A stretch of DNA of 64,000 nucleotides from Marsupella aquatica. Its lineage: Eukaryota > Plantae > Marchantiophyta. How positions within the stretch are numbered: the first letter of the stretch is position 1; every line of letters starts with the position of its first letter. Location: assembly GCA_973895155.1 (NCBI GenBank), contig OZ316893.1, forward strand, positions 23,582,015 to 23,646,014, in the 5' to 3' direction. Below are positions 1-64,000 of the stretch, one piece after another. Below the pieces are notes generated by a model that was not told where the DNA came from, did no database searches, and worked only from the letters and a program-made list of their open reading frames with translations. Both the position numbers and the translations under genes were made by a program.

Positions 1-3000
1 CTTCCTCCTCCAAGTCACCCCAATGCTTCGAGCGGTCAATTGGTTCCTCCTGAATCAGATCAGACAAACAGATCAGCTTGGGAACTTTTAGTTTCAAAAA
101 CCTACCTCAGCGGATTCTTTTGTAATAACAGCAATTGACTTTGACGAGAATTCTCATACCTCATAAAGGTCAACTTCTTGATGTTGAACACCAAAAACAT
201 CTCCATATAGTGGTCTTCCGTACTGAAAAGGATACAACCGAAACATGAGAAAATTGCACCATAGAGCTGATGCATGCAGCTTCAGGATCCAGAGGCAACG
301 TAACATCGCTCTACTCAACTTGAAGCTCACCTCATCGACAGGGGGTTTTCCCCAGCCTCCTGGGTGGTACCCAAAAGATGCTCCTTCCGGAATGGGAGCA
401 TTTAGGCCAGGAATCTTGAGGTGAGGATATGAAGGAGGAGGACCATACCTCTGCACATCCCACATAGCACCGAGAGTCAACGACATATAGGCTGATTGTC
501 ATGCCATATGAACGACATACTAGCTGGAGGCAGCATTGGCCGTTTATCAAATCCTCCTCGCGCACCTCATTCGCTGCACAAACTCAAAATAAAGATAGCT
601 GATGAATCTCACCTGCATATTGATAAGCCATGGAGGGGGTGCACCCTCTGGCATTCCCAAAGCATCCTTCACTTCTTGAGACAGATGCCCTGGTTTCATT
701 TCCCTTAATTTCACCTGAACGCAAACAATCAACAGAGAATGAGCATCAAAGCTTATAGCCAGCCATGACACATGCGGTTAAGTGGTTGCATACGTGGGTT
801 ACACAAAACCTAGACTGGGATGACGTAAACGAACTGATTTCGGTCGAGCTTCCATTTCAAAAGTTACAAAAGTGGAGCCGAGAGGGAAACCCGATGCCAG
901 ACCTCAAATTCTTTTCCTTCATGGTAAAGATCTCCATGAGATGTCAGCTTTGGCTTCGTTTGGAATTTGAAGAAGGCATCATGCAGAACCTGACGTAAGG
1001 CAGCATAATCGTTAGTGTCAGAATAAGGTAGAACAACGTACATGTCCACGCACAAGACCTTCATAAGCATATATCAAGATAACCACATAGGGTAGACTAT
1101 AAAGAACATTACCTGGTAATCAATGTCCATTTTACCCATTTTCGGCTGCACCTTTTCCCTCTGCTTTTGCTTAAGCTTCTTACTATCCTCTTTCTCGATA
1201 TATGCCTGAAACAAAGCAGACGTCACATCCTCCATTTAGTGCGATGACACATCCCTGCTATCAGTATTATCCAAGAAGTCAGGAATGAGAAGCCTCTTCA
1301 GAGGACATGTGTGCTTGCTAAACATGCTGAACAAACTCAACTAATTCCCTAGATTTTCATGCTCTTTCCAGGAGACGGCCAACCTGTCTGATCTTCTCAA
1401 TCCCTGTGGCTGCAATGAAGTCGGGAAGCTGGAATGGCTGCTTTTCGATACCCCTTTTACCCTGCGGTGACACACATCATGAGAAACAAACATACAAACC
1501 AGGTTATTGGCATACCATATGAGCGAATGATTCTTCCGAAACTATTAGAAATATGTAGCATATGTTCTACATAGTCTTTCAAATCAGCTGTCATGTCAAC
1601 AACCAACCTAGCCGAGAACACTACAAATTAGAATCCAAGGGGCAGAAGCTGTGACGCCCGGTAAATTCTGCACTGCCAGGAACAATAGCTCCAGTGAGAG
1701 CGAAACAAGTGACAGATAAAGAAGCAACCATCAAAGCGTACTCATACCACTTGGCTTCATCTCTCGGGACTTCAAGCCATTCACAGTATTGTTGCAATTT
1801 TGGGCAATGAGACTCAACAATTATCTTCAGATTTATGTTTGTCCCCATAACCCTGATTTATAGTTATTCAATTTCTCAACTCCTTTTGACCTTGGACTGA
1901 CAGTTTGGTCCATGCGTTCAAGACTCTGGACATCTACAGATGACATAGATGTAAGGGTTCAATCAATGAATCATTGTGGGGGACTCTCCTCCTGTATCCA
2001 CCCACATACCAGGCCTCCTTGCAAGTCATAATGTCTGATGAACCGCACCCTGCAACCACCAGATGTAGCAAAAAATAAGAGGCATGACACCTAAGCCAGA
2101 TTGTGGTCCTCCATCCTCTTCAAGCGCAAGACCCAGATGCGTACACTCTCTTTGATAGTTAGCACCCGTCCCGATCAGGGTTTCCCATTCGAATCCTTCC
2201 GGGTTAAAACAGTTACCAACCTGAAGAAACTTCCGCTTCTGACACCAGTGCCTTGGCACGGGAACTGTGTTCCGATATGCTTTCAGGAAAACCAGAAGCC
2301 GTGGATCTGCGGCAGTTGCGTCCCAAACCTGCAAGAACAGGGAATTCTACTCAAAAAAGGAGCTGTTTGGACATGTAAGATCGAATTAATGAAATGAACC
2401 TGGCAGAGCGTCTTAAACCACCCTTCTATTGCTTGGAAACAAACTATTAAACTATTTTCAATACACACAAAGTATAAACCATCCCAGCTGCCTAGCGTGG
2501 CATTTTCCATCAGAAGTGTTTGAACCAAAATCCACCATGAAAGCAACTTACCTCAACAACATCAGGTTTCAAACACTGCTGCTTGAGTTCGGCAATTTTC
2601 ATACGCCTCTGGAGCTGAGAAAACCAAATTCAAAATAAAATCAACGACGTGCCCTAACGATTCCGAATGAGAGAAAACAAGCATTGTCCATCCTGTAGCC
2701 TCTATTCTAACAGATATTTTGGGTGTCATTTCGGAGTCCAAATTACGTTAAAAAAATGCAAAAAACAAAACGTGGAATTATACAATAAGAGTTGATCTAA
2801 CCTTTTTCTTCTTGTTAGAGATGCCGTTTTCTTTCCCTCTCACGGTATCGTCGTCGTCATCGGATGAATCATCTGAGTCAGCCTTTTTCTTCGCTTCTAC
2901 TGCAGGAGTTGAATCTTCCTTGGCCGCCTCGTCCTGCAGAAACAACCCGAATTTCAGTCCAGCGTTGAGGTTCACCACGTTATCTTGCAGTGAAAGGCGA

Positions 3001-3706
3001 AGTGCACACAGGTCAAATTGAGTCAAATAAGTACCCGCTAAGTACCCGCCAAAGAACATAGCCAACGACTGACCTTCTTGAAGACTGGGAACAACTCCTC
3101 AGCGTTCGTGAACTTCTCAAACACCCTGACGAAATCCTCAATGAGTGGGTTCAGATGTCCGTTACTATCGGCAAACTCGGGCTTCTCCGAGACATACTCA
3201 ATCTCCACTTGCTCCGGGTCCTGCAATTCAGGACACCAATTCAGGCTCAAACCAGCCAATATTTCTTCTGTCAAGAAAGGCAACGCCGGAACCGAGGGTG
3301 AACGGTGGGGGGCGGGGAGAAGGCGGGGAGAAGGCGGAGAATAGAAAAAGAAGCACAATGTCAATTTAAACAAGCAACAAACATCGATGACATAAACCTA
3401 CAACTTCCACTGAAACTTGACTCCCATGCGTCAGAGGAAACTGACCTCCTCGTCGTCGCCTTCCTTGTCGCTATTACCATCGGTAGCGCTTTCAGCCTTG
3501 GACCTGGACTTTTTCTTTTGTTTACGTCTTCGCCTTCGCCTTTCAGCATCTCGAGCCTTCTTGGCCGCGGCTTGATCAGAAGCCAGCTCCAGTCCATTCT
3601 CGGGAACATGCGCCGCCTCCGCATCGCCGTTCTCCACAACCGCATTCGCCTCTTTCAGCACAGCGGGCGTGTGCACGACCCCCTCCACCACTATCTCTGC
3701 TCCCAT
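1..3706 (-). CDS. SF3B2: Splicing factor 3B subunit 2 (SAP145), multi-exon; 3' part lies outside the window
   Basis: GT-AG exons at about 3446-3706, 3074-3220, 2802-2933, 2552-2614, 2221-2328, 1385-1461, 1113-1206, 902-988, 614-714, 331-450, 159-222 and 1-51. They encode VWDATAADPRLLVFLKAYRNTVPVPRHWCQKRKFLQ, GKRGIEKQPFQLPDFIAATGI, PPPWLINMQRYGPPPSYPHLKIPGLNAPIP and HWGDLEEE (DUF382 and PSP domains). Confidence 0.96.
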
Positions 3707-5643
3707 ATTCTCTCCCTTCACATCAACTGACGAAGAACTCGTCAAACACTAGTAACCCTAACTCCCTCGTCTCGCTCCCTCTCCGTCTCCTCCGTCTCCT
3801 CCGAGAAAAAACACCACTCCCTTCTCTCCTCTACTGCCTCTGTCCACTCCTGCAAACCATATCTCGCGATTTTTTCGAGTTCGAGTTCGAGAGAGAAGCG
3901 GAGGGCACAGAATCCCCTTCTTAACAGAACAGAACAGAACAGAACAGAATGGAATGCAAAGCTGCGAAGCAAAGTTTCACCGAGAAAGCGCTACACTGCT
4001 CTCGACATCGAAAACCAAGACAGCCGTGCGGATGCGAAGCCCGACCTTCTCTCGACCAGGCAGACAGCGAGAGACAGCAAGAGCACCAATCTGACGACCC
4101 AATTTGCGTAATCAAATAAATCGAGCAGTGTGCCCGAATGGGGTTTTGGATACGGTAGGGCCTGCGAACAATCAACAACCCAATTGCGCATGGTGATTTT
4201 TCATTCGGCGGCAACTAGGGCCGCGGGCCTTCGAACCCTGCCCGCCTTGAACCACAGGCTTTGTGGTAGTCCGTGAGCCCTTGACGGCCGCAGGATCTCT
4301 CAGATCCAACGAGCCCGGCTAGTCTCTCGTGGCGGACGGATGACAAACGAGTCCCGGGGTAACAACTCCCATGTTTCCGCCTCTGTCTTAGTGCACACTC
4401 CCGCGAAGAAGCCCTGGCCTTCGAGTTAGTGTGGTTTGCACCACGTGATAAGTGCATAGTCTCTAGGGTAATTAATTTATTTCCTGCAATTCTTCTTCGG
4501 AGCCCAATGCCAATGTGTTCTACAATTAGTAAAAGTGAGACAAGAATAGTGAGGGCAAGGCATGTAGGGTGAGGCACGCATGGCTAGGCAAGCAGACGGC
4601 AAGGCTCAGGCACAGATGGCACGCGCGGACCGTGTATTGGGAGGTATTTCTGGCCGATCAAATGATGTTGGAAAAACACTTTCCCAGCATACCACCATGA
4701 TTTTTTCCAGCCCAGATGACATATCATAAGTGGGCGGAATAGATGGACAGGATTAAGCATTATAGTGATTTATCTTGGATCGTGCAGAATAGATGGACAG
4801 GATTGGGTATCATAGTGATTGATCTTGGGTCGGAGTTGTAAATCAAGAATTTGAAGCCAACCCAGATGGGCCAAGATGCTTTCCATCCCATCCCCATGGT
4901 CTGCGTAAAGTCATCAAAAAATTTACACATGATGGAAAGAAAAGGTGATTGGTTGCTTTTGGAAAAATGTTTCCATTTGTCAAGTTTGCCCACGTAGTTT
5001 TTCCAAGCACCCTAAGCAATTGTAAATTGCTTGTTTTTGACATATGTATCCATCTACTTGGACAACTTTTGGATCTATGCTTAGGCTCAGATATTTCTAG
5101 CAGGTTCTCTGATGTCCAATTTATTACCTGACAAAATTTTGAGATTTTTTTGATAGTGTTTACTCCAATTTTCTATGACCACAAAGGTGTTAAATATTGT
5201 AAATCAACTAAAATTGAATGCATGAGCATGTATGACTGACCATTAACTAAAGAGGTTGTTACATCTCAGTCAATATTGTAAAAGGTGTTATATAAATCTC
5301 TTCAGGCATTCTGCCCAAAGTGGGTCCATCCCCAATAACTCCATCCAAGTCTAAGGATCCCAAGACCAACATAATCTTTGTCTCCCTGGTTTGTGTGCAA
5401 AAGCTGCAAGGGAATAAATCACATAACAGAAAATGCTATAGTTAAAATTCAGTTTGAGTATCAATCTCGCAGTGCTGGAGAATAGTATGTTACATCCTTC
5501 ATTAAGTGGTATTGATAACAAATTCATGACAAATTGGTACATTGAGTGGTGGGGATAACATCTTAGCTAAAGTCTTTAAGTGACTCCATTCTAGGCTAGG
5601 TCTCCAAGTCTGTACATAGCATTGCCTCACTTTGATAAAACTC

Positions 5644-8469
5644 AGGGGTCTCACTATATAGAGGCCCCCATCACCTGCAACGTTTGGAAGCCCTGCACCC
5701 CCTAAAATGCAAGATTTTTTTTTTTGTTTTTAAAACACTATAAAGTTGGAATATATCTACACCCCCTAAAATGTAAGAAAAAATATTTGTTTTTAAAACA
5801 CTACAAAGTTAGAATATTCCTGGAATATTCCAAAAATGGATTAAACTACACTGATGTTCTTACAAGACTCAAAATTGGATTTAAAAAACCCTTAAATTCT
5901 TCCACAAAGTTTGCAAGTCATCCCTTAAAACCAATAAAAATACTCTATTTTTTGTTGCACCTGATGTCGATTCTATGGAAGTGAAACCCCCGAGGATAAA
6001 AAAGATGGCCATTTCACTGTGGGCTAGGAGAGAAACAAATTTGAGGGCCCTACATCGAGTGCAACATTTTAGGGTCTGGACTGTCTTCTTAACTGTCTTA
6101 TAAGCGAAAAACATTTTTTCTTGCCTTTACTTACTTTAAAGCAACTATTTATTTCTTTAACTCAAAAAAACTTTAAGTAAAGTTTTTTTGAATTAAACAA
6201 GGCCTATAAATAAAAAATAAGTACCTCAGAATTTGGAGCTCAACTTAAGTTTTGAGACTTCTAATTCACTCCGGCTCTCCACTCAATGCAAATTTTTTCA
6301 CCTCTCCACTTGATAATACATCTCATATCTCTTGTATAGTCCATAGACCATAAATAAAACTAAAACTAAATATTGTATAATTCGATGGTCATCTAGCCAT
6401 CAACTTGTCTACATCCCGGGGTCCTCACTTATTTTCTTCTGACCATCATGCGCAAATAAATTTAGGTTTTTATTATTGAGTTTAGTAAAAGACTTTTTTA
6501 TATTTTTGTGGAAGATCATTAGCGTTGTTTTAATCCACTTTTGAGAATTATAATTATCATAGGATTTTGTAAACCAAATTAAACATGAGTATTTCTAATA
6601 GGTTTCTTAATTATGGATTAACTTACCCCTAACTGTTTAGAATATTCTTAGGGTAAATTAACCCATCCAAAAACCTTTATTTACTGAAAATTTAGGATTT
6701 TTATTCCCCCAAAATTTCACCCATGATATGGGGTTCCCTTTTGAGTGAGGCCGGATAGGGCTATGTTGCACTCTACACTCTCAAAACGGTGGAGCATGGT
6801 GAGTACTGTCTAGATATTATTGGCTGTCTATTCAAGGCTTCATCAATTCTCTACCACCCTTTCTTCACACACCATTGTATGATTAGATTATCTCCATATG
6901 AGTGAGGGGAATGAAACTCTTGATTGAGCATATAAATTTCAATTTGACAATCTGTCATCCGCCCTCTACCCTACTTCATCCCACTATCCTATTCATATAT
7001 ACTTCAAAATGTCAAGTTAGTCAAGTAAAAAGTATTTTGGGGAGTGATTTGTTCCCTGGTTTGTTCATATTCATAATATATATGCCCAATCATGAGAAGA
7101 GGAGGAGTCCTCAAAGCTGGACTGTAGTCTAAAAGATCCCCCATTTGCTCAATTACCTGTCTCCCACTATCTTCTAAAGCTAGTTCATGGTACTTCAGTT
7201 CGGCTCACACCGGCGGCATCTTAGCCAAAAATCCCCTGGGTCCTCATTTCTTTTCTTTCGACCCATCACGTGTGAATAAGTATAGGGTTTTTCTATTGGG
7301 TTTAGTGAAATACCTTTAAATTTTTGTTGAAAACATTAGGGTTGTTTTAATCCAATTTTAATTGAGAATTATAAGAATCATAGGGTTTTAAATAGTCAGA
7401 TTTGAGAATATTCTTGGAATTTTCCTTTAAGTTAGGGGTAAACAAATTCTTGAAAAAAACTTTATTGACTTAAGTTTTAGGATGTTTATTCCCCCAAAAC
7501 TTTGCATGTGATATGAGACACTCCTTGAATTGAGGCCCCTAAGCAGAAATCCAGGAGTCCAGATGGAATCAAGACAAGAGAAAGAGCCGATAGGGGTGAG
7601 GAGGAAGCTTAAAATGATAACATAGCTAGACCAGGATCGATAATGAGCCCAACACCATTGATCGCTGGTCCATTACATCGGAATGCAAATCAGCTATCAC
7701 CTCTCTATCGGCAAACAAGTTGAAGGAAGACAAAGGTTAAGCTACAACTAGATATCAGTATCAAAACCACTTCTATTACAATTGCGGAGATGTTATTAAA
7801 AGCAGTTTTATTCTTCTTTGCCAGGAGGGTGCCCTCATATCAGCAATTCTTGAAGTGGACAGACGACAAGTTTTGCTTTATAAAGAAGTGGATAATCAGC
7901 ACGAGAATGAGCAGTGCTAAATTTGTGGGATTGAACTACTTTCTGGAGCATTGCCTGTTCCTAACTTGTGTAGATTATCTTCCCTTGTGCATTCTAGGCC
8001 CTATGCTTTAAAGATGTCACTTAACCTTGCCATTTCTCATGCAAATTAATGTACTTTACTAATTTAGAGTTCTTCATTGTGCAGACTCAATTTCTCTCTT
8101 TGCCCCTTGTCTTAATGACGTTTCTTGTGTCCTTCTGTTTCTCGGGGGGCCACTTCCACGGAAGTGACACATCACGTGCGATGAAGTATAGGCCCATTTA
8201 AATGGGTGTGGTGGAAGACTTCCAAAGTTTGGTGAAAGAACACTTAGGGCATATTTTATTGATTGGTTGACTTTAAAGAACACATAGGCCTATTTAATTG
8301 CAAAAATACTTTCTGTAAAGTTTTTAGGGGTTTTTTTAATAAAAAATGACAAAATTTTAAGAAAGAAAGGGCTTTGCCAAAAAAATTATTTTACTTAAAA
8401 GTTAGGGGGGTCAAACCCTAAAATGTCGCACGCGATGTATGGCCCTCCATATAGTGACCCCCCCCGAGT
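5644..8469. mobile_element. Cluster of degenerate ~320-340 bp MITE copies (GGGGnCnCA...TGnGnCCCC ends)
   Basis: Similar AT-rich units at about 5644-5991 (inverted), 6418-6752, 7238-7539 and 8141-8469 (CTCGGGGGG...CCCCCCGAG), plus a fragment at about 6040-6240. The 6418 and 7238 copies align over their length. Confidence 0.6.
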
Positions 8470-9249
8470 TTTGTTCCTAGATCTTCACTGTCTCAATCCT
8501 GATTGGAGAAACTGAAGTTATTGTTGTTATTCCACGCATCTTACTATTGCTTTTTTTGAACGTGATATTTCCCTCTATCATGTGTCTTGGTTGCGCAGGC
8601 TAGGGCATTGACCTTGTACGTTCTTGCTTGTCATTATTATTATTCTAGGTCTCTTACTGACTACTTGTGTTTACGTACAATTTTTGTTTTTTGAATACAC
8701 GCTTAGTTACTCTCTTGGAACTTTTTACTATTTTTATGATTCACTACTCTTGTCCCTGTCATTTTACTATCCTTTTCTTTATAATTTTTACTATCTCTCA
8801 CTAGTTGTTCTTCTGACTTCCTGTCACCTCATAGTTCTGATCTTTGTCATTTACTTTGTCTGGAGGTATCTGCTTTCTTTTTTCTGTCATTCCCTGGGGG
8901 AATCATTTGTTGGGTTAGTAGAATGGGGTGTAAACAAATGATTTTTTTTTCTTGTCTGACTAATAACTATAATCAAGAACTTGTTCTAAAGACATCTAAA
9001 AATCTAGTTTTGGTAAAAATATTGATTTTGCATAGTTAGTAAGGAATTAAAAAATTTCTAATCAAAATTAAAATTTCAAATTTCATTGGTTTCTTCTCAC
9101 TTAATTAAAGGGTTTCACTCTAAGTGATTCCCCAAGGCCTAGTTATGATCTTTGTACTTTTTATGGACGTATCTGCTTTCGTTTTCTGTCACAGTCTAAT
9201 TACCATCTTTGTCGACTCCTTCTTTTGGAGGTATCTGATATCTTTGTGC

Positions 9250-12200
9250 ATTCATCAAGTGTAACGACTTGAGGATGAATGACCCCAACTGAGAAATCTT
9301 GCTTCATAGAATTTATGGAAAAATGAAATTATATGAACTAGGTGCTGGGGCACGTCTAAACATGGAGAAGACGGAAGTGCTCTTATATTGCCTTGATTCT
9401 CCTCCGAATAGCTGGTCAGTGCTAACTGTGTAATTGTTCCTCAGGGTCATGTTTCTTGCTACCTGGGGGCTCCGATTGGATTTAATATTTCCAAAGTTCA
9501 CTTCCAGGATTTGCTTGCGTAAGTTGAACAAAAGACTAGCAGCCTGGTCTAACAAACGATTCTCTTTCACTGGTCATGTCTTATTGATCAAACAGGATTT
9601 GCTTTCCATGACAAATTTTCATATATGATGTACACCCACTTCGCTGGCAGCATAATTAATCTGATTAGGCAAACCTGTAAAGATTTTCTTTGGGGATATA
9701 ATAAGGAGGGGAGACGGAAAACCCCATTAGTCGATTCCTAACCTACATTGATACGCGTAGGGTAGTTCGAGTCCCCTTCCCATATTCCAAGAGGAAATTT
9801 ATTTAGTAAAGCAGCTAAAAGACAAGTGTACCTAAGTAATAAGCTAGCAGACTGAATTTTATTCTGAGGTGGGCCCACATTCCCACTCCTTCAAATTCTT
9901 GTTGGAGTGATTGAATATTTATGGAGAAAGGCAACGTCTTCATCTTACCTAGAAAATTGTCAGATTCATATAATAGTGAAATATCAATTCTAAGAACTTG
10001 AATCCCAAAGATCAGTATTCCCAAGCACAGCAAGGTTCTAGGTGGACAACTAGTTTGCCTGTGCGCAAGTTAAACAAAGAGCGACTAAGTACCACTAGCA
10101 ATTGGAGGAACACAAGAGAATCCATGTTTGCCTGTGTATACATACTAGGGGGGATGCACCACCAAACCTGTGGGTCAGGCTCTGCCCTACACCACGAACA
10201 TTAGTACCCTGAACCCTTGTCTCGCAACACCCATTTTGAGCAGTTCAGTGACCTGGGCTTTGATGCATACACCTGCAGTATCAGGCTGTGAAACCAAGTG
10301 TTGCAGGGACAGGAGTTCAAGGTAGTCATGCTCTTGGTGTCAATTCCCGGCGGAGTATGTGGCACTCTCACCTAGGGATATCTATTTAATTCATTGATGG
10401 AGATGGTGGGTCTTCAGTTGATCAGACATGGTCTGGATGGTATTCCTTTTGCCCACAAATTTGGAGGAGGGGAAGTTTTTTCTGTTCATCAACAGTATCC
10501 TGTGTATGGTATCCGCGTTGCACAAGGATTTTGGGGGAAGTAGGTTGCTAGTGGTCAGTGGTTCTTTGTTCAGAGGTGGATGGTGATGGACAAATCCCCA
10601 GTCAGATACCAACTGAGATGCCCTGGGCCCTCACTCTTACTATATTAAGTGAACCCCCCTGAGAACAGACACCCCCCGTGTACCCCTTCTTAATATTTTT
10701 GTTCACAAAAAAAAATCCCTTGTTAATGTAAAAACATTATTTTTTCCTATAAAAATTTATCCTTTTGTAAATTATAACAGAGTTTTTCAAGGAATTAAAA
10801 AAACCCTTGAATTTTTAAAAATTGTAAATATCATACTGAAACATAAAAGATTCTATTTTGCATAGGGGAATATAATGTTACGCTGATGTTCACGGTACAT
10901 ATTTTATGTAGATCATAACAAAATTAATACTAAAGATTTATAGTTCTTCCTAGAGTATATGACTATAACTCAGGCAACTTGTAGACCTCATAGAGATAAA
11001 CTGAACTAGTACAAAGGCATTATTATGCTATGCTATATCCTTGGTCCAGCAGGAATAATTGCATATATACTACTTATGTAAACTCCAATTGCTAAATTAT
11101 TCTATCTTGACTAAGAATGGTATGACATCAACCATTAACACCAAATGATAAGTAAAGTTTTTGGCAACTTCTTTCATGCAACCTGACACATCAAACCACA
11201 CATTAATCATATATATTCTAGACACAAAGTACTAATAATACAAAAAATGACTACTGAAATTTGTGGAGAGTAATACCATCAAATCTCCTTTGGCTGAAAT
11301 TGTTACTTAGACATGGTGGGTAATTTTCCTGCCATATCTGCAATCAAACAACTGTGAGCACCGGGTACCCCCCCAACCCAATGATCAAGGGAGTACACCA
11401 CCCCACACACAAACACACCTGGTCTCATACCTGGCCATTTGATTCGAGGGAATTCAAAAGTAATCTTGTTTGTCTATGTGGGATTGATTCATGGGTCCCC
11501 ATCAATCCCAGAACCCAAACGAGTTGGGCCCCAAAATCCTGGCCCAACATTTATTTAACTCCCAACTTAACACATGCGGGTAAACAAGTCTACCATGCAA
11601 GCCCATGAAACCAAACTTGCCTTAAGAGGATAAATAATTAAATGTCTGATTTACTATATGGACATGTGTGCCAATGAAGTGATGACATGTGTGCCAACCA
11701 TATAGTGACACGTGTCCTTGGCATTTTAGGTACCCTTGCATAAGATTAATGTGACATGTATTTGATAAGAGCCTTATTACTAATATTGTGATGAATGTAT
11801 ATACATGGATGTTGCCTACTTTAAAAAATATTATAAAAATTAGTTTGCATTACATTAAAAATACCCTTGCGTTGTTCGCACGTCCTCCCTGCATTAGTAA
11901 CGCTGAGGGCCCAGGGCTGAGATGGTCCATGCTTTGTTTCCTTCTCCTGGTTGCATCCAGGTTCTCTAGCCTATGTTTGTTTGACGATTGTCCGTTCTCT
12001 TGGGTTCCCCCCTTACCACCTTTTCTGCCAGTCACCTATCCTTTTGGCAGTCGTGTTGGGTGGGACCTACTTCTTTTTCTCTGGGTGTGCTCCTTCCATT
12101 AGCCCCCATAATTGTTAAATTTTTTCTGGTTGCCTCCTTCTCTCAGGCAGTCCTCGATGCATTCGCTCTCTCGGTATAAAGTTTTTTGGGCATAGTTCCC

Positions 12201-12300
12201 TTTTGAAAAACAATAAATTTTTTTGAAAAATGTCAAGTTAGTATGGTGACAAAAACCCACTATCAAATGAATGTTGTGGGATTTGGAGTGAAAAGGAGAT
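9250..12300 (+). mobile_element. Degraded L1-type non-LTR retrotransposon remnant (distal ORF2), split by the 1.3-kb TIR element
   Basis: Fragments such as MEKTEVLL and LRKLNKRLAAWSNKRFSFTGHVLLIK resemble the post-RT region of plant L1 ORF2. Many stops and frameshifts; boundaries approximate. Confidence 0.6.
10621..11916 (+). mobile_element. Non-autonomous DNA transposon, 1296 bp, copy 1
   Basis: 13-bp TIR CCCTGGGCCCTCA...TGAGGGCCCAGGG; 8-bp TSD CTGAGATG (10613-10620, 11917-11924); near-identical inverted copy at 44591-45879. Confidence 0.95.
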
Positions 12301-12453
12301 TTCCTCAGTTGATGCATCTGTACGGGATTTATACTCTTTATTCGGGTCCTCCAACTTCTCTCATAGCAGTGTTCTCTGCGTTTGTTTCACATGTCAACCG
12401 TTTGAGGATTCTGTAACTGGAAGCTCTCGCGAGGGATCTGTCCGTGACTTGGA

Positions 12454-13139
12454 TTGGTTGATAGCCGGAACTTAAGCCTGGCATCAGATTTGCAAAGCGC
12501 TGGAGCAGCAGCGCGATATGGCCAACTCTTTGGCTCTAACAGATCAAGCTCTACAGCAAAGACACCAAAAGCACTGCTCCAAAGAATATGCCGTCAATTC
12601 CCACTCTTCCCCTCCACTTTGCGACCAATAAACTGCTGCCGCTATAGACATCATAATTCTTCTACTTGTGCTGGGTGCTTGCGGTTTCCTTTTCACTACC
12701 TGTTTTAAATGTGGCACACGAAGCAGCAGAAATTCTCCCAGTGACGTTTCTGATCATTGGCAAGGTTGTCTACCAAGCACCTATTGCTTATGCGTCTGGA
12801 GCCGTTGTCATGTTCATATCTGTGATCGGGGCCTGGAAATTTACCAATACAAGTCCAGGAGGTGTGACAACCCTCATTGCAGGGGCCTCCGTTAGGCCAT
12901 GGAGCTGGATAAACAGCTTGAGACTGAGCAATGCTTGAAGTCTGGACCACCGGTGGTTGAAGAACTTCCGTGGAGATGGGGGAGATATTGCACGAGATCA
13001 GAAGGAGCTTGACGCCAAGTTGAGGCGGATGGCACCTCCAAATGGTAGGGCTGTACTTATATTCAGAGCACCTTGCGGATGCCCCACGGTTTGGTTTGAG
13101 GCTTTGGGATGCAAGAAAGGTCGACGATCTAAGAAATGA
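12454..13139 (+). pseudogene. At5g19025-like (so-called ribosomal L34e superfamily) membrane protein pseudogene
   Basis: Across frames: CDQ*TAAAIDIIILLLVLGACGFL, RRCDNPHCRGLR*AMELDKQLETEQC, ELDAKLRRMAPPNGRAVLIFRAPCGC...KKGRRSKK. Internal stops and frameshifts, damaged start. Confidence 0.8.
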
Positions 13140-13650
13140 CCACCGTGATCGGGAACAAGGATGGATTATGAACAAGGCGAGGAACATCGATTGCTGAGAT
13201 GGGTGCTTTCCATGTCGAATGGACTGGTTTCTGGGGTTAGCCCAGTGAATTAAACAAGTAAGAATCCTTTACTTGCAATGAATGCAGGACACAAAGAGGG
13301 GCCCACTTAAATACATGCGGTAGGACACATCGGCAGGAGGAGATCAACGAGAGAGAACAAGGAGGCCTAAGATCGACCACTGACAGGAGAATGTACGCCT
13401 AACGAACATAGTAATCACCATGTAGCAGTGGAGGGATATGCTCCGTGATACCCGAGAGGAGTGGAGTCGTATCACACATACGTAGGACTCATCATAGCAA
13501 GCACTTAGATAGCGTAACTAAGTAGCTAACTACGTGGTAATTTACAACAAGGATTGGGTTGGCCGTGAACTATTTTCCATTTCATTTGAAGAAGCGGTTC
13601 AATTAGCTTGAATTACCAATAGAAAATTTCATCGTTTCCTGGAGTTAGCC

Positions 13651-13857
13651 GCCTCCGTGGTCGTCGATGAGTATTGAAATCCAATTAATATGATCTCCTG
13701 ACGATAATTAATTGCCGACTTGACAGAAGTCATAGCAAGAATCGGCTCGTTCATACCCAGTAGCTGCCTCCGTGGTTGTCAATGAGTATTGATCGAGATC
13801 CAATATGATCTCCTGACGACAATTGCCGACTTGACAGAAGTCATAGCGAGAATCGGC
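13651..13857. repeat. Two-copy tandem duplication, ~115 bp period
   Basis: GCCTCCGTGGT...GAGTATTGA...ATATGATCTCCTGACGA...AATTGCCGACTTGACAGAAGTCATAGC...AGAATCGGC at 13651 and 13766. Confidence 0.85.
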
Positions 13858-14485
13858 GTTCAGGCTTGTTATTGCACATGATCTTCCAAAAGTATTTAAT
13901 AAGTGACTTTAATTTCACCATATTATTTCCGTTGAATCTTTCTTCTTTGCATTGCCTGCCTAGCCTGCTAATTGTACAGGAATTCAACAAGATGTTCATA
14001 CCTAGCTTGTCACCCCAGGCATGTTATGATAATCTCAATTGTGGGATGAGTCTGCTGTGGTCGGTCTATTGCAGACAATAAGGGTTGGCTTCACAGTAAT
14101 TTGATGATCTGATCCAGTTTATTTGATCGATTTCCTTAGGACAAAGACCTTCAGTTTTTGTGTGCTATTTCAGGGGATGAGTGCATCATGTCGTATATGG
14201 CCGGGGCACATGCAAGGCAAGGTCGAGCACGGACTCAACCAGTTCTGAGAGCAATAAACCCTTCGAAACAAGCAACGATAGGAGGAAGCAAATTCTCCTG
14301 AGCTTCAGAGAAATTATTCTAATTAATGTGCATACAATTGCTCCCCTTTTTCCGTGAGAAGAAGGTTGGGGCTGATCCGTCTGCATGCTTTCATCAAAGA
14401 GGTTCATAGAGATATCGATCTACACCCTATCTCCATTTTGAGAGCTCATGGTAAGAATTTGATTATGTGGTTTTTCATGTACTTC

Positions 14486-15620
14486 CACTAGTACATTTTT
14501 GGGCCTTTATTCAATAGGATTTATATCAGATCCCTTTAGGAAAATTGACGCAGAAATTTCTATCATCCGATGCAATTCCCGACGCACTTTGTGATGCCCA
14601 AACCATCGCATATCAACCATTGGACTTCCATCGGACTTTCTGATATTTTGGGAAACGGACGTTCCGTTGTAACGTGTTACAGATATTTTATGTCCGATGT
14701 AAAATGAATCGGATAACTAACACACGATGACACATGACGACTTCCTTTGTCCGATCCTATTTAAATCGGAATGTCCGATAGATTTCATATGGCAATTTGT
14801 GTAGTAATTAGTATCGGACATTGCGTTAGTTAGAAAAATGGAAAGTGCGTTATTTTTGGTATCGGACTATCCAATAGATTTAATATGGGAACCTTGAAGG
14901 AGGGGTCCGATGCGTTGGGGATGGGAAAGTTCAAAGGCAGCAGCATCGGACACTGCTGTATTACCGATACGGATGGTAACGGACTTGCAACGGATTATCA
15001 AATGTTATGGCCTGGGGGTGGAATATAGGGTTTCATGGGTGGTTTGTTGGGGATTTGGGTATTGGTTTAGGGTTGAAGGTGACATACACCAATTAGGAAC
15101 CAAAGATAATGCTCTAAACACGAGGTCAAAATATCATATTCAAAAAGGGGATCACCCCAATATGTACAAAATGGATTAGGCCTACCGGGTAGACCCATCC
15201 TGGTCGTGATGGCACAATTTAGAGAGCTTTGATTAGAGACTACACTAGCTATATACAAGGTACCTCCTAGTGAGTGTCTAATCAAAGCTGTCTAGCACTA
15301 GATACCCACCTAAATGCAACTAACCTCTAAAAAGGTGTGTTGCGTCCCTTCTTCTTCAAGTTTGGGCAAGAACGAAGGGTGGGTACAAGTCTGGCATGAT
15401 GAGAGCCCTCCTCCCTTTGGCTGCCCACAACCGTGGCAGCCATCTGCTCACCAGATGGCATGGGTTGGCCTGATGCAGACCTAGACCCTGACCCACTAGA
15501 TGCACTGATAGGGTGGTCAGGCAAGGTAGATGTCCCACCAACCCCCGACATGGCAGAGTGAAAGGAGGCCTCAGCTCCTCTCGCCGACCTGCTAGAGTGA
15601 TGGGATGGTGCGCTGACAGA
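14486..15620. mobile_element. Orphan left end of a CACTA element of the same family as 17525-27776
   Basis: Starts CACTAGTACATTTT with TCCGAT/ATCGGA subterminal repeats paralleling 17525-18000. Carries the 3' end of a minus-strand ORF (15327-15551, ..KKKGRNTPF*) resembling the end of 18319-19698. No matching right end or TSD found. Confidence 0.75.
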
Positions 15621-15698
15621 TCCTGTGGGTGGCCCATGTCGTGTTGTACACCCACCGTGTTGTTTAGACCTAACTATGCCTGTACCTCATATTGCAGG

Positions 15699-16457
15699 GA
15701 ATATGATATGCAAAAAGCTGCACACTCTGGGCAGCAGGATCCCTTCCCACAGTTCAAGTAGTGGATTCGGGTGACAATTCGAGAACATAGTAGACATCAC
15801 CCAGATATGGAGAAGGATTTGTATCTTCTATCTGTGCCACCACGATTGTCTATTCTGACCTATAAACGGATGAGAGCTTATGGAAATCATTATCGAGTGA
15901 GGGATGAGCAGGGTGACCATTGTGTATCATATGATTGTGGTTTGATTTCTGTGTTTGAGCAGAGAACCTCTGAAGAACAGAGGGGGTGGATGAAGATGGG
16001 TTACGTGGGGGAGTTGACCGACATTTGGGTGTTGAATTATGGTAACACAAGTGTCCCAGTGATATTGATGAAGGGATCATGGGTGAAATCAGAGTGGCAG
16101 AGACCAAGGGCCACCATGAAGCGTGATCATGATGGGTTCTTGTTGGCCAATTTTAGGTCCAGAGTACCAGAATGGTTTGAGCCTTTTGTTTTCCCTAGCC
16201 AAGTTGAACAGGCTTTCTTTGCAGATGTGGAGGAGTCACATGGCTGGAGGGTGGTATGCCATAGCCAAGCACGGAACAGGCGGATGGATGGAAGTAAAGT
16301 AGAGTTCAGTTTGGATGACCATGCTACATTCGAGCATCCTAGTCACGAGACTGTACTTCCAACTCGGGCAGGGACTGACTACATCCCCTTAACATTGAGA
16401 GAGACATATGATGAACCTGGGCAAATGGAATATGATGAGGTTGATGATTTGCAATAG
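15699..16457 (+). pseudogene. CACTA transposase C-terminal exon (DUF4216-like)
   Basis: YGNHYRV..DCG..YVGELTDIWVLNY..KGSWV..EPFVFPSQVEQAFF..WRVV is homologous to 26500-26984; in-frame TAG near 15760. Confidence 0.85.
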
Positions 16458-18318
16458 GCAACAGCTGGCGATTGGCAAGTATGAGGTTGAGGATGACTAC
16501 CTACACAGAGTCACAGAATGGGAATTGCTGCCTGGAATGATGTTTAGGATAGTTGGATATGCATGAAATTGATTGATACTTTGAATTTAGTGTGCTAATT
16601 CTCTCTGTTTGGTTGTGGGTGCTGTGCAGAAGCTATGGGGGAAGAGGGTGATGACATGGAGACAGACATGGGGCTTGGAGAGTGGGGTGAAGAAGGAAGA
16701 TTGGACATGGATGGAGACCTAGATGCAGGGGGCTCACAGAAAAATGCACCTGTGCAGGATGCACAGGGCCCTCATCAAGTCCTAGGTAGGTGGGCAGCTA
16801 GAGAGAAATCACATAATCCATACCCTAGAAGTAGCCAGAGTTATTGGCAAGGGACGCCTGATAATTATGATGATGACTATGATGGAGCAGAAGATGGATG
16901 GGATGAATATGAACACCCAGAGCGTGGTAGAGACGAGTACAGAGGGCAATGGAAAGGTGAGGAGGATGATTGGACAAGTAAGTGCCTTGTGCTAGTGATT
17001 TTGTGATGGTAGTAGAGATTTAGCTCAATATGGACTTATCCGATGTGTAGCTACTAGGGCAAAGAGTTTATCTTACAGGTCCATGAGTGTGGCATGTACT
17101 TGTTGGTATGCAGACTCTGATTGGGACAATCACGAAAACAACAAAGGCCATCCATGTTCAGATAGGAGGCAATCATTCACAGGCGGGAGAAACGGCCCTA
17201 ATTCAGCAAGACAAAGCAATAGGACAGGTGGTCTAGAACCATCTATGCGCCAAGGGAGAGGTAACTTGGTCATTGCATAATTGCTCTGAAGTCCAGTGTA
17301 TATTTGGCAGCAGGATTTATGATTCATACTTACCTAATGGATCCTGTAAATGTGCAAGGACTCCAGGGAGGTTTGGACAATGCAATCCAGGCCGTGGGGG
17401 GAGATCAGGCCGTGGAGGGACCCCAGGCCATGGAGGGACCCCAGGCCGTGGGGGGACACCAGGCCGTGGAGGGACACCTAGTAGCGCTTCAGGGAGTACC
17501 AAGGTAGGAGACAGTAACAAATTTCACTAGTACATTTTGAGGCATTTTACCGATTGTATTTAGATCGGACGCCTTCAGGAAATCCGACGCGGAAATCTCA
17601 CCTGTCCGATACCAAAAGAATCGCAATTTCCGATATAATTTTATCGGAAAACGACAATCGGAAACTAATCGGAACTACCGATACCAAAACATTCGGGAGT
17701 TCCGTCGCCTAAACTGTCGGGAAACACTATGTCCGATGCCCGCGTAATCGGATGTCTGTTTCACGCATTTTCTGTTAGTGGAGGCGTCCGATTCTAGACC
17801 GATATTCTGGACATGGAAATGACCGATTGGTTTAACATCGGAAATGTCCGATGTTATTTGGAACGGAAATTGCGATTATAGTAGAATCGGACTTTGCGAT
17901 ACGTTTGGGATGGAAAAGTACGATGATTGTGGCATCGGATATGGATCGGTATCTACCCGGAAACTATTTGGCGAGCTTGATTGGGCCTATTTTAAATGGG
18001 GGGCTAATTGGGGGTTTAATTGGGGTGCAATGTAATTCTTTAACTGAGTTTTTATCTAGGGTTTAGAGAGGTCATTTAGTCAAGAGAGACTATCAATTTT
18101 GATTGCACACTATGTACCTTGAAACCCGGGCATGACACGGCATAACTATATCTTATATACAAAAATGAAATATCGAGGGCAAAAGTACAAAAAATGGAGA
18201 ACATCTCCATGCATAGTGCCAGCTATGCTAAAGGCTGGGCATATCAAATGGACATAATGCCCTCCAACTATCCACCTCGCTAGCCTGGTACTAGATCTAT
18301 ACATGTCTACCTAGTCCA

Positions 18319-21239
18319 CTATCCATACAAGCTATGTCGCGTCTTCCTCTTCTTCACACGGGAACGACTAGGCTGCTCTGCTCTATGAGTCTCTACCGCT
18401 GACACACCAGGTAGCACATCATGGTCGTGGCTACCTGATCTGCCTCCATCGTCATGTGGATGAGGTGCAGAAGCAATCTCTGGTACTCCCCCACCTCCAG
18501 ATGCGCCTGAACCATGGGAAGGCACTCCTTCCCCGACACAAGTGTGGAAAGAAGCCCCTCCAGCACCACCACCACTACCCCCCTCAGGCCGAGTCTCACC
18601 TCCACCACTATGACGGGAACCTCCCGACTGGGTGCCTACACCACCACTATGAATAGGATATGGTGTGGGCACATGACCACCAAGGCCCCCCCCGGACTGT
18701 CGCAAACCAGCTGGTACACTACCAGGGCTAGCCCTAAACTGATGAGGTGCAGCAACTCCACCACTACCCCCCTCAGGGCGAGACTCACCTCCACCACTAT
18801 GGCCGGAACCTCCAGACTGGATGCCTACACCACCACTATGAACAGGAGATGGTGTCGGCACATGACCACCAAGGCCTCCCCCGGACTGTCGCGAACCAGC
18901 TGATACACTACCAGGGCCAGCCCTAAACTGACGAGGTGCAGCAACTCCACCACTACCCCCCTCAGGACGAGACTCACCTCCACCACTACGGCTGGAACCT
19001 CCAGACTGGATGCCTACACCACCACTATGAACAGGAGATGGTGTGGGCACATGACCACCAAGGCCTCCCCCGGACTGTCGTGAACCAGCTGGTACACTAC
19101 CAGGGCCAGCCCTAAACTGACGAGGTGCAACAACTCCACCACTACCCCCCTCAGGGCGAGACTCACCTCCACCACTACGGCCGGAACCTCCTGACTGGCC
19201 AACGACATGACCAGTATGAACACCAGCCCGTTGTCGAGACCCACCTGGTACAACACCAGGGCCAGTCCTCACTCGACCACCTGCTGTGGCTAGAACTCCA
19301 GACTCACTACGAACCCCTCGGTTGTGACCTATTGTGGCTGGAACCCGGGACTCACTCCGTCCACTCCTACCGGCTAATTTCTGACGAGAAGGAGGCATAT
19401 CACCTGCTCTATGCTCCATCCGGCGAGTGGAGCCACCTACACCCCGACCAGACTGGTGACGTCCACTCTCTCGGGGTCCTGACCGGCCACGTGCACCAGT
19501 AGAACCTCGTACTGGAGCCTCAGCCACACTCCCCTCTGAAGCACTATCATCCTCCGCATCCTCCTCATCCTCCTCCCCCTCACCATCCTCCTCACTCTCC
19601 AAGTCCTCCTCACCCCCTGACTCATCCTGCACATAGTAACAATCTCCAATCCATATGTCATTCCGCAACATACGTACCAGCATGAAGCCATCTTTCAAAT
19701 CATTCTAATATCCGCACTTACCGAGGCCAACATGTCGTCCATGTGAATCTTTAGCGCCCAAGCACCATGCTCCTTTGCCAGCTCTCTCTCTGCCGGCAAC
19801 AATGGTCGTCCGTGCTCTTTCTCCTACACACCCAAACCATATGCCACCCCCAATACTAAGGTCAATTATAGCAACCCTACCCTGGCCTAATTAAACACCT
19901 ATATAAACCCTTCACCGTCAAAGACCCATAAGAACACTTAGCCGTTCATGCACAAACTATTCAAAAATTTGAATATGTCCGATACTAATAGAATCGGTAC
20001 CCTCGACAGTTCCGATTCTTTTTTATTGTCCGATGCTGCATCCGATACTTAGAGGATCGGACTAGAATCGGACCTTACATGCCGAAAGCAAAAAAAACTA
20101 AGGCATGATCGAGCGACCTACGGGCATACAAAGACCTGTCCCGGGTTTGGAAGGGTTAGGCATTCGTCAATTGGCCTCAGGTGATTAGGGAGGAGGAATG
20201 CTGCTGAAGGAATGCATGGAGAGGAGGGGAATGGAGCACTTACAAAATCGGCCTTGAGACGCTGTGATCCGCCTTGCCCCATTTTGTGAGTAACCTTTGG
20301 CCTCTTTGTTACTCTCAGCAGAGCTTTCATTAGCCAGGATGGTGGGTCTCCAAGCAGGGCTGATTTTGTTGACCATTCTTCAAGTTCTTGATGCATGGGT
20401 GCAGTATTCACCATCTCTCCTTGTTCAATCTTCTTCTGAGCTGCTTGAATTTCAGCTTCCCAACGTTGTGTGGCTTGCCAAGCTCGAACCTGCAACTCTT
20501 CTTCAAGCCGGGCACACCAAGCATTCTCAGGAATCTCACCAGCTGGGCTTCCCCCTTTGCTGATCACCTCCTCATCCAGTTTGCATTCAGCCAGGTACTT
20601 TTGCATCTTCTCTCGTACATGATTTTGCATGTCTGCAAGTGAGACTGAGATCTTTTTGTTTAAGAATCGATCGTCCACAAACGACCCATTCGAAAATCTC
20701 TCTTTGATTTGCTCTCGAATTCGAAATCTCTCATCCTGCTTCTTCTTCCCCCAGTAGTCCATCGGGCCAAAATGAGACCTCACAATCTGCCTAACTTGAC
20801 TCCCAAACAAACGATAACTCCTGGAGAGTGGAGCACCTCCCTCATTCAGAAACAATTTTGGCCTCTTGGCCCTATCCTCTGCCTTCTTTCGTTCCTCCTG
20901 AATTCTCTGTCGTTCTGCAGCCCGAGCCTCCCTCCTTAGGCTCTTCTCCTTTTGTCTTGGTGATAGGGCTTCCACTGGCCTCTCTCTCTCGTCCTCCCTA
21001 GTGTTACGTTTCCTCTTCCTCTGCAATCTCTCCTCCTCGAGTCTGGCTTGGAAAGCTTTTTCTGCATCAGTGATGGCTACCTTCTGGGAGCTGTCGATCA
21101 GTCCTTGAGTGAGCTGGGCTACCTGCAATGCAACCTCCGGCGAGAGCCCCACCTTCTCCCTAAACAATTGAGCCATGACTTCACCATAGCTGCTTGATGG
21201 CCCGGCACCATCTCCCATCCCTCCCGCATTCCCTTCCAT
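18319..21239 (-). CDS. TnpA-like accessory protein of the CACTA element, probably 3 exons, with a Gly/Ser-rich repeat tail
   Basis: Exons at about 20244-21239, 19722-19823 and 18319-19627 with GT-AG borders; coiled-coil/basic region and HKMGQGG motif; lies inside the TIRs. Confidence 0.65.
18560..19200. repeat. Coding tandem repeat, 189-bp (63-aa) unit, about 3.4 copies
   Basis: TCCACCACTA anchor at 18601, 18790, 18979 and 19168; peptide GGGESRPEGGSGGV..RQFRAGPGSV..GGHVPTPSPVHSGG repeats. Confidence 0.9.
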
Positions 21240-22303
21240 CGCTACTAGCTCCGCAAAGGTATCGTGAAATGCTCCCGATGCTTTTCCCGACTAGAGTGCC
21301 TTCGCACTTTAGTCGGGTGACCTAAAAACCCAAAATGCATAATGTCCGATACTTTCTGCATCGGAAACTCCGATTCTAGGTCAATCGGACTTAGTATCGG
21401 ACCCCTCCTCCAAAGTATCGGACTTAACCCTCCCAATGTATTTTCTGATGGTTTGTGAATTGCATGACCTTGGCATTTGGACTTTGGCATTTGGATCCCA
21501 TGTATACTATAATGACCCCCTTTATGTTAGTTGGGGGTTAATTATGCTATATTGTGGGCTTATTAGGTGTGCGGCGCAAAACGGGCATATCAACGTACAG
21601 TTGCCGTGACAAAGCTAGCACACTATTTTTTGGTGGGTATGGATGATCATTGAATGTATGTACCCAGATCTATTTTCAGTTTGATTTTAAATGATTCCCA
21701 TTTTGACCATGAGGCAATGCTATATGCATGGTGCAACTTTTGGGGACTATAAGAAGTCACAAATTAAATTAACACTCTAGTGCCGTTTTGGCAGTTTTGT
21801 ATTTTTTGTTTTTGGAGGGTCGGGTCGTTGCTTTTCCTTGGTTTTCTTAGTAGGGTTTATTTTTGCCAATGCATTATGCACAGCGAGAGTACGCGCATCC
21901 AAAAGGTATGACATATATGATCCTCCAAAATGTATTGGAAATATTTGACATGATATATGCGTTACTTGTGGGAGTTTATAATTGGACATCCAACTCGTCA
22001 TTGATTTTTATTAATTTCATTAATTATTGGTTTGTTACTTAGGTTTGCATGTATGTCATCTCATCTTTCAACTTCCCCACCTAGCCTGTATGTGCAGGTT
22101 TTTTTGGATTGGCCTTAGCATATAGTCTAAGGCTTAGAGCCTAGTAGGCACTGTAGAGCGCGGATATCATTCAGGTACTAATTAAGTCCAACACTGCAAA
22201 TTATTAACATACTATATATTTCCTGTTTGGGTTTACCTCAAGTGAGGGTGATGAATCAATCTTGCATTTTGGTAAAGACTTGTTTGTGTGTAATTGGCAG
22301 ACA

Positions 22304-25300
22304 ATGTCGACTTCTGAGAGTTTGGATACAGATTCCGACTCTGACTTGTCTTCCTCTGAGGGGGACATTCCTCCTCCCCCTCAACAGCCTTGAGCACCCC
22401 CTCCACTAGGCCCTATTCCATGCTGGTGTCTTAGATGTAAAGGACTGGTGGTTCGTCAAGCGTGGCAGTCCATTGAACACATCAAAAACTATGGTCGACA
22501 TGAGGGTGATTTACCGGGATATTCAGCTCGCCAGGTATTGCTTGACATGAACTCCGCTATATATGATACACTATCATAATAGTTGGCTGGTTTGAGACCT
22601 TTTAGGAGACAAGTATTAATTTTTGTTTGTTTATGATTGAATAGGTGCGTTGTAGGGCCCGTCCTCCATTGGTCTCTAGTCAACTATGGCATGATGCATT
22701 CCTAGCTGGTGCTAGACAGTTGCTTGCATCATCAGTTGAAGACCCCGAGCAATCATGTACCCCCGCACATGTTCAGGCAGATGTTGTTCATGAACCCATA
22801 GTGGTAGAGTTGGGGCATGGTAGGGATGATGCACCGCCCCCTACTAGGGTTCTACGCACAAGACCACGTTCTCATAGACGTCGACAACAGCATGTAGTTC
22901 TAGACACAGACCCATCCCATGAGCACTTTAGAAGGAGTGTTATGCCTCCACCAGGGGAGGAGTACATAGAAGTTGAAGGGAGGTTGGGCTTGTCATATGT
23001 GACGGGAAAGGCAATCAGTGTCTTCAAGGATTTTGACCCTGAGAGTTTTGCGATTCCTCGTGGCCTAGCCATTGACATCCCTGTACATATATGGGGTCGG
23101 CAATGGATAGTGAAGGCATCGACCCTTGGCGGGGAGGTTGGGTTAGGCTTATTTGCTTTGGAGGACATTGAGGTCCCTCCAAAGCCTTGGTGTCGTGGCT
23201 ATGATGGGGAACACCTTTTCCCTTACATTGGGCCTGTGTATACATCCAAGAGTTGGAACATCCTCTTGCGCCAACATCCAGCTTGGGGGGTATATGCATT
23301 GCAGATGGACTCAGACCCAGATGAGGTCCTAAGGAGGCCTTGGCATTGTAGGATGATTGATGGGGACCCTGTCCGTTCAGATAACATAGCTGGGTACATC
23401 AATAGTACACATGGTAGAGGGAGTGGACTCCAGCCTAATGTAGAGTGGGCTCAGATTTTTGGCCCACCCACTCCGCCTTACTATGTCACACATATGGATG
23501 ATCATGTTATGACAGTAGCCATACGGACCATTAGGGCGGGTGATGAGTTGTTTTGTGACTATGAATGGAACGCACCCACGATGGGCATTCGATCTGGCCA
23601 CACTTAGCACATATGTGTATTCCCCATTTTTGAAGTAATATAAGAATATTGTAGTTTTTTTAGGAACCCATGGGCTAACTCAAACGTATATATCTGTTTT
23701 GTGCGTTGTATGATAGAATGCATATGTTGAGCCGGATGTTGGGGTGTTACCACGAGCTATGCGCCAACACCTTGTGCAGGCCATGGAAGATTGGCGACAT
23801 GCCTCTCTACCACCAGATGGCGATCCGGATGTTCCAGAGCAGGAACCAGATGCCTCCCAATCAAGAGTTGATGAAGATAGGGCCATGGATGACTTGATGC
23901 ACCAATTCTATGACATAGAGGATGGTGATCATGACATGGTTGATGGGGAGAACATTGAGGTCCCACTTCCACATCAAGAAGGTTCAAGGAGTTCAGCCTC
24001 CAAACAGTGGGAGGAAGCACGTCAACATGCGCAAACTCGGATATTTGATGGATCACGCTTGTCTCGTCTTTCAGCAATAATGTTGTTGTTGAACTTGCAG
24101 CAAAGACATGGAGCAAGCAACCTACTTCTTGATGATCTCTTTCGGACATTGCATGATTGTATCTTGCCAGAAGGAAACAACTTGCCAGACTCTTGGAAAG
24201 AGGCAAAGAAGGTGTTGAAGTCCATAGGTCTGCAGTACAAAGTCATACATGCTTGCGTGAATGATTGCGTTCTGTTTAGAGGCACTTATAAAGATGCAAC
24301 GTCATGTCCTACATGTGAGAAGCCTAGGTATCGTGAGGACATGTTGACGGGAAAAGTTCCTCAGAAGGTCATGAGGTACTTTCCTCTTATACCTCGTTTG
24401 CGCCACCAATATAGATGTGCTGAGTTGGCTGAGTATATGGTTTGGCATTCCCAAAATCACTCAGATATGAGTTCACAACCACCCACCATGCGCATGATGG
24501 TTGACTCCCCTGCAAACAAGTTTGTGGAGGAGAGATGGGGTGAGTTCCGAACTGACCCACGTCATGTTCACCTAGGAGTGGCAGCGGATGGCATCAGCCC
24601 ATTTGCACTAGCAGGTAAGGCCCAACCATATTCACTATGGCCAGTGGTCCTTACTAATTACAACATCCCTCCATGGATGTCCATGAAGAAGGGTCATTTG
24701 CTCCTTTCCATGATTATCCCTGGTCCTAAGCAAGTGAAAAAAATTGATGTGTACTTGCAACCATTGATTGAGGAGCTACAAAAGCTTTGGAGTGGTGTGG
24801 ATTGCTATGATGGTCAAGTGCAAACGGGGGGCTTACGTCGAGAATTTAAGTTGAAGGCCATTCTTATGTGGACCATACATGATCTTCCAGGTATGAATCT
24901 TTGTTAAATTATCCCTTCCCATAGCTAGGCAACCGTACCTAGCATACTTTGTTATGTATTGAGTTAGCTAGAAGCACATATATCTTTTAATAAACTTATT
25001 TACTTATGCATGGGATATATATTTATATGCAGGGTTTGGATATATTTCTGGCCTGACCACATCAAGATATCGAGCTTGCCCAACTTGTGGACCTGATTTG
25101 GAAGGAATAGCGCGGCCAAAGTCAAAGACCTTGAGGAAGATAGTGTATATTGGTCACACCAAGTACCTCCCTCCAGACCATGATTGGAGGAGAGACCCCT
25201 TTTTATATGACACTGAGGATGGCCAACCAGACAGACGACCACAACCTATTCCAAAAGATCCTGCATATTGGAAAGAGGTATGGGAGAGAGTATCTAATCT

Positions 25301-26984
25301 AGATGACCCATTGCAATATGCCCGGTGTGGCATGACTTGTTTGTCTGCATTGTCACAACTGCCTTATTGGGCTGAGATGCCACTTAACCATTTATTTGAC
25401 CCTATGCACATTGAGGGAAATGTTGGGAGGTCCTTGATTCGCCACCTATATGGAGAGAAAGACAACAACTGGAGAGAGAGTTGTGAAGAGATGGGGATGC
25501 ATGGCCCTCATGGTTTTTGGCCATCTATGGATCCCGATAATGCCCCCCTTACTATTCATCCTCCTTGGGTTTTGACACGAGGTGAGCGGACCGAGTTTCG
25601 CAAACGCATAGGGTCTATGCGATTTCCTACAGGGTATGGTGCCAATCTTCGCAAGGCATTTGGTGGACTTGACTCTCCAAAATGGCCAGCTTTCTTGAAG
25701 ACCCATGATTATCATCGCTTATTGCAACATGTTATTCCAATTGCTATTATTGGATTGGGTAGTGAGGATCTTCGTGATGCCCTTTGGTCGTTGGGTAAGT
25801 TGTTGAGATGGGTGTGTCAAAAGGAGGTGAACGAGGATGAGGTTGCAGCAATGGAGGTGTTTGGAGTGGAGGTTGTGTGCAAACTTGAAAGGGCCCTTCC
25901 TCCTTCATTTTTTGATGGTCAGGTTCATTTTCTACTACATCTAGTGCGTGAGGTTGGTATTGCAGGCCCTGTACATTGTCGTTGGATGTACTGGGTAGAG
26001 CGGTACATGGGAGTGATGAAGTCCTATGTTTCAAATCGCGCAAGGGTGGAAGGTAGCATTGCAGAGCGTCATCTTGGAGCAGAGAGCATGTTTTATTGTA
26101 CAAACATTATTGCTACACTTGATTCAAATGCTCCAAGCGGGTGGATAGATGAGGCATCAAGAGAAGCAGACTATGAGGATGACCGTTTGACAGGTGCAAA
26201 GGGAGAACGGCTTCTTGACCCTAGTGAGCGCACTAAACTCACTGCATTCATGTTGTATAACTCTCCAGAGATTGTTGGGGAGTGGACCACATTTTATGAG
26301 GAGGATAAGCACAATAGTCGACGACCACGCTTATTTCCCAAATTCCACATGTACATGAAGGGGAAGTTGTTAGAAGTGGATGCCTTGGTGGCTGTTGGGG
26401 AGAGTGTATCACACTTCCCAATGGTGACTGATAAGTTGCGCACCTTGGTTCATGGACCTCTACTTACAGTTACAACCAGGACTGCCATGTGGTCCAAGGG
26501 GAGACACTTTCGTGTGGAATGACTTGATGACAAGAGGGCAGCTACACAAGATTGTGGGGTGATGGGTTGGTTCACCTAGGATTCTGTAAGTAGCAGATCT
26601 GACACAAATCCCATCCGTTCTACTATAGCTCACTATGGAAAGATAGAGGAGATCCTTGTTGTAAAATACCATGCGCATACAACATTGGAAGAGGTGGTGC
26701 TGAAGTGCAAATGGTTTCGGATGAATCTTGTTGGCCACAATCGAACATGTGAAGAGGATGCTTGCGGCTTCACACGACTGAAGACAGGGGCTGTCATCAG
26801 CTCAAATTGGAGGGCCTCAGATCCTTTTGCATTTCCTCATAATCTTGAGCAGGCATTCTATCTCCCTTATCCAGATGATCCTGAGTGGTCCATTGTAATG
26901 CCTTACATTCCACGATCCCGATCCATAGTCCAAGAACAGCCAAATGTAGTTGTTGTGGAAGATTTGGAAAATGAGAACAACTAG
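22304..26984 (+). pseudogene. CACTA transposase (TnpD-like: Zn-binding N-terminus, Transposase_21, DUF4218, DUF4216); 1119 codons with 3 premature stops
   Basis: Exons 22304-22534, 23717-24890 and 25033-26984 join in frame. Motifs CWCLRC..EH..YG, IHACVNDCVLF, ADGISPF, WTIHDLPG, DPMHIEGN, KTHDYH, WMYWVERYM. Stops at 22391, 26520 and 26577. Confidence 0.93.
22645..23607 (+). CDS. SET-domain (lysine methyltransferase-like) exon inside the transposase first intron
   Basis: Open 320-codon frame after acceptor AATAG; SET motifs GLGLFALEDI, YIG, IDG, NIAGYINS, PNV and AIRTIRAGDELFCDY. Confidence 0.88.
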   Translation: MRCRARPPLVSSQLWHDAFLAGARQLLASSVEDPEQSCTPAHVQADVVHEPIVVELGHGRDDAPPPTRVLRTRPRSHRRRQQHVVLDTDPSHEHFRRSVMPPPGEEYIEVEGRLGLSYVTGKAISVFKDFDPESFAIPRGLAIDIPVHIWGRQWIVKASTLGGEVGLGLFALEDIEVPPKPWCRGYDGEHLFPYIGPVYTSKSWNILLRQHPAWGVYALQMDSDPDEVLRRPWHCRMIDGDPVRSDNIAGYINSTHGRGSGLQPNVEWAQIFGPPTPPYYVTHMDDHVMTVAIRTIRAGDELFCDYEWNAPTMGIRSGHT

Positions 26985-29900
26985 CTACTTAGGAATTTCA
27001 TGGTAAAAGCTAGGTAGCTAGCACTAGCTAGACCTAATTAATGACCACTTCCCTCCATGTATTGATTTTTTTGGCATATATATGTTATCTACATTGTCAT
27101 TACCATTTTTTTGTTGCATGTTACTTTACTTATATATACCACTTAAATCTCTGGGCTCTAGCTGTGGCTATATATTTGTGCTTTTAATATATATGAAATG
27201 AAAGCTTCCAATTCATTTCAAGTTGACCCTAGTTGAGTTCCCACATACTTCAAATGGAAATGGAGTCAAAAACCTATCGGAAACACAACATGCCTTAATT
27301 AGAAGCTAGGAAGATGATAAAACCCTCAAAAAACCCTGGCTCTACTGAAAACCGATATTTCCGATATTAAAAGAAACGGAACACATATGCCATACTACAG
27401 GTATCGGGAAACATTGGAAATGATGTCCGTTTGTAATGAGTTCGGACACAAGTCGGAACACATTTCCGATTCCAAAAATATCGGAAATGTTTCGTCCCTA
27501 AGTTCATCGGAACCAACATGCGATATTTTATTTATCGGACGCCTCTTGCGTCGCGGCAGTCTCATTGTCCGATGCAGGTAGAATGGGAAATTGTCCGATA
27601 GTTTTTACATGGGAAACTATTTCCGATTCTAATAGTATGGGACAGTATGTGTCCGATGTAGAATTTATGGTAAATCCCCGATGCGGGGACAATCGGAGAG
27701 TACCGATCTTCTCTGTATCGGAAAGTGTTGCCGACCGAAAGAAGAGCATCGGAAAAACCCAAAATATGTACCAGTGTTTGGTAAAGTAGAAGTGAATTCC
27801 GATGGTTGGATAACTCCCACATGTGATGGTAAGAACCGTTGGCATTCTGACCTAAGAGGAGAAGTATTGCGTTGGTTAGATTTGAGCATTACAGAGTTTA
27901 GGAGTCAAAACAAAGCTGATTGGGCTGCTATCTGCAAGGACATTCTTGAACGGTGGGACTATGTTGGTAATGATGGTAAGGGCCCAGTTGAAGATTGCAT
28001 ATCAGATTATGCAATGAGGATTTTGAAACAAGAGAGGCATAGGTTGAAAAGGTTGTGAATAGACAATGGTTCTAACAGGAGAATGCCACCACCCCCATCA
28101 TTGGAATTGGATCAATGGACACAGTTAATCAAAGGGTTCATGTCGGAGGCTGGGCAGAGCAAGAGTGAACTGATGTCAAATGCTCGAGGCAAAGTGAAAC
28201 ACCTGTCACAGGCTGGGAGAGGAAGTTATGCTCCAGTGAAAGAACAATTGGTAAGGCAGTGACATGCCTGATAGTAAGCCTCAAACTTATCATCTTGCTA
28301 CCATTATTACATTTTCATTGACAATCAACACTTGGTTTCATTCATATGTATGTTGATGTGGACTGCAAAAGAAATTGACAGGTGAAGAACCATCAGCACA
28401 AGAAGTGAGAGAGGAGTTCATGAAACAAAGGAGTGAGGTGACAAGTGTGACTTCCAAACAGGTGATTATGTTGTAATTTTGTATGTTCTGTGACTATTTG
28501 GCCTTGAGCATCAGAAAGAATTGTAGTAGGAAGTAAGCAACCAGTTCTTGGGGATAATTATCTGAGATATGTAAGCTGTGTTATGACAGGGAACTGTTAC
28601 AACTCTCACAGAGATGTGTGAACGGTTGAAGTCATTAGAGTGTGGACTCCCTCGAGTGGAAAGTAAATTGGCTGATCGTTTGGATATTGTGGAGGCATCT
28701 GTAGCGAACCTTCTTGCATCAGTGGAATCTAATTTCAAGCTTGTGATTGAAAAATTGGGTGGTTCCCAACCAAACAATGAGGGCAACATTGTACAAAGTG
28801 TGCCCTTGTTAACAAAAAGGGAATTGGCAAATCTGACACAGGTATGGAAATAACACCGACCCATTGTTCATTGTGTCCTATGTTCAAATGTTAGAAGTAA
28901 GTTTTCATGAATTGAGTGAATGGTTTGAATGCAGGAAGAGTGGAGGCAGAGAAGGACCCTGTAATCAGTAAGCAGAATGGCAAAAAGGTTGCTGAGACAG
29001 GTAACCTGCTATGATCCAGTACATTACATTTGAAAAGTGCATGGAGTTTTGTGAAGCTTAAGCCGGTTGGAGGTAATCTTTTCTGTAAGAACTGGTTGGA
29101 TCAACTGGAATCTGAAGTGACATCATGATTGATGTATCAGGTGATTCAAAGAGCAATGAAAAAGATGTGCCCAGTGCCTCAGTGACCATAGCCAAGGAGG
29201 TATCAGGTAAGTTGATGCTTTAAATTCCTCTCCTACCATTGTTGAGAAACAATTTAGTGGTTAATAGATTGAACTTGAATATTGTGGTGTGTTTATTGAT
29301 CAACAGAAGCAGACATGGAGGATATGGCAATGGCAAAGAAGGGGAAGAAGGCTGTTCATAATGGTAAGGAGATAGTGACAACTTTGTGGTTGGTGACATG
29401 TACATGGCGCACATGTGATGAGTGATTCACTTATGTTGGACAATGCACTGAATTGTAGTTGATGTAGAGTTGACAGACTCTCAACCAAGTGGGAGCAGGG
29501 TGAAGCGACGTCGAAACTTGGGAGCAACATTGGATGCAAGTAAGATTGTAGATGCTTCAATTGAAGCAAGTACAATGTTGGCAGATACTGAGATGATGTC
29601 GCAGGGAAATCCTGCTACACAATCGAAAGTGTCAAATATGGATGCAGATTCTTTGAAGAAGAGTGTAGCCAATTCTCGATCACCATCACAAAACACTCGT
29701 GCCAAAGTCATGACTCGCAACCAAGGTATGAATAATGTCATGTATAAGCCACCCAGGAAAGCCAAGAAAAACAGCCAGGGTAAGGTGGAGGTGATAGCCA
29801 CAGCAGAGCCAGTCCATAATCTTCTATCATGGGAGAATGACTCGCAGGTATGTGTGGGTACAGGCATTTTGCGACCGGATCATGCTAAATTCCATGGCAA

Positions 29901-30505
29901 AGTGGTCCCGGATGACCATGTAGTAGTGTTGTTGACTACAGTGATTGTATCTGATTGTAATTTGCCATTTCCGAATAGAGACGATGATCCACCTCAAGAA
30001 ATAATTGCAGATGCAGTAGGATCTCTTGTGCTCTGGCCATCAGAGTGTGTTAGTCTGCAGTGACTGAATACAAGTGTAGATAGAATCATGTGAATTGTGT
30101 TACATTTTGACATTGCCTTGGAAAAATCCAAGAAATATCTGTACCAATTTTTCCATTTGGTAAAGAGGATGAAGGAGCCGTTGTGTGTGACATTGATATT
30201 TCTGAATTCTGTATGTATGAAACAAGTGATTGATGTCAAACTATGGCTCTATGGTGATTGTCTATGATACTTGAATCTGTTTTGTATCAATTCAGTATTA
30301 GTGTGTATGGTATAGACGAATGCTTTGTGACCTTCTTTGTAGTCTATGATGTTTGAATCTGTGAATTCATATTAGTGTACATGGTATAGAAGATGGCTTT
30401 CTGAAAATTTGTGTGAGGTTCTAATGTTAACATGGTGAATGGTGACCTTATAGAGTGAGTTCATTCCAAGTACACAATAAAACATGAATGGAATGTGTTA
30501 TTTGT

Positions 30506-33500
30506 TGTCGCGTCCCTAACCTGGGCCTTAAATCCAGTTTAGTGCCATGGCGCGACCTCGACCACCAGTAGGGGTGAGGGTTCGGGCAAGGAGGTGTGTA
30601 GTGGCCCTGATTAGCCCTAAGTCGGGCTAAGCCGATATACTTACTGGTATAACACTTAAGCAATTCGTACTAGTCATAGGTATCTTTTATTTTCCACCGC
30701 TGGAATCCTCCCTCAGTTAGTGACTCGGACTAACTCCCGGCTTGGGGCTTTTCAAGCCATCGACGCGACAGAACCTTGTGACATACAATGGGTGGCAATC
30801 CCTATCATTAGTCCGCACCCGGTACATCCCTTAAAATGGTGCCTTTGCCCAAACAAAGCATACTCACAACTCCAGTTACTTGCGGAAACATTAGAGGGAA
30901 AAGACTACATTTACTCAGCGAAGCATCAGTTTACATGGTTGACTCGACTTCAAAGGGGGTCAGTAGGCCCAACGGCAGTCGATGCCCAGTCTCTACGAGG
31001 CCCCGCCTCGCACTTGCCCAGCAAGCTCGACTCTGGCTCTCACTCCTTGGTGCGCTCTGACCCTGCTCAGGCCGGGACTCCCCGTGCCTCACCTTTCTTC
31101 TGCTGAGATAACTAAGCCTTCTCCCCCTTCCATAGCGGAAGGGGAAGCCTAAATACTACAGTTTGCAGAAGAGAACCGGAGGATACTACCTTCCGGGATA
31201 CTACCTACTGACTAACTACCTTCTGACTACTGGCCATGCCGCACTGACTGGTTGACCGTCGACGACAAGGGTGCCGACCGGGATGGCAGTGGCCAAGCCT
31301 ACTGACAAAAATCTAGTCCGTTGATGGACTCCATCCTACGTTGGTTGATCCTAATTGATCCGGCCCTAATTCTTCCTACTGCCGCTAATCGGCGCCTAAT
31401 GACAGCCATTCTGTCGTTATACCTAACCGAAAGATGCCGCTGACTTAACTGCCTCGCGCGGTGCCTGCTTCCACCCTTCGCTAACCACCCCTTACGTGTG
31501 TGCTGTGGTTGGACCAAGGCTGGTCCCCTTGTCAGGGCGACACCTCAAGCCGCCTTGATCAGAGGTGGGCCCAGGTTTTCCCCGCTAGAGGACGAGCAGG
31601 GTAACGTGGTCCTGCAAGGCCTTGTTGTCCCGCACCGCCTCCTCCGCCTCATTTGCAGCTTCATCGGCCTCGGTCTGGAGCCGCGCTACCTCCAGGTTGA
31701 GCTGGTTAATGGAGTCGCGATGGATTTGGTCCTGCGCCAGCAATTTATCCCATTCGGCGGAGAGACTAGCTACCTGCTGTGCTGCCTGCAGGAATTGTTT
31801 ATTAAGGTCGGTCAGGTTGGTAACCCGAGCCGAAGATTCTGAACGTAATTGAAGCACGGTGTCGTCCAGCTTCTTGAGATCTGCTTGCACTCCGCTTAAC
31901 TCGTGGGTTAGTCCGTCCCTCTGTTCGACGGTGCGGACTAACTCCTCGCGGCGGGTAGTGGCCTCCTCCTCGAGGTGCTCTACCAGCATCTGGAGGCGGC
32001 CGATTTCATTCCCCTTCGCCATGAGTTCTTCTTCCAAGCGGCTTACGATCCGTGGTTGGTGCTCTAACATGAAGAAGGCTGGTTGAAAGTACGCCAAGAC
32101 TTGTTGTCCGATGTACGTTGCCAGCTCCCCAGACATAGTCTGGCTAAACTTCTGGACCAGGTCGTAGGCCATGGTCCTCGGGGCTACTTGGTAGTCCTCC
32201 ATCCTCTCGGGTACCGGTGGTTCCTCGGGCGGGGCAACGAGCTCCTCCGTAGTCTGTGCTGGGGAGGGGAAGGTTTCTTCAGGTTGTGGAGGGATTGGGG
32301 GTGGTTGTACTACGGGTAGCGAAGGCTCGACGGAAGGGGGCAGCGGAATTTCCACAAGAGGAGGTGGCGGAGTATTAGTCGGGGCTTCCGGCTCGGGGTT
32401 TGCCCGAGGGACGGTAGTCCGCGCTCTCGGGGTATCCTCCTCTGGGGCGGGGGTGACATTAGTCGGGGCTGAGGTGGCCATATTCTTTCCTCTGGCCTCC
32501 TGCCGTGCCTTGTACCAGGCGAGGATAATGGCGATATGACTTCCCAAGTAAGTCTTCCCCCCAATAGCCATACCACCCTGAGCCCGCTTCAGCTCCCCCG
32601 AGAATCTTTGGTAGAAGAATTGGGCCCAGTTCCGCCGTTTGTACTGTTCCACCTGCACGATTGTGTAGAGGGAAATCTCGGATCGTGGCTCAATCATGTG
32701 TAGGGTAGTCCGTATGAAGTTAAGATGCTCCATGCAGATTAAGTTGGTGCACGACCCCTGCTTGTATCCGTTGTCCGTCTTACCCTCGGGTTTGAAATGC
32801 CGCGGTGTATACTCCTTATCCCGAATTCAAAGTTCAACCGGCACTGGCCCGGTTGGCAAGCAGAAGATTTGCGTTAACCGATGCTCCGTGAGGGATAAGG
32901 CCTGCCCCAAAACCTTGGTGGTCGATGCGTCAGTGTCGAAATTGGAGATGAACTCACAAATCTCCTTCGGCCCAGCGGCGCATGGCCTCCATAGCAAGTG
33001 AGCGAACTGCTCCAACTGATGCTCCTTGAGATAGTCTGCATGCTTGAGTTTCTTGATCGCGATCCAGACTACTTCGGGGATGTGGATTACCTGTAATAAG
33101 TTGGACTTCGGGTTATCCGGGGGCCGTCAGGTCTGGTTGGCCGGGGGGTTTGCCGGGGTAGATGCAGGCGCGGCATTGGTTTGCGTTGTTGATTCGGAGG
33201 CCATCGTCATCCTTGGTCGCTTACGAGAATGTTGTTCGAGTTGCGGACTAACTCGCTCGGAACCCAAAGAACACTCTGTGTTGATCACTGGACGGACTTG
33301 GGACCGGTTCGGCGGTACGCCGGTGGTCATCGGCTGAGGCACTGGTGGTATCGGGGTAGCCATATCCCAATTGAAGGCATTGGAGCTTTCCCCGAGGAAC
33401 GTAAGATTACGCGCCGCTTCCCGTTGTCTGCTGATGTCTTCTTGACGCTTTTCGGCTGCGATCTGCTGGTCTAGGTACCCCGGAATCTTATCAAACTCCG

Positions 33501-34360
33501 CTTGAGTAAGCCGCTGGCTACCCTTCAGCTTAAAGAACTTCCCTGGGACTTCAAGAATCGCCTCTGCTACCGATCTAAGCCCTTCCTCGCTGAGATATAG
33601 TTCGGTGATGTAGTCTCGCAGCTCGTTGTAGCTGGAATCCCTGGTGATGGCTGTCCTTTCGCAATTAACCAGTGCTACCTTGGTCACCAACTTCACGTAT
33701 CTTCGTTCGTAAGCGGCTTTCTCGGGACAAGAGTACCAGTAAGTCTTGGAGAACTTAGCACCTACCTCGCCAAACAAGGTCCAGAATCCCAAGGCTGTAA
33801 GGGTCATACTAACCTCGTAGTCCGGTTCGTTGAGTCCACGTTCCCACCCGGCTGGTCCTTTTGCTCATGGAGGCCTTGCTCGTCCTGACTAAATCTCGCC
33901 ACATTCCGCTCTTATCCCTTGATAATCTCCTTGTAAAGGTCGACTTGATTTGATCAGAAAGGTGAGTGGATGGCAACGTCCGCAAATTCCAAAAAGGTGG
34001 AATTGAGCAAATGGCCCGCAGCACCATCGGCTCCTCTCTTATGGAGGTGCCAGGGTGAGCCCGAGCGTGAGAAGGCCAGGCTGTTTTGGTCATTGATAAT
34101 GAGCTGAAGTCAGCGCCTCGGTCCAAGCGTGATTCTTCTAACTGATTTTTACTCCGCTGCCACCACCGTACCTCGGTCGCGCGTAATAATCCTCTTCCTA
34201 AACTTGTAATCATTCGGTCATCTTAACCTACTCCTAATCTATTCACAATGGCAACAGACGGCTATACGTGCTATTCTACGCTACGGCTACGGTTCTAACA
34301 TCCGTATAAGACCTAATCTACGACCTGGGTTCGGTTAAGTGACACGTTACCCGTGTCACA
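30506..34360 (-). mobile_element. 3855-bp TGT...ACA element (solo-LTR-like) with an internal gene
   Basis: Begins TGTCG, ends GTGTCACA; 5-bp TSD TTTGT (30501-30505, 34361-34365); no internal direct repeat and no gag/pol motifs seen. Confidence 0.88.
31585..33807 (-). pseudogene. Single 741-codon frame: N-terminal domain, plant-mobile-domain-like region, Pro-rich linker, coiled coil
   Basis: ORFs 33127-33807, 32827-33015 and 31585-32733 are in one frame, separated only by two TGA codons; homologous to 52334-54987. Confidence 0.85.
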
Positions 34361-34994
34361 TTTGTGCACAAGAGTGAGTTCATTCCAAGTAGTATAGTGG
34401 GGTCTTCATCACTCATTTCCAGTTGACATGAAAGACTTGTACATACCCCACAAAGTGTCTACTTTAGTCGTTTTATAAACCCACAAAGTATACTTAAAGA
34501 CTACCCTTCATAACCTTTTGAGTCGTTCCCAATGACTCACCATCGCAGCCCATAAAAGACTGAAAAAGACTCACCAAACCTACCCACACAAAGACTACAA
34601 TAGACTGAAAATCCAGTCTATAAAATGACTTATAAACCAGTTCTATAAAGGACTCAGTTGATCATAGTAACAAAACATACGACTCATAGTCCTATAAAGG
34701 ACTGGAGTCCTTCCCAGTCGTTTCCAAGTCCTATACGGTACTGAATAGTCCTTTAATGGGGTCTAAATACCCCCCGGTTTCTACTAGTGAATGCATGTAG
34801 GCCGAGCGGGCGGTTTGTTTGAAGCCAGTAGAGGAAATTTTACCCAAGTCGTTGGTGATTGAATCCAACCAACATCCATTTTCAATCCGCAGCAGTCCTG
34901 AGGTAATAATGTAGGTGTTGGCCCGATATGCTTGCTTATACTTTGAGTTTGCACCACAACTTTCCTCTGTACTAGCGTATTTTTGAATGCCGTC

Positions 34995-37600
34995 ATGGAT
35001 GCCTCAACTGATAATCCAGAAGCTCCTAGAACTTCTACTCTTGAGCTAGGAGAAATGGAAATAGTTACAGTCCCAGACCCTGTTCTCCCTCGTAGCAGCA
35101 GAGTCCGGTCCACTAGCAAACCAACCACGTATGTCTCCCAAGCTACAGATCGTGCTTCTCCCGACTCTCCAGCTCTTGTAGAGAGTATCAAAACTGCAAA
35201 ACCAAAGACTAAGGTGGAGCCGCCTCTAGAGCCATGGGATCCTAAAGATTATGTGAAGGACGCAGAGTATTTCCATGTCACATTTGGTCTTCCAAATGAA
35301 GGTGTTAATCCTCATAAGATCAAAGACATTTCCAAGGAGCAATTGGCCGAAGTGTTTGGAGAGAAAGACAGGAATGGGTATAAGTTGAGTCTCTGTGTGG
35401 GCCTCCCAATTGAGGAGGTTTTGCAGCTATCCCAAGTCGTGGATGGTTACGATGCACCAGTGAATGGATTCTTGTCTTTTCACTTTCATCAAAGGGGCAT
35501 ATGCAGAAAGGATCCAAAGGCGAAAGGTGGACTGGTGTGTGTATGCGGTGTCGAAGCTGAAGGGGCAAATTGCCCAATGGGAGCGAGATGGCAAGGGTAA
35601 GCCAGATGGGCCTCCTTGCATTAGGAGGTTGCGTCTGTATTTGCCACCAGTGCCTCAGGAATTTAGTGAAGATACTCAGAATCGGGTTAGGAAAAAGATT
35701 TGTATCAAGCATCAAGCGCCAGGGGACAAAGCTCATCCAGGGACAGCCAATTTAGGAGCGGATTTTGGTAGCAAGGGAAGCGCACACGAGAGCGCACATC
35801 CCAAACCATTGGAGGCTGCCCTTTCTGCCCCCGCAACAACGCTTCTCCCTGCCAAGCCTATTTCTCCTGTTGTCCCTATAGTGCCAAGAAGTCTTTTGCT
35901 TGCTATTCTGGATGGGCAAATAGTCACGATCAAATGCAGTCTTAGAGACACCCATGAGAGCATCAGTAAGGTTCAGAAGACTGTGCAAGACTTGGAGGCA
36001 GCAAATGAGGATCATCCAAAACTCAGCTCTGGTCTGGTGGACCAACTTCAGAAACTACAGCAAGAATTGCAAGATGTGAGAATCAAAGTGAAGGCCGCAG
36101 ACACCTTGTATGATGACATGTCAACGGAAATAGAGCTTGAGGAGCTCAAGGGAGAGCAAGATGAGGAGGTACAATGTCAGACCTGTCCCTGTGTCCATCA
36201 AACTATCTGTAGGCTGGATATATATGTTTAGTTGAGATGTTGGATTCAATTTAGCAGGACAAGGCATTGATGCATTGACGACGAGCTGCAAATAATGTTG
36301 TCGTGTGCATATCTTTGTTGGGGTGGGCAGGAAAGCTATGTTGTTATCCTGCAACAAAAGTTGGAGGAGGGTAACAAGGCCATGGAGGCTTTGAAGGAAT
36401 CTGAGTCATTTATCCTAAAGGGGATGGCTACATTTGAGAAGCTCATTGAGACCAGGAAGAAGCGCTTTGAACAGTTACCACACAAGGTGGCTTGTTTGAA
36501 AGTTGTGGAATCACAGTTGGAAGGACATGTGAAGCGTTTGGAGTTGGCTGCAGCAGCTCAAAAGGCTGAATTGTCCATTTTGGAGCCTGTGTTGTCCAAT
36601 CCATGTCCAGCATTGCAGCCTCAATTTGTTCCCACATCAACTGCGATAGTGGGAACTGAAGTGTTTGTGAGTAATTGTCCAGTTTGTTGCCACGGGTATC
36701 ATTGTTTCAATTGGGTTCCAGCAAGTTGTGGCCACGCCTATCATCCGCATTGTTTTTTTACCTTGTTGGGGGATAAAACAAGGACAAGTTGTTGCTTTGC
36801 TTGTGGGGAACCCTTTTGTGAAGATTGGATTCGAAGTTGGGGTCTTCCAAAGAGAGCGGTAGACAAGCTGCCGTCAGGTGAAGGCTCCTATATTCAGGAT
36901 TTGAAGGCAACATATGGGGCTAACAGTGCCCAATTGGGCACATGTCATCACCTTTTGCAACAGATGCAGTCCACGCAAGCAATGGTATGTGTATAACCAG
37001 ACTAGGCTTGCAGGTCATGTTTAGGTAGTTGGACAGTTTGAGTTTTTAGTTGGGCCATTAAGTGAATGTCGTCATTGTGTGTGCAGGAACAAGCCGAGGT
37101 CCAAGCAACTGTGTTGTTGAACAATGTGGACCACACTAGTGTGGTGCATGAACAGGGTGCCCCTATGGATGAGTCTCCTGAAATGCCAGTGTTCAATTCC
37201 ACAGTAGCCATCGGACTGCATGTGAGGAAGAAACAGAAGCAGGAGAGTGAAGTAGCTAGCAAGGTGACCAGTACCCCATTGACATCTCTTGAGCTTGGCA
37301 CCTTGCCCTTCACTCCTGAGTCTCTCTCTCATGTTTCATTCAGGCAACTGTTGAGCCTTGTTCAAACTGAAGCAGGAGAAACATCTCCTCCACAGTCCAG
37401 GAGTGCAATCCAATCCCAAGTTGTTCCTCCCAAGTCATCAAACTCCAGGAAAAGATTGCAACTTCTTGTGAGAGACCCGTAGCAAAAGGAAGAAGGTTTT
37501 TCTCTGGGTGCTGTAAACTGAATAATATAGAAAATCGTTTTATGTGCAGCAAACTAAATCAGGGCGGAAAACAAGAGCCACTACTGTGAACTAGTTGTAG
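34995..37600 (+). pseudogene. Multi-exon gene: plant-mobile-domain-like region, coiled coil and RING-H2 finger
   Basis: NGYKLSLC..KGAYAERIQRRKVDWC with a frameshift near 35480; coiled coil; RING CPVC-x-CGHAYHPHC-x-CFAC in 36295-36996; GT-AG introns. End approximate. Confidence 0.65.
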
Positions 37601-37694
37601 AGATCAAGCAGGTAACTATGGGTTTCCTACCTTGTGATGTTCTTTTGTCCTTTATTTGTTTGCCTTTGGTTGTCATTATGGTTTGTCACACTAG

Positions 37695-38300
37695 CAGGAC
37701 TCGGACAACAAGGGCCAAGGAGTTCAAGTCCTTCTTAAGGACTTTCAGTTCTTTCTTGAGCACTTAAAGTCCTTCATAAGCACTTGAAGTCCTTATTGGA
37801 GTCGTGGGGCAAGGACTGGGAGTCCTTCGGCCATGACTAGGACTTGGAGTCCTTGGGCAGAGTCCTTGGGAAAGGACTAGTAGTCATTGGGCAAGGACCC
37901 CGAGTCCTTGGGAAAGGACACGGAGTCCTTGGGCAGAGTCCTTGGGAAAGGACTAGTAGTCATTGGGCAAGGACCCCGAGTCCTTGGGAAAGGACATGGA
38001 GTCCTTGGGGGAAAGGACACAGAGTCCTTGGGAAAGGACACGGAGTCCTTGGGGGAAAGGACACGGAGTCCTTGGGCAAGGAGAGGGAGTCCTTGGGCAA
38101 GGACCCGGAGTCCTTGGGAGTCCTTCGGAGTCCTTGGGGAAGGACCCCGAGTCCTTGGGGAAGGACAGGAGTCCTTGGGCAAGGACACTTAGTCCATCGA
38201 CAAGAACACTGAGTCCTTGGCTAAGTCCTTCGATAAGGACTCTAAGGATTTACCAAGGACTTGGAGTGAGGAAGGACTTGAAGTCCTTGGGAAATCCTTG
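37695..38300. repeat. Minisatellite of ~21-bp quasi-palindromic units GAGTCCTTGGGnAAGGAC
   Basis: About 20 successive GTCCTT...AAGGAC units. Confidence 0.92.
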
Positions 38301-38402
38301 CAAAAGTCTGTCGAGTGAGAAAGTGCAAGAGTCTTTGGTTAGTTTGTTTGATTCAAATTGTTGAATTCTTGATTTTGAGAATGAGGTGCTTCAGTTTTGC
38401 AG

Positions 38403-38982
38403 ATGGAGAAGCTTAGCGTATATGATACTCTCCATGAGGTCAGGATTGATCAGATATGGGGTCTATGTGCTGGAGCCTTTACTTATGAAGGCTGTGGGGG
38501 AGTTTTGAGTGACGGCCGTCCCTGCACCTTGGGAAAGCACAAACGGAGGTTGAGAATGCAGAATCCTGAGTCACCCTTAGGTCCTCGATCACGCAACAGA
38601 CTCCAGCACTCTTGTTCTAGGGATGGGGAAGGAACATATATGTATTGTTTTGCTGTGCAGGTTGGCGATGTGGTGCTTCAAGTGAATGAAGCTAATGGTC
38701 TGCAGTTGATGGGATCTCGGGCCAGGACTATAGGGATTCTGATGATGAGAGGAGAGATGAGATCAGGGATCAGGTTTTGGCAAGGACTTGGATCATCAGG
38801 TATGTCAAGGGTGACAAGGGAGGAGATCTGCCTTGAGCATTGTACTTTGAAGAAATCAAAGTCGAGGCTCCAGCAGACGAGTCGTCTGTGGCCGAAGTTG
38901 GCCTTAGCAAGCTTAAGAATATTGTTGCTGACCTAGGGTCAGACATACTGGAGACATTCAGGTCTTTTAGCATCAAAAAGTA
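38403..38982 (+). pseudogene. RPA1 C-terminal-like Zn-OB-fold fragment
   Basis: FTYEGC..C.LGK..EC..YMYCFAVQVGD..GLQLMG..DY..W spacing resembles Rep_fac-A_C; frameshifts present. Confidence 0.5.
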
Positions 38983-41900
38983 GGCAGTCAAACTATACAA
39001 GAGGAAGGGTTTCGGATGGCTGGGTTAAATCATCTGGTTTTGGATGATACTTTGTTAGGGATTGAGGCCTTGTGAGCCTCATTTTCATTGTAAGACTTTT
39101 TCTTACCAACTATGTATTCATCTCAGAATTTGGTGCCTGGTTACAATTTACAGAGTTTGAAGAAAACCGCACATGTTATTCATGCCCACATTCATGTCTA
39201 TTTTAATTGAGTGGTTTGGTCACAAAAGCTCCATACATTTCGTCTTTTGTTTCCACTAGGATCCTGTCTACGTGTGGGTGCTGCAAATTCCTTGCGGGAT
39301 AATGTCTGGCTTCAACATGGGACACTTCTCCAGACCCGCTTTACTTTGAACTATTGGCAAAGTGCATTATTATGGTTTATATGATTTTTTTCTATTGTTC
39401 TTTAGTCATGGCGAGCAACAGAACCATGCGGGTGTCCCCAACGTGATCAAAATTATTGCCCCGCCGGTGAAATATTGAATATGTAATATTGAGTACATGC
39501 GAAAATGATAATTTAACTCTCTCAATTGAGAGACAAAGTGCCTCAAAACCAATAAAACTCCCATTGGGATAGATATTCAATATTGTCCTAGTAAAGCCCC
39601 TTCAGGGTCGGACGAGTAGAATGGGAAACCATGGAAAGAACCTGAAGACATCAAGTATTTAGGCGACAAGGAATCTGTTCATGGATATGGATGGATTTAG
39701 GGTTTGTGCTATGTAAGCACTTTTCTGCAATTTTATTGAGGCACTTTAGCTACTCAGAAAAAGTCTTAAAAATTGTTAGCATAGATATTGTAGATAGTAG
39801 AAGCCATGGCTTAAGATTCACCACTTTTGGAGTTTAGGATTAGAAGTGAAAAATAGTCAAAGATGATAGATTTGTATGTTTTGTCAAAAAAGTATAATGA
39901 CACTTAGTCATTCCGACACTTTTGAGGGACACTACCATTACAGCAGTACTTACACAATGTTACTGGTTCTGCCTGACGGGTTGTGACCAACCATTGTTGA
40001 TGCAAAAATGAAATGAAGGTGAAAAATAAGTCAATGCGCGCCTTACATTAAATCTCTGAACAATTTTACAGTTCCATAAAAACCAGCCTCACCTACGAGA
40101 CAGAATTCTTGGAAATCTTCATGTAAGACAAAACTAGCCTCACCTACGAGACTGAAACTTTGGATATCCTCATCACACACATCCAGAACCTACACCTGCA
40201 GCGAGTCTTACAGAACCTACACCTGCAGCAAGTCATAAATGGCTTCTATAGTGTCTGAGTCTAGTGTGTAAAATCTAGCACCTCGTCCCTTGCCTCCCTT
40301 GGGCACGTCACATGGTGTCAAACCAAATCGAATGTGAATGACTTCCCCTGGGTGGCAGTAGCTGAAAGGAGAAGCAGAATTGAAGACAAACTTATTTTCA
40401 GATCCTGGATATGGTTGGAACCACCTCCCCTCTAAGGCCATGTCCCTTGCCTTGAATTGTACCTGGTACCCATCAGCAAAACTCTTTGTGACTGTGTGGA
40501 GCACCTCTTTGCACTGATAAATGTAGAAATCTACATTATCTTGATTCGGTTGACAAGCACGACATGCATAGAAATCTCCCAATTGGACACATTCTGGCAG
40601 AGAGATGTTGTCAAGCAATCCTTCACCCTCTCCGATGTTCTGTACATTAGGTCTGACATCTGCCTGCAATACCCCTTTGACCATCTCTAGGCGATACTTG
40701 CCCACCCATTCCTTGTTCTCACAATTCATTGGATCATCATCAACACAAGCTACACAAAAACAACTGAGCTCTCGAACTTGCAACAATGTTGACAAACTCT
40801 TACTAAATCCATCAAAGCAGTGCAAAGATCTACAATCCTTGATTGGATCACAATCCCACTTCTTCCTTCTGTTTACAGTGCCAACTGGAATTTCCCAAAA
40901 AACACGTCGAACGAGTTGCACATCACCATACTCTTGCAATTGACCAACGGCAAACTTGTCTTTGCAAAACTTCACCACATCTGATGCACCCTCCAGACAA
41001 TGACCATTGATGCCTTTCAGTTGCTCAGTTGCAAGCCCGGTCTTGATGTGACCTCCGAGAGCATCCTATTACAGCATACCAGAAACACAAATTAGAAGTC
41101 TCTTCGGTGTGCAAGTCTGGACATCCAACTCCATTAATTAGAAACTTACTACACTTCAGTTGAAAGGCGGGTATTCATAGAATTGGTTGCAAAGTGTGTT
41201 CAAAAGATACTCACGTACAGCAACACCCTTCCCATGGCCAGAGGCATGGAAGAACCATTTCATCCGTGCACCAAACCTCGAGTAGTACCTACTGACGTAA
41301 TAAAACGGTCTGCAGGCCTTGAACTGAGAGGCAGCCCCATCAGACCAAACCCAATGTTGATCAACATGAATGCCCTGATCAGCCATCCACTCCCAATGTG
41401 CATCCATGCAATGTTGCACAAAAAGAGTGTCATGACAGTTATCGTCATTAATGTAGAAATGGTAATCGGCTATAATATCACGAGTCCTATCAGCATTTTG
41501 TGCTGCTTGCACAGGCCTACCCACTGCAGCTTCAAGTGAATCGGCATCTTCCCTATGTCTATAGGTAACATGGATTAACAATGTCACTTGCTTATTGTCC
41601 CAATGTTGACTCTGAATCTCATTTTGAGGCAAAAAAGTGTAATTTTCTGAAAAATCTATTGAAGAAACAATTGTCCCTCTTGGAAATGTTTTGAGACATT
41701 GTCTAAATTGTTGCGACTGCCAATGTGCTCGAAAGTTATGCACAATAAATGTTTTCATGGTATCCAACACCGCCCTCTTCAAATCTACCATGGGAGTTTT
41801 CTTATAAACCATCCTCAATCGCCTAGCCTTCTTTGTTGCGCTCTCTTCAGACCCTTTCTTTTTCTCTCTCTTTTGTTGGGCAGTGTCATCCAGGTCATGA

Positions 41901-42459
41901 TATTCAAACGACTGCCAATCGATCATTTGTTTCTGTGCAGGGTCCAACTCCTGAGTGCACCAATCCAACTTCTCTACTCCACATTTGTCACATTCACCTA
42001 TAATACAGGCTTTTGGTGCCACTCGTTCTCAGGCAATCTAGGACAAAGAGCTTCCTCTATCCAGCCACGAACTGAGGTTATGGACTTTGTAGATGCCATA
42101 CAAGAAGAAATGGGTACAACACCTAAGGGTCTACAGATATCACATTCACAAGGACAGTCCTTATTGTGCTGGTGCCACCTAAATTTGTTAATTGCCTCTT
42201 TCAGTAAGTCCATCTCCACATGTTGTTTGCAGCAACAAACATTTCGGTCCTTCATCTTGCGAACATAATATGGCTTGAAGTGTATGAATGACCGCATCCC
42301 TACAGACACCCCATTCTGCTCCCTTGTGCACCAGTCACGAAATGCTGAATAGAATTGATACTGTAAACATACAGGAGAGTTTTATTAGAAATACTATAGC
42401 AAATAGACACCCTCAAATGTGCAGCCATAAAAATCCCTAGATATCTGGGTACTACTTAC

Positions 42460-43620
42460 TTTTAGACTGAAGTCCTTCAGCAAGGGTTGGAATCCTCATT
42501 GGAAGACTACCAGCAAAGCTTAAGGACTAAAGTCCATCAGGGAGGAGTACTACAATCATTTGGTCAAAGCGCTTCACTCACTGACAAAGGACTAGTCTAT
42601 AGACGTAACACAACCCATGACTATAGTCCTTTACAAAGGATTAAAGTCCTTATCGAAGGACTACATAGTCCTCGGATGAGGACTAAAGACAGTCCTCGAC
42701 AAAGGAGTAAAGTACTTCAATAAGGACTACAATCCTTGAATAAAGACTATAGTCCTTTACAAAGGAGTCAAGTCCTTAAGTAAGTACTATAGTCCTTTAC
42801 AAAGGAGTAAACACTTGAGTAAGGACTATAGTCCTTTACAAAGGACTACAGTTCTTGAAAGAATAAGGACTATAGTCGTAAGTTACGAAAGCCCGTACCA
42901 AGGAGTAAAGTCCAAGGACTATTAGTAGTCCTGTTAAAAGGAGTAAAGTCCTTGGGGAAGGACTATAGTCCTTTACAAAGTAGTAAAGTCCTTTTGTAAG
43001 GACTATTAATAGTCCTTCACAAAGGAGTGAAGTCCTTGAGAAAGGACTATAGTCCTTTACAAAGTAGTAAAGTCCTTGAGTAAGGACTACAGTCCTTTAC
43101 GAAGTAGTAAAGTCCTTAGGAAGGACTATTAATAGTCCTTCACAAAGGAGTAAAGTCCTTGAGCAAGGACTATAGTTCTTTACAAAGTAGTAAAGTCCTT
43201 GAGTAAGGACTATTAATAGTCCTTCACAAAGGAGTTAAGTCCTTTACAAAGTAGTAAAGTCCTTCAGAAAGTCCTTTAAAAAGTAGTAAAGTCCTTTGAT
43301 AAGGACTATATAGTCCTGGGCAAAGGAGTATAGTCCTTTTATAAGGACTATATAGTCCTTGACGCTTAGTGAAGCCCTTGGCTAAGGAGTATAGTTTTTA
43401 TCCAAGGAGTAAAGTCCTTTGACTAAGGACTTCACTGCTATCCATACTCCTGAGTCAAGGACTATATAGTCCTTAGTGATTAACTAGTTAGTACTTTGCC
43501 AAGGACTCAACTCGTTTCTCATGCCAGACTTCACTTGACAAGGATTCAACAGTGCTTCCTGAAGGCCTAGATAGTCAGTCCTGAAGGAATTTTCCTGGAA
43601 CAGAGTCCTTCCTGCTAGGC
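42460..43620. repeat. Intronic array of ~40-bp units built on the palindrome AAGGACTATAGTCCTT
   Basis: Repeated AAGGACTATAGTCCTTTACAAAG(G/T)AGTAAAGTCCTT within the transposase intron at about 42361-43797. Confidence 0.92.
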
Positions 43621-44590
43621 TATATAGGACGTCAGGTCTCACAAAATTATTCAGATCCTACCTTAAAGAAAAAACTAGGCGGTTACAGCAGAGCACAATG
43701 GCTAAAGCACACATGAAGGAAAACTACTTCTCAACATCTGCAGATCGTATTATGAGTTAAAACAAAAGTGGCAAATCAATCATGGAGAATTTCTCACCTG
43801 CCTCCAGCCAGTGCACTTGATGTGTTTCATACATTTTTCGCCCTAGTCGCAATCTGGCTTCATTGTTCTTACATGGAGAAATCCGAGTGTGGGTTTCCCA
43901 AAAGTGTTCCACCTGTTTTCGAACTTCATCAGAAATCTTATCTCGACGTACCTTTCTTTCCCCCATAGGATAAGTTTTTTCACGATCTTCATCAATCTGC
44001 ATCCTGATCTTAGATGCCCTATGAAGATTTTGCCGTTGTATACCCAAAGCTTGAGCTAGAGAGGTCTGCTGCCTTCTATCTACACATGTCTTTCCTACAA
44101 GTGCTGACAAAACTTGGTACTTTGCAACAAGATGGTCTTTGCGCTTCCCTTGCTTCACTATGCTCAAGGTTTTCCTCACATCACATAATGCAGCAGCTAC
44201 AGCCCAATCCATTTTAGGCGAACCTAGTCTTGTAGGCTGGTACTTCTTCAAGTATTTGTGCAACCAGATACCAGATAGTACTGCCCTCCTTGCACCTACA
44301 TTGAATGTAGCGGTCTTCTCCAAAATGTACCTAACTATATCTGATAACACAATTGTAATGCACCTTCTCTTTTGGTTGGGAGTTACACCGTCTTCTGGAA
44401 CAGAGCGCTTGCTCCTTTGGTACTCAAATCTCTTCCTGTCTGCATCCTTCCTCCTCTTCTCAAGAATGGAACCTTCCTGCAATTGGTCATCACAACCACA
44501 ATTATCGTGCTCACCTTCATTTAGTGGATGAAGGTGGGCTGCATGCACTTGAGTGCAAGCAGTTTTGGTGCTCTGCCTTGGCATTCGAAT

Positions 44591-45879
44591 CCCTGGGCCC
44601 TCATCGTTACTAATGCAGGGAGGACGTGCAAACAACGCAAGGGTATTTTTAATGTAATGCAAACTAATTTTTATAATATTTTTTAAAGTAGGCAACATCC
44701 ATGTATATGCATTCATCACAATATTAGTAATAAGGCTCTTATCAAATACATGTCACATTAATCTTATGCAAGGGTACCTAAAATGCCAAGGACACGTGTC
44801 ACTATATGGTTGGCACACATGTCATCACTTCATTGGCACACATGTCCATATAGTAAATCAGACATTTACTTATTTATCCTCTTAAGGCAAGTTTGGTTTC
44901 ATGGGCTTGCATGGTAGACTTGTTTACCCGCATGTGTTAAGTTGGGAGTTAAGTAAATGTTGGGCCAGGATTTTGGGGCCCAACTCGTTTGGGGTTCTGG
45001 GATTGATGGGGACCCATGAATCAATCCCACATAGACAAACAAGATTACTTTTGAATTCCCTCGAATCAAATGGCCAGGTATGAGGCCAGGTGTGTTTGTG
45101 TGTGGGGTGGTGTACTCCCTTGATGATTGGGTTGGGGGGGTACCCGGTGCTCACAGTTGTTTGATTGCAGAGATGGCAGGAAAATTACCCACCATGTCTA
45201 AGTAACAATTTCAGCCAAAGGAGATTTGATGGTATTACTCTCCACAATTTTCAGTAGTTATTTTTTGTATTATTAGTACTTTGTGTCTAGAATATATATG
45301 ATTCATGTGTGGTTTGATGTGTCAAGTTGCATGAAGAAGTTGCCAAAAACTCTACTTATCATTTGGTGTTAATGGTTGATGTCATACCATTCTTAGTCAA
45401 GATAGAATAATTTAGCAATTGGAGTTGACATAAGTAATATATATGCAATTATTCCTCCAAGGATATAGCATAGCATAATAATGCCTTTGTACTAGTTCAG
45501 TTTATCTCTATGAGGTCTACAAGTTGCCTGAGTTATAGTCATATACTCTAGGAAGAACTATAAATCTTTAGTACTAATTTTGTTATGATCTATATAAAAT
45601 ATGTACCGTGAACATCAGCGTAACATAATATTCCCCTATGCAAAATAAAATCTTTTATGTTTCAGTATGATATTTACAATTTTAAAAATTCAAGGGTTTT
45701 TTTAATTCCTTGAAAAACTCTGTTATAATTTACAAAAGGATAAATTTTTATAGGAAAAAATAATGTTTTTACATTAACAAGGGATTTTTTTTTGTGAACA
45801 AAAATATTAAGAAGGGGTACACGGGGGGTGTCTGTTCTCAGGGGGGTTCACTTAATATAGTAAGAGTGAGGGCCCAGGG
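44591..45879 (-). mobile_element. Non-autonomous DNA transposon, 1289 bp, copy 2 (inverted relative to copy 1)
   Basis: Same 13-bp TIR; 8-bp TSD ATTCGAAT (44583-44590, 45880-45887); interrupts the Sola2-like ORF. Confidence 0.95.
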
Positions 45880-48399
45880 ATTCGAATGTGGGCGTTGACC
45901 TGTGTTGGAATGCTTGCCCTTAGGGTCCTCCGCCTAGACTCTAAAATCTCAAAATGGCATGAATGCGCAGCCTCCTTGAGATTTTCACTTTCTTCTCGGG
46001 CTGTACGCAACATCATAGCGGCAGCTTCATGAGCCTCACTAGTAATTCTCATTGCCTCTGATTGCCCAGCAGCCAATAACTCTCTTTGCCTTCGGTTGCC
46101 ATCAATCACTAAATCTTGACATTGCTGCTTAGCACTCTCCATCATGAGATTGCACTGTTGTTGTGTTTCATGAATCATTTCATCAGTGCAAACTGCCTGT
46201 TGACCACCTATGTGCTGACCGTTTGCTATTTGCTCTTGTCTTTTCAACTTGGATTTGCGATTTGCCAACCTTCGCTTCTCCAACCTCTCTCTTGCTAGGG
46301 CATCGGATACCATGTAGCCATTTCAGCCTAATCATGGAGCATCAAATACGTCAGGGTGTTCAACTTCCTTTACCAATCAAAGGCCGCCCACCCTCATAGA
46401 ATCAAATTCACCTACGTCCCAGGGATCCAATTTCAATTCATGACTTAGAACATACCTCACAAAATCATCACATTTAATCTCAGATAGACTTGCTACCCTT
46501 CCTGATCGAGTCCAATGCAACTTCTCCTCTTGAAAAAGAAAAGCCCTGAGAAAAGCCTTTCAAACTGGGAACTCCCTAAATTGTGTCGATCATCAAATAC
46601 TCTGTCTAGCTAGTGTCCTTGCTTCTCCAGTCCAAAGCAACTTCTCCTCTTCAAAACAAAAGCAAATCAATTTAATTTAATGTACCTCAATTCTGTTCAC
46701 GATAGCTGCCAATACTGATTTGATTGACTGCTTGACCTTCCTCTCCATGCTCTTTCTTGAAGTTCCTATTTGGATTCAAATGTACGTTGGCAGCAAAGCT
46801 TCAGACCCTAATAAATCTGCAGCTTCATTGAACCTCCTTTTTGCACTCATTCCCCATGCTCTGAAGGCAACACGGATTTATCAGAGCATGGATCTCACAT
46901 CATACCACGGATCTTGCTCTTTCAATCAATTTAACCCAATCATAGAACTTTCCAGAGTTGCTACCTATTTTGTGTTCCACAAAGCTCAGATAAGGTATTT
47001 TAAAGGCCACTATTGGTCATTCCAGACTTTAACGCAACTTGAACTCTTGTTAACAAACAAAGCCTTTCAAAATTTAAGCTACTCTGATTCTGTCAATCAT
47101 CACATACTCTGTCCAACGTCCTTGCTTCTTCAGTACCTCGAAAACAAAAGCATTGAGGCATATATTTACCTCAATTCTGCCGATGATGGCTGCTAGTGAG
47201 TGATTTGAGTCAATGTTCAACCCTTTGATCCTCTTCAGACCTCCTTTGCACTCTTTCCCGAAGTTCCCGTCATCATCGGGAATGCTTCAGACCCTAATAA
47301 AACTTGCAGCTTCATTGCCCTCCTTTTTGCGCTCATTCCCCTTGCTCATGCTCGGATTTGAATGTCATCCGCAAAGCTTCAGACGCAAATTAAATCTGCA
47401 GCTTGATTGGCTGTTTGGCAGAGCTTCAGGTAAACCCTACCCTCCTTTTTGCATGAGCTCATTCCCCATGCTTTGAAGGCAACACAAATTAGAACATCTT
47501 GAATCTCACATCATTGCACGACTGCTCTTGAATGAATTCTCACAGAGGCATCCATCTTGTGCTTCACGAGGCTAAGTATGGACCTTTGCGCTCGGCTTCA
47601 CTACTTTTTGAACAAATTGTAGCTCGGGCCTAATTGAGAAGGACTCTCACTCCTAGATTTTGAAAATTCCCAGCGGAACTAGTAGCGCCCACGACATTCT
47701 CCCACATAACTAGTTGTCCAACTGTAAATTACATGTCGGGACAAAAAATGAGTTTCCCCAAAGGACTTTGACTCCTTGTTTTTGAAAAGTCCTCCACGCA
47801 CAACTAATAGCGCCAGCACTCTCCTAGAGAACCGGTTGTCCTTCACTCATAAATTATAGTTGCGACAAGAAAGGGGTTACCTCGGGAGCTGAAATACTAA
47901 TGAATGCGTCTTATACGCATTTGATTTGTTTAAGTCCTTTTTGACTTTAGATGTGCCAATCTTGGCCGTTGACAGTCCTTTGGATTAGTGAAAGGACTGG
48001 AGACTTTTTCCCTCCTTTGGTAGTCCTCAATCATGCAATCCACCTATTGGGGGTAATTTCCATAAGAGGAGTCGGGAATTCATTCCCCTCTTATCAAAGC
48101 GATTCATGGTAAGGTATTTGTCCCATATTTAGTAGGGAACCAATTCTCCTTGTAGTGGATGGGCTGCTATGCTTGTAAATTACCTATGTACAAAGGGTAA
48201 TCATTCGGCGTGTCTTGCAAGTGCATCACCTAAACCCTAAACACACACAAAAGAACACAAGAAAGAATACCAAAGAAACAGTGGACATGAGAAACAGTGG
48301 ACATGATTCAAAGATGAAGTGTTCAATTCATAATGCTCCCGCAGGAGGCTCGAACAGGTACATATGTGGCAAGGAAAGACCCACTCATGCTCTGTCCTC

Positions 48400-50925
48400 A
48401 TAGTCTTATCGTTGTCCTGCTGCACTAAAATGACAATGGGAGGAAACGAGAGTGGCACTGACAAGTAAACGAACAGTAAGAGTGTCACTGCCTAACTGAC
48501 TCAAGCACCGAAGAGAACCTTAGCTAAAACTCATTTAGCTACTCTGATGCATTGAACCTCTGCTGCCGATTCTCTCCCAGTATGAACTCCAGATTTTGTT
48601 CCATGTTATCTTTTTTCCCGGTTGCACAGCCATACATGATGTCCCTGATCATCACTTGTTTTTTGTTCTGCACAAAACATGCAACATGCCTACAGTTAGA
48701 GACCACATATATGGAATTCGTAATTCATCATTACTAGTGAGTGCGTGCAGGAATTGTTAGGCAAAGCACGCAAACTGAAATACCTCAATCATACCCCAAT
48801 AATATCCTAATAATATCCCAATAATACCCCATACACAGAGTGACTGTATTCACCATGCAGTCCACACAAGCACTTCTAATCTTACTTGCAGCTCCAACAT
48901 CTTCAACTCAATTGAATCTTCAGCGATAAACCTGATGACTTTCACCGGCCTTGTTTGCCCAATACGATGTGACCGATCGACGGCCTGGTCCTCTACCGTG
49001 GGATTCCACCACCCGTCTACCATAAGAACATGTGTAGCCTCAGTGATGTTGAGTCCTGTGTTCGTTGCCATCAAGGACAAGAGGATAATGCTGATCTGCA
49101 TGAAATGAGTAGAAACAGTTTAATTAGAATATAAAGAGTTTACCCTTTGAACAATACAGACACCGATCTGCACGGATAATGACGGTTGTACCTCTGGGGT
49201 CGTCTTGAAATCATTCAAGGCTTGTTCTCTGACATTGGAATTCATTCCTCCATCAATCCTTGTGAACTTTAGACCAGCCTTCAGAATGTGTGGCTCAAGC
49301 ATGTCGAGACACAAAGTCCATTGTGAGAAAACAAGAGCCTTCTGCCTGGGCACAAAGCTTTCGCTGCTACCCTATCCTGTAGTGTCCAACGGAATCGACT
49401 TCAGGTATTCCAAGACTGCATCAAATTTTGGAGAAGGTGGGTGTCGGACATCATATTCTCTTTGCGCCTTCCCTTTTGACTCCGCACCACCATTCACTAG
49501 CCTCAAATCAGCTGGCCTGTATAGGACCTGGGCTGTCACGTATTTTGAACATTTTGCCGATTTGCAGGTTCCAGCTTCCCGGTCTATTGCACAAATGCCA
49601 CAGTATACATGGCCACAGCCAGAAATCTGAAATGGACTTCCAATCAAGCCCCCTGCACAATCCAACCGTTAAAGTGAGTGCGTGCAAAAATTGTTAGGCA
49701 AAGCACGTTAACTGAAATACCTCAATCATACCCCATACACAGAGTGACTGTACTCACCTTGCAGTCCACGCAAGCACTTCCAATCTTCAATTGCTGAAAC
49801 TCTGACACGAGTCGGCCTCGTTGAGGCTCACTAAGGGGCGTTCTTTGCACTTTGTTCCCGATCTCCTCTTCGCGAATTTTACATAAGGAAGGAAGTTTCG
49901 GGTGCACTGCAAATTGTCGCAACTGGAGCAGAACACTCAACACATTCGATAAGGCACCTCTTTCGGCGTCGCGGAATTCCTACAACATTACAGGCACATT
50001 AATTGCCACCAAAAAGACACCTTCAAGGGATCAAATTGAACTCTCATACGTCTTCAACATTGGGGATTATTAAGAGCCTTATGTACCTTGTATAAGTCCT
50101 TACTCTTTTCCTCCTGATCAAAATAAGCCTTTTGTTCTTGCTGTGTTCTCCATTCAACAATTTGCACCTCGATCGTCTTAGGGGGCAGTGGGAGTATGCC
50201 TGCATGTAAGCACAGTGGTAGGGTAAATGCACAATTGATAAAGAAATCAGGCATGGGATTAAACAAAGTGAACTCTACCATGATGCATGTGCGCTTACTT
50301 TTGTCTCTCCTGAGCGCAATCACAACCAAGTGTTTCGAGAGGATGCCATTCGTTATCTTTGGCCTTGTCTTCAACAGCTTCTTTAACTGCGAGAATTCCT
50401 TCCACTCTCCTAGAGGATAATACCTCAGAAAACTGAAGTAAGGAAACAGATCAGAAGCCTCGTTCTGTATGGGTGTACCGCTTAGGCACCACCTCCTCTC
50501 TGCCTTGAGACAACACGAGGCCTTGAAATTTTGACTAGTTTTATTTTTCATGACATGACACTCATCCAGGACTACTCTAAGCCAATTAATCTTAAACAAT
50601 GGACCTGCAAGTCTAGGTTTTTTACAGGTCTCTTCATACTCCCTTTTGGCACGCTGGACGTCTTTGGAGCAATGGGTGACTCCCCTATCATGATTGAGTA
50701 CGTAGTGACAACCACGTCATGGGCATGAAATAAAGTCGATGTCTTTATTCCTCTTGTTGTGGTAGAGGAGGACCTTCACTTTTGCTATCTTGGAGGTCCT
50801 TGCAGCTATTTCTTGGCCCCATTGAATCACCACGCTGGCTGGACAAACAACTAGAGTTGGCCCACACTTATGAGGGTGATTCACGAGAAATAGCGCTATG
50901 ACATGCATGGTTTTTCCCATTCCCT
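48400..50925 (-). pseudogene. RAD5/RAD16-like SNF2 ATPase with internal RING finger
   Basis: [93 protein letters not shown]. Frameshift near 50725, in-frame TAG at 49372; 3' end approximate. Confidence 0.9.
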
Positions 50926-52333
50926 ACAAAAATCCAAGCCAAGAAAACAGTCAGGCACCCACTCACTTGCAGACGGGGTATTTACAAACGACAGGAACCA
51001 GGAAACAGTAACAGCAAACAGTTACTGTTACCAGGAGAAATGGAAAAAAGAACATGGGATTGAGCTCCATTATTTGGTCAAGAAGTAAAAAAAAACCCAT
51101 CAATAAACCCCATTTTCAGTCGTTTTCAATACCACCATCCAATTGTCAAGGAAAGTAGGGGCCATTAGAATAAAGGTGTTGCCGAAAACCGGTGATGGCC
51201 AGCGCACAACGGTAGTATGTCGGCAGGGAAGGGCAAAATTTAGGTATTCATAAAATAATGAAAAAGATGGAGATTCTATGTAACGTCAATCGAGAAGAGA
51301 ACAGTAAACTTAACGACCAATAGAAAAAGGCGTTGCCAAAACATGCGGATATTAGCAGCGCCCAGCGCTAGTATGCTGGAAGAGATTGTCCATCACATCA
51401 ATCGAGAAGTGAACACAGGAAACTCAATTTGAAGCATGTCAAGTCGTAGGCTTCGGCCTTAACTCAGACTTCAGCTTAGACGGGCACATCCCTCGTAAAT
51501 TTGAGGGTTTGGGCAGGAAGGGAAGCACGTAATGCACCTTATTCTCGTAAACTAGCGCTAAGTGCGCATACTGCTAAATACGGACACCTCCTAGGTATGG
51601 TTTGTGTTCCACCGCCGGAATGTACCTTAGTCGATAGCAAGATCGACCCCTGCTTAAGGGCTTCTAAGCCTTCGTGCTGTCCGCCTTCGATCCGGATTCG
51701 ATGATACAGGTCCTCAACCCGTGCTCGCAACCACTTACCCGCAGGCTACACCCTGTGCACGTCTCGGGTAGTGCGTTCGGCCTGGCGCTGCCACCCATAT
51801 ACGAGAAACCCACACACATATGCGCACACATGCATACAATCTTGATTTACACGAAGGAAAATGATGGGAAAGGATTTTACTACAAAGGGAACATATGCGT
51901 ACACTTAGTTGACCCGATAGCCCTGGAATGAACAGGTTCAAGGCCGAGGGTGCACACTACAATGGAGCCCGGCTCCGCACTCGCCCGGCGAGCTTAGTCC
52001 TACCCCCTCCCCTTGGTACTCTGTCATTCCCAGAGGTCGGGACTCCCTGCATATCCCGCGGATGTCCGACTCTGAAACTAAAAACCCCCCCTGCCTCTAC
52101 CGAGGGGTGCACTAAATACTAAGAGCCGAGGGACGGGGTGTCATCTTGCCAAAGATTTGCTGACTAAGGTCCTAACTAAGCTGACAGTCAGGCCGGAAAA
52201 CGGCTGTGTCTTATTAGAAGATCCTAATCTACGTAGGCTGGACAGCAGGGCAGCGCTGCTGTACCTAAGGCAGGTGCCTGTCCCAAGAGCCTGACTAAGC
52301 CAATCCTAATCCTAATCTATTCCTACTCCGCCG

Positions 52334-54987
52334 CTAATGCCTGGCACGCTTGCCAGAGCCGCCCGAATGGGAACGGCCATCCCGCTGCCTTCGAAGCCTG
52401 TCATTGTCCGCTTTGAGGAGCTGGACCTCGTCCAGCAGAGATTCATTCTCTCGCCTCGCCACGTCCGTCTCCTCTGCTACCTCCTGACATGCCTCCTCCA
52501 GCTACTGGGCGTCGCTCGTCAGTTTACCCGCAAGCTGGTCCTGCTTCTCGGCCTCGGTTTGGAGCCGCGCTATCTCGGCCTGCAGCGTGGCTATCTCCGC
52601 CGTTTCCCGCTGGGCTCGCTCCTCGGCCTCCTCCAGGTCTTTCTGCCAGGTGACAGCTTGTTTCTTCAAACTATCAATCTGGTTCCGGAGTCGTGTAATC
52701 TCGGCCTCATTCCCAGCTTTGGCCTGTTCGGCTAGGGCGGTAAGAGCATGCGCCTTTGCTAACAACTCATCGGCGGCTGCAACCTTGGGTCGTAGTTGCA
52801 GAAGCTCAGCCTCTTGAGCCGCCACTTCGTTCTTTAGGTACACGGACTCCACCCGGTATCGCTCTATCCTCTGAAGGGTCTCCGACTGGGCCCGACCTGC
52901 CTTTACGGCAGCAACCAACTCCTGATTGAAGAAACAGGCTACCTTCCGGGCCATGAACTCCCCGGTATCCCGGGCAATTTGATGAGAGAAATCTCCCAGA
53001 AGCCCGTTCAGAAACGTACCCTATACGAAGAGTTCCGGGTGGTCCAAGTTGTGCCTATCCGGATTTGGGCACGGGCAGACGTCAACACGCGCAGGGGCCG
53101 GGGCAGTGACGTCCAGCCCTGGGGACATAACGTTGGAAGGGGCTGGAGTGTCCTCCTGTAGCAATGTCCGGTTCTACGGAATTGCCACCGGTGGGTCCTT
53201 GGGAGACCCGGGTTCGGGTAAGACCTCTGCCGTACCAACTTCTGTACTTAGCCCGGCTAGTTGGGTCGCATCAATGGTTGCGACAACCGACCCCTCCAGC
53301 GCCTCCTCGGTTACGATTACAGCTATTTGTGGAGGTGGGGTGGGTGAAGCTGGCGTATCCGCTGGACTTCGGGCCTCGGGTTGGGGCCGTCTCTCCAATG
53401 CCGGAAAACCCACCTAGCTGGGACCAGCTTTGTAACGTTGATGCGGGGAAGGGTTTGTCGATCAAACCGGGCGTACCACTCAAGAATGATTTTGATGTGG
53501 CTAGCAAAATACACCTTCCCGCCAATGTACAGCGTCTTCCTTCGCCGCTCCATCTCTTCATGGAATTTTTTAGCGAAGTACGACGCCCATTTCCTAGGTC
53601 GATAGTTCTCGACCTGGATAACCTGGGCGGCGGAGATCTCCCCCCGGGGTTCCATCATGTGGAGAGCGTACCTTTGGAACTCCAGCCGCTCAGCTATCTC
53701 GGGCATGAGGCAGGTCCTCATCACGAACCCGTTGTCTACTGCTCCCTCTAAGGGAAAACTTGAAGATTGGTACTTGGCCCCCTTGCCCCCGGGAGCCCGT
53801 GATTCGACTCGATGGTCACCTTCGGGTAACCCGAAGATCATCTTGAGTCGTTCTTCTGTGAGGGACATATTCCTTCCCCGCAGCCCAGTCTGTTGACGTA
53901 CGTCGTCATAATTCTTGACGAATTCTGTCATGTCCTCCCCGTAGTACCTGCAAGTGTTCCAGGGGAGAGAGGTGAGGTGCTCAAATCCCTGAGTCTTCAG
54001 GTACATCGCATGCTTGGGATGGAGGATGTTGCTGTGAACGTTTTCCCCCATGCGGTGCATCGTCACCTTGGCTACGGCTACCGTGGCCAACGGTAACCCG
54101 GATGCAGTGGCGGATTCCTTCCTCTTCTTTCCCCGTGACTGACTCGGGGAAGGTGATACTTCCCCATCCTCCTGATCGGGCCTGGGGAGTGCCACTGCCG
54201 TTGGTAACGGGCCCGGGGCGGCCACGGTCACCATGTTGTCTGCTGGGGCCGCTCCTGGGGTCAGAGCAGGGGGTGGGGACGATATAGTGTCGGCCCCCCG
54301 AGCGCTTGTTCCTCTGGGCCGCCTGGTCAAGGGTGGGGTAGCCTCGTCGTCATCACTAAGATCCACAGCGTTGATGACGGAGCGTACCTGTGCTGGCTGG
54401 GTGATAGGTGGTGGGGTTTGGCTAGGCTGCGGCTGAGGCTGAAGCTGAAGCTGAGCCTGAGGTTGAGGCTGGGGTTGCATGGGCACGGGTACGGGTACGG
54501 GCACGGCTGAGTTGGTCATGTTGGTTGATGGCCGAGTTCCCATGAAGCTCTGCAGGTGCTGGTAGAAGTTCTTCGAAGCGAGTGCGGACGCCCTTGTCGA
54601 ACGGTTGGTACTGGACTCGCCGTTAATGACAGCCCAAGCCTGGGCAGGGATGTGGTCGAAGTGATGTCGCTGCAGGTCAATTATACCCGGGATATGGAAG
54701 ACCTCGTCCGGAAGCCGAAGCAATGCTTCCTAGAAACCGATATATTTGTCTCCGTTGAAGAAGTACCCAGATACCTCTGCTGGTCGGTAAAGCTCACTCT
54801 GAGACGGGTAGTCAAAGTTAAGGATGTAGTGGTGTCGTCCTGCTAGGCGGATGGCTCTCTCGTATTCGCGTTCGATTTCGTATCGACGCGGGTTGGCGTG
54901 TTTCAATGAATCGGCCAAGTGCCTTCCGGTAGATAGGAACTGCATCCAGAATCGAATGGCCGAGCTGGAGAGGATCGTGTGCGACAT
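52334..54987 (-). pseudogene. ~880-codon gene homologous to 31585-33807
   Basis: ORF pieces linked by in-frame TAG stops and one frameshift near 53415; LHMMEPRGEIS..KWASYF..IGGKVYFASHIKIILEWY matches LHMIEPRSEIS..NWAQFF..IGGKTYLGSHIAIILAWY. Confidence 0.85.
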
Positions 54988-55085
54988 TCAGAGGAGATAG
55001 TAGTGGCGACCTAGAGAGAACGAGAGAGCTGGGGTCGAAGCTGGCGCGCGGACTGATGGACTGGTGCACTACAAAGGGTTGGCTC

Positions 55086-55095
55086 CCCTTTTATA
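55086..55095 (-). promoter_or_regulatory. TATA box (TATAAAAGGG) upstream of the element-internal gene
   Basis: CCCTTTTATA on the plus strand, about 100 bp before the ATG at 54987 and about 360 bp inside the element end. Confidence 0.55.
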
Positions 55096-56009
55096 CTTTG
55101 AGGGCTTGTCGATCCCCGACGTCTCCTCGACGCCCATAGGCTGAACCGCTCACGCTTGTGGTGTACCGACCACTCCGCCGGTCTGAGTCAGCATGCGTCA
55201 GTGGCCGCTTCCTTAAGTTCGTTATACGGACCCGAGGGAGGGGCCCTTCCACGCTCGTAACCCGGGTGTGCGAATAGTGACCCGCCGCCAGCCCGAACCT
55301 GAAGTCCCCCTTATTGCCTAATGATGTCCTACCCCTAATGATTACCTAAATACTGTCGTTATGCTAATAATAGCGGCCTAAGACATACCTAACGCGCGTG
55401 CCGAGCGCAGTTAGACTGAATCACTCATTAACCGCCGTACCGGCGGCGTCACAAAGCATTTCCAACAAACAGAGGCAATGGCAGACGTTGAATATTTTCA
55501 GCGATGGCCGCTACATTAAATGTCGGACCTCAAGAAATCAACGTCTAAACACGGAACACAATGATCATAGGCAGCGCTCGGCGCTAGCTCAAATCTAGGA
55601 ATCAATGAATGACCATGAAAGAACAAGAGAGTCGATCCAAAAGTGCATTCCTTAATTCCAAAATTGGTCAAAACATATAACTGGTATTACACCATCCGCA
55701 GATCATCTTCAAATCAACCCACGGCAAAACATGAACATAAGCAGCGCTCGGCGCTAGCTAAAATCTAGCTATCTTAAATGTAGCCCGCCCTGGCCCGTAT
55801 GTGCTTTATCTTGACCTGAGCCGCACATAACAGGGCCGCTGATCCAAAATGGGCCAAAGATGGAGCCGGAAATACATGAACTTAGAATCACCCATAGAAG
55901 AAATCCCATGGTCCAAGACGAACAAAAGCAGCGCTCGGCACTAGCTTAAATGGAAAGCCTATGGCCACTGAAGCTTGTGTCACTGAAACCATCTCCGTCG
56001 TGATTAACT

Positions 56010-57223
56010 TTAGCTCTGCGATTGGCAGTCGTCGTCGATGCCCGCCCTGGCACGTCTGTGGTTTTGCTTGAAACCTAGACCCCTGAGACGCACATAAGAA
56101 GACGAGGGGCACCGAAACTCCGAACTCTGATTCCCGGGGTCTGGAACATTTGTATCTAGGAAGTCAACACGTTCCAGTCGCTCTTGTACTCGTAGCTCAA
56201 TAGGCTGAATACCATCAGCAGGAACGAGAGAATGAAATGAAAAACGATCAACAACTACGAGCGGAGTGTCCCGGTCATTAATCCAAGGTAAGTTCCTCTC
56301 CCCGGGACTAATCGCCTCATCATAAGGAAGAGAAAAACAATTCTGGAAGGTCGAGGTCTCGCTGGATGTGTCACCATGAATGGACTCGAAGGAGCTAAAG
56401 TGACTCTCGTCCGGTCGAACTCTGGAAGGAGCAAAGAAGGCAAGCATCTCCTCCAAAGACATGATCTCCTTCTTCTCCATCTGGTGGGCACTGGTAAACG
56501 CAATCGAAGCTAATGACAAGACCGGTGGTGTTGAAAAGACTCAACTTCGAGAGAGGTTGTGTTCGAAATACCTTGCAATAGCGACCCAATGGAGAGTTTA
56601 GGTTCGGAGATCCTAAAAAACGTATCACAGAAAGGTTCAACGCAAAAAAGACCGTTGAGAAAGAGACGACTGTTCCGAGAGCGACAAAATATGCGGGGCC
56701 AAGGAACGGACGGAGGATTCAAAATTCGCAAGTAGAAAAATAGACGTTTGGGGAGCGCCCGGCGCTAGTAAGGGAAATAATGAATTTAATCCATTTTATT
56801 ATCAATGTAATGTAAACAAATCATATGTAATATGATAGATAAATGGATTAAGATAACAGCGCCCGGTGCTGGTAAGATGTAAGCCAAAAAAACTCTTTAA
56901 GAATCGGACGATTCCGATTCGGAGCTCTGTGACCTCTCGGTAGAGACTGCCTCATCATCTACATACTTGCTCCTACAAACGTCGTCTACATAAGGATTTC
57001 GGACAAATTTCCTATCAACTCCTCTTCGTAGCCGAAGACCTTTGTTTTCCCAACAAAGAGTCCTCTGATTGTCTTCCATTCTTGCAGCATTCTCAGCGTA
57101 AGAGGGTAACACAAATGGTTTCTCCGGAGTGACAATTTCAAAACGAGCTACCTTTCTTCTGAGTTTGAAGCGTCTTCTCGTATTCCATTCGGACCTGGGT
57201 GAGAATAGAAGTTCGTCAACCAA
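56010..57223 (-). other. Two short ORFs or exons of unknown function (56010-56519, 56897-57223)
   Basis: Open frames of 169 and 108 aa, co-oriented with neighbouring genes; no recognisable motif. Confidence 0.3.
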
Positions 57224-59565
57224 TTGTATGAATGGATATCACAAAGCCATGAAGGAACTGGAAAGGAGAAAGAAGCTTACGAGTTTCAGAACATTACTCG
57301 GAAGAGTCATCACTGTCACTCTGGCCAGCGGATTGTTCCTGACCCTTCCCCTCAGGTGTGCCATCTTCATCTTCGTCTGCTGTACCACCACTTGACTCAT
57401 CGTCAGAGTCAAAATTGAGTACAGAACGGAGCTTGTCCCTCTTTTTCTTTTCGGGTGGCTGAATTGGGGGTGGCAAAGTTTCAACTTCCTTTGGAGAAAG
57501 TAGATCTAAGAACACCTTGGAACCAGTCTCAACAAAATCTTTCCTATTCTCCACTCCAATTACAAACCTCCCAGAATAGTCTCCAGCTACAAAAGAGCTG
57601 CCCGATCCCACTGTCCAATCCATGAAAATATCCCTCGGACGAGTGATGAGCTCAATCACAGATTGCATGAATCCAACAAATAATCGGGCATTTCCAGCAA
57701 ATTCCATCTCAGGTGTTGGATCGACTTTGAGAGAGGGAAGTCCAATTAAATTTGTTATTGAGGGATCTTCGGTGGCAGACAGAGGTCTAAACCTCGAGTC
57801 TTTTGGCACCTTCCCTTTTTCAGACAATTGAGAGAAGACGTCCAGCCTCAGCGTGAAGATCTGTAATATAACCCAAGCAAGGTATGTCAATGGATGCATT
57901 TGTAGACAATTTTTTAATGGAAAACCAGATGTCACGATGAGAAATTTACCTGTCGATCAGTCTTTGGCGCGTACATTGGAACTGACATGACAACATTGTG
58001 TGACGAGATGCAATGAAACTTCTTTGAATCTTGACAAGCCGATATAACCTGAGACATCGGATCGTATTCCCCGTTATGTAAAATGGCCAGCATTCCGTCA
58101 TCAGATAAAAATGGGTCCATTCCACCAAAGAAAGATGTGGCCAAAGTGTGGTCAGGGACATTCCATTTAGGAACTTTTCTGTCTAGCAGAGATGGTTTAA
58201 GTCCTGTTGGAAGGTAAATGAACCCGCGTGGACCCCAAACGATCTCTCCTTTCCACCACGCACAACGCCCTTCTCTCGAAAGCCAGACTTCATGAGATCC
58301 TTTCCCCACTTCTCTACACCATTCACCCAGTCAGGCTTCTCCCCTTTGTTAAACGTTGAGTCGTAGAATTTTGAGATGCTAGATTCAACAAGGCAATGCC
58401 TTGAAAGTCTACTCTTGAAGTCCCCGACTTCGCGTTGAAGACCTACAGCAGCAGCACTTTCTCGAGAAGAAGATCCACCTTCAATGGTCCTTTTTCTCTT
58501 CTTCCTTGTACTAGTAGCATCCACTGGAGCGATCGCCTTCCCTTTGTCGGTGGGAGTAATTGGATCGGATGGTGCTCCGGTATTGGCTTTTGAAGCCTCT
58601 GGGGTGGCATCTATCTTTGTATCTCCGCTCCCCACGGCGTCCGACTTTCTTCCTGTTCAAATGGATGTCGACGTGATATCCGTCAATAAAGAGACAACGA
58701 CAATGCTAACGCCCAGCGCTGGCCAAACTATCATAAGACTTGGCCTTAAATATACATCTTTCCGAGTAATAAATACCAATTCTGTTTCTAAAACAATGAC
58801 TCTCATAACAGCGCCAGGCGCTAACAATGTAACAGATTTTGACATAAGCAGCGTCGGGCGCTAACCAAATGATATTGACAGATATTGACTGCCATAGCAG
58901 CGCCGGGTGCTAACCAAAGGAAACAAATTATACTTAACACGATTTCGGACCGAACGAGAACTATTTCCTCTAAACGAGAAGTGTATTTTCATTTTCCGCC
59001 GAATCTCGCGAAATCGACAGTTTTTTTCATCAAAAACACGTTTTTGGGGAAATAATGTAATTCGTATCGGAATTCGGATTGAAACAGCAAATTTAATAAT
59101 GATCAAAACCAATGAAATTCATGCTAACAAACATTCATATTATCAAGGAACAATTAGATCCGAAAAACTTTCTCCTCAACCTCATATTCACGCTCTCCGA
59201 AGATATATGAAAGGTCTTATCTATAAATCCATATCCACATTTCAAGCCAAGTGCGATAACTGTATCGGACTCCGGATTTGAGCCACGAAAGCTCCGACCC
59301 AATCTCAGTTTTCTCAGTTTTTGGATATTTACCAGAAATATTTTACATCACAGTCGATAAGAATTACTGCACGGTTCGTCAAACTTACCTTGTAGTTACC
59401 TCCGCAATTGACCAGTTACCTCCGCAAGTGACCATAGTCAACATGCCATTCTTTCAACTGCAATGCGCAGTCCGATAAAATTATCACGAAAACTACGGGC
59501 GACAAAAATACTAGTCGACAATACTAAGATCCTTCGGTTCATCGGTTAAATTTCAAAATTCCTAT

Positions 59566-59947
59566 CCATATGAAGAAAACTCTTCGCAATACCAACATCA
59601 GATAAATTTATCGCTTCAATTTCAAATTGCAACTTCCATATGAAGGAACCACTTTTGCAATACCAACATCAGATAAATTTATCGCTTCAATTTCAAATTG
59701 CAACTTCCATATGAAGGAACCCCTTTTCCAATACCAACATCAGATAAATTTATCGCTTCAATTTCAAATTGCAACTTCCATATGAAGGAACCACTTTCGC
59801 AATACCAACATCAGATAAATTTATCGCTTCAATTTCAAAATTGCAACTTCCATATGAAGGAACCACTTTTGCAATACCAACATCAGATAAATTTATCGCT
59901 TCAATTTCAAATTGCAACTTCCATATGAAGGAACCACTTTTGCAATA
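59566..59947. repeat. Tandem repeat, 71-bp unit, about 5.4 copies
   Basis: CCATATGAAG anchor at 59566, 59636, 59707, 59778, 59850 and 59921; full units contain GATAAATTTATC. Confidence 0.95.
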
Positions 59948-60531
59948 ATCACCCTATTCATTAAAAGTGTATTTCATTTTGTTCACTTTTAGGCCTCGAA
60001 ATGTTCACTTTTTGGTCTTTAAATGTACACTTTTTAAACCCAAAAGATACAATATGGTATAATACTCGACACTTAAATGATCAATTGTAAATTTGAGGGG
60101 GCAAAAATGATCTTGACTAGAAGGAGCCTCATCTTAGTTCATTTACAAAGGATGAACATGGTGGTACATCTCATGGCCATCACCTTTATTTCTTGCCCAA
60201 TTGTACACTTTTTGAAGGCCAAATGTACATTTTTTATTGCCTAAATGTTCATAAATTGAATAATAATTCACTTTTAATGAATAGATTGATAATACCAACA
60301 TCAGATAAATACACTCTGAACCACACAACCCGAAGTCAGGGGAGGCAGAGTCAATTACATTCAAAGTGTTTCTTTACAAGCTCTTCTCAAGCAAACCTTA
60401 GAGCACCCAAAATCGACTAGAGGAATGAGGAGTGCGATAAATTTATCGGATGTTCGCAGCAATGCCTCATCCACTCAGACTCGTCCATGCCATGCAAGAA
60501 TTGTCCGCTTCCCGCTTTCTCCAAGATTTAT

Positions 60532-61023
60532 TCAAACTCTACGAAACTGATCTAACTGCTCATACGAAAAGCACCCAAGCATATCTATGGGAGGGAGGAA
60601 ATGAGTTTCCTCTTGGAAGACCCTAGCAATATGTATGTTTGAGAGAAGGTCGGCATTAGGAATGCTTGCGAGCATTTTGTTTATGTCATTGATCTCACTG
60701 AGTGCATATTTCAATAGCGCCCAAAATCGTGTACCAACAACAAGATGGTTCCATTTCTTTGAGGTGGCTCCAAGACAAATGATTGTTCTCATTCGAGTCA
60801 GTCGTTCTTCTGGTAGAAGTTTTAGGTCAAGGCCAAGGTGTTCATCTTGTGTGCAAGACAAGGCTAGGAGGGGCCAAATGTGAGATTCAACGAGTTGATC
60901 GGGAAGTCCATTCAACAAACTTCCACATTCCACACCGGGCACTTTTCCTTGAATATATTTCCTACGCTCGTGGGCTAAAACGGATCCCATCTTTGGAACG
61001 ATTAGATTCTCCAATGCAGCCAT
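60532..61023 (-). CDS. Small F-box-like protein
   Basis: 163-aa ATG-initiated ORF with LLNGLPDQLVESHIWPLL...CLGATSKKWNHLV. Confidence 0.5.
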   Translation of the reverse strand: MAALENLIVPKMGSVLAHERRKYIQGKVPGVECGSLLNGLPDQLVESHIWPLLALSCTQDEHLGLDLKLLPEERLTRMRTIICLGATSKKWNHLVVGTRFWALLKYALSEINDINKMLASIPNADLLSNIHIARVFQEETHFLPPIDMLGCFSYEQLDQFRRV

Positions 61024-63401
61024 GAAGCAGAGTTACCAAAACCACCAATAAAAATACCTTCAATCACCAGGTGTAACCGAACACATCCACAATACCAACC
61101 CTGCACGACAGTTTAACGATTAGGACTCGTGACATATTATATTCGCTGCGCAAGGGTAGGACTTGTTTATTTAAATATGTCCTTACAAGATGCGCCTCAA
61201 TGAAAAGGTCGAAACACTCATCATGAAAGGTTCACCCAAGGGTCTTCGTTCCAAATCTTACAATAGAAGTGAGCCTGTTTGTGGTACTTGTTGTCAAGAT
61301 GACGACAACAATAGTTACAAGAAAACTCCAAAGAATGTAAACACGCCGTTAACATCAACCTCAAACAAATTGGAACTCCTGCATCATTCATTCCGCAGAA
61401 TTCAATGCGGAGAGGATTCTGCCTATCTCCGGGATCAGTACCACCCATCCACAATGCTCCTATACCGATGGGGAGAACTTTGAGTCGCACGAGTCTCTTG
61501 TACAACCGGCGTGCACGTTTGACACGATTTTCAAGGAAGACAGCCATTTGTCACAATACCTGTTGTCCACGGAGTGCAATCGACCTTCCGTTGTGCCTCC
61601 TAAACCCGGCAACACTGCGACATCAGAGATGAAGATGAGTCTCCAAACAAAACAAAGGAAAATTATTCTCACAGGAGGATGCGATAAGTTTATCGCACTC
61701 CGCATTCGAATTGAAAATATGACTTCCTCAGACACCTAAGCCCTGAATTCAATCTTTCACAAAAATGACAACTCCGATAAATTTATTGGATTCTCAATTA
61801 CTCCTCTTTCCATGAAAGGAATGAAGACTCCAATAAATTTATCGGAATGAAGGTAACACCTCTCTAAACACTGGATCAAATGATTGCAACAGAGGAATTC
61901 AGAATGCGATAAATTTATCGCAGTCTGCTCGGATCTGGACATTTTACACGAAATGACTAGTTAGTCTTACATGGAGAACTTGAACAGGAATGGCTATTCC
62001 GATAAATTTATCGGGTTTTCGGTAGAAAGAGTTGAATCGCTTGGGAGGAATGTAAGACTTGATGGGAGTTTGGTATTCGCTCTCAGTCAGGAGATATTTG
62101 CTCTGGCGAAAGCAAACGTTTTATGGGCAGCCCGCTCCTCTTTATGGAGACGCTCTAAACCATGGTTAATTTCCCCTTAACCATGGTTAAGTTTCCCCTT
62201 TATTTGGGTTAGTGCGTGGTCGTTCCTGGATTACGCGGTTCGGACCAAGTTACTCGCAGTTCGGACTTTTTCACTGACAGAATGTAAAACCCGATGCCCG
62301 TATCGCTCCCTGCATTCCCGCGACGATGCAATGGAGGAAAGTGGCATTTCAGAGAGTTTTTGCCAGTTTTATCGGTCATTGCATTGCCTTAGAAAAAAAA
62401 TGGGATCGGGCTAAACGAGAACTCCAACACACTTCTCGGTCGGTCCGAAATCGTGTTACTTACGTTTTTTCCCAGATCTTGTTGATTCACTTGGGGCCGT
62501 AGTATCTGCTTTTGCTTTGGCGCGAGGCTTCCTGCTTCGGTCAACATGAACAATTGTTGTCTCGCATATTGTTTGCAATTCTGTTGTGGATTGATCCACA
62601 TCATCCAAAAGCCCCTGCTTCATGTCAGAAACAACATTGACTGGAATCTGGGACTTAGACAGCTTATGGAAAGCATCCTTTTCTCTGTGATCAAAGGGAG
62701 AGTCCCATCTATCTGTATCCAGGTACCATGGACAATGGGTTCTCTCCCATTCACTCAAAGGTCTTGCTGGGAAAATTCCCTTGGTAGGATACATAGAATA
62801 CAATTCAACTAAAGAATTACTCTCCGGTATGACAGTCCACTTGAGGAAGGCTACGGGATACGCCCAGAAGTAATAAGGATTGGTAGCCTCCATGTGGATG
62901 TAAAAATGGTAGAGATACCGTTTTGCTCGCTTCTGGTTCTTCAAAGAATAATCCTCTTTGTCAGGATACTTCGAGGGCCACATTGTATTAAAAAACTTAC
63001 CCTTGACAGAGTCACCGTATTTCCTAAAATCATTCGTAACTATTTCAATGAGAGATTCGAATGATTCACATGCCCAATCTTGTAAGCGATTCACGGGAAT
63101 GGTTTGTTGGACCTCTCGTAGAGCACATTGCAACATCCCCACCGCAATCCCTTCTACATTATTCCATGTAATCCAAGTGTGACACCACTGTTTGACTGGA
63201 TCATCATTGACGCTATTTGGATGGAAGAATTGTCTCCGGAGCTCCGGATTGCAATGTGCTACAAGCAAAGTACTTCGTAGCTTGGCGTCAAGAGCCGAAA
63301 CAGCTGTAAAAAGCCTGGCCCGGTCCATGGTACACAACACGGTATCTGGTTTCTTCTCTCGCTTATTCCTCTCCGTGATAGCATACATCTATGCGCACGT
63401 A

Positions 63402-64000
63402 CACTAGTAGAAATACCCCCTATTTTTTACCATAAAATACGACTAACTATGACTAAAACCGGTCATGTATGACTGAAAATCACTGACGTCGTTCTTGCAA
63501 CTAGTAGTCATAAAAGTGGTGACTTGGATCAACTTAGTCATATTATTGACTAGTGTCATTAGTCATTTTAGTGACTAGAGGGTCAAGTATTTGGAACCAT
63601 ACATCAGTCAAACATAAGTGTTTAGAATGACTTAGTTCGAGTCATATGGGGTTTTCCGTGAGTGATTGATAACACTCAATTGACCGCACTAGTTTCCGTA
63701 GACAATGTTGTCATTCATAGTTGAGACTGAGTCATTAATGTCACAAAAGCACCAATCCAACTAACAATGGCACGATAATAACTCAAAATATGAGCAATCC
63801 ATAAAAAAAAGAGTATTACCCAACATCATGTACTCCAAATTGTGGTCATATATTGAAACAATCCTTCACATTTTGAGTCTCAAATTGTATTTGGTACCTA
63901 ACACTCTACAAATTTCTCAGGCCACATCACAAATGATTCCACAGCATCCACAAGATGGATGTGTGGCGGATCATCTCCCTTGTTTGGAAAGGGTAGAAGA
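63402..64000. mobile_element. End of a CACTA element that runs off the window
   Basis: CACTAGTAGAAA terminus, identical to the inverted end at 34778-34789, followed by GACT/AGTC subterminal repeats; truncates the upstream ORF. Confidence 0.85.

Follow-up and report, generated by a model that had tools for sequence, protein, structure and literature searches.

The 64,000-nt stretch of Marsupella aquatica DNA analysed here (the window) raises the question of why a SET-type reading frame lies inside the transposase gene of a CACTA transposon, and which proteins such a gene could make. The element is one copy of a CACTA family with a conserved SET exon in the predicted first intron of the transposase gene. 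In the reading that we prefer, with a probability of roughly 0.6, one promoter would yield two proteins by the choice of 3' splice site: the near acceptor (22645) would join a Cys/His domain to SET, the far acceptor (23717) would join it to the DDE transposase, and the SET protein, a likely SAM-dependent lysine methyltransferase, would act on chromatin to the element's benefit.

Element boundaries and the transposase gene

The features of the element are as follows (window coordinates; a slash marks an exon boundary).

17522..17524, no strand: left TSD, TTT (from the TSD pair and the empty site)
17525..17950, forward: left TIR (CACTAGTACAT) and CCGA/TCGG subterminal repeats
18322..19704, reverse: 461-codon Gly/Ser-rich ORF with 189-bp tandem repeats
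20121..21290, reverse: 390-codon ORF, oriented away from the SET/transposase gene
22304..22534, forward: exon 1, acidic/Ser N-terminus and CxCxxC-x12-HIxxYG, resembling the transposase-associated domain
22535..22644, forward: predicted intron 1, 110 nt, gt..ag, phase 0
22645..23607, forward: SET exon, with an N-terminal helix, a disordered Arg-rich linker and a folded core (about residues 103–310)
23608..23716, forward: 109-nt AT-rich spacer between the SET stop and exon 2
23717..24890, forward: transposase exon 2, acceptor tag/AAT, Transposase_21
25033..26984, forward: transposase exon 3, end of Transposase_21, DUF4218 and a DUF4216-like region; stops at 26520 and 26577
27350..27776, forward: right subterminal repeats and right TIR (ATGTACCAGTG)
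27777..27779, no strand: right TSD, TTT (from the TSD pair and the empty site)

The initial annotation had described a CACTA element bounded by TIRs and a TSD, and its boundaries are borne out. The element spans 10,252 bp (17525–27776), with ends reading CACTAGTACAT at 17525 and, in reverse, CACTGGTACAT at 27776 (TIR identity 12/15); among 2240 end pairs tested, this was the best pair with a TSD (TTT on both sides), and the corresponding empty site (joint 17521>27777) was found in contigs of 4/4 runs. CCGA/TCGG subterminal repeats cluster at 17500–18000 and 27000–28000. The element thus has the CACT(A/G) TIR starts, 3-bp TSD, Tnp2/TnpD-type transposase and subterminal repeats of CACTA/EnSpm transposons. 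In its left arm, the ORF at 20121–21290, which has a homologue at the equivalent place in 5 loci, is likely an accessory gene (nothing above the Pfam cut-off, no match in the Atlas search); the ORF at 18322–19704 has zero Pfam matches.

The transposase matches Transposase_21 (PF02992, E 1.8e-39) and DUF4218 (PF13960, E 8.8e-30), with a DUF4216 match downstream just below the Pfam cut-off, and is 37% and 27% identical to a CACTA transposase from a grass. At the two stops in exon 3, nearly all depth in 4/4 runs reads C, not T. A tree of 29 rows was built from the window, P0052, two loci and four Riccia models, together with one in three of the remaining 61 hits; it placed the 7 SET-linked rows on one side of a branch with support 82/73, by which a separate group of SET-linked transposases is neither shown nor rejected; the branch with P0052 added has support 100/99.

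Exon 1 comprises 231 nt, ends in phase 0 (CAG/gtattg) and encodes CWCLRC..HI..YG. It is similar to the Cys/His domain with which CACTA transposases usually begin, although the sequence match is weak: when 1259 window peptides were scored with a profile built from 45 CACTA transposase N-termini, the exon 1 peptide came out on top (E 0.08), and its relatives match PF13963 (E 0.012 and 0.031) under the Pfam cut-off. A CxCxxC motif occurs within the first 200 residues in 45/62 fetched CACTA transposases, and P0052, the nearest full-length transposase, begins with a Cys/His domain like that of exon 1. The stop reported for exon 1 is present in the window copy (TGA, 22391–22393) and missing in most family sequence (4/4 runs).

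The SET domain and its family

The SET frame (22645–23607) is open for 320 codons in phase 0 directly after atag/, and the GxGLFA, YINS and ELxxDY motifs first read from it were verified in the sequence; the core carries GLGLFA, FPYxG, NIAGYINS, PN and GDELFCDYEW. Both the Pfam search and structure prediction support the assignment to SET. PF00856 scores 30.2 bits (cut-off 22.4), and the AlphaFold model of the core, built from an alignment of 51 sequences, has pLDDT 92.4 and pTM 0.88; the whole exon with 18 sequences folded poorly (pLDDT 60), and a first PDB sequence search returned only matches with E of at least 0.3. The top VIA structure matches of the core are PRC2/EZH2, COMPASS Set1, SET7/9 and SET8 (Z 11.3–11.8, rmsd 2.5–2.9, 124–136 aligned). 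These are tied within 1 Z unit, so that no host SET class stands out, and the SET domain of SETMAR appears at row 29. There is no Met before residue 100 in the window exon; nonetheless, its first 30 residues are conserved.

A profile of the family retrieved 134 clusters at 50% identity, a diverse self-contained subfamily with named members in two liverworts and, at a greater distance, in a fern; no canonical host SET was among the results. In 73 full-core rows, some of which are redundant cluster members, motif I GxG and motif II (Y/F)xG are each kept in 71–72, motif-III Asn in 69, motif-III Ser in 71, motif-IV Glu in 73 and the catalytic Tyr in 72. Motif III of the family reads GYINS(S/T), with Asn retained and Ser in place of His in 71/73 rows; at the position of the NHS His, the 73 pattern-readable of 127 new rows have 71 S, 1 C, 1 R and 0 H. 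The YINS that the initial annotation noted in place of canonical NHS is therefore real and family-wide, and its explanation as decay of the window copy was rejected. These elements define a His-less SET subfamily. Comparisons with Atlas, BFVD and the loci showed no donor, and no relatives were found in the viral contig collection. Look-alikes in Atlas are SETs of giant viruses and algae, the BFVD matches are viral SETs (TM about 0.45), and L023 and L024, the weakest of the loci, are bacterial-type SETs.

We consider it rather likely, judging from fold and motifs, that the SET protein is a SAM-dependent lysine methyltransferase, and we give a histone substrate an even chance. An unlikely alternative keeps the proposed splicing and makes the SET protein a non-catalytic binder, or an enzyme that methylates something other than histones, for example the transposase or a silencing protein of the host. 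It would account for the Ser that replaces the NHS His throughout, for the absence of a post-SET Cys cluster from the family rows and for the lack of a prominent host SET class among the top structures; the canonical motif III, H/RxxNHxC, which is incomplete in this family, is regarded as important for SET activity (PMC4146578). Against it, the SAM-site Gly, the motif-III Asn and the catalytic Tyr are near invariant, and LegAS4, which likewise lacks that His and reads YINFS, is an active H3K14 methyltransferase (10.64898/2026.05.29.728679).

Splice sites and conservation between families

The transposase frame, like the SET frame, starts in phase 0 after atag/ (at 23717), and the phase-0 agreement of the exon 1 donor with both acceptors, which had suggested alternative terminal exons, is confirmed in the window and recurs in L002 and the L001-type family. 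The introns of these two families cannot be aligned with those of the window (36–189 of 300 shuffles scored equally high). All three sites are held by 7/24 loci. Gene predictions connect exon 1 to SET in Calypogeia (CAM6082608.1) and, in several models, in Riccia, and the Logan ORF P0123 contains exon 1 and SET in one continuous frame; exon 1 is thus very probably joined to SET, as had been proposed. Among the fetched proteins of SET-bearing elements, none has exon 1 joined straight to exon 2 of the transposase; from the conserved phase and acceptor this junction is nevertheless probable. Contigs of five runs, of unrecorded kind, gave no joints at the predicted splice sites among the rows listed, and neither a spliced read nor a transcript was found; the alternative splicing is something that we infer. 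In the predicted transcripts, the spacer (23608–23716) ends the SET mRNA and, in that of the transposase, forms the 3' part of a long intron.

A split gene, in which exon 1 serves SET only and the transposase starts at a Met in exon 2 under a separate promoter or behind a different upstream exon, is improbable. Every fetched model that contains exon 1 goes first to SET, and independent starts are possible, given a Met at residue 15 of exon 2 and at residue 4 of the L001-type SET exon; moreover, Arabidopsis EnSpm families alternate between spliced and split-gene layouts, according to the accessible text of PMC13547354. Such a gene would not, however, explain why the phase-0 tag/AAT acceptor is kept in three families though the preceding spacer has diverged, nor the frequency of CxCxxC at the N-termini of CACTA transposases noted above.

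Splicing of the SET exon onward into the transposase, as a SETMAR-like fusion, is very improbable. Riccia models P0053, P0115, P0178 and P0189, and others (P0160, P0193, P0232), do run SET into exon 2, but their junctions vary by copy and usually omit the catalytic Tyr, the pattern expected of annotation artefacts, whereas the SET stop and the spacer are conserved. From the catalytic Tyr to the stop, the window copy contains no GT, and in 6/6 relatives checked the sole GT of this segment is out of phase; since the SET core is followed by a stop, and the Tyr by no in-phase donor, in 7/7 copies (window included), the fusion was rejected. The analogy to SETMAR drawn in the initial annotation fails for the same lack of a donor in the window copy.

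The dN/dS of the window SET exon against 7 loci is 0.22–0.27 (against L002, dS is infinite) and that of L002 against the same loci is 0.26–0.31, which indicates that the SET exon is under purifying selection between families; among copies within the L001-type family the ratio is 0.45–0.91, a near-neutral decay expected after insertion. CACTA elements frequently capture host fragments, and copies within a family do decay near neutrally, but a passively captured, neutrally evolving host gene fragment has a negligible probability and was rejected, given the ratios of 0.22–0.31 between families, the equivalent position of the exon in at least 4 element families, and readable motifs that are all of NS type in the 73 of 127 new rows that could be read.

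Comparison with known systems

No paper was found in the literature on a SET exon within a land-plant CACTA transposase gene, but the novelty is smaller than the initial annotation suggested: SET genes as such are already known from HarbingerS, MuDR, Helitron and red-algal Plavaka elements. One close system is PAG2 of red-algal Plavaka (EnSpm/CACTA superfamily), in which PF00856 SET was proposed to be a chromatin modulator (bioRxiv 10.1101/2025.02.11.637652). In both cases a SET domain sits on an EnSpm-superfamily DNA transposon. As described in the available part of that source, PAG2 is a separate gene in another transposase lineage, in which SET forms a fusion with an adenine DNA methylase, whereas the window SET exon lies inside a land-plant Tnp2-type transposase gene with which it likely shares the first exon; by the criterion for PAG2 (SET plus the PF01555 DNA methylase), the window frame has only PF00856 and its transposase is of the PF02992 type. 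DNA transposons of the Phytophthora HarbingerS and MuDR families and Helitrons also carry SET methyltransferase genes (cited in PMC12730594 and the Bostrychia preprint); in the portion available these belong to other superfamilies and hosts and are accessory genes, not an exon within a transposase gene.

Maize En/Spm and Arabidopsis ATENSPM3 make TnpA and TnpD by alternative splicing, and TnpA-Spm3 renders its own family hypomethylated (PMC13547354; bioRxiv 10.64898/2026.08.24.746577). Here too one CACTA gene would give a transposase and a regulatory protein; the alternative product of En/Spm is the DNA-binding TnpA, that of the window a predicted SET-fold protein. The term 'SET domain' is absent from the accessible text of both sources. 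VANC of VANDAL elements is likewise an element-encoded protein proposed to act against silencing; as far as the sources at hand describe it, VANC is not a SET enzyme and its role was shown experimentally, whereas an anti-silencing role of the SET protein is suggested here only tentatively.

In SETMAR, a host SET gene and a mariner transposase have been fused and domesticated as one single-copy gene. A SET domain adjoins a transposase in both; the window element belongs to a mobile multi-copy family and likely makes the two as separate proteins.

To our knowledge, few transposons carry enzymes against host silencing, and no test of any transposon-borne SET protein was found in the literature. 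Since the predicted enzyme is compact and well folded, occurs in land plants and has tractable relatives, the idea of a transposon SET protein is directly testable. If the preferred reading is true, CACTA alternative splicing can insert a whole enzyme into a transposase gene. A more far-reaching and doubtful version would have an old bryophyte CACTA lineage in which a histone writer is a splice isoform of the transposase, the Cys/His exon targets it to the element's own DNA or transpososome, its mark blocks silencing, and splice choice toggles between self-protection and jumping.

Liverwort gene sets list these element copies as host 'SET domain-containing proteins', an annotation that can inflate counts of chromatin genes.

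Element boundaries and gene anatomy

The SET exon in the CACTA transposase gene is real and conserved. It lies in a CACTA element of 10,252 bp (17525–27776), whose ends read CACTAGTACAT on the left and CACTGGTACAT on the right (reversed), with TTT on either side; among 2240 candidate end pairs compared this was the top TSD-bearing pair, and subterminal CCGA/TCGG repeats cluster at both ends. The TIR- and TSD-bounded element proposed in the initial annotation was further confirmed by an empty site, 17521 being joined to 27777 in contigs of all four public runs, so the boundaries are real. Its frames are:

18322–19704, minus strand: 461-codon Gly/Ser/Arg-rich ORF in the left arm
20121–21290, minus strand: 390-codon ORF directed away from the SET/transposase gene
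22304–22534, plus strand: exon 1 (231 nt), CAG/gt donor, phase 0
22645–23607, plus strand: SET frame, starting right after TAG, phase 0
23717–26984, plus strand: transposase frame, starting right after TAG, phase 0
24891–25032, plus strand: phase-1 intron splitting the transposase frame

Frame and splice-site reading agreed with the phase 0 originally assigned to exon 1, SET and transposase, and the TAG preceding the latter two is in-frame stop and acceptor at once. The transposase exhibits Transposase_21 and DUF4218 above the Pfam cut-off and DUF4216 slightly under it. The window copy is dead: to the stop already recognized in exon 1 (TGA at 22391) are added stops at 26520 and 26577. At each of the three sites C makes up most or all of the depth in 4/4 runs, hence the stops are a property of this copy and not of the family.

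The 390-codon ORF, for which no Pfam or Atlas matches were found, has homologues at the matching place and orientation in five metagenome loci with relatives of the SET exon (L005, L006, L008, L010, L012) and is a candidate TnpA-like or targeting factor. The 461-codon ORF contains a 189-bp repeat (3.4 copies) and an N-terminal acidic stretch.

The SET domain and its relatives

The SET domain in 22645–23607 passed both checks proposed for it, the Pfam search (PF00856, 30.2 bits; cut-off 22.4) and structure prediction (AlphaFold model of the core from 51 sequences, pLDDT 92.4, pTM 0.88). The top structural matches among 48,161 representative chains were PRC2/EZH2, COMPASS Set1, SET7/9 and SET8 (Z 11.3–11.8, rmsd 2.5–2.9, 124–136 residues aligned), and since they are tied, no substrate can be read from the fold. 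The YINS noted in place of the canonical NHS proved common to the family. In the profile search 134 clusters (50% identity) were recovered, 40 with E≤1e-30 (one long match, P0234, is apparently spurious), and the motif III residue is S in 71, C in one, R in one and H in none of the 73 pattern-readable rows among 127 new ones; YINS is therefore a subfamily signature. In the 73 full-core rows, which include some redundant cluster members, the catalytic Tyr is retained in 72, GxG in 71–72, the Ser following the motif III Asn in 71, and that Asn itself in 69. H/RxxNHxC is important for activity, yet PRDM proteins departing from it are active (available text of PMC4146578), and LegAS4, the top PDB sequence match, reads YINFS and is an active H3K14 methyltransferase (available text of 10.64898/2026.05.29.728679). 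By analogy with these proteins, methyltransferase activity of the SET protein is plausible.

The named family members come from Riccia sorocarpa and the leafy liverwort Calypogeia fissa, the latter being the nearest (58% over 98% of the exon), with the fern Adiantum nelumboides distant. Further-off GYINS-type groups (P0171, P0180, P0236, P0179-P0243; two Calypogeia proteins, one from Adiantum and many others) show no exon-1 motif and are possibly carried by other mobile elements.

After two bacterial-type SETs (L023, L024) were set aside from the 24 metagenome loci, the transposase exon or its acceptor was found 110–220 nt past the SET stop in 16 of 22. Four others end too early, L018 is broken (a retrotransposon-like insert with Gag and reverse-transcriptase-like ORFs, 517–2201, minus strand, splits its SET exon), and at L022, a distant SET member, no transposase was seen. 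Because most loci are near-copies of one family, only two families, L002 and the L001 type, were counted. SET and transposase sequences also occur together in four Riccia gene models (P0053, P0115, P0178, P0189). In the transposase tree the seven SET-linked rows lie on one side of a branch whose support, 82/73, is not decisive; together with P0052, the nearest full-length transposase, they split from 21 other CACTA transposases at 100/99.

The dN/dS of the SET core (NG86) was 0.22–0.27 for the window against seven loci, dS being close to saturation (against L002 it is infinite), and 0.26–0.31 for L002 against the same loci (dS about 0.47); the 0.45–0.91 of four printed pairs inside the L001-type family is what would be expected of decaying insertions. 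Of the majority differences listed, five of the six in SET residues 95–310 are synonymous, and those in the N-terminal linker of the exon are mostly residue-changing. Judging from these sequences, the SET exon moves together with the transposase and evolves under selection: conserved between families at 0.22–0.31, it is neither the single-copy nor the neutral fragment that the initial annotation had considered.

Predicted splicing of exon 1

The window, L002 and the L001-type family all have the donor and both acceptors, each in phase 0 (transposase acceptor tag/AAT throughout), and 7 of the 24 loci hold all three sites. Alignment of the window intron and spacer with those families did not exceed that of shuffles (36, 70, 57 and 189 of 300 as high); the splice sites have thus persisted while the surrounding sequence was replaced. 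Most likely, use of the near acceptor, before 22645, would give a protein of about 397 residues that comprises the Cys/His domain, a linker and SET and stops at 23607; with the far acceptor, before 23717, 1182 nt would be skipped and the transposase made.

Of the two junctions originally assigned to exon 1, the one to SET is likely. The first 30 residues of the window SET exon are conserved although no Met precedes residue 100, which supports the junction; the Calypogeia gene model makes it at the predicted point, the Riccia models P0121, P0131, P0154 and P0178 likewise join exon 1 to SET, and in the Logan ORF P0123 (2141-nt contig, RNA or DNA) a single frame covers the Cys/His domain plus SET. 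The exon 1–transposase junction is suggested indirectly, by sequence similarity: when 1259 window peptides were compared with a profile built from 45 CACTA transposase N-termini, exon 1 came top, if weakly (E 0.08), its relatives scored E 0.003–0.009, two of them matched PF13963 under the cut-off, and the nearest full-length transposase opens with an exon-1-type domain. Against it count a Met at residue 15 of transposase exon 2 and several Riccia models in which SET runs into the transposase, and none of the proteins fetched joins exon 1 directly to the transposase in a SET-bearing element. Those Riccia models would also agree with SET being spliced on into a full fusion, but their joining points vary, and such a fusion is unlikely because an in-phase GT after the catalytic Tyr is absent from 7/7 copies checked.

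With alternative acceptors, the shared Cys/His domain would bring the SET isoform to DNA or to a partner common with the transposase; by analogy with TnpA and VANC, such targeting may act on a histone substrate and serve anti-silencing.

Known systems and genomic setting

According to the available parts of the sources, HarbingerS and MuDR families in Phytophthora carry SET genes (PMC12730594), and Plavaka elements of the EnSpm superfamily have a SET and DNA-methylase accessory gene (Bostrychia preprint, 10.1101/2025.02.11.637652, where Helitrons are also cited). TnpA/TnpD splicing and TnpA anti-silencing are likewise described (PMC13547354; 10.64898/2026.08.24.746577), the available text of both being without the term 'SET domain'. 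Whereas these systems have either transposon-borne SET genes or alternatively spliced CACTA genes, the window element would combine both. The available parts of PMC12477816, 10.1101/2024.09.22.614159 and PMC12973397 contain nothing on this family, and no land-plant CACTA with a SET exon was found described among literature listings on transposon terms, although Repbase, subscription journals or supplements (e.g. Supplemental Table 6 of the Bostrychia preprint, the tables of PMC12973397) could contain one. Within the literature searched, the combination thus appears undescribed, as initially supposed.

Around the SET element lies a second CACTA-like element, into which it is nested; this outer element starts at 14486 with an 11-base end identical to that of the SET element and was followed over 14486–17524 and 27777–30063. 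It has a weak DUF4216-like remnant (15996–16286) and exon-like ORFs beyond 27777, and no matching right end was found within the window. Contig depth of the flanks is several-fold that of the SET element's left arm. The stretch 31585–33864 (minus strand) contains two long GC-rich ORFs of 413 and 245 codons, one of them coiled-coil-like; neither gave an above-cut-off Pfam match, and they may belong to a retrotransposon starting near 30500. At 37717–38313 a 21-bp unit forms a dense array in both direct and inverted orientation.

Follow-up and report, generated by a model that had tools for sequence, protein, structure and literature searches.

VANC21 is encoded by VANDAL transposons, Mutator-like elements of Arabidopsis, and is represented by PDB entries 9LNJ and 9LNK. 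VANC proteins carry the domain DUF1985 and bind short motifs in the non-coding regions of their own elements, as part of one source describes (PMC5735166). In the relevant part of another they are called dicot-specific (PMC13547354), whereas the two units described here, E1 and E2, come from a liverwort. The core domain of the E2 protein has a predicted fold like that of VANC21, and there are further likenesses: the protein is element-encoded and combines a coiled coil with low-complexity regions that vary, and the non-coding DNA of the element is enriched in a short candidate motif. The differences are also considerable. The E2 core is only 8-9% identical to VANC21, the E1 and E2 proteins have an extra N-terminal domain, and any function shared with VANC21 would here be a prediction from models. 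VANC sits beside a transposase in its Mutator-like transposon, whereas E1 and E2 each hold a single gene between LTR-integrase-type ends with a 5-bp target-site duplication (TSD). The VANC target motif lies in tandem repeats, whereas the candidate in E1 and E2, CCTAAT, was selected post hoc and lies in loose clusters.

In retroviruses, MMTV sag and HIV nef are ORFs in or overlapping the LTR; both are short and are located in U3, so that the LTR promoter lies downstream of them. E1 and E2 are similar in carrying a protein-coding gene that would be duplicated along with the LTR, but their ORF is 2.2-2.6 kb long and lies downstream of a TATA-like box. Among Ty3/gypsy elements with extra ORFs, Ogre (PMD), Retand (Transposase_28), Athila (ORF-1) and the PMD-A clades share with E1 and E2 an accessory gene of the PMD/DUF1985 structural family, with a coiled coil, on a retroelement-type unit, and the Ogre, Retand and Athila lineages include very long LTRs. 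For plant non-chromovirus elements, the pertinent part of one source gives LTRs of up to about 5 kb, 4-5-bp TSDs, and PMD, Transposase_28 or Athila ORF-1 extra ORFs (PMC6317226). Rye has the Revolver element and barley the LARD LTRs of 5 kb; compared by description only, they are high-copy, transposase-less and of LTR-like size; Revolver has a single gene and raises the same question as E1 and E2, LTR or independent element. A review describes Revolver as an element with TIRs whose gene contains introns and an ORF of 139 aa, and the LARD LTRs as non-coding (PMC2851119), whereas E1 and E2 have coding capacity, no TIR and a colinear frame of 740-880 codons. With no TIR and such a frame, they are not members of Revolver.

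Two units with integrase-type ends

The two units lie in a 64-kb window, the whole stretch of DNA that was analysed:

30506..34360, minus strand: E1 (element 1), 3855 bp, TGT...ACA ends, TSD TTTGT at 30501-30505 and 34361-34365
51437..55453, minus strand: E2 (element 2), 4017 bp, TGT...ACA ends, TSD AAGCA at 51432-51436 and 55454-55458

The boundaries read TTTGT/TGTCGCG...GTGTCACA/TTTGT for E1 and AAGCA/TGTCAAG...CGTCACA/AAGCA for E2. TGT...ACA ends with a 5-bp duplication at a spacing of 3.5-4.5 kb occur 15 times in the window, and the pattern alone is within chance. Read-contig depth and empty-site evidence concern E2 only. Summed contig depth (runs X1 and X2) was 88,000-488,000 in every bin wholly inside E2 and 900-20,000 in four bins of its flanks; E2 is a member of a highly repeated family, with depth steps at both ends. 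One X2 contig represents its empty site, joining 51431 to 55454 with a skip of 4022 bases (4017 + 5) and retaining a single AAGCA. No RNA run was among the 9 listed, which carries no information on expression. The TG...CA termini and 4-6-bp TSD from insertion that characterize a solo LTR are thus found here, in the ends themselves and in the E2 empty site, and integrase-type insertion of the units is supported. For E1, support comes from its left arm, which aligns in register with that of E2, and from an identical 21-mer shared by its flanks (30452-30472 and 34371-34391).

Comparison of the arms revealed no LTR pair or TIR within either unit: direct left-versus-right scores were 28 and 23 against null maxima of 42-43, and inverted scores were 24 and 26 against null maxima of 40 and 34. 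There was no Pfam match to gag, RT or integrase in 92 of the 104 window ORFs of at least 100 aa (the other 12 are alternative frames inside E1 and E2), none to a transposase in E1 or E2, and no Rfam match in the window. Like solo LTRs, the units therefore lack both gag/pol and a repeat pair inside. The original prediction had named both the TGT...ACA ends with 5-bp TSDs and the missing LTR pair and gag/pol, and both observations hold, the former strengthened for E2 by the depth steps and empty site. Ginger, a TIR DNA transposon, is the comparison for such ends; the absence of a TIR and of a transposase match counts against a DNA route, and a TIR DNA transposon is rejected on these grounds.

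Four X5 contigs extending beyond 55453 agree with one another at 0.52, and four unrelated flanks would give a calculated 0.53, so these contigs show no shared internal region past the right end of E2. The E2 family contains internal deletions, with skips of 69-462 bases among the joints listed, and no common breakpoint inside the unit appears among the 15 of 30 joints listed. The E2 differences listed (40 of 816) are mostly private to the window copy and are uninformative on selection.

The encoded protein and its predicted fold

Each unit is occupied mostly by one gene, with these parts:

31585..33807, minus strand: E1 gene, 740 codons, internal stops at codons 227 and 327, no frameshift
52334..54987, minus strand: E2 gene, about 880 codons, E1-like architecture, interrupted by a stop at codon 86, by a frameshift near 53404 and by three more stops 3'
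33400..33807, minus strand: E1 N-terminal helical domain, about 135 aa, kept in full-length relatives, pLDDT 88.8
32488..33102, minus strand: E1 core domain, homologous to the E2 core (41% identity, 181 aa)
53404..54090, minus strand: E2 core domain, unbroken frame, predicted VANC21/DUF1985/PMD-like fold

The E1 gene encodes an N-terminal domain, a low-complexity linker, the core, a Pro-rich linker and a coiled coil. With two internal stops in E1, and four plus a frameshift in E2, these copies are broken and would no longer produce a whole protein. The proteins are nonetheless homologous (BLASTP, 140 of 516 positions identical, E 1e-42), and the N-terminal and core blocks named in the original prediction of one large gene per unit are present in both. 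E2 is also 33% identical over 556 columns to P0047, an uninterrupted relative of 906 aa. Codon positions 1, 2 and 3 are identical between E1 and E2 at 0.53, 0.59 and 0.38, and fourfold sites match in 5 of 24 cases, so selection on the protein is supported by the sequence comparison, as had been proposed from the persistence of the protein blocks.

Named relatives are confined to one liverwort, Calypogeia fissa. A word-based protein search with E1 gave 0 of 4554 candidates; a search among long proteins (1587-4530 aa) gave 0 of 3458, weak evidence against a fusion to pol. With a Calypogeia-type alignment, 4 of 7995 were retained, three of them named C. fissa. A contig scan gave one related 1097-bp metagenome contig (one of eight pattern matches), and viral contigs gave no relative (0 of 2 and 0 of 37). 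A distant subfamily in C. fissa has two copies that are nearly identical, separated by about ten gene models and in mirrored accession order; from the accession numbering, they would form an inverted rather than an LTR pair.

The AlphaFold model of the E2 core (pLDDT 90) has VANC21 bound to DNA (9lnj_A) as its top Foldseek match, with probability 0.97, TM 0.53 and an E-value of 0.039. VIA aligned 205 residues of the model to VANC21 at rmsd 4.1 and 8-9% identity with a Z of 8.5, which is close to the VIA caution level, and a fold alone demonstrates no function. VANC21 was the only chain with Z of at least 5 among 48,161; the next reached 2.4. For the core, the ESM Atlas listed DUF1985 at 0.90 and PMD at 0.89. 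A DUF1985-type DNA-binding fold of the VANC/PMD kind is therefore predicted for the core. Profile and sequence searches did not recover it: Pfam PMD, Transposase_28, Transposase_32 and ATHILA matched none of six element pieces at E 0.05 and did not match the E2 core at E 1, DUF1985 had no match to the element's own pieces either, and none of the four was among the 25 of 41 families listed for 23 aligned members. A BFVD fold search gave no match at E 0.001, and a PDB sequence search with the core alignment gave one match, at coiled-coil level. Kinship with the PMD family, which the original prediction had proposed to check, is thus supported by predicted fold and language-model features but not by Pfam. 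The E1 N-terminal domain had no fold match above background (best Z 5.6, rmsd 7.3).

Non-coding arms, putative promoter and candidate motif

Outside the gene, the following features were located:

30524..31158, no strand: conserved non-coding arm of E1, with 68% identity to E2 and two short hairpins retained in both, a putative R/U5-type cis region
51455..52121, no strand: E2 conserved non-coding arm, counterpart of the E1 left arm
34029..34043, minus strand: E1 TATA-like box CATAAGAGAGGAGCC, at a distance of 318 bp from the right end
55081..55095, minus strand: E2 TATA box TATAAAAGGGGAGCC, at a distance of 359 bp from the right end; a pyrimidine-rich leader and then the ATG at 54987 come after it
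31350..31426, plus strand: E1 CCTAA(T) cluster right after the stop codon, sites at 31350, 31365, 31395 and 31422
34197..34360, plus strand: E1 right-end CCTAA cluster and terminal hairpin, CCTAATCTA at 34233 and 34312
52171..52319, plus strand: E2 CCTAA cluster beyond the stop codon, CCTAATCTA at 52223 and 52311
55317..55453, plus strand: E2 right-end cluster of five CCTAA copies, and terminal hairpin

The left arms share about 650 bp, in register from offset 18 in both units, with identity at 401 of 587 alignment columns and a score of 130, where the null reached at most 41, whereas the right arms are unconserved (24, null maximum 32-33). The claim that the DNA is highly diverged therefore stands for the coding region and the right arm and fails for the left arm. 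When a portion of the conserved arm was folded as RNA from the two sequences, 14 of 51 pairs had double changes, but two sequences are too few for this to count. The TATA-like pattern, defined after inspecting both elements, lies at a similar offset in each unit and is accompanied downstream by AATAAA/AATAAG-type words, candidate polyadenylation signals.

CCTAAT is the top 6-mer of the non-coding DNA in both units, with five copies in each, on one strand, and all four window sites of CCTAATCTA fall inside E1 and E2. Resampling produced some 6-mer five times in both units in 4 of 2000 trials; CCTAAT was chosen post hoc, E1 and E2 are homologous and hence non-independent, and, taken singly, the two 6-mer counts are not significant once corrected. 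The CCTAAT(CTA) sites form loose clusters in both arms, unlike VANDAL-type tandem arrays. The right-end hairpins (z about -2.3) are modest evidence, because the left 50 nt of E1 folds equally well (z -2.2). Another word, CTAAATACT, has three sites in the units and one outside and resembles the VANC21 motif YAGTATTAY in reverse, a likeness that is probably due to chance.

Possible gene-bearing solo LTRs and other readings

We tentatively read each unit as a Ty3/gypsy-type solo LTR whose gene, through its predicted VANC/PMD-fold protein, supplies the element's own anti-silencing or activating factor, a reading to which we give nearly even weight. An integrase would have inserted a complete element bounded by two LTRs of 4 kb, which then recombined with each other so that a single LTR stayed behind. 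Such an LTR would read right to left: a short, fast-evolving U3 of about 350 bp, the promoter, the gene and a conserved R/U5-type arm. The protein may multimerize through its coiled coil and bind a short motif, with CCTAAT(CTA) as the candidate, in the non-coding arms, and in this way keep them free of silencing both in cis and in trans. In anatomy the units agree with a solo LTR, having a putative promoter near one end, conserved non-coding DNA at the opposite end and no repeat pair inside. A promoter 320-360 bp inside one end means that the unit's own transcript cannot rebuild that end unless an LTR pair exists, and its position near the right end thus counts for the unit existing as an LTR pair. 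U3 is usually the fastest-evolving part of an LTR, and a conserved left arm with an unconserved right arm agrees with a right-end U3. The original prediction of a gene inside a solo LTR is thereby carried partway, by the integrase-type insertion, selection on the protein, PMD-like kinship and solo-LTR-like anatomy. Counting against a solo LTR are the mirrored order in C. fissa and the unrelated X5 flanks, and neither a copy paired with another around gag-pol nor a PBS or PPT junction was observed; the Foldseek E-value of 0.039, the 8-9% identity and the lack of a Pfam match count against the VANC/PMD fold.

The protein of a gene-bearing solo LTR might instead serve in integration targeting, in regulating element transcription or splicing, or as a scaffold built from the coiled coil and N-terminal domain. 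The same fold occurs, according to parts of three sources, in host MAIN/MAIL proteins and in PMD/TRP28 extra ORFs without assigned function (PMC13547354, PMC5418596, PMC11963269), and the N-terminal domain has no fold match. We nevertheless regard such a role as unlikely, since the one structure solved with the core fold is that of an anti-silencing factor bound to DNA, and the non-coding arms are enriched in a short motif. Alternatively, the 4-kb unit could be the mobile element itself, LTR-less, TIR-less and Revolver-like, with integrase or transposase supplied in trans and only an accessory protein encoded. In its favor, each window copy stands as one unit, E2 has high depth throughout with a drop at either end, the four X5 contigs have unrelated flanks, both right ends have a hairpin and the C. 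fissa pair looks inverted; rye Revolver, too, is described as a unit with one gene and a high copy number, its ends being homologous to LARD LTRs (PMC2851119). Solo LTRs, however, yield the same depth profile and unrelated flanks, and the hairpins are weak, the E1 left end being equally foldable. We know of no plant mechanism by which TG...CA ends together with 5-bp TSDs arise when LTR pairs and TIRs are both absent, which counts against an independent element, and this explanation is likewise an unlikely one. Its specific form, an LTR-less, TIR-less cassette at very high copy in liverworts that borrows an integrase and whose sole gene is a VANC-fold anti-silencing factor binding CCTAAT(CTA) in its own arms, seems quite unlikely. 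The units might finally have arisen by deletion from an ordinary element whose LTRs are short and whose extra ORF is internal, with only the outer half of each LTR retained. Extra ORFs do normally lie in the internal region, in the portion of PMC6317226 concerned, and the family shows internal deletions. Yet the left and right arms of each unit are dissimilar, two families with saturated silent sites share the layout, and the joints listed have no common breakpoint, which makes such an origin very unlikely.

According to a 2010 review, no LTR that encodes a gene had ever been identified (PMC2851119), and we found no report of one in liverworts in the literature outside subscription journals. 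If the units are gene-bearing solo LTRs, a plant LTR can contain a complete gene of 2.2-2.6 kb, and solo-LTR formation, which normally disarms a retrotransposon, would leave a cassette of promoter, gene and target. With an anti-silencing gene inside the LTR, every solo LTR would become a stand-alone anti-silencing cassette for its family, a consequence we consider possible and, like the reading it follows from, not quite an even prospect. The VANC/PMD fold would also be placed on a retroelement-type unit in a non-vascular plant. Whether that fold arose in hosts, Gypsy elements or Mutators has been posed as a question, in a part of PMC5418596, and the liverwort units would bear on it. With a candidate target of 6-9 bp named, the role of the extra ORFs of plant retrotransposons becomes testable.

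Unit ends and membership of a repeat family

The two TGT...ACA units of the original prediction were found where it had placed them, element 1 (E1) at 30506-34360 with TTTGT on each side and element 2 (E2) at 51437-55453 with AAGCA on each side. The end pattern alone is little proof, because TGT...ACA with a 5-bp duplication occurs 15 times in the window at a spacing of 3.5-4.5 kb. For E2 only, we placed contigs of four public sequencing runs (four of the nine listed) on 51000-55900. Runs X1 and X2 yielded 7,964 and 12,442 placed contigs, and their summed contig depth, which the tool warns is not copy number, was 88,000-488,000 in every E2-internal bin versus 900-20,000 in flank bins. By this depth, E2 is a member of a highly repeated family and is bounded at 51437 and 55453. 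The family is thin in runs X5 (389 contigs) and X6 (65 contigs), which are labelled as other organisms. One contig of X2 passes straight from 51431 to 55454 and so omits exactly 4017 + 5 bases; it represents an empty site, probably in a paralogue of the flanking repeat. The ends of E1 draw independent support from an identical 21-mer on either side of it and from its left, low-coordinate arm, which can be aligned with the left arm of E2 starting at offset 18 of each unit (401 of 587 columns identical; score 130, null maximum 41).

Another X2 contig, of depth 198, joins 54741 to 51437, the inside of the E2 gene to the left terminus of E2, via 14 other letters, and possibly represents one copy of the family nested in another. 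The CpG observed/expected ratio is 0.83 in E1 and 0.85 in E2 versus 0.53 in the remainder of the window, which youth or shielding from methylation could explain. The window also contains the following features:

154-2346: exons encoding PSP and DUF382 domains, typical of splicing factor SF3B2; probably a host gene
10621-11916 and 44591-45879: inverted 1.3-kb copy pair, 97.8% identical, 33 kb apart
15762-29900: CACTA-type element, with Transposase_21, DUF4218 and DUF4216 ORFs at 23717-26984
15762-16457: second DUF4216, within the CACTA-type element
18561-19222: 189-bp tandem repeat in a Gly/Ser-rich frame, within the CACTA-type element
22645-23607: SET-domain ORF, within the CACTA-type element
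37800-38290: 21-bp array related to the 20-bp satellite at 42600-43500
40217-44752, minus strand: transposase-like ORFs with no Pfam match, presumably of a DNA transposase by the motifs DFSENY, WSDG and HGKG
42600-43500: 20-bp palindromic satellite amid these ORFs
50054-50716 and 57294-57956: SNF2-helicase fragment and a weak N6/N4 DNA methylase match, flanking E2 on either side
59538-59947: 71-bp tandem repeat, about five copies

The encoded protein and its core

Each unit carries one large homologous frame, as had been proposed; both lie on the minus strand, and their protein alignment is 27% identical (E 1e-42). Both genes are interrupted, that of E1 (740 codons) by two internal stops and that of E2 (about 880 codons) by four, together with a frameshift near 53404. 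The E2 breaks look private to the window copy, because most contigs differ from it at the first stop and many carry an insertion at the frameshift site. Between E1 and E2, the core (178 codons) is 42% identical in amino acids and 0.53, 0.59 and 0.38 identical at the three codon positions, with 5 of 24 fourfold sites matching; the N-domain (106 codons) is 24% identical, with 0.42, 0.53 and 0.26 by position and 3 of 12 fourfold sites matching. Silent sites are saturated and the protein is kept, and this comparison of sequences therefore indicates purifying selection on the protein since the E1 and E2 families split. The earlier claim that the DNA has diverged while protein blocks persist applies to the coding region and to the right arms, which are unalignable between the units apart from a TATA-like box, but not to the left 650 bases, which are 68% identical, far over the silent-site level.

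A HMMER search of cluster representatives with the core returned 43 relatives at E 0.001; among 20 relative proteins looked up, 11 were named as Calypogeia fissa and no second species was named. These names make a liverwort the probable host, with another bryophyte possible. The N-domain and core are common to the full-length relatives P0047 (906 aa), P0059 (787 aa) and P0050 (630 aa), and the match to P0047 extends to the coiled-coil part as well. P0050 and P0039, different subfamily members in C. fissa, lie on a single contig under accessions that differ by two (CAM6086213, CAM6086215), which suggests clustered or nested copies.

Pfam recognized only the coiled coil in pieces of the E1 and E2 genes and nothing meaningful in the core. 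The AlphaFold model of the unbroken E2 core (229 aa, 23-row alignment) reached pLDDT 90 and pTM 0.86, and its top Foldseek match in the PDB was VANC21, the anti-silencing protein of Arabidopsis VANDAL transposons, in complex with its target DNA (9lnj_A; probability 0.97, TM 0.53, E 0.039; runner-up probability 0.01). In an independent wide VIA search, VANC21 alone among 48,161 chains scored Z of at least 5 (runner-up 2.4), at Z 8.5 and rmsd 4.1 over 205 aligned residues and Z 8.3 on a second look. Identity is 8-9%, this Z is close to the level at which the tool advises caution, and a shared fold does not amount to a shared function. The ESM Atlas placed the core nearest unnamed Streptophyta clusters (0.92-0.93), then DUF1985 (0.90), then a PMD cluster (0.89) in which only 18% of members carry the family annotation. 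From these models, the core very probably has a VANC21/DUF1985/PMD-type fold; the suspected kinship to PMD-type proteins gains from the VANC21 and ESM Atlas matches and is left without backing by Pfam. The N-domain model reached pLDDT 88.8, and its fold searches gave no match above background.

To the right of E1, frameshifted ORFs at 34947-36996 show, by eye, a coiled coil as well as a Cys/His stretch resembling a ring finger. The core fold may also be carried by other elements, because 35085-35531 weakly resembles the core (hhalign probability 55; HMM iE 0.097).

Non-coding arms and a candidate motif

The TATA-like box lies on the minus strand, 359 (E2) and 318 (E1) bases from the right end, and is followed by GGAGCC in both, a pattern written after sight of both units. 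Two short hairpins are kept in the left arms of these two sequences. Among 6-mers of the non-coding DNA, CCTAAT ranks first in E1 and in E2, with five copies each on one strand only, in clusters at the right end and beyond the stop codon. All four sites of CCTAATCTA in the 64 kb fall inside E1 or E2, at non-orthologous places. Resampling gave any 6-mer five times in both units in 4 of 2000 trials, and we treat CCTAAT as a lead to a candidate motif because it was picked post hoc from related units, neither of which has a count that is significant by itself.

Identity of the unit and a proposed working

TG...CA ends with a 5-bp duplication mark the action of LTR integrase. With a putative promoter 350 bases inside one end, a unit's own RNA cannot restore that end unless the unit exists as a pair, and for transposition as DNA E1 and E2 contain neither TIRs nor a transposase; solo LTRs are therefore the simplest reading, and we consider it fairly probable. 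The expected lack of an LTR pair and of gag/pol was confirmed, with neither direct nor inverted similarity between the arms within E1 or within E2 and gag/pol absent from the window ORFs scanned (92 of 104). The putative LTR would run right to left, with a short variable U3, the promoter, the gene and a conserved R/U5-type arm; an opposite orientation, with the gene antisense as reported for Retand (PMC11963269), is possible. Plant non-chromovirus elements are described with LTRs reaching about 5 kb and with extra ORFs of the PMD type (PMC6317226), and a liverwort is reported to contain the Athila, Tekay, Phygy and Tat lineages (PMC12885004). Contig scans for relatives of the unit gave a single 1.1-kb contig. 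Four X5 contigs agree past 55453 at 0.52, no better than unrelated flanks, which leans against the solo-LTR model or lends it no help. The same applies to a pair of broken, nearly identical C. fissa copies from a distant subfamily, whose mirrored accession order (CAM6101869/870, 879/880) suggests an inverted pair if numbers follow position.

VANC proteins, of the DUF1985 type, are reported to bind a 9-base motif in non-coding parts of their own transposon (PMC5735166) and to share a fold with MAIN/PMD-C (PMC13547354; bioRxiv 10.1101/2024.09.27.615353), and PMD-A clades are described as Gypsy-encoded in angiosperms (PMC5418596). The E1/E2 product is predicted to work like such accessory factors, but is no VANC by membership, because its gene has no VANDAL host element. 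A 2010 review states that a gene-encoding LTR had yet to be identified and describes Revolver as a single-gene unit with ends related to LARD LTRs (PMC2851119). In our search of the openly accessible literature, no report described the liverwort family of E1 and E2 or an LTR that carries a gene of VANC fold.

The full proposal, that these are solo LTRs whose gene encodes a VANC/PMD-fold DNA-binding anti-silencing or activating factor, is tentative and in our estimate falls a little short of even. The LTR promoter would drive the accessory protein, which the coiled coil would multimerise, as is predicted for VANC and Athila proteins (PMC13547354), and the core would recognise a short motif in the arms of the element itself and fend off silencing. 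Translation of gag downstream of such a gene might depend on splicing or on a second start. Its location within the LTR would have the accessory gene doubled with each insertion and would let it outlast solo-LTR formation.

What the first reader, a model, noticed from the sequence alone, without database searches (positions are those of the whole stretch)
57294..63401. Intron-containing plant gene with a bacterial-type N4/N6 amino-methyltransferase-like domain in a transposon nest
Seen: a motif-IV-like segment precedes a motif X/I-like segment (I...T.P.D...D...GSG....A....GR...G.E), the beta-class order. It joins by phase-matched splicing across a 3.8-kb intron to an upstream domain of over 310 aa ending LSEWERTHCPWY. 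The DPPY position reads YLPT. Known: beta-class enzymes make 4mC or 6mA; horizontally acquired N4C methyltransferases are reported in Marchantia and bdelloid rotifers. Inference: a mobile, possibly catalytically altered methyltransferase-fold protein.
Basis: partly seen in the sequence, partly recalled or inferred. Interest (0 to 1): 0.8.

Follow-up and report, generated by a model that had tools for sequence, protein, structure and literature searches.

The report
Dead plant pseudo-methyltransferase gene copy
This is a broken copy of a multi-copy plant gene whose family has the predicted fold of bacterial DNA amino-methyltransferases but lacks their catalytic motif in every relative checked, so it is likely a non-methylating, probably transposon-borne protein and not a new 4mC/6mA writer.

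Summary
Three minus-strand exons encode a permuted (beta-class) N4/N6 methyltransferase-like domain behind an unassigned domain of about 300 aa.

The 3.8-kb intron is a 285-nt intron plus a 3.5-kb transposon with a 6-bp target duplication. The empty site appears in 3 of 4 runs, which ties exon A to exon B in DNA.

This copy is dead. It has a 1-nt frameshift just before motif IV, an in-frame TAG, and a CACTA-type end cutting exon A.

YLPT is not decay. None of 26 relatives has D/N at motif-IV position 1 or an aromatic at position 4 (consensus [YFAC]-L-P-[TN]-G-L-R), against 9 of 9 phage enzymes with D-x-P-Y. The SAM-binding loop persists. Five relatives are named, all from the liverwort Calypogeia fissa.

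A CG-rich palindrome recurs ten times in the intron and 3' flank.

Best reading: a catalytically dead methyltransferase-fold accessory gene of a large DNA transposon, not an MpDN4MT1-like enzyme. No transposase link, transcript or activity is shown.

The parts
62464..63388 (-). Exon A: unassigned domain of about 250 aa plus a low-complexity linker; its 5' part is cut off
   Evidence: Open frame. No Pfam or PHROG family. No true relatives found. Single-sequence model uninformative, pLDDT 34. Multi-copy in DNA runs.
63389..63391 (-). In-frame TAG directly upstream of the exon A ORF
   Evidence: Translation in frame 63388.
63402..64000 (+). End of a CACTA-type element (starts CACTAG) inserted into exon A; runs off the window
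   Evidence: Sequence. In run X2, 9 contigs continue with other letters behind 63401; in X5, 7 contigs carry unlike letters before 63402 (table 7).
58653..62463 (-). Intron 1, GT..AG, phase 1, 3811 nt; 285 nt without the insertion
   Evidence: P0001 and P0006 begin to align at 58650 and 58653, at the acceptor.
58937..62456 (.). Unclassified 3.5-kb DNA transposon inside intron 1, with inverted ends, a 6-bp duplication (58931-58936 and 62457-62462), internal CGATAAATTTATCG palindromes and a weak F-box-like ORF
   Evidence: Inverted repeat I6. Empty-site joint 58930->62457 with 6 shared letters in X1, X2 and X3 but not X5. F-box-like E=0.063.
57950..58652 (-). Exon B: linker, then the N-terminal half of the methyltransferase fold; 1-nt frameshift at 58222-58225
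   Evidence: 27 relatives; tblastn across both frames.
58205..58216 (-). Motif IV position, reading YLPT
   Evidence: hhalign register against phage D-x-P-Y; column counts; coordinates.
57861..57949 (-). Intron 2, GT..AG, phase 0, 89 nt; position likely conserved in the family
   Evidence: Nine unspliced relatives diverge at the same point, while Calypogeia models P0005, P0010 and P0011 run on into exon C sequence.
57294..57860 (-). Exon C: SAM-binding half (DWTVGSGS 57620-57597, GVE from 57557) and acidic tail
   Evidence: 42% identity over 119 aa to P0005.
58708..58911 (.). Four CG-rich imperfect palindromes (AGCGC-NN-GGCGCT) in the residual intron
55573..56870 (.). Five more copies of the palindrome in the 3' flank, around two short same-strand ORFs of no family (56897-57238 and 56010-56540)
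51357..51369 (.). Tenth palindrome, beyond a GC-rich block (about 51.5-55.4 kb) and upstream of a broken SNF2-RING helicase gene on the same strand
   Evidence: That it belongs to the same unit is inferred.

Best explanation
The locus is a broken copy of a three-exon-plus, multi-copy plant gene whose product has the predicted fold of a permuted beta-class DNA amino-methyltransferase but lacks the catalytic motif throughout its family, so intact copies likely make a non-methylating pseudo-enzyme that probably rides on a large DNA transposon. SHOWN: the exon structure in DNA, the four lesions of this copy, the family, the family-wide [YFAC]-L-P-[TN] in place of D/S-P-P-Y, and a retained glycine loop and GxE. 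INFERRED: the fold came from a phage or bacterial DLPY-type enzyme, gained introns, lost the residues that activate and stack the target base, and was kept under selection for a binding role. The mechanism I consider most likely is a transposon accessory protein that binds DNA, perhaps as a dimer on the element's own CG-rich palindromes, and helps the element escape or shape silencing; this step is untested. Later a CACTA-type element and a 3.5-kb element inserted into this copy and point lesions accumulated.
For: FOLD: the model of relative P0005 (residues about 120-290 at pLDDT 70-90, C-terminal half under 50) hits CcrM at E=1e-5 and M1.HpyAVI. VIA ranks M.MboIIA first (Z 9.8, rmsd 4.8, 168 aligned); its first 9 rows are all permuted amino-methyltransferases. 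hhalign to 9 phage enzymes gives E=9e-12.

CATALYTIC LOSS: of 26 relatives covering motif IV, position 1 is Y8 F7 A5 C3 S2 R1, position 3 is P in 26, and position 4 is T16 N5 and five others, none aromatic. All 9 phage enzymes have D-[PLI]-P-Y. In N4CMT, SPPY to APPA abolishes 4mC (PMC8885841, passage).

SELECTION ON THE FAMILY: P54, F81 and G92 (P0010 numbering) are invariant in 21 aligned relatives that are 26-74% identical to P0010. 7 of the 11 displayed exon differences to other copies are synonymous, against 22% expected (p=0.004).

ONE GENE: empty-site joint in 3 of 4 runs, plus two further joints across the insert (58917->62466 in X1 and X2; 58870->62457 in X3).

MOBILE CONTEXT: contigs at 80-100% identity cover the gene and its 3' flank (up to 17 contigs at one place). 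Five Calypogeia paralogues lie on contigs of five different lengths. Ten palindrome sites against a chance mean of 0.19; 11 in 7.7 kb against 2 in the other 56 kb at two mismatches. Red-algal Plavaka transposons carry a PF01555 accessory gene and inverted-repeat arrays.
Against: No transposase, terminal repeats or target duplication were found for a unit holding the gene; the window's Tnp2 transposase (23.7-27.0 kb) belongs to a separate CACTA-type element. None of the relatives aligns to exon A, and the Calypogeia models start without it. No full-length fused protein was found (weak searches). The empty-site joints have short sides (27-45 nt) at 80% likeness, come from two studies, and X1 may be the source sample. 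The fold is of a 40% identical relative and its SAM half is poorly modelled. The synonymous count rests on 11 exon rows among the 40 of 1054 rows displayed. The palindrome pattern was chosen after seeing the repeats, and it may equally be bound by a transposase or another element protein. Nothing shows DNA binding, SAM binding or expression.
Confidence: 0.6

Rival explanations
1. Intact family members are active methyltransferases with changed chemistry or substrate (RNA, protein, or a base flipped into a remodelled pocket). This copy is still dead.
For: The SAM loop D-x-T-x-G-x-G and GxE are kept and resemble phage enzymes with DFTMGSG or DNTMGSG. LP at positions 2-3 also occurs in phage DLPY enzymes. 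Iyer et al. note eukaryotic clades with unusual strand-4 motifs (PMC4738411, passages).
Against: Position 1 varies freely among Y, F, A, C, S and R, unlike a catalytic residue, and position 4 is never aromatic. The N-terminal GD reads mostly SS (S in 10 of 16 at the D position) and HPTxKP is not kept; these two motif labels are recalled.
Confidence: 0.15
2. The family is a host gene family, not transposon cargo: an inactive partner or scaffold in the manner of METTL14, spread by ordinary duplication, and this copy decayed inside a transposon nest.
For: No transposase is linked. An intron position appears conserved across relatives as far apart as 25-45% identity. Inactive partners are known in the permuted clade (PMC4738411, passage).
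Against: Many copies at 80-100% identity include the non-coding 3' flank. Dispersed paralogues also occur in Calypogeia. The palindrome is confined to this unit.
Confidence: 0.15
3. Exon A belongs to a different upstream gene of the same unit, and the methyltransferase-like gene starts at or near exon B.
For: No relative matches exon A and the Calypogeia models lack it. No fused protein was found.
Against: The GTAAGT donor and AG acceptor match in phase and are only 285 nt apart at the empty site. Similarity to P0001 and P0006 starts at the acceptor.
Confidence: 0.1

Closest known systems
Beta-class DNA amino-methyltransferases, PF01555 (M.MboIIA, CcrM, M1.HpyAVI, M.PvuII; phage DLPY-type enzymes)
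   Same: Fold and permuted order. Glycine loop and GxE. A W-x-x-W-D segment after motif IV aligns with the phage KWD segment.
   Different: No D/N/S-x-P-Y/W/F, no HPTxKP. Introns, an extra N-terminal domain, acidic tail, many copies; the Pfam score is below the cut-off.
Marchantia MpDN4MT1a/b and bdelloid N4CMT (eukaryotic 4mC writers)
   Same: Bacterial-type permuted amino-methyltransferase fold in a eukaryote; N4CMT 8s9n matches at Z 7.4.
   Different: They carry (T)SPPY and are active (passages). This family lacks the motif. No MpDN4MT1 sequence was at hand, so kinship was not tested.
PAG2 of Bostrychia Plavaka (EnSpm/CACTA) transposons, also on Zisupton and Mutator elements of red algae
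   Same: PF01555-type accessory gene on large multi-gene DNA transposons, with inverted-repeat arrays in the element (10.1101/2025.02.11.637652, section 8 read).
   Different: PAG2 is fused to SET and sits with a ParB/2OG-oxygenase gene and a transposase; none was found in this unit. PAG2's motif IV was not seen; its sequences are in supplements that I could not see.
Inactive MTase domain of DIRS1 retrotransposons; METTL14-type pseudo-methyltransferases
   Same: Methyltransferase fold kept without catalytic residues, in the first case on a transposon (PMC4738411, passages).
   Different: DIRS1 domains are PCIF1-like and embedded in a retroelement polyprotein. METTL14 is a single-copy host gene of the MT-A70 clade.
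VANC anti-silencing proteins of VANDAL transposons (functional analogy only)
   Same: A transposon protein binding short motifs in introns and other non-coding parts of its own element (PMC5735166, passages).
   Different: No sequence or fold relation was tested or is implied, and binding is not shown here.

Membership tests
Beta-class N4/N6 DNA methyltransferase (PF01555) | Rossmann methyltransferase fold | tested here: met
   On relative P0005: Foldseek CcrM E=1e-5, VIA Z 9.8. Window exon C included in the profile.
Beta-class N4/N6 DNA methyltransferase (PF01555) | Motif IV lies N-terminal to motif I | tested here: met
   Coordinates 58216-58205 then 57620-57597 on the minus strand; alignment.
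Beta-class N4/N6 DNA methyltransferase (PF01555) | Catalytic [DNS]-P/L/I-P-[YFW] | tested here: not met
   Window reads YLPT; 0 of 26 relatives conform; 9 of 9 phage controls do.
Beta-class N4/N6 DNA methyltransferase (PF01555) | SAM-binding glycine loop and acidic residue after the next strand | tested here: met
   DWTVGSG and GVE in the window; D, W, G, G and E invariant in the 4 sequences that cover it.
Beta-class N4/N6 DNA methyltransferase (PF01555) | Pfam gathering score 26.7 | tested here: not met
   19.8 for exon C; 18.9 and 23.5 for P0005 and P0010.
Beta-class N4/N6 DNA methyltransferase (PF01555) | Methyl transfer to N4-C or N6-A | not testable with these tools
   Needs an assay.
MpDN4MT1 / N4CMT 4mC writers | SPPY motif | tested here: not met
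   S at position 1 in 2 of 26 relatives, none with SPPY.
MpDN4MT1 / N4CMT 4mC writers | Grouping with these proteins in a tree | not tested
   Their sequences were not held; the tree has family members only.
Plavaka PAG2-type transposon accessory gene | Fusion to a SET domain | tested here: inconclusive
   No SET hit in exons A-C or in P0001, P0005, P0010, P0020, P0025, but the 5' exons lie outside the window.
Plavaka PAG2-type transposon accessory gene | Lies inside an element with a transposase and defined ends | tested here: inconclusive
   None found for this unit in the window; the 5' side is cut by an insertion and the window edge.

The most novel reading that the evidence does not exclude
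Seed-free plants carry a family of giant DNA transposons that turned a phage-type DNA amino-methyltransferase into a catalytically dead reader. It binds the element's own CG-rich palindromes (AGCGC-NN-GGCGCT) in introns and spacers and, with a co-carried SNF2-RING helicase, shields the element from host silencing: a VANC-like anti-silencing system built on a methyltransferase fold.
Probability: 0.15. Interest if true: 0.8.

Novelty: new variant of a known kind. Interest (0 to 1): 0.42.

Why it matters
The finding is not evidence for wider 4mC or 6mA writing in plants. Such weak PF01555 hits could be mistaken for MpDN4MT1-like enzymes. What remains is an apparently unnamed, intron-bearing, multi-copy plant family with a conserved fold and a family-wide loss of the catalytic motif, next to a clear candidate target sequence. 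If intact members bind that palindrome, this would be a second, independent route to sequence-specific transposon anti-silencing in plants and a directly testable case of an enzyme fold reused as a DNA reader.

Tried and rejected
Word-seeded homolog searches for longer, fused forms found nothing: exon A, 544-2000 aa; exon C, 330-2000 aa; alignment A5, 794-2265 aa. These are weak negatives: one search also missed P0005, which BLAST scores at 5e-25.

From the 29 hits, two were dropped as chance: P0021 (1177-aa repeat protein) and P0023 (4634 aa, no stretch; sequence not viewed). P0030 was left out of the column counts as a cluster-mate of P0002, and P0028 starts after motif IV.

Exon A: no Pfam or PHROG family. 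Atlas hits to DUF6532/DUF6698 at 0.94 share only 139-147 features and are rejected. The AlphaFold model has pLDDT 34 and was not fold-searched. The one metagenome locus, L001, is an unrelated bacterial contig.

Metagenome and viral scans with P0009 and P0010 found no relatives. A profile of A2 found no PDB sequence at E up to 10. No RNA holder was listed. The tree of 26 family rows is mostly unresolved; the window groups with P0001 at 99/95. Phage and plasmid tblastn gives only weak SAM-region hits, best E 1e-3, so no donor can be named.

Rejected: that YLPT is decay of this copy; that the 3.8-kb intron is native; that the window's CACTA transposase belongs to this gene (separate element ending near 27775). 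Ten literature searches showed no paper on this family; most subscription papers are not in the library, and the Cell 2025 MpDN4MT1 paper was seen only as a citation.
Full report
1. What is in the sequence. On the minus strand there are three coding blocks: exon A, 63388-62464; exon B, 58652-57950; exon C, 57860-57294. The first intron has a GTAAGT donor at 62463 and an AG acceptor at 58654-53, both phase 1. The second (57949-57861, 89 nt) is phase 0 at both ends. Exon C gives PF01555 at E=8.5e-4, under the gathering score, M1.HpyAVI at E=7e-4 and CcrM weakly, and phage DNA methyltransferase families. The window is plant-like: GT-AG introns and Tnp2/DUF4218/DUF4216 CACTA genes. That the host is a seed-free plant is an inference from the only named relatives. 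No whole assembly was at hand, so copy number and far flanks were not read.

2. This copy is broken in four ways. First, exon B changes frame at 58222-58225, two codons before motif IV. P0001 aligns at 58% over 144 residues in one frame and 71% over 93 in the next, meeting at its residue 143, and several other relatives span both frames. Second, a TAG lies in frame at 63391-63389. Third, a CACTAG-starting end at 63402 interrupts exon A: in run X2, 9 contigs go on with other letters behind 63401 (table 7). Read by eye, those letters continue the frame to an acceptor-like AG, so further exons likely lie upstream. Fourth, 3526 of the 3811 bases of intron 1 are an insertion with 26-nt inverted ends and a 6-bp duplication. 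Whether other copies share the frameshift or the TAG was not read: neither is among the 12 of 64 indel rows or the 40 of 1054 substitution rows displayed.

3. Exon A and exon B. The joint 58930->62457, with six letters fitting either side, stands in X1 (2 contigs), X2 (2) and X3 (1), not in X5. Two other joints cross the insert with a few different letters. Without the insert the intron is 285 nt. This ties the exons in DNA from two studies, with short sides (27-45 nt); it is not a transcript. Against the fusion: no relative aligns to exon A, and the Calypogeia gene models begin without it. Exon A stays unassigned.

4. The family. phmmer with exon B against 1.84 billion representatives gave 29 hits; two were dropped as chance. 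Of 20 clusters looked up, five are NCBI proteins of the liverwort Calypogeia fissa on contigs of five different lengths, one is a JGI 'hypothetical protein', and 14 are unnamed. P0005 and P0010 run through exon B and exon C sequence in one chain. Nine unspliced relatives diverge at the window's intron 2 donor, so the intron position is likely shared. In DNA runs the gene and its 3' flank are covered by many contigs at 80-100% identity; depth is not a copy number, but up to 17 contigs overlap one place. Seven of the 11 displayed exon differences are synonymous against 22% expected, a small and selected sample.

5. Fold and motifs. AlphaFold on P0005 with 25 sequences models the N-terminal half well and the SAM half poorly. 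Foldseek ranks CcrM and M1.HpyAVI first. VIA ranks M.MboIIA (Z 9.8), M.BceJIV (9.4), CcrM (9.0), M1.HpyAVI (8.5) and M.PvuII (8.3). Profile alignment to nine phage enzymes puts family F/Y-L-P-N/T on phage D-x-P-Y. In 26 relatives, position 1 is Y8 F7 A5 C3 S2 R1, position 2 is L in 23, position 3 is P in 26, and position 4 is T16 N5 and never aromatic. All 9 phage controls have D-[PLI]-P-Y. The first and fourth residues hydrogen-bond the target amine and stack the base (PMC10406627 and PMC4738411, passages), and replacing both with Ala kills N4CMT (PMC8885841, passage). The SAM loop D-W-T/S-x-G-x-G and GxE are kept. The N-terminal GD and HPTxKP segments are not (these labels are recalled). So YLPT is the family state, and canonical amino-methylation is unlikely.

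6. Surroundings. An imperfect CG-rich palindrome, AGCGC-NN-GGCGCT, occurs at ten sites: four in the residual intron, five in the 3' flank and one at 51357. Chance expectation is 0.19 matches and none of 100 shuffles came near; at two mismatches there are 11 sites in 7.7 kb against 2 in the rest. The pattern was picked from repeats seen. Downstream on the same strand lie two short ORFs of no family, a GC-rich block and a frameshifted SNF2-RING-Helicase_C gene. This looks like one multi-gene unit interrupted by younger insertions, but no ends or transposase were found for it.

7. How it most likely works. Shown: anatomy, lesions, family, motif loss. Inferred: origin from a prokaryotic or phage beta-class enzyme (no donor can be named), retention for binding, carriage on a DNA transposon. 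Untested: binding to the palindrome and any effect on silencing. My odds: dead copy 0.85; not a canonical amino-methyltransferase 0.8; exon A fused 0.8; transposon cargo 0.65; palindrome reader 0.15-0.2.

8. Comparison with what is known. MpDN4MT1 has TSPPY (10.1101/2021.02.12.428880, passages) and N4CMT has SPPY; membership fails on that feature. Red-algal Plavaka, Zisupton and Mutator elements carry a PF01555+SET accessory gene and inverted-repeat arrays (10.1101/2025.02.11.637652, passages and section 8; supplements with the sequences not seen, and they may show whether PAG2 keeps motif IV). Plavaka elements are reported in streptophyte algae and moss (PMC13519894, passages). DIRS1 elements carry inactive methyltransferase domains. 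VANC binds motifs in introns and spacers of its own element (PMC5735166, passages). Passages of PMC6431247, PMC12344493 and 10.1101/2022.10.21.513199 added nothing on this family. Ten searches found no description of it in the held library. Two earlier AI notes of this scan describe dead copies of what seems the same kind of gene in other genomes; they are leads, not support, and they lower the surprise of this copy.

9. Verdict. A real feature and a new variant of a known kind: a dead copy of an apparently unnamed plant pseudo-methyltransferase family, probably transposon cargo, with a candidate target palindrome. Interest 0.42.

Noticed in passing
window 22645-23607 (+) and 23717-26984 (+), end near 27775: A CACTA-type element whose Tnp2 transposase (PF02992, DUF4218, DUF4216) is preceded by an ORF with a SET domain (E=6e-7). 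SET accessory genes are reported on other DNA transposons.
   Followed up: partly
window 58937-62456: Intron-inserted DNA transposon with a 6-bp target duplication and ACACG..CGTGT ends, eleven CGATAAATTTATCG palindromes, a 71-nt tandem array and a weak F-box-like ORF; superfamily not assigned.
   Followed up: partly
window about 48540-50923 (-): Frameshifted, intron-containing SNF2 helicase gene with a weak RING match and Helicase_C, RAD5-like by recall; it may be cargo of the same unit.
   Followed up: partly
window 10621-11916 and 44591-45879: Two 1.3-kb copies, 97.8% alike, in opposite orientation, each with CCCTGGGCCC inverted ends and its own 8-bp target duplication: a recently active non-autonomous element.
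   Followed up: partly
window about 51500-55450: GC-rich block (0.50-0.64) with a 468-aa ORF and a coiled-coil ORF of no clear family and no terminal repeats found; probably a younger insertion.
   Followed up: partly
window 56897-57238 and 56010-56540 (-): Two short ORFs of no family directly downstream of the gene; a GTAAGC donor-like site near 57280 and a CAG acceptor-like site near 57195 suggest a further intron.
   Followed up: no
window 42567-43474 and 18561-19222: Tandem arrays: a partly palindromic one at 42.6-43.5 kb and a 189-nt repeat inside a long minus-strand ORF at 18.5-19.2 kb.
   Followed up: no
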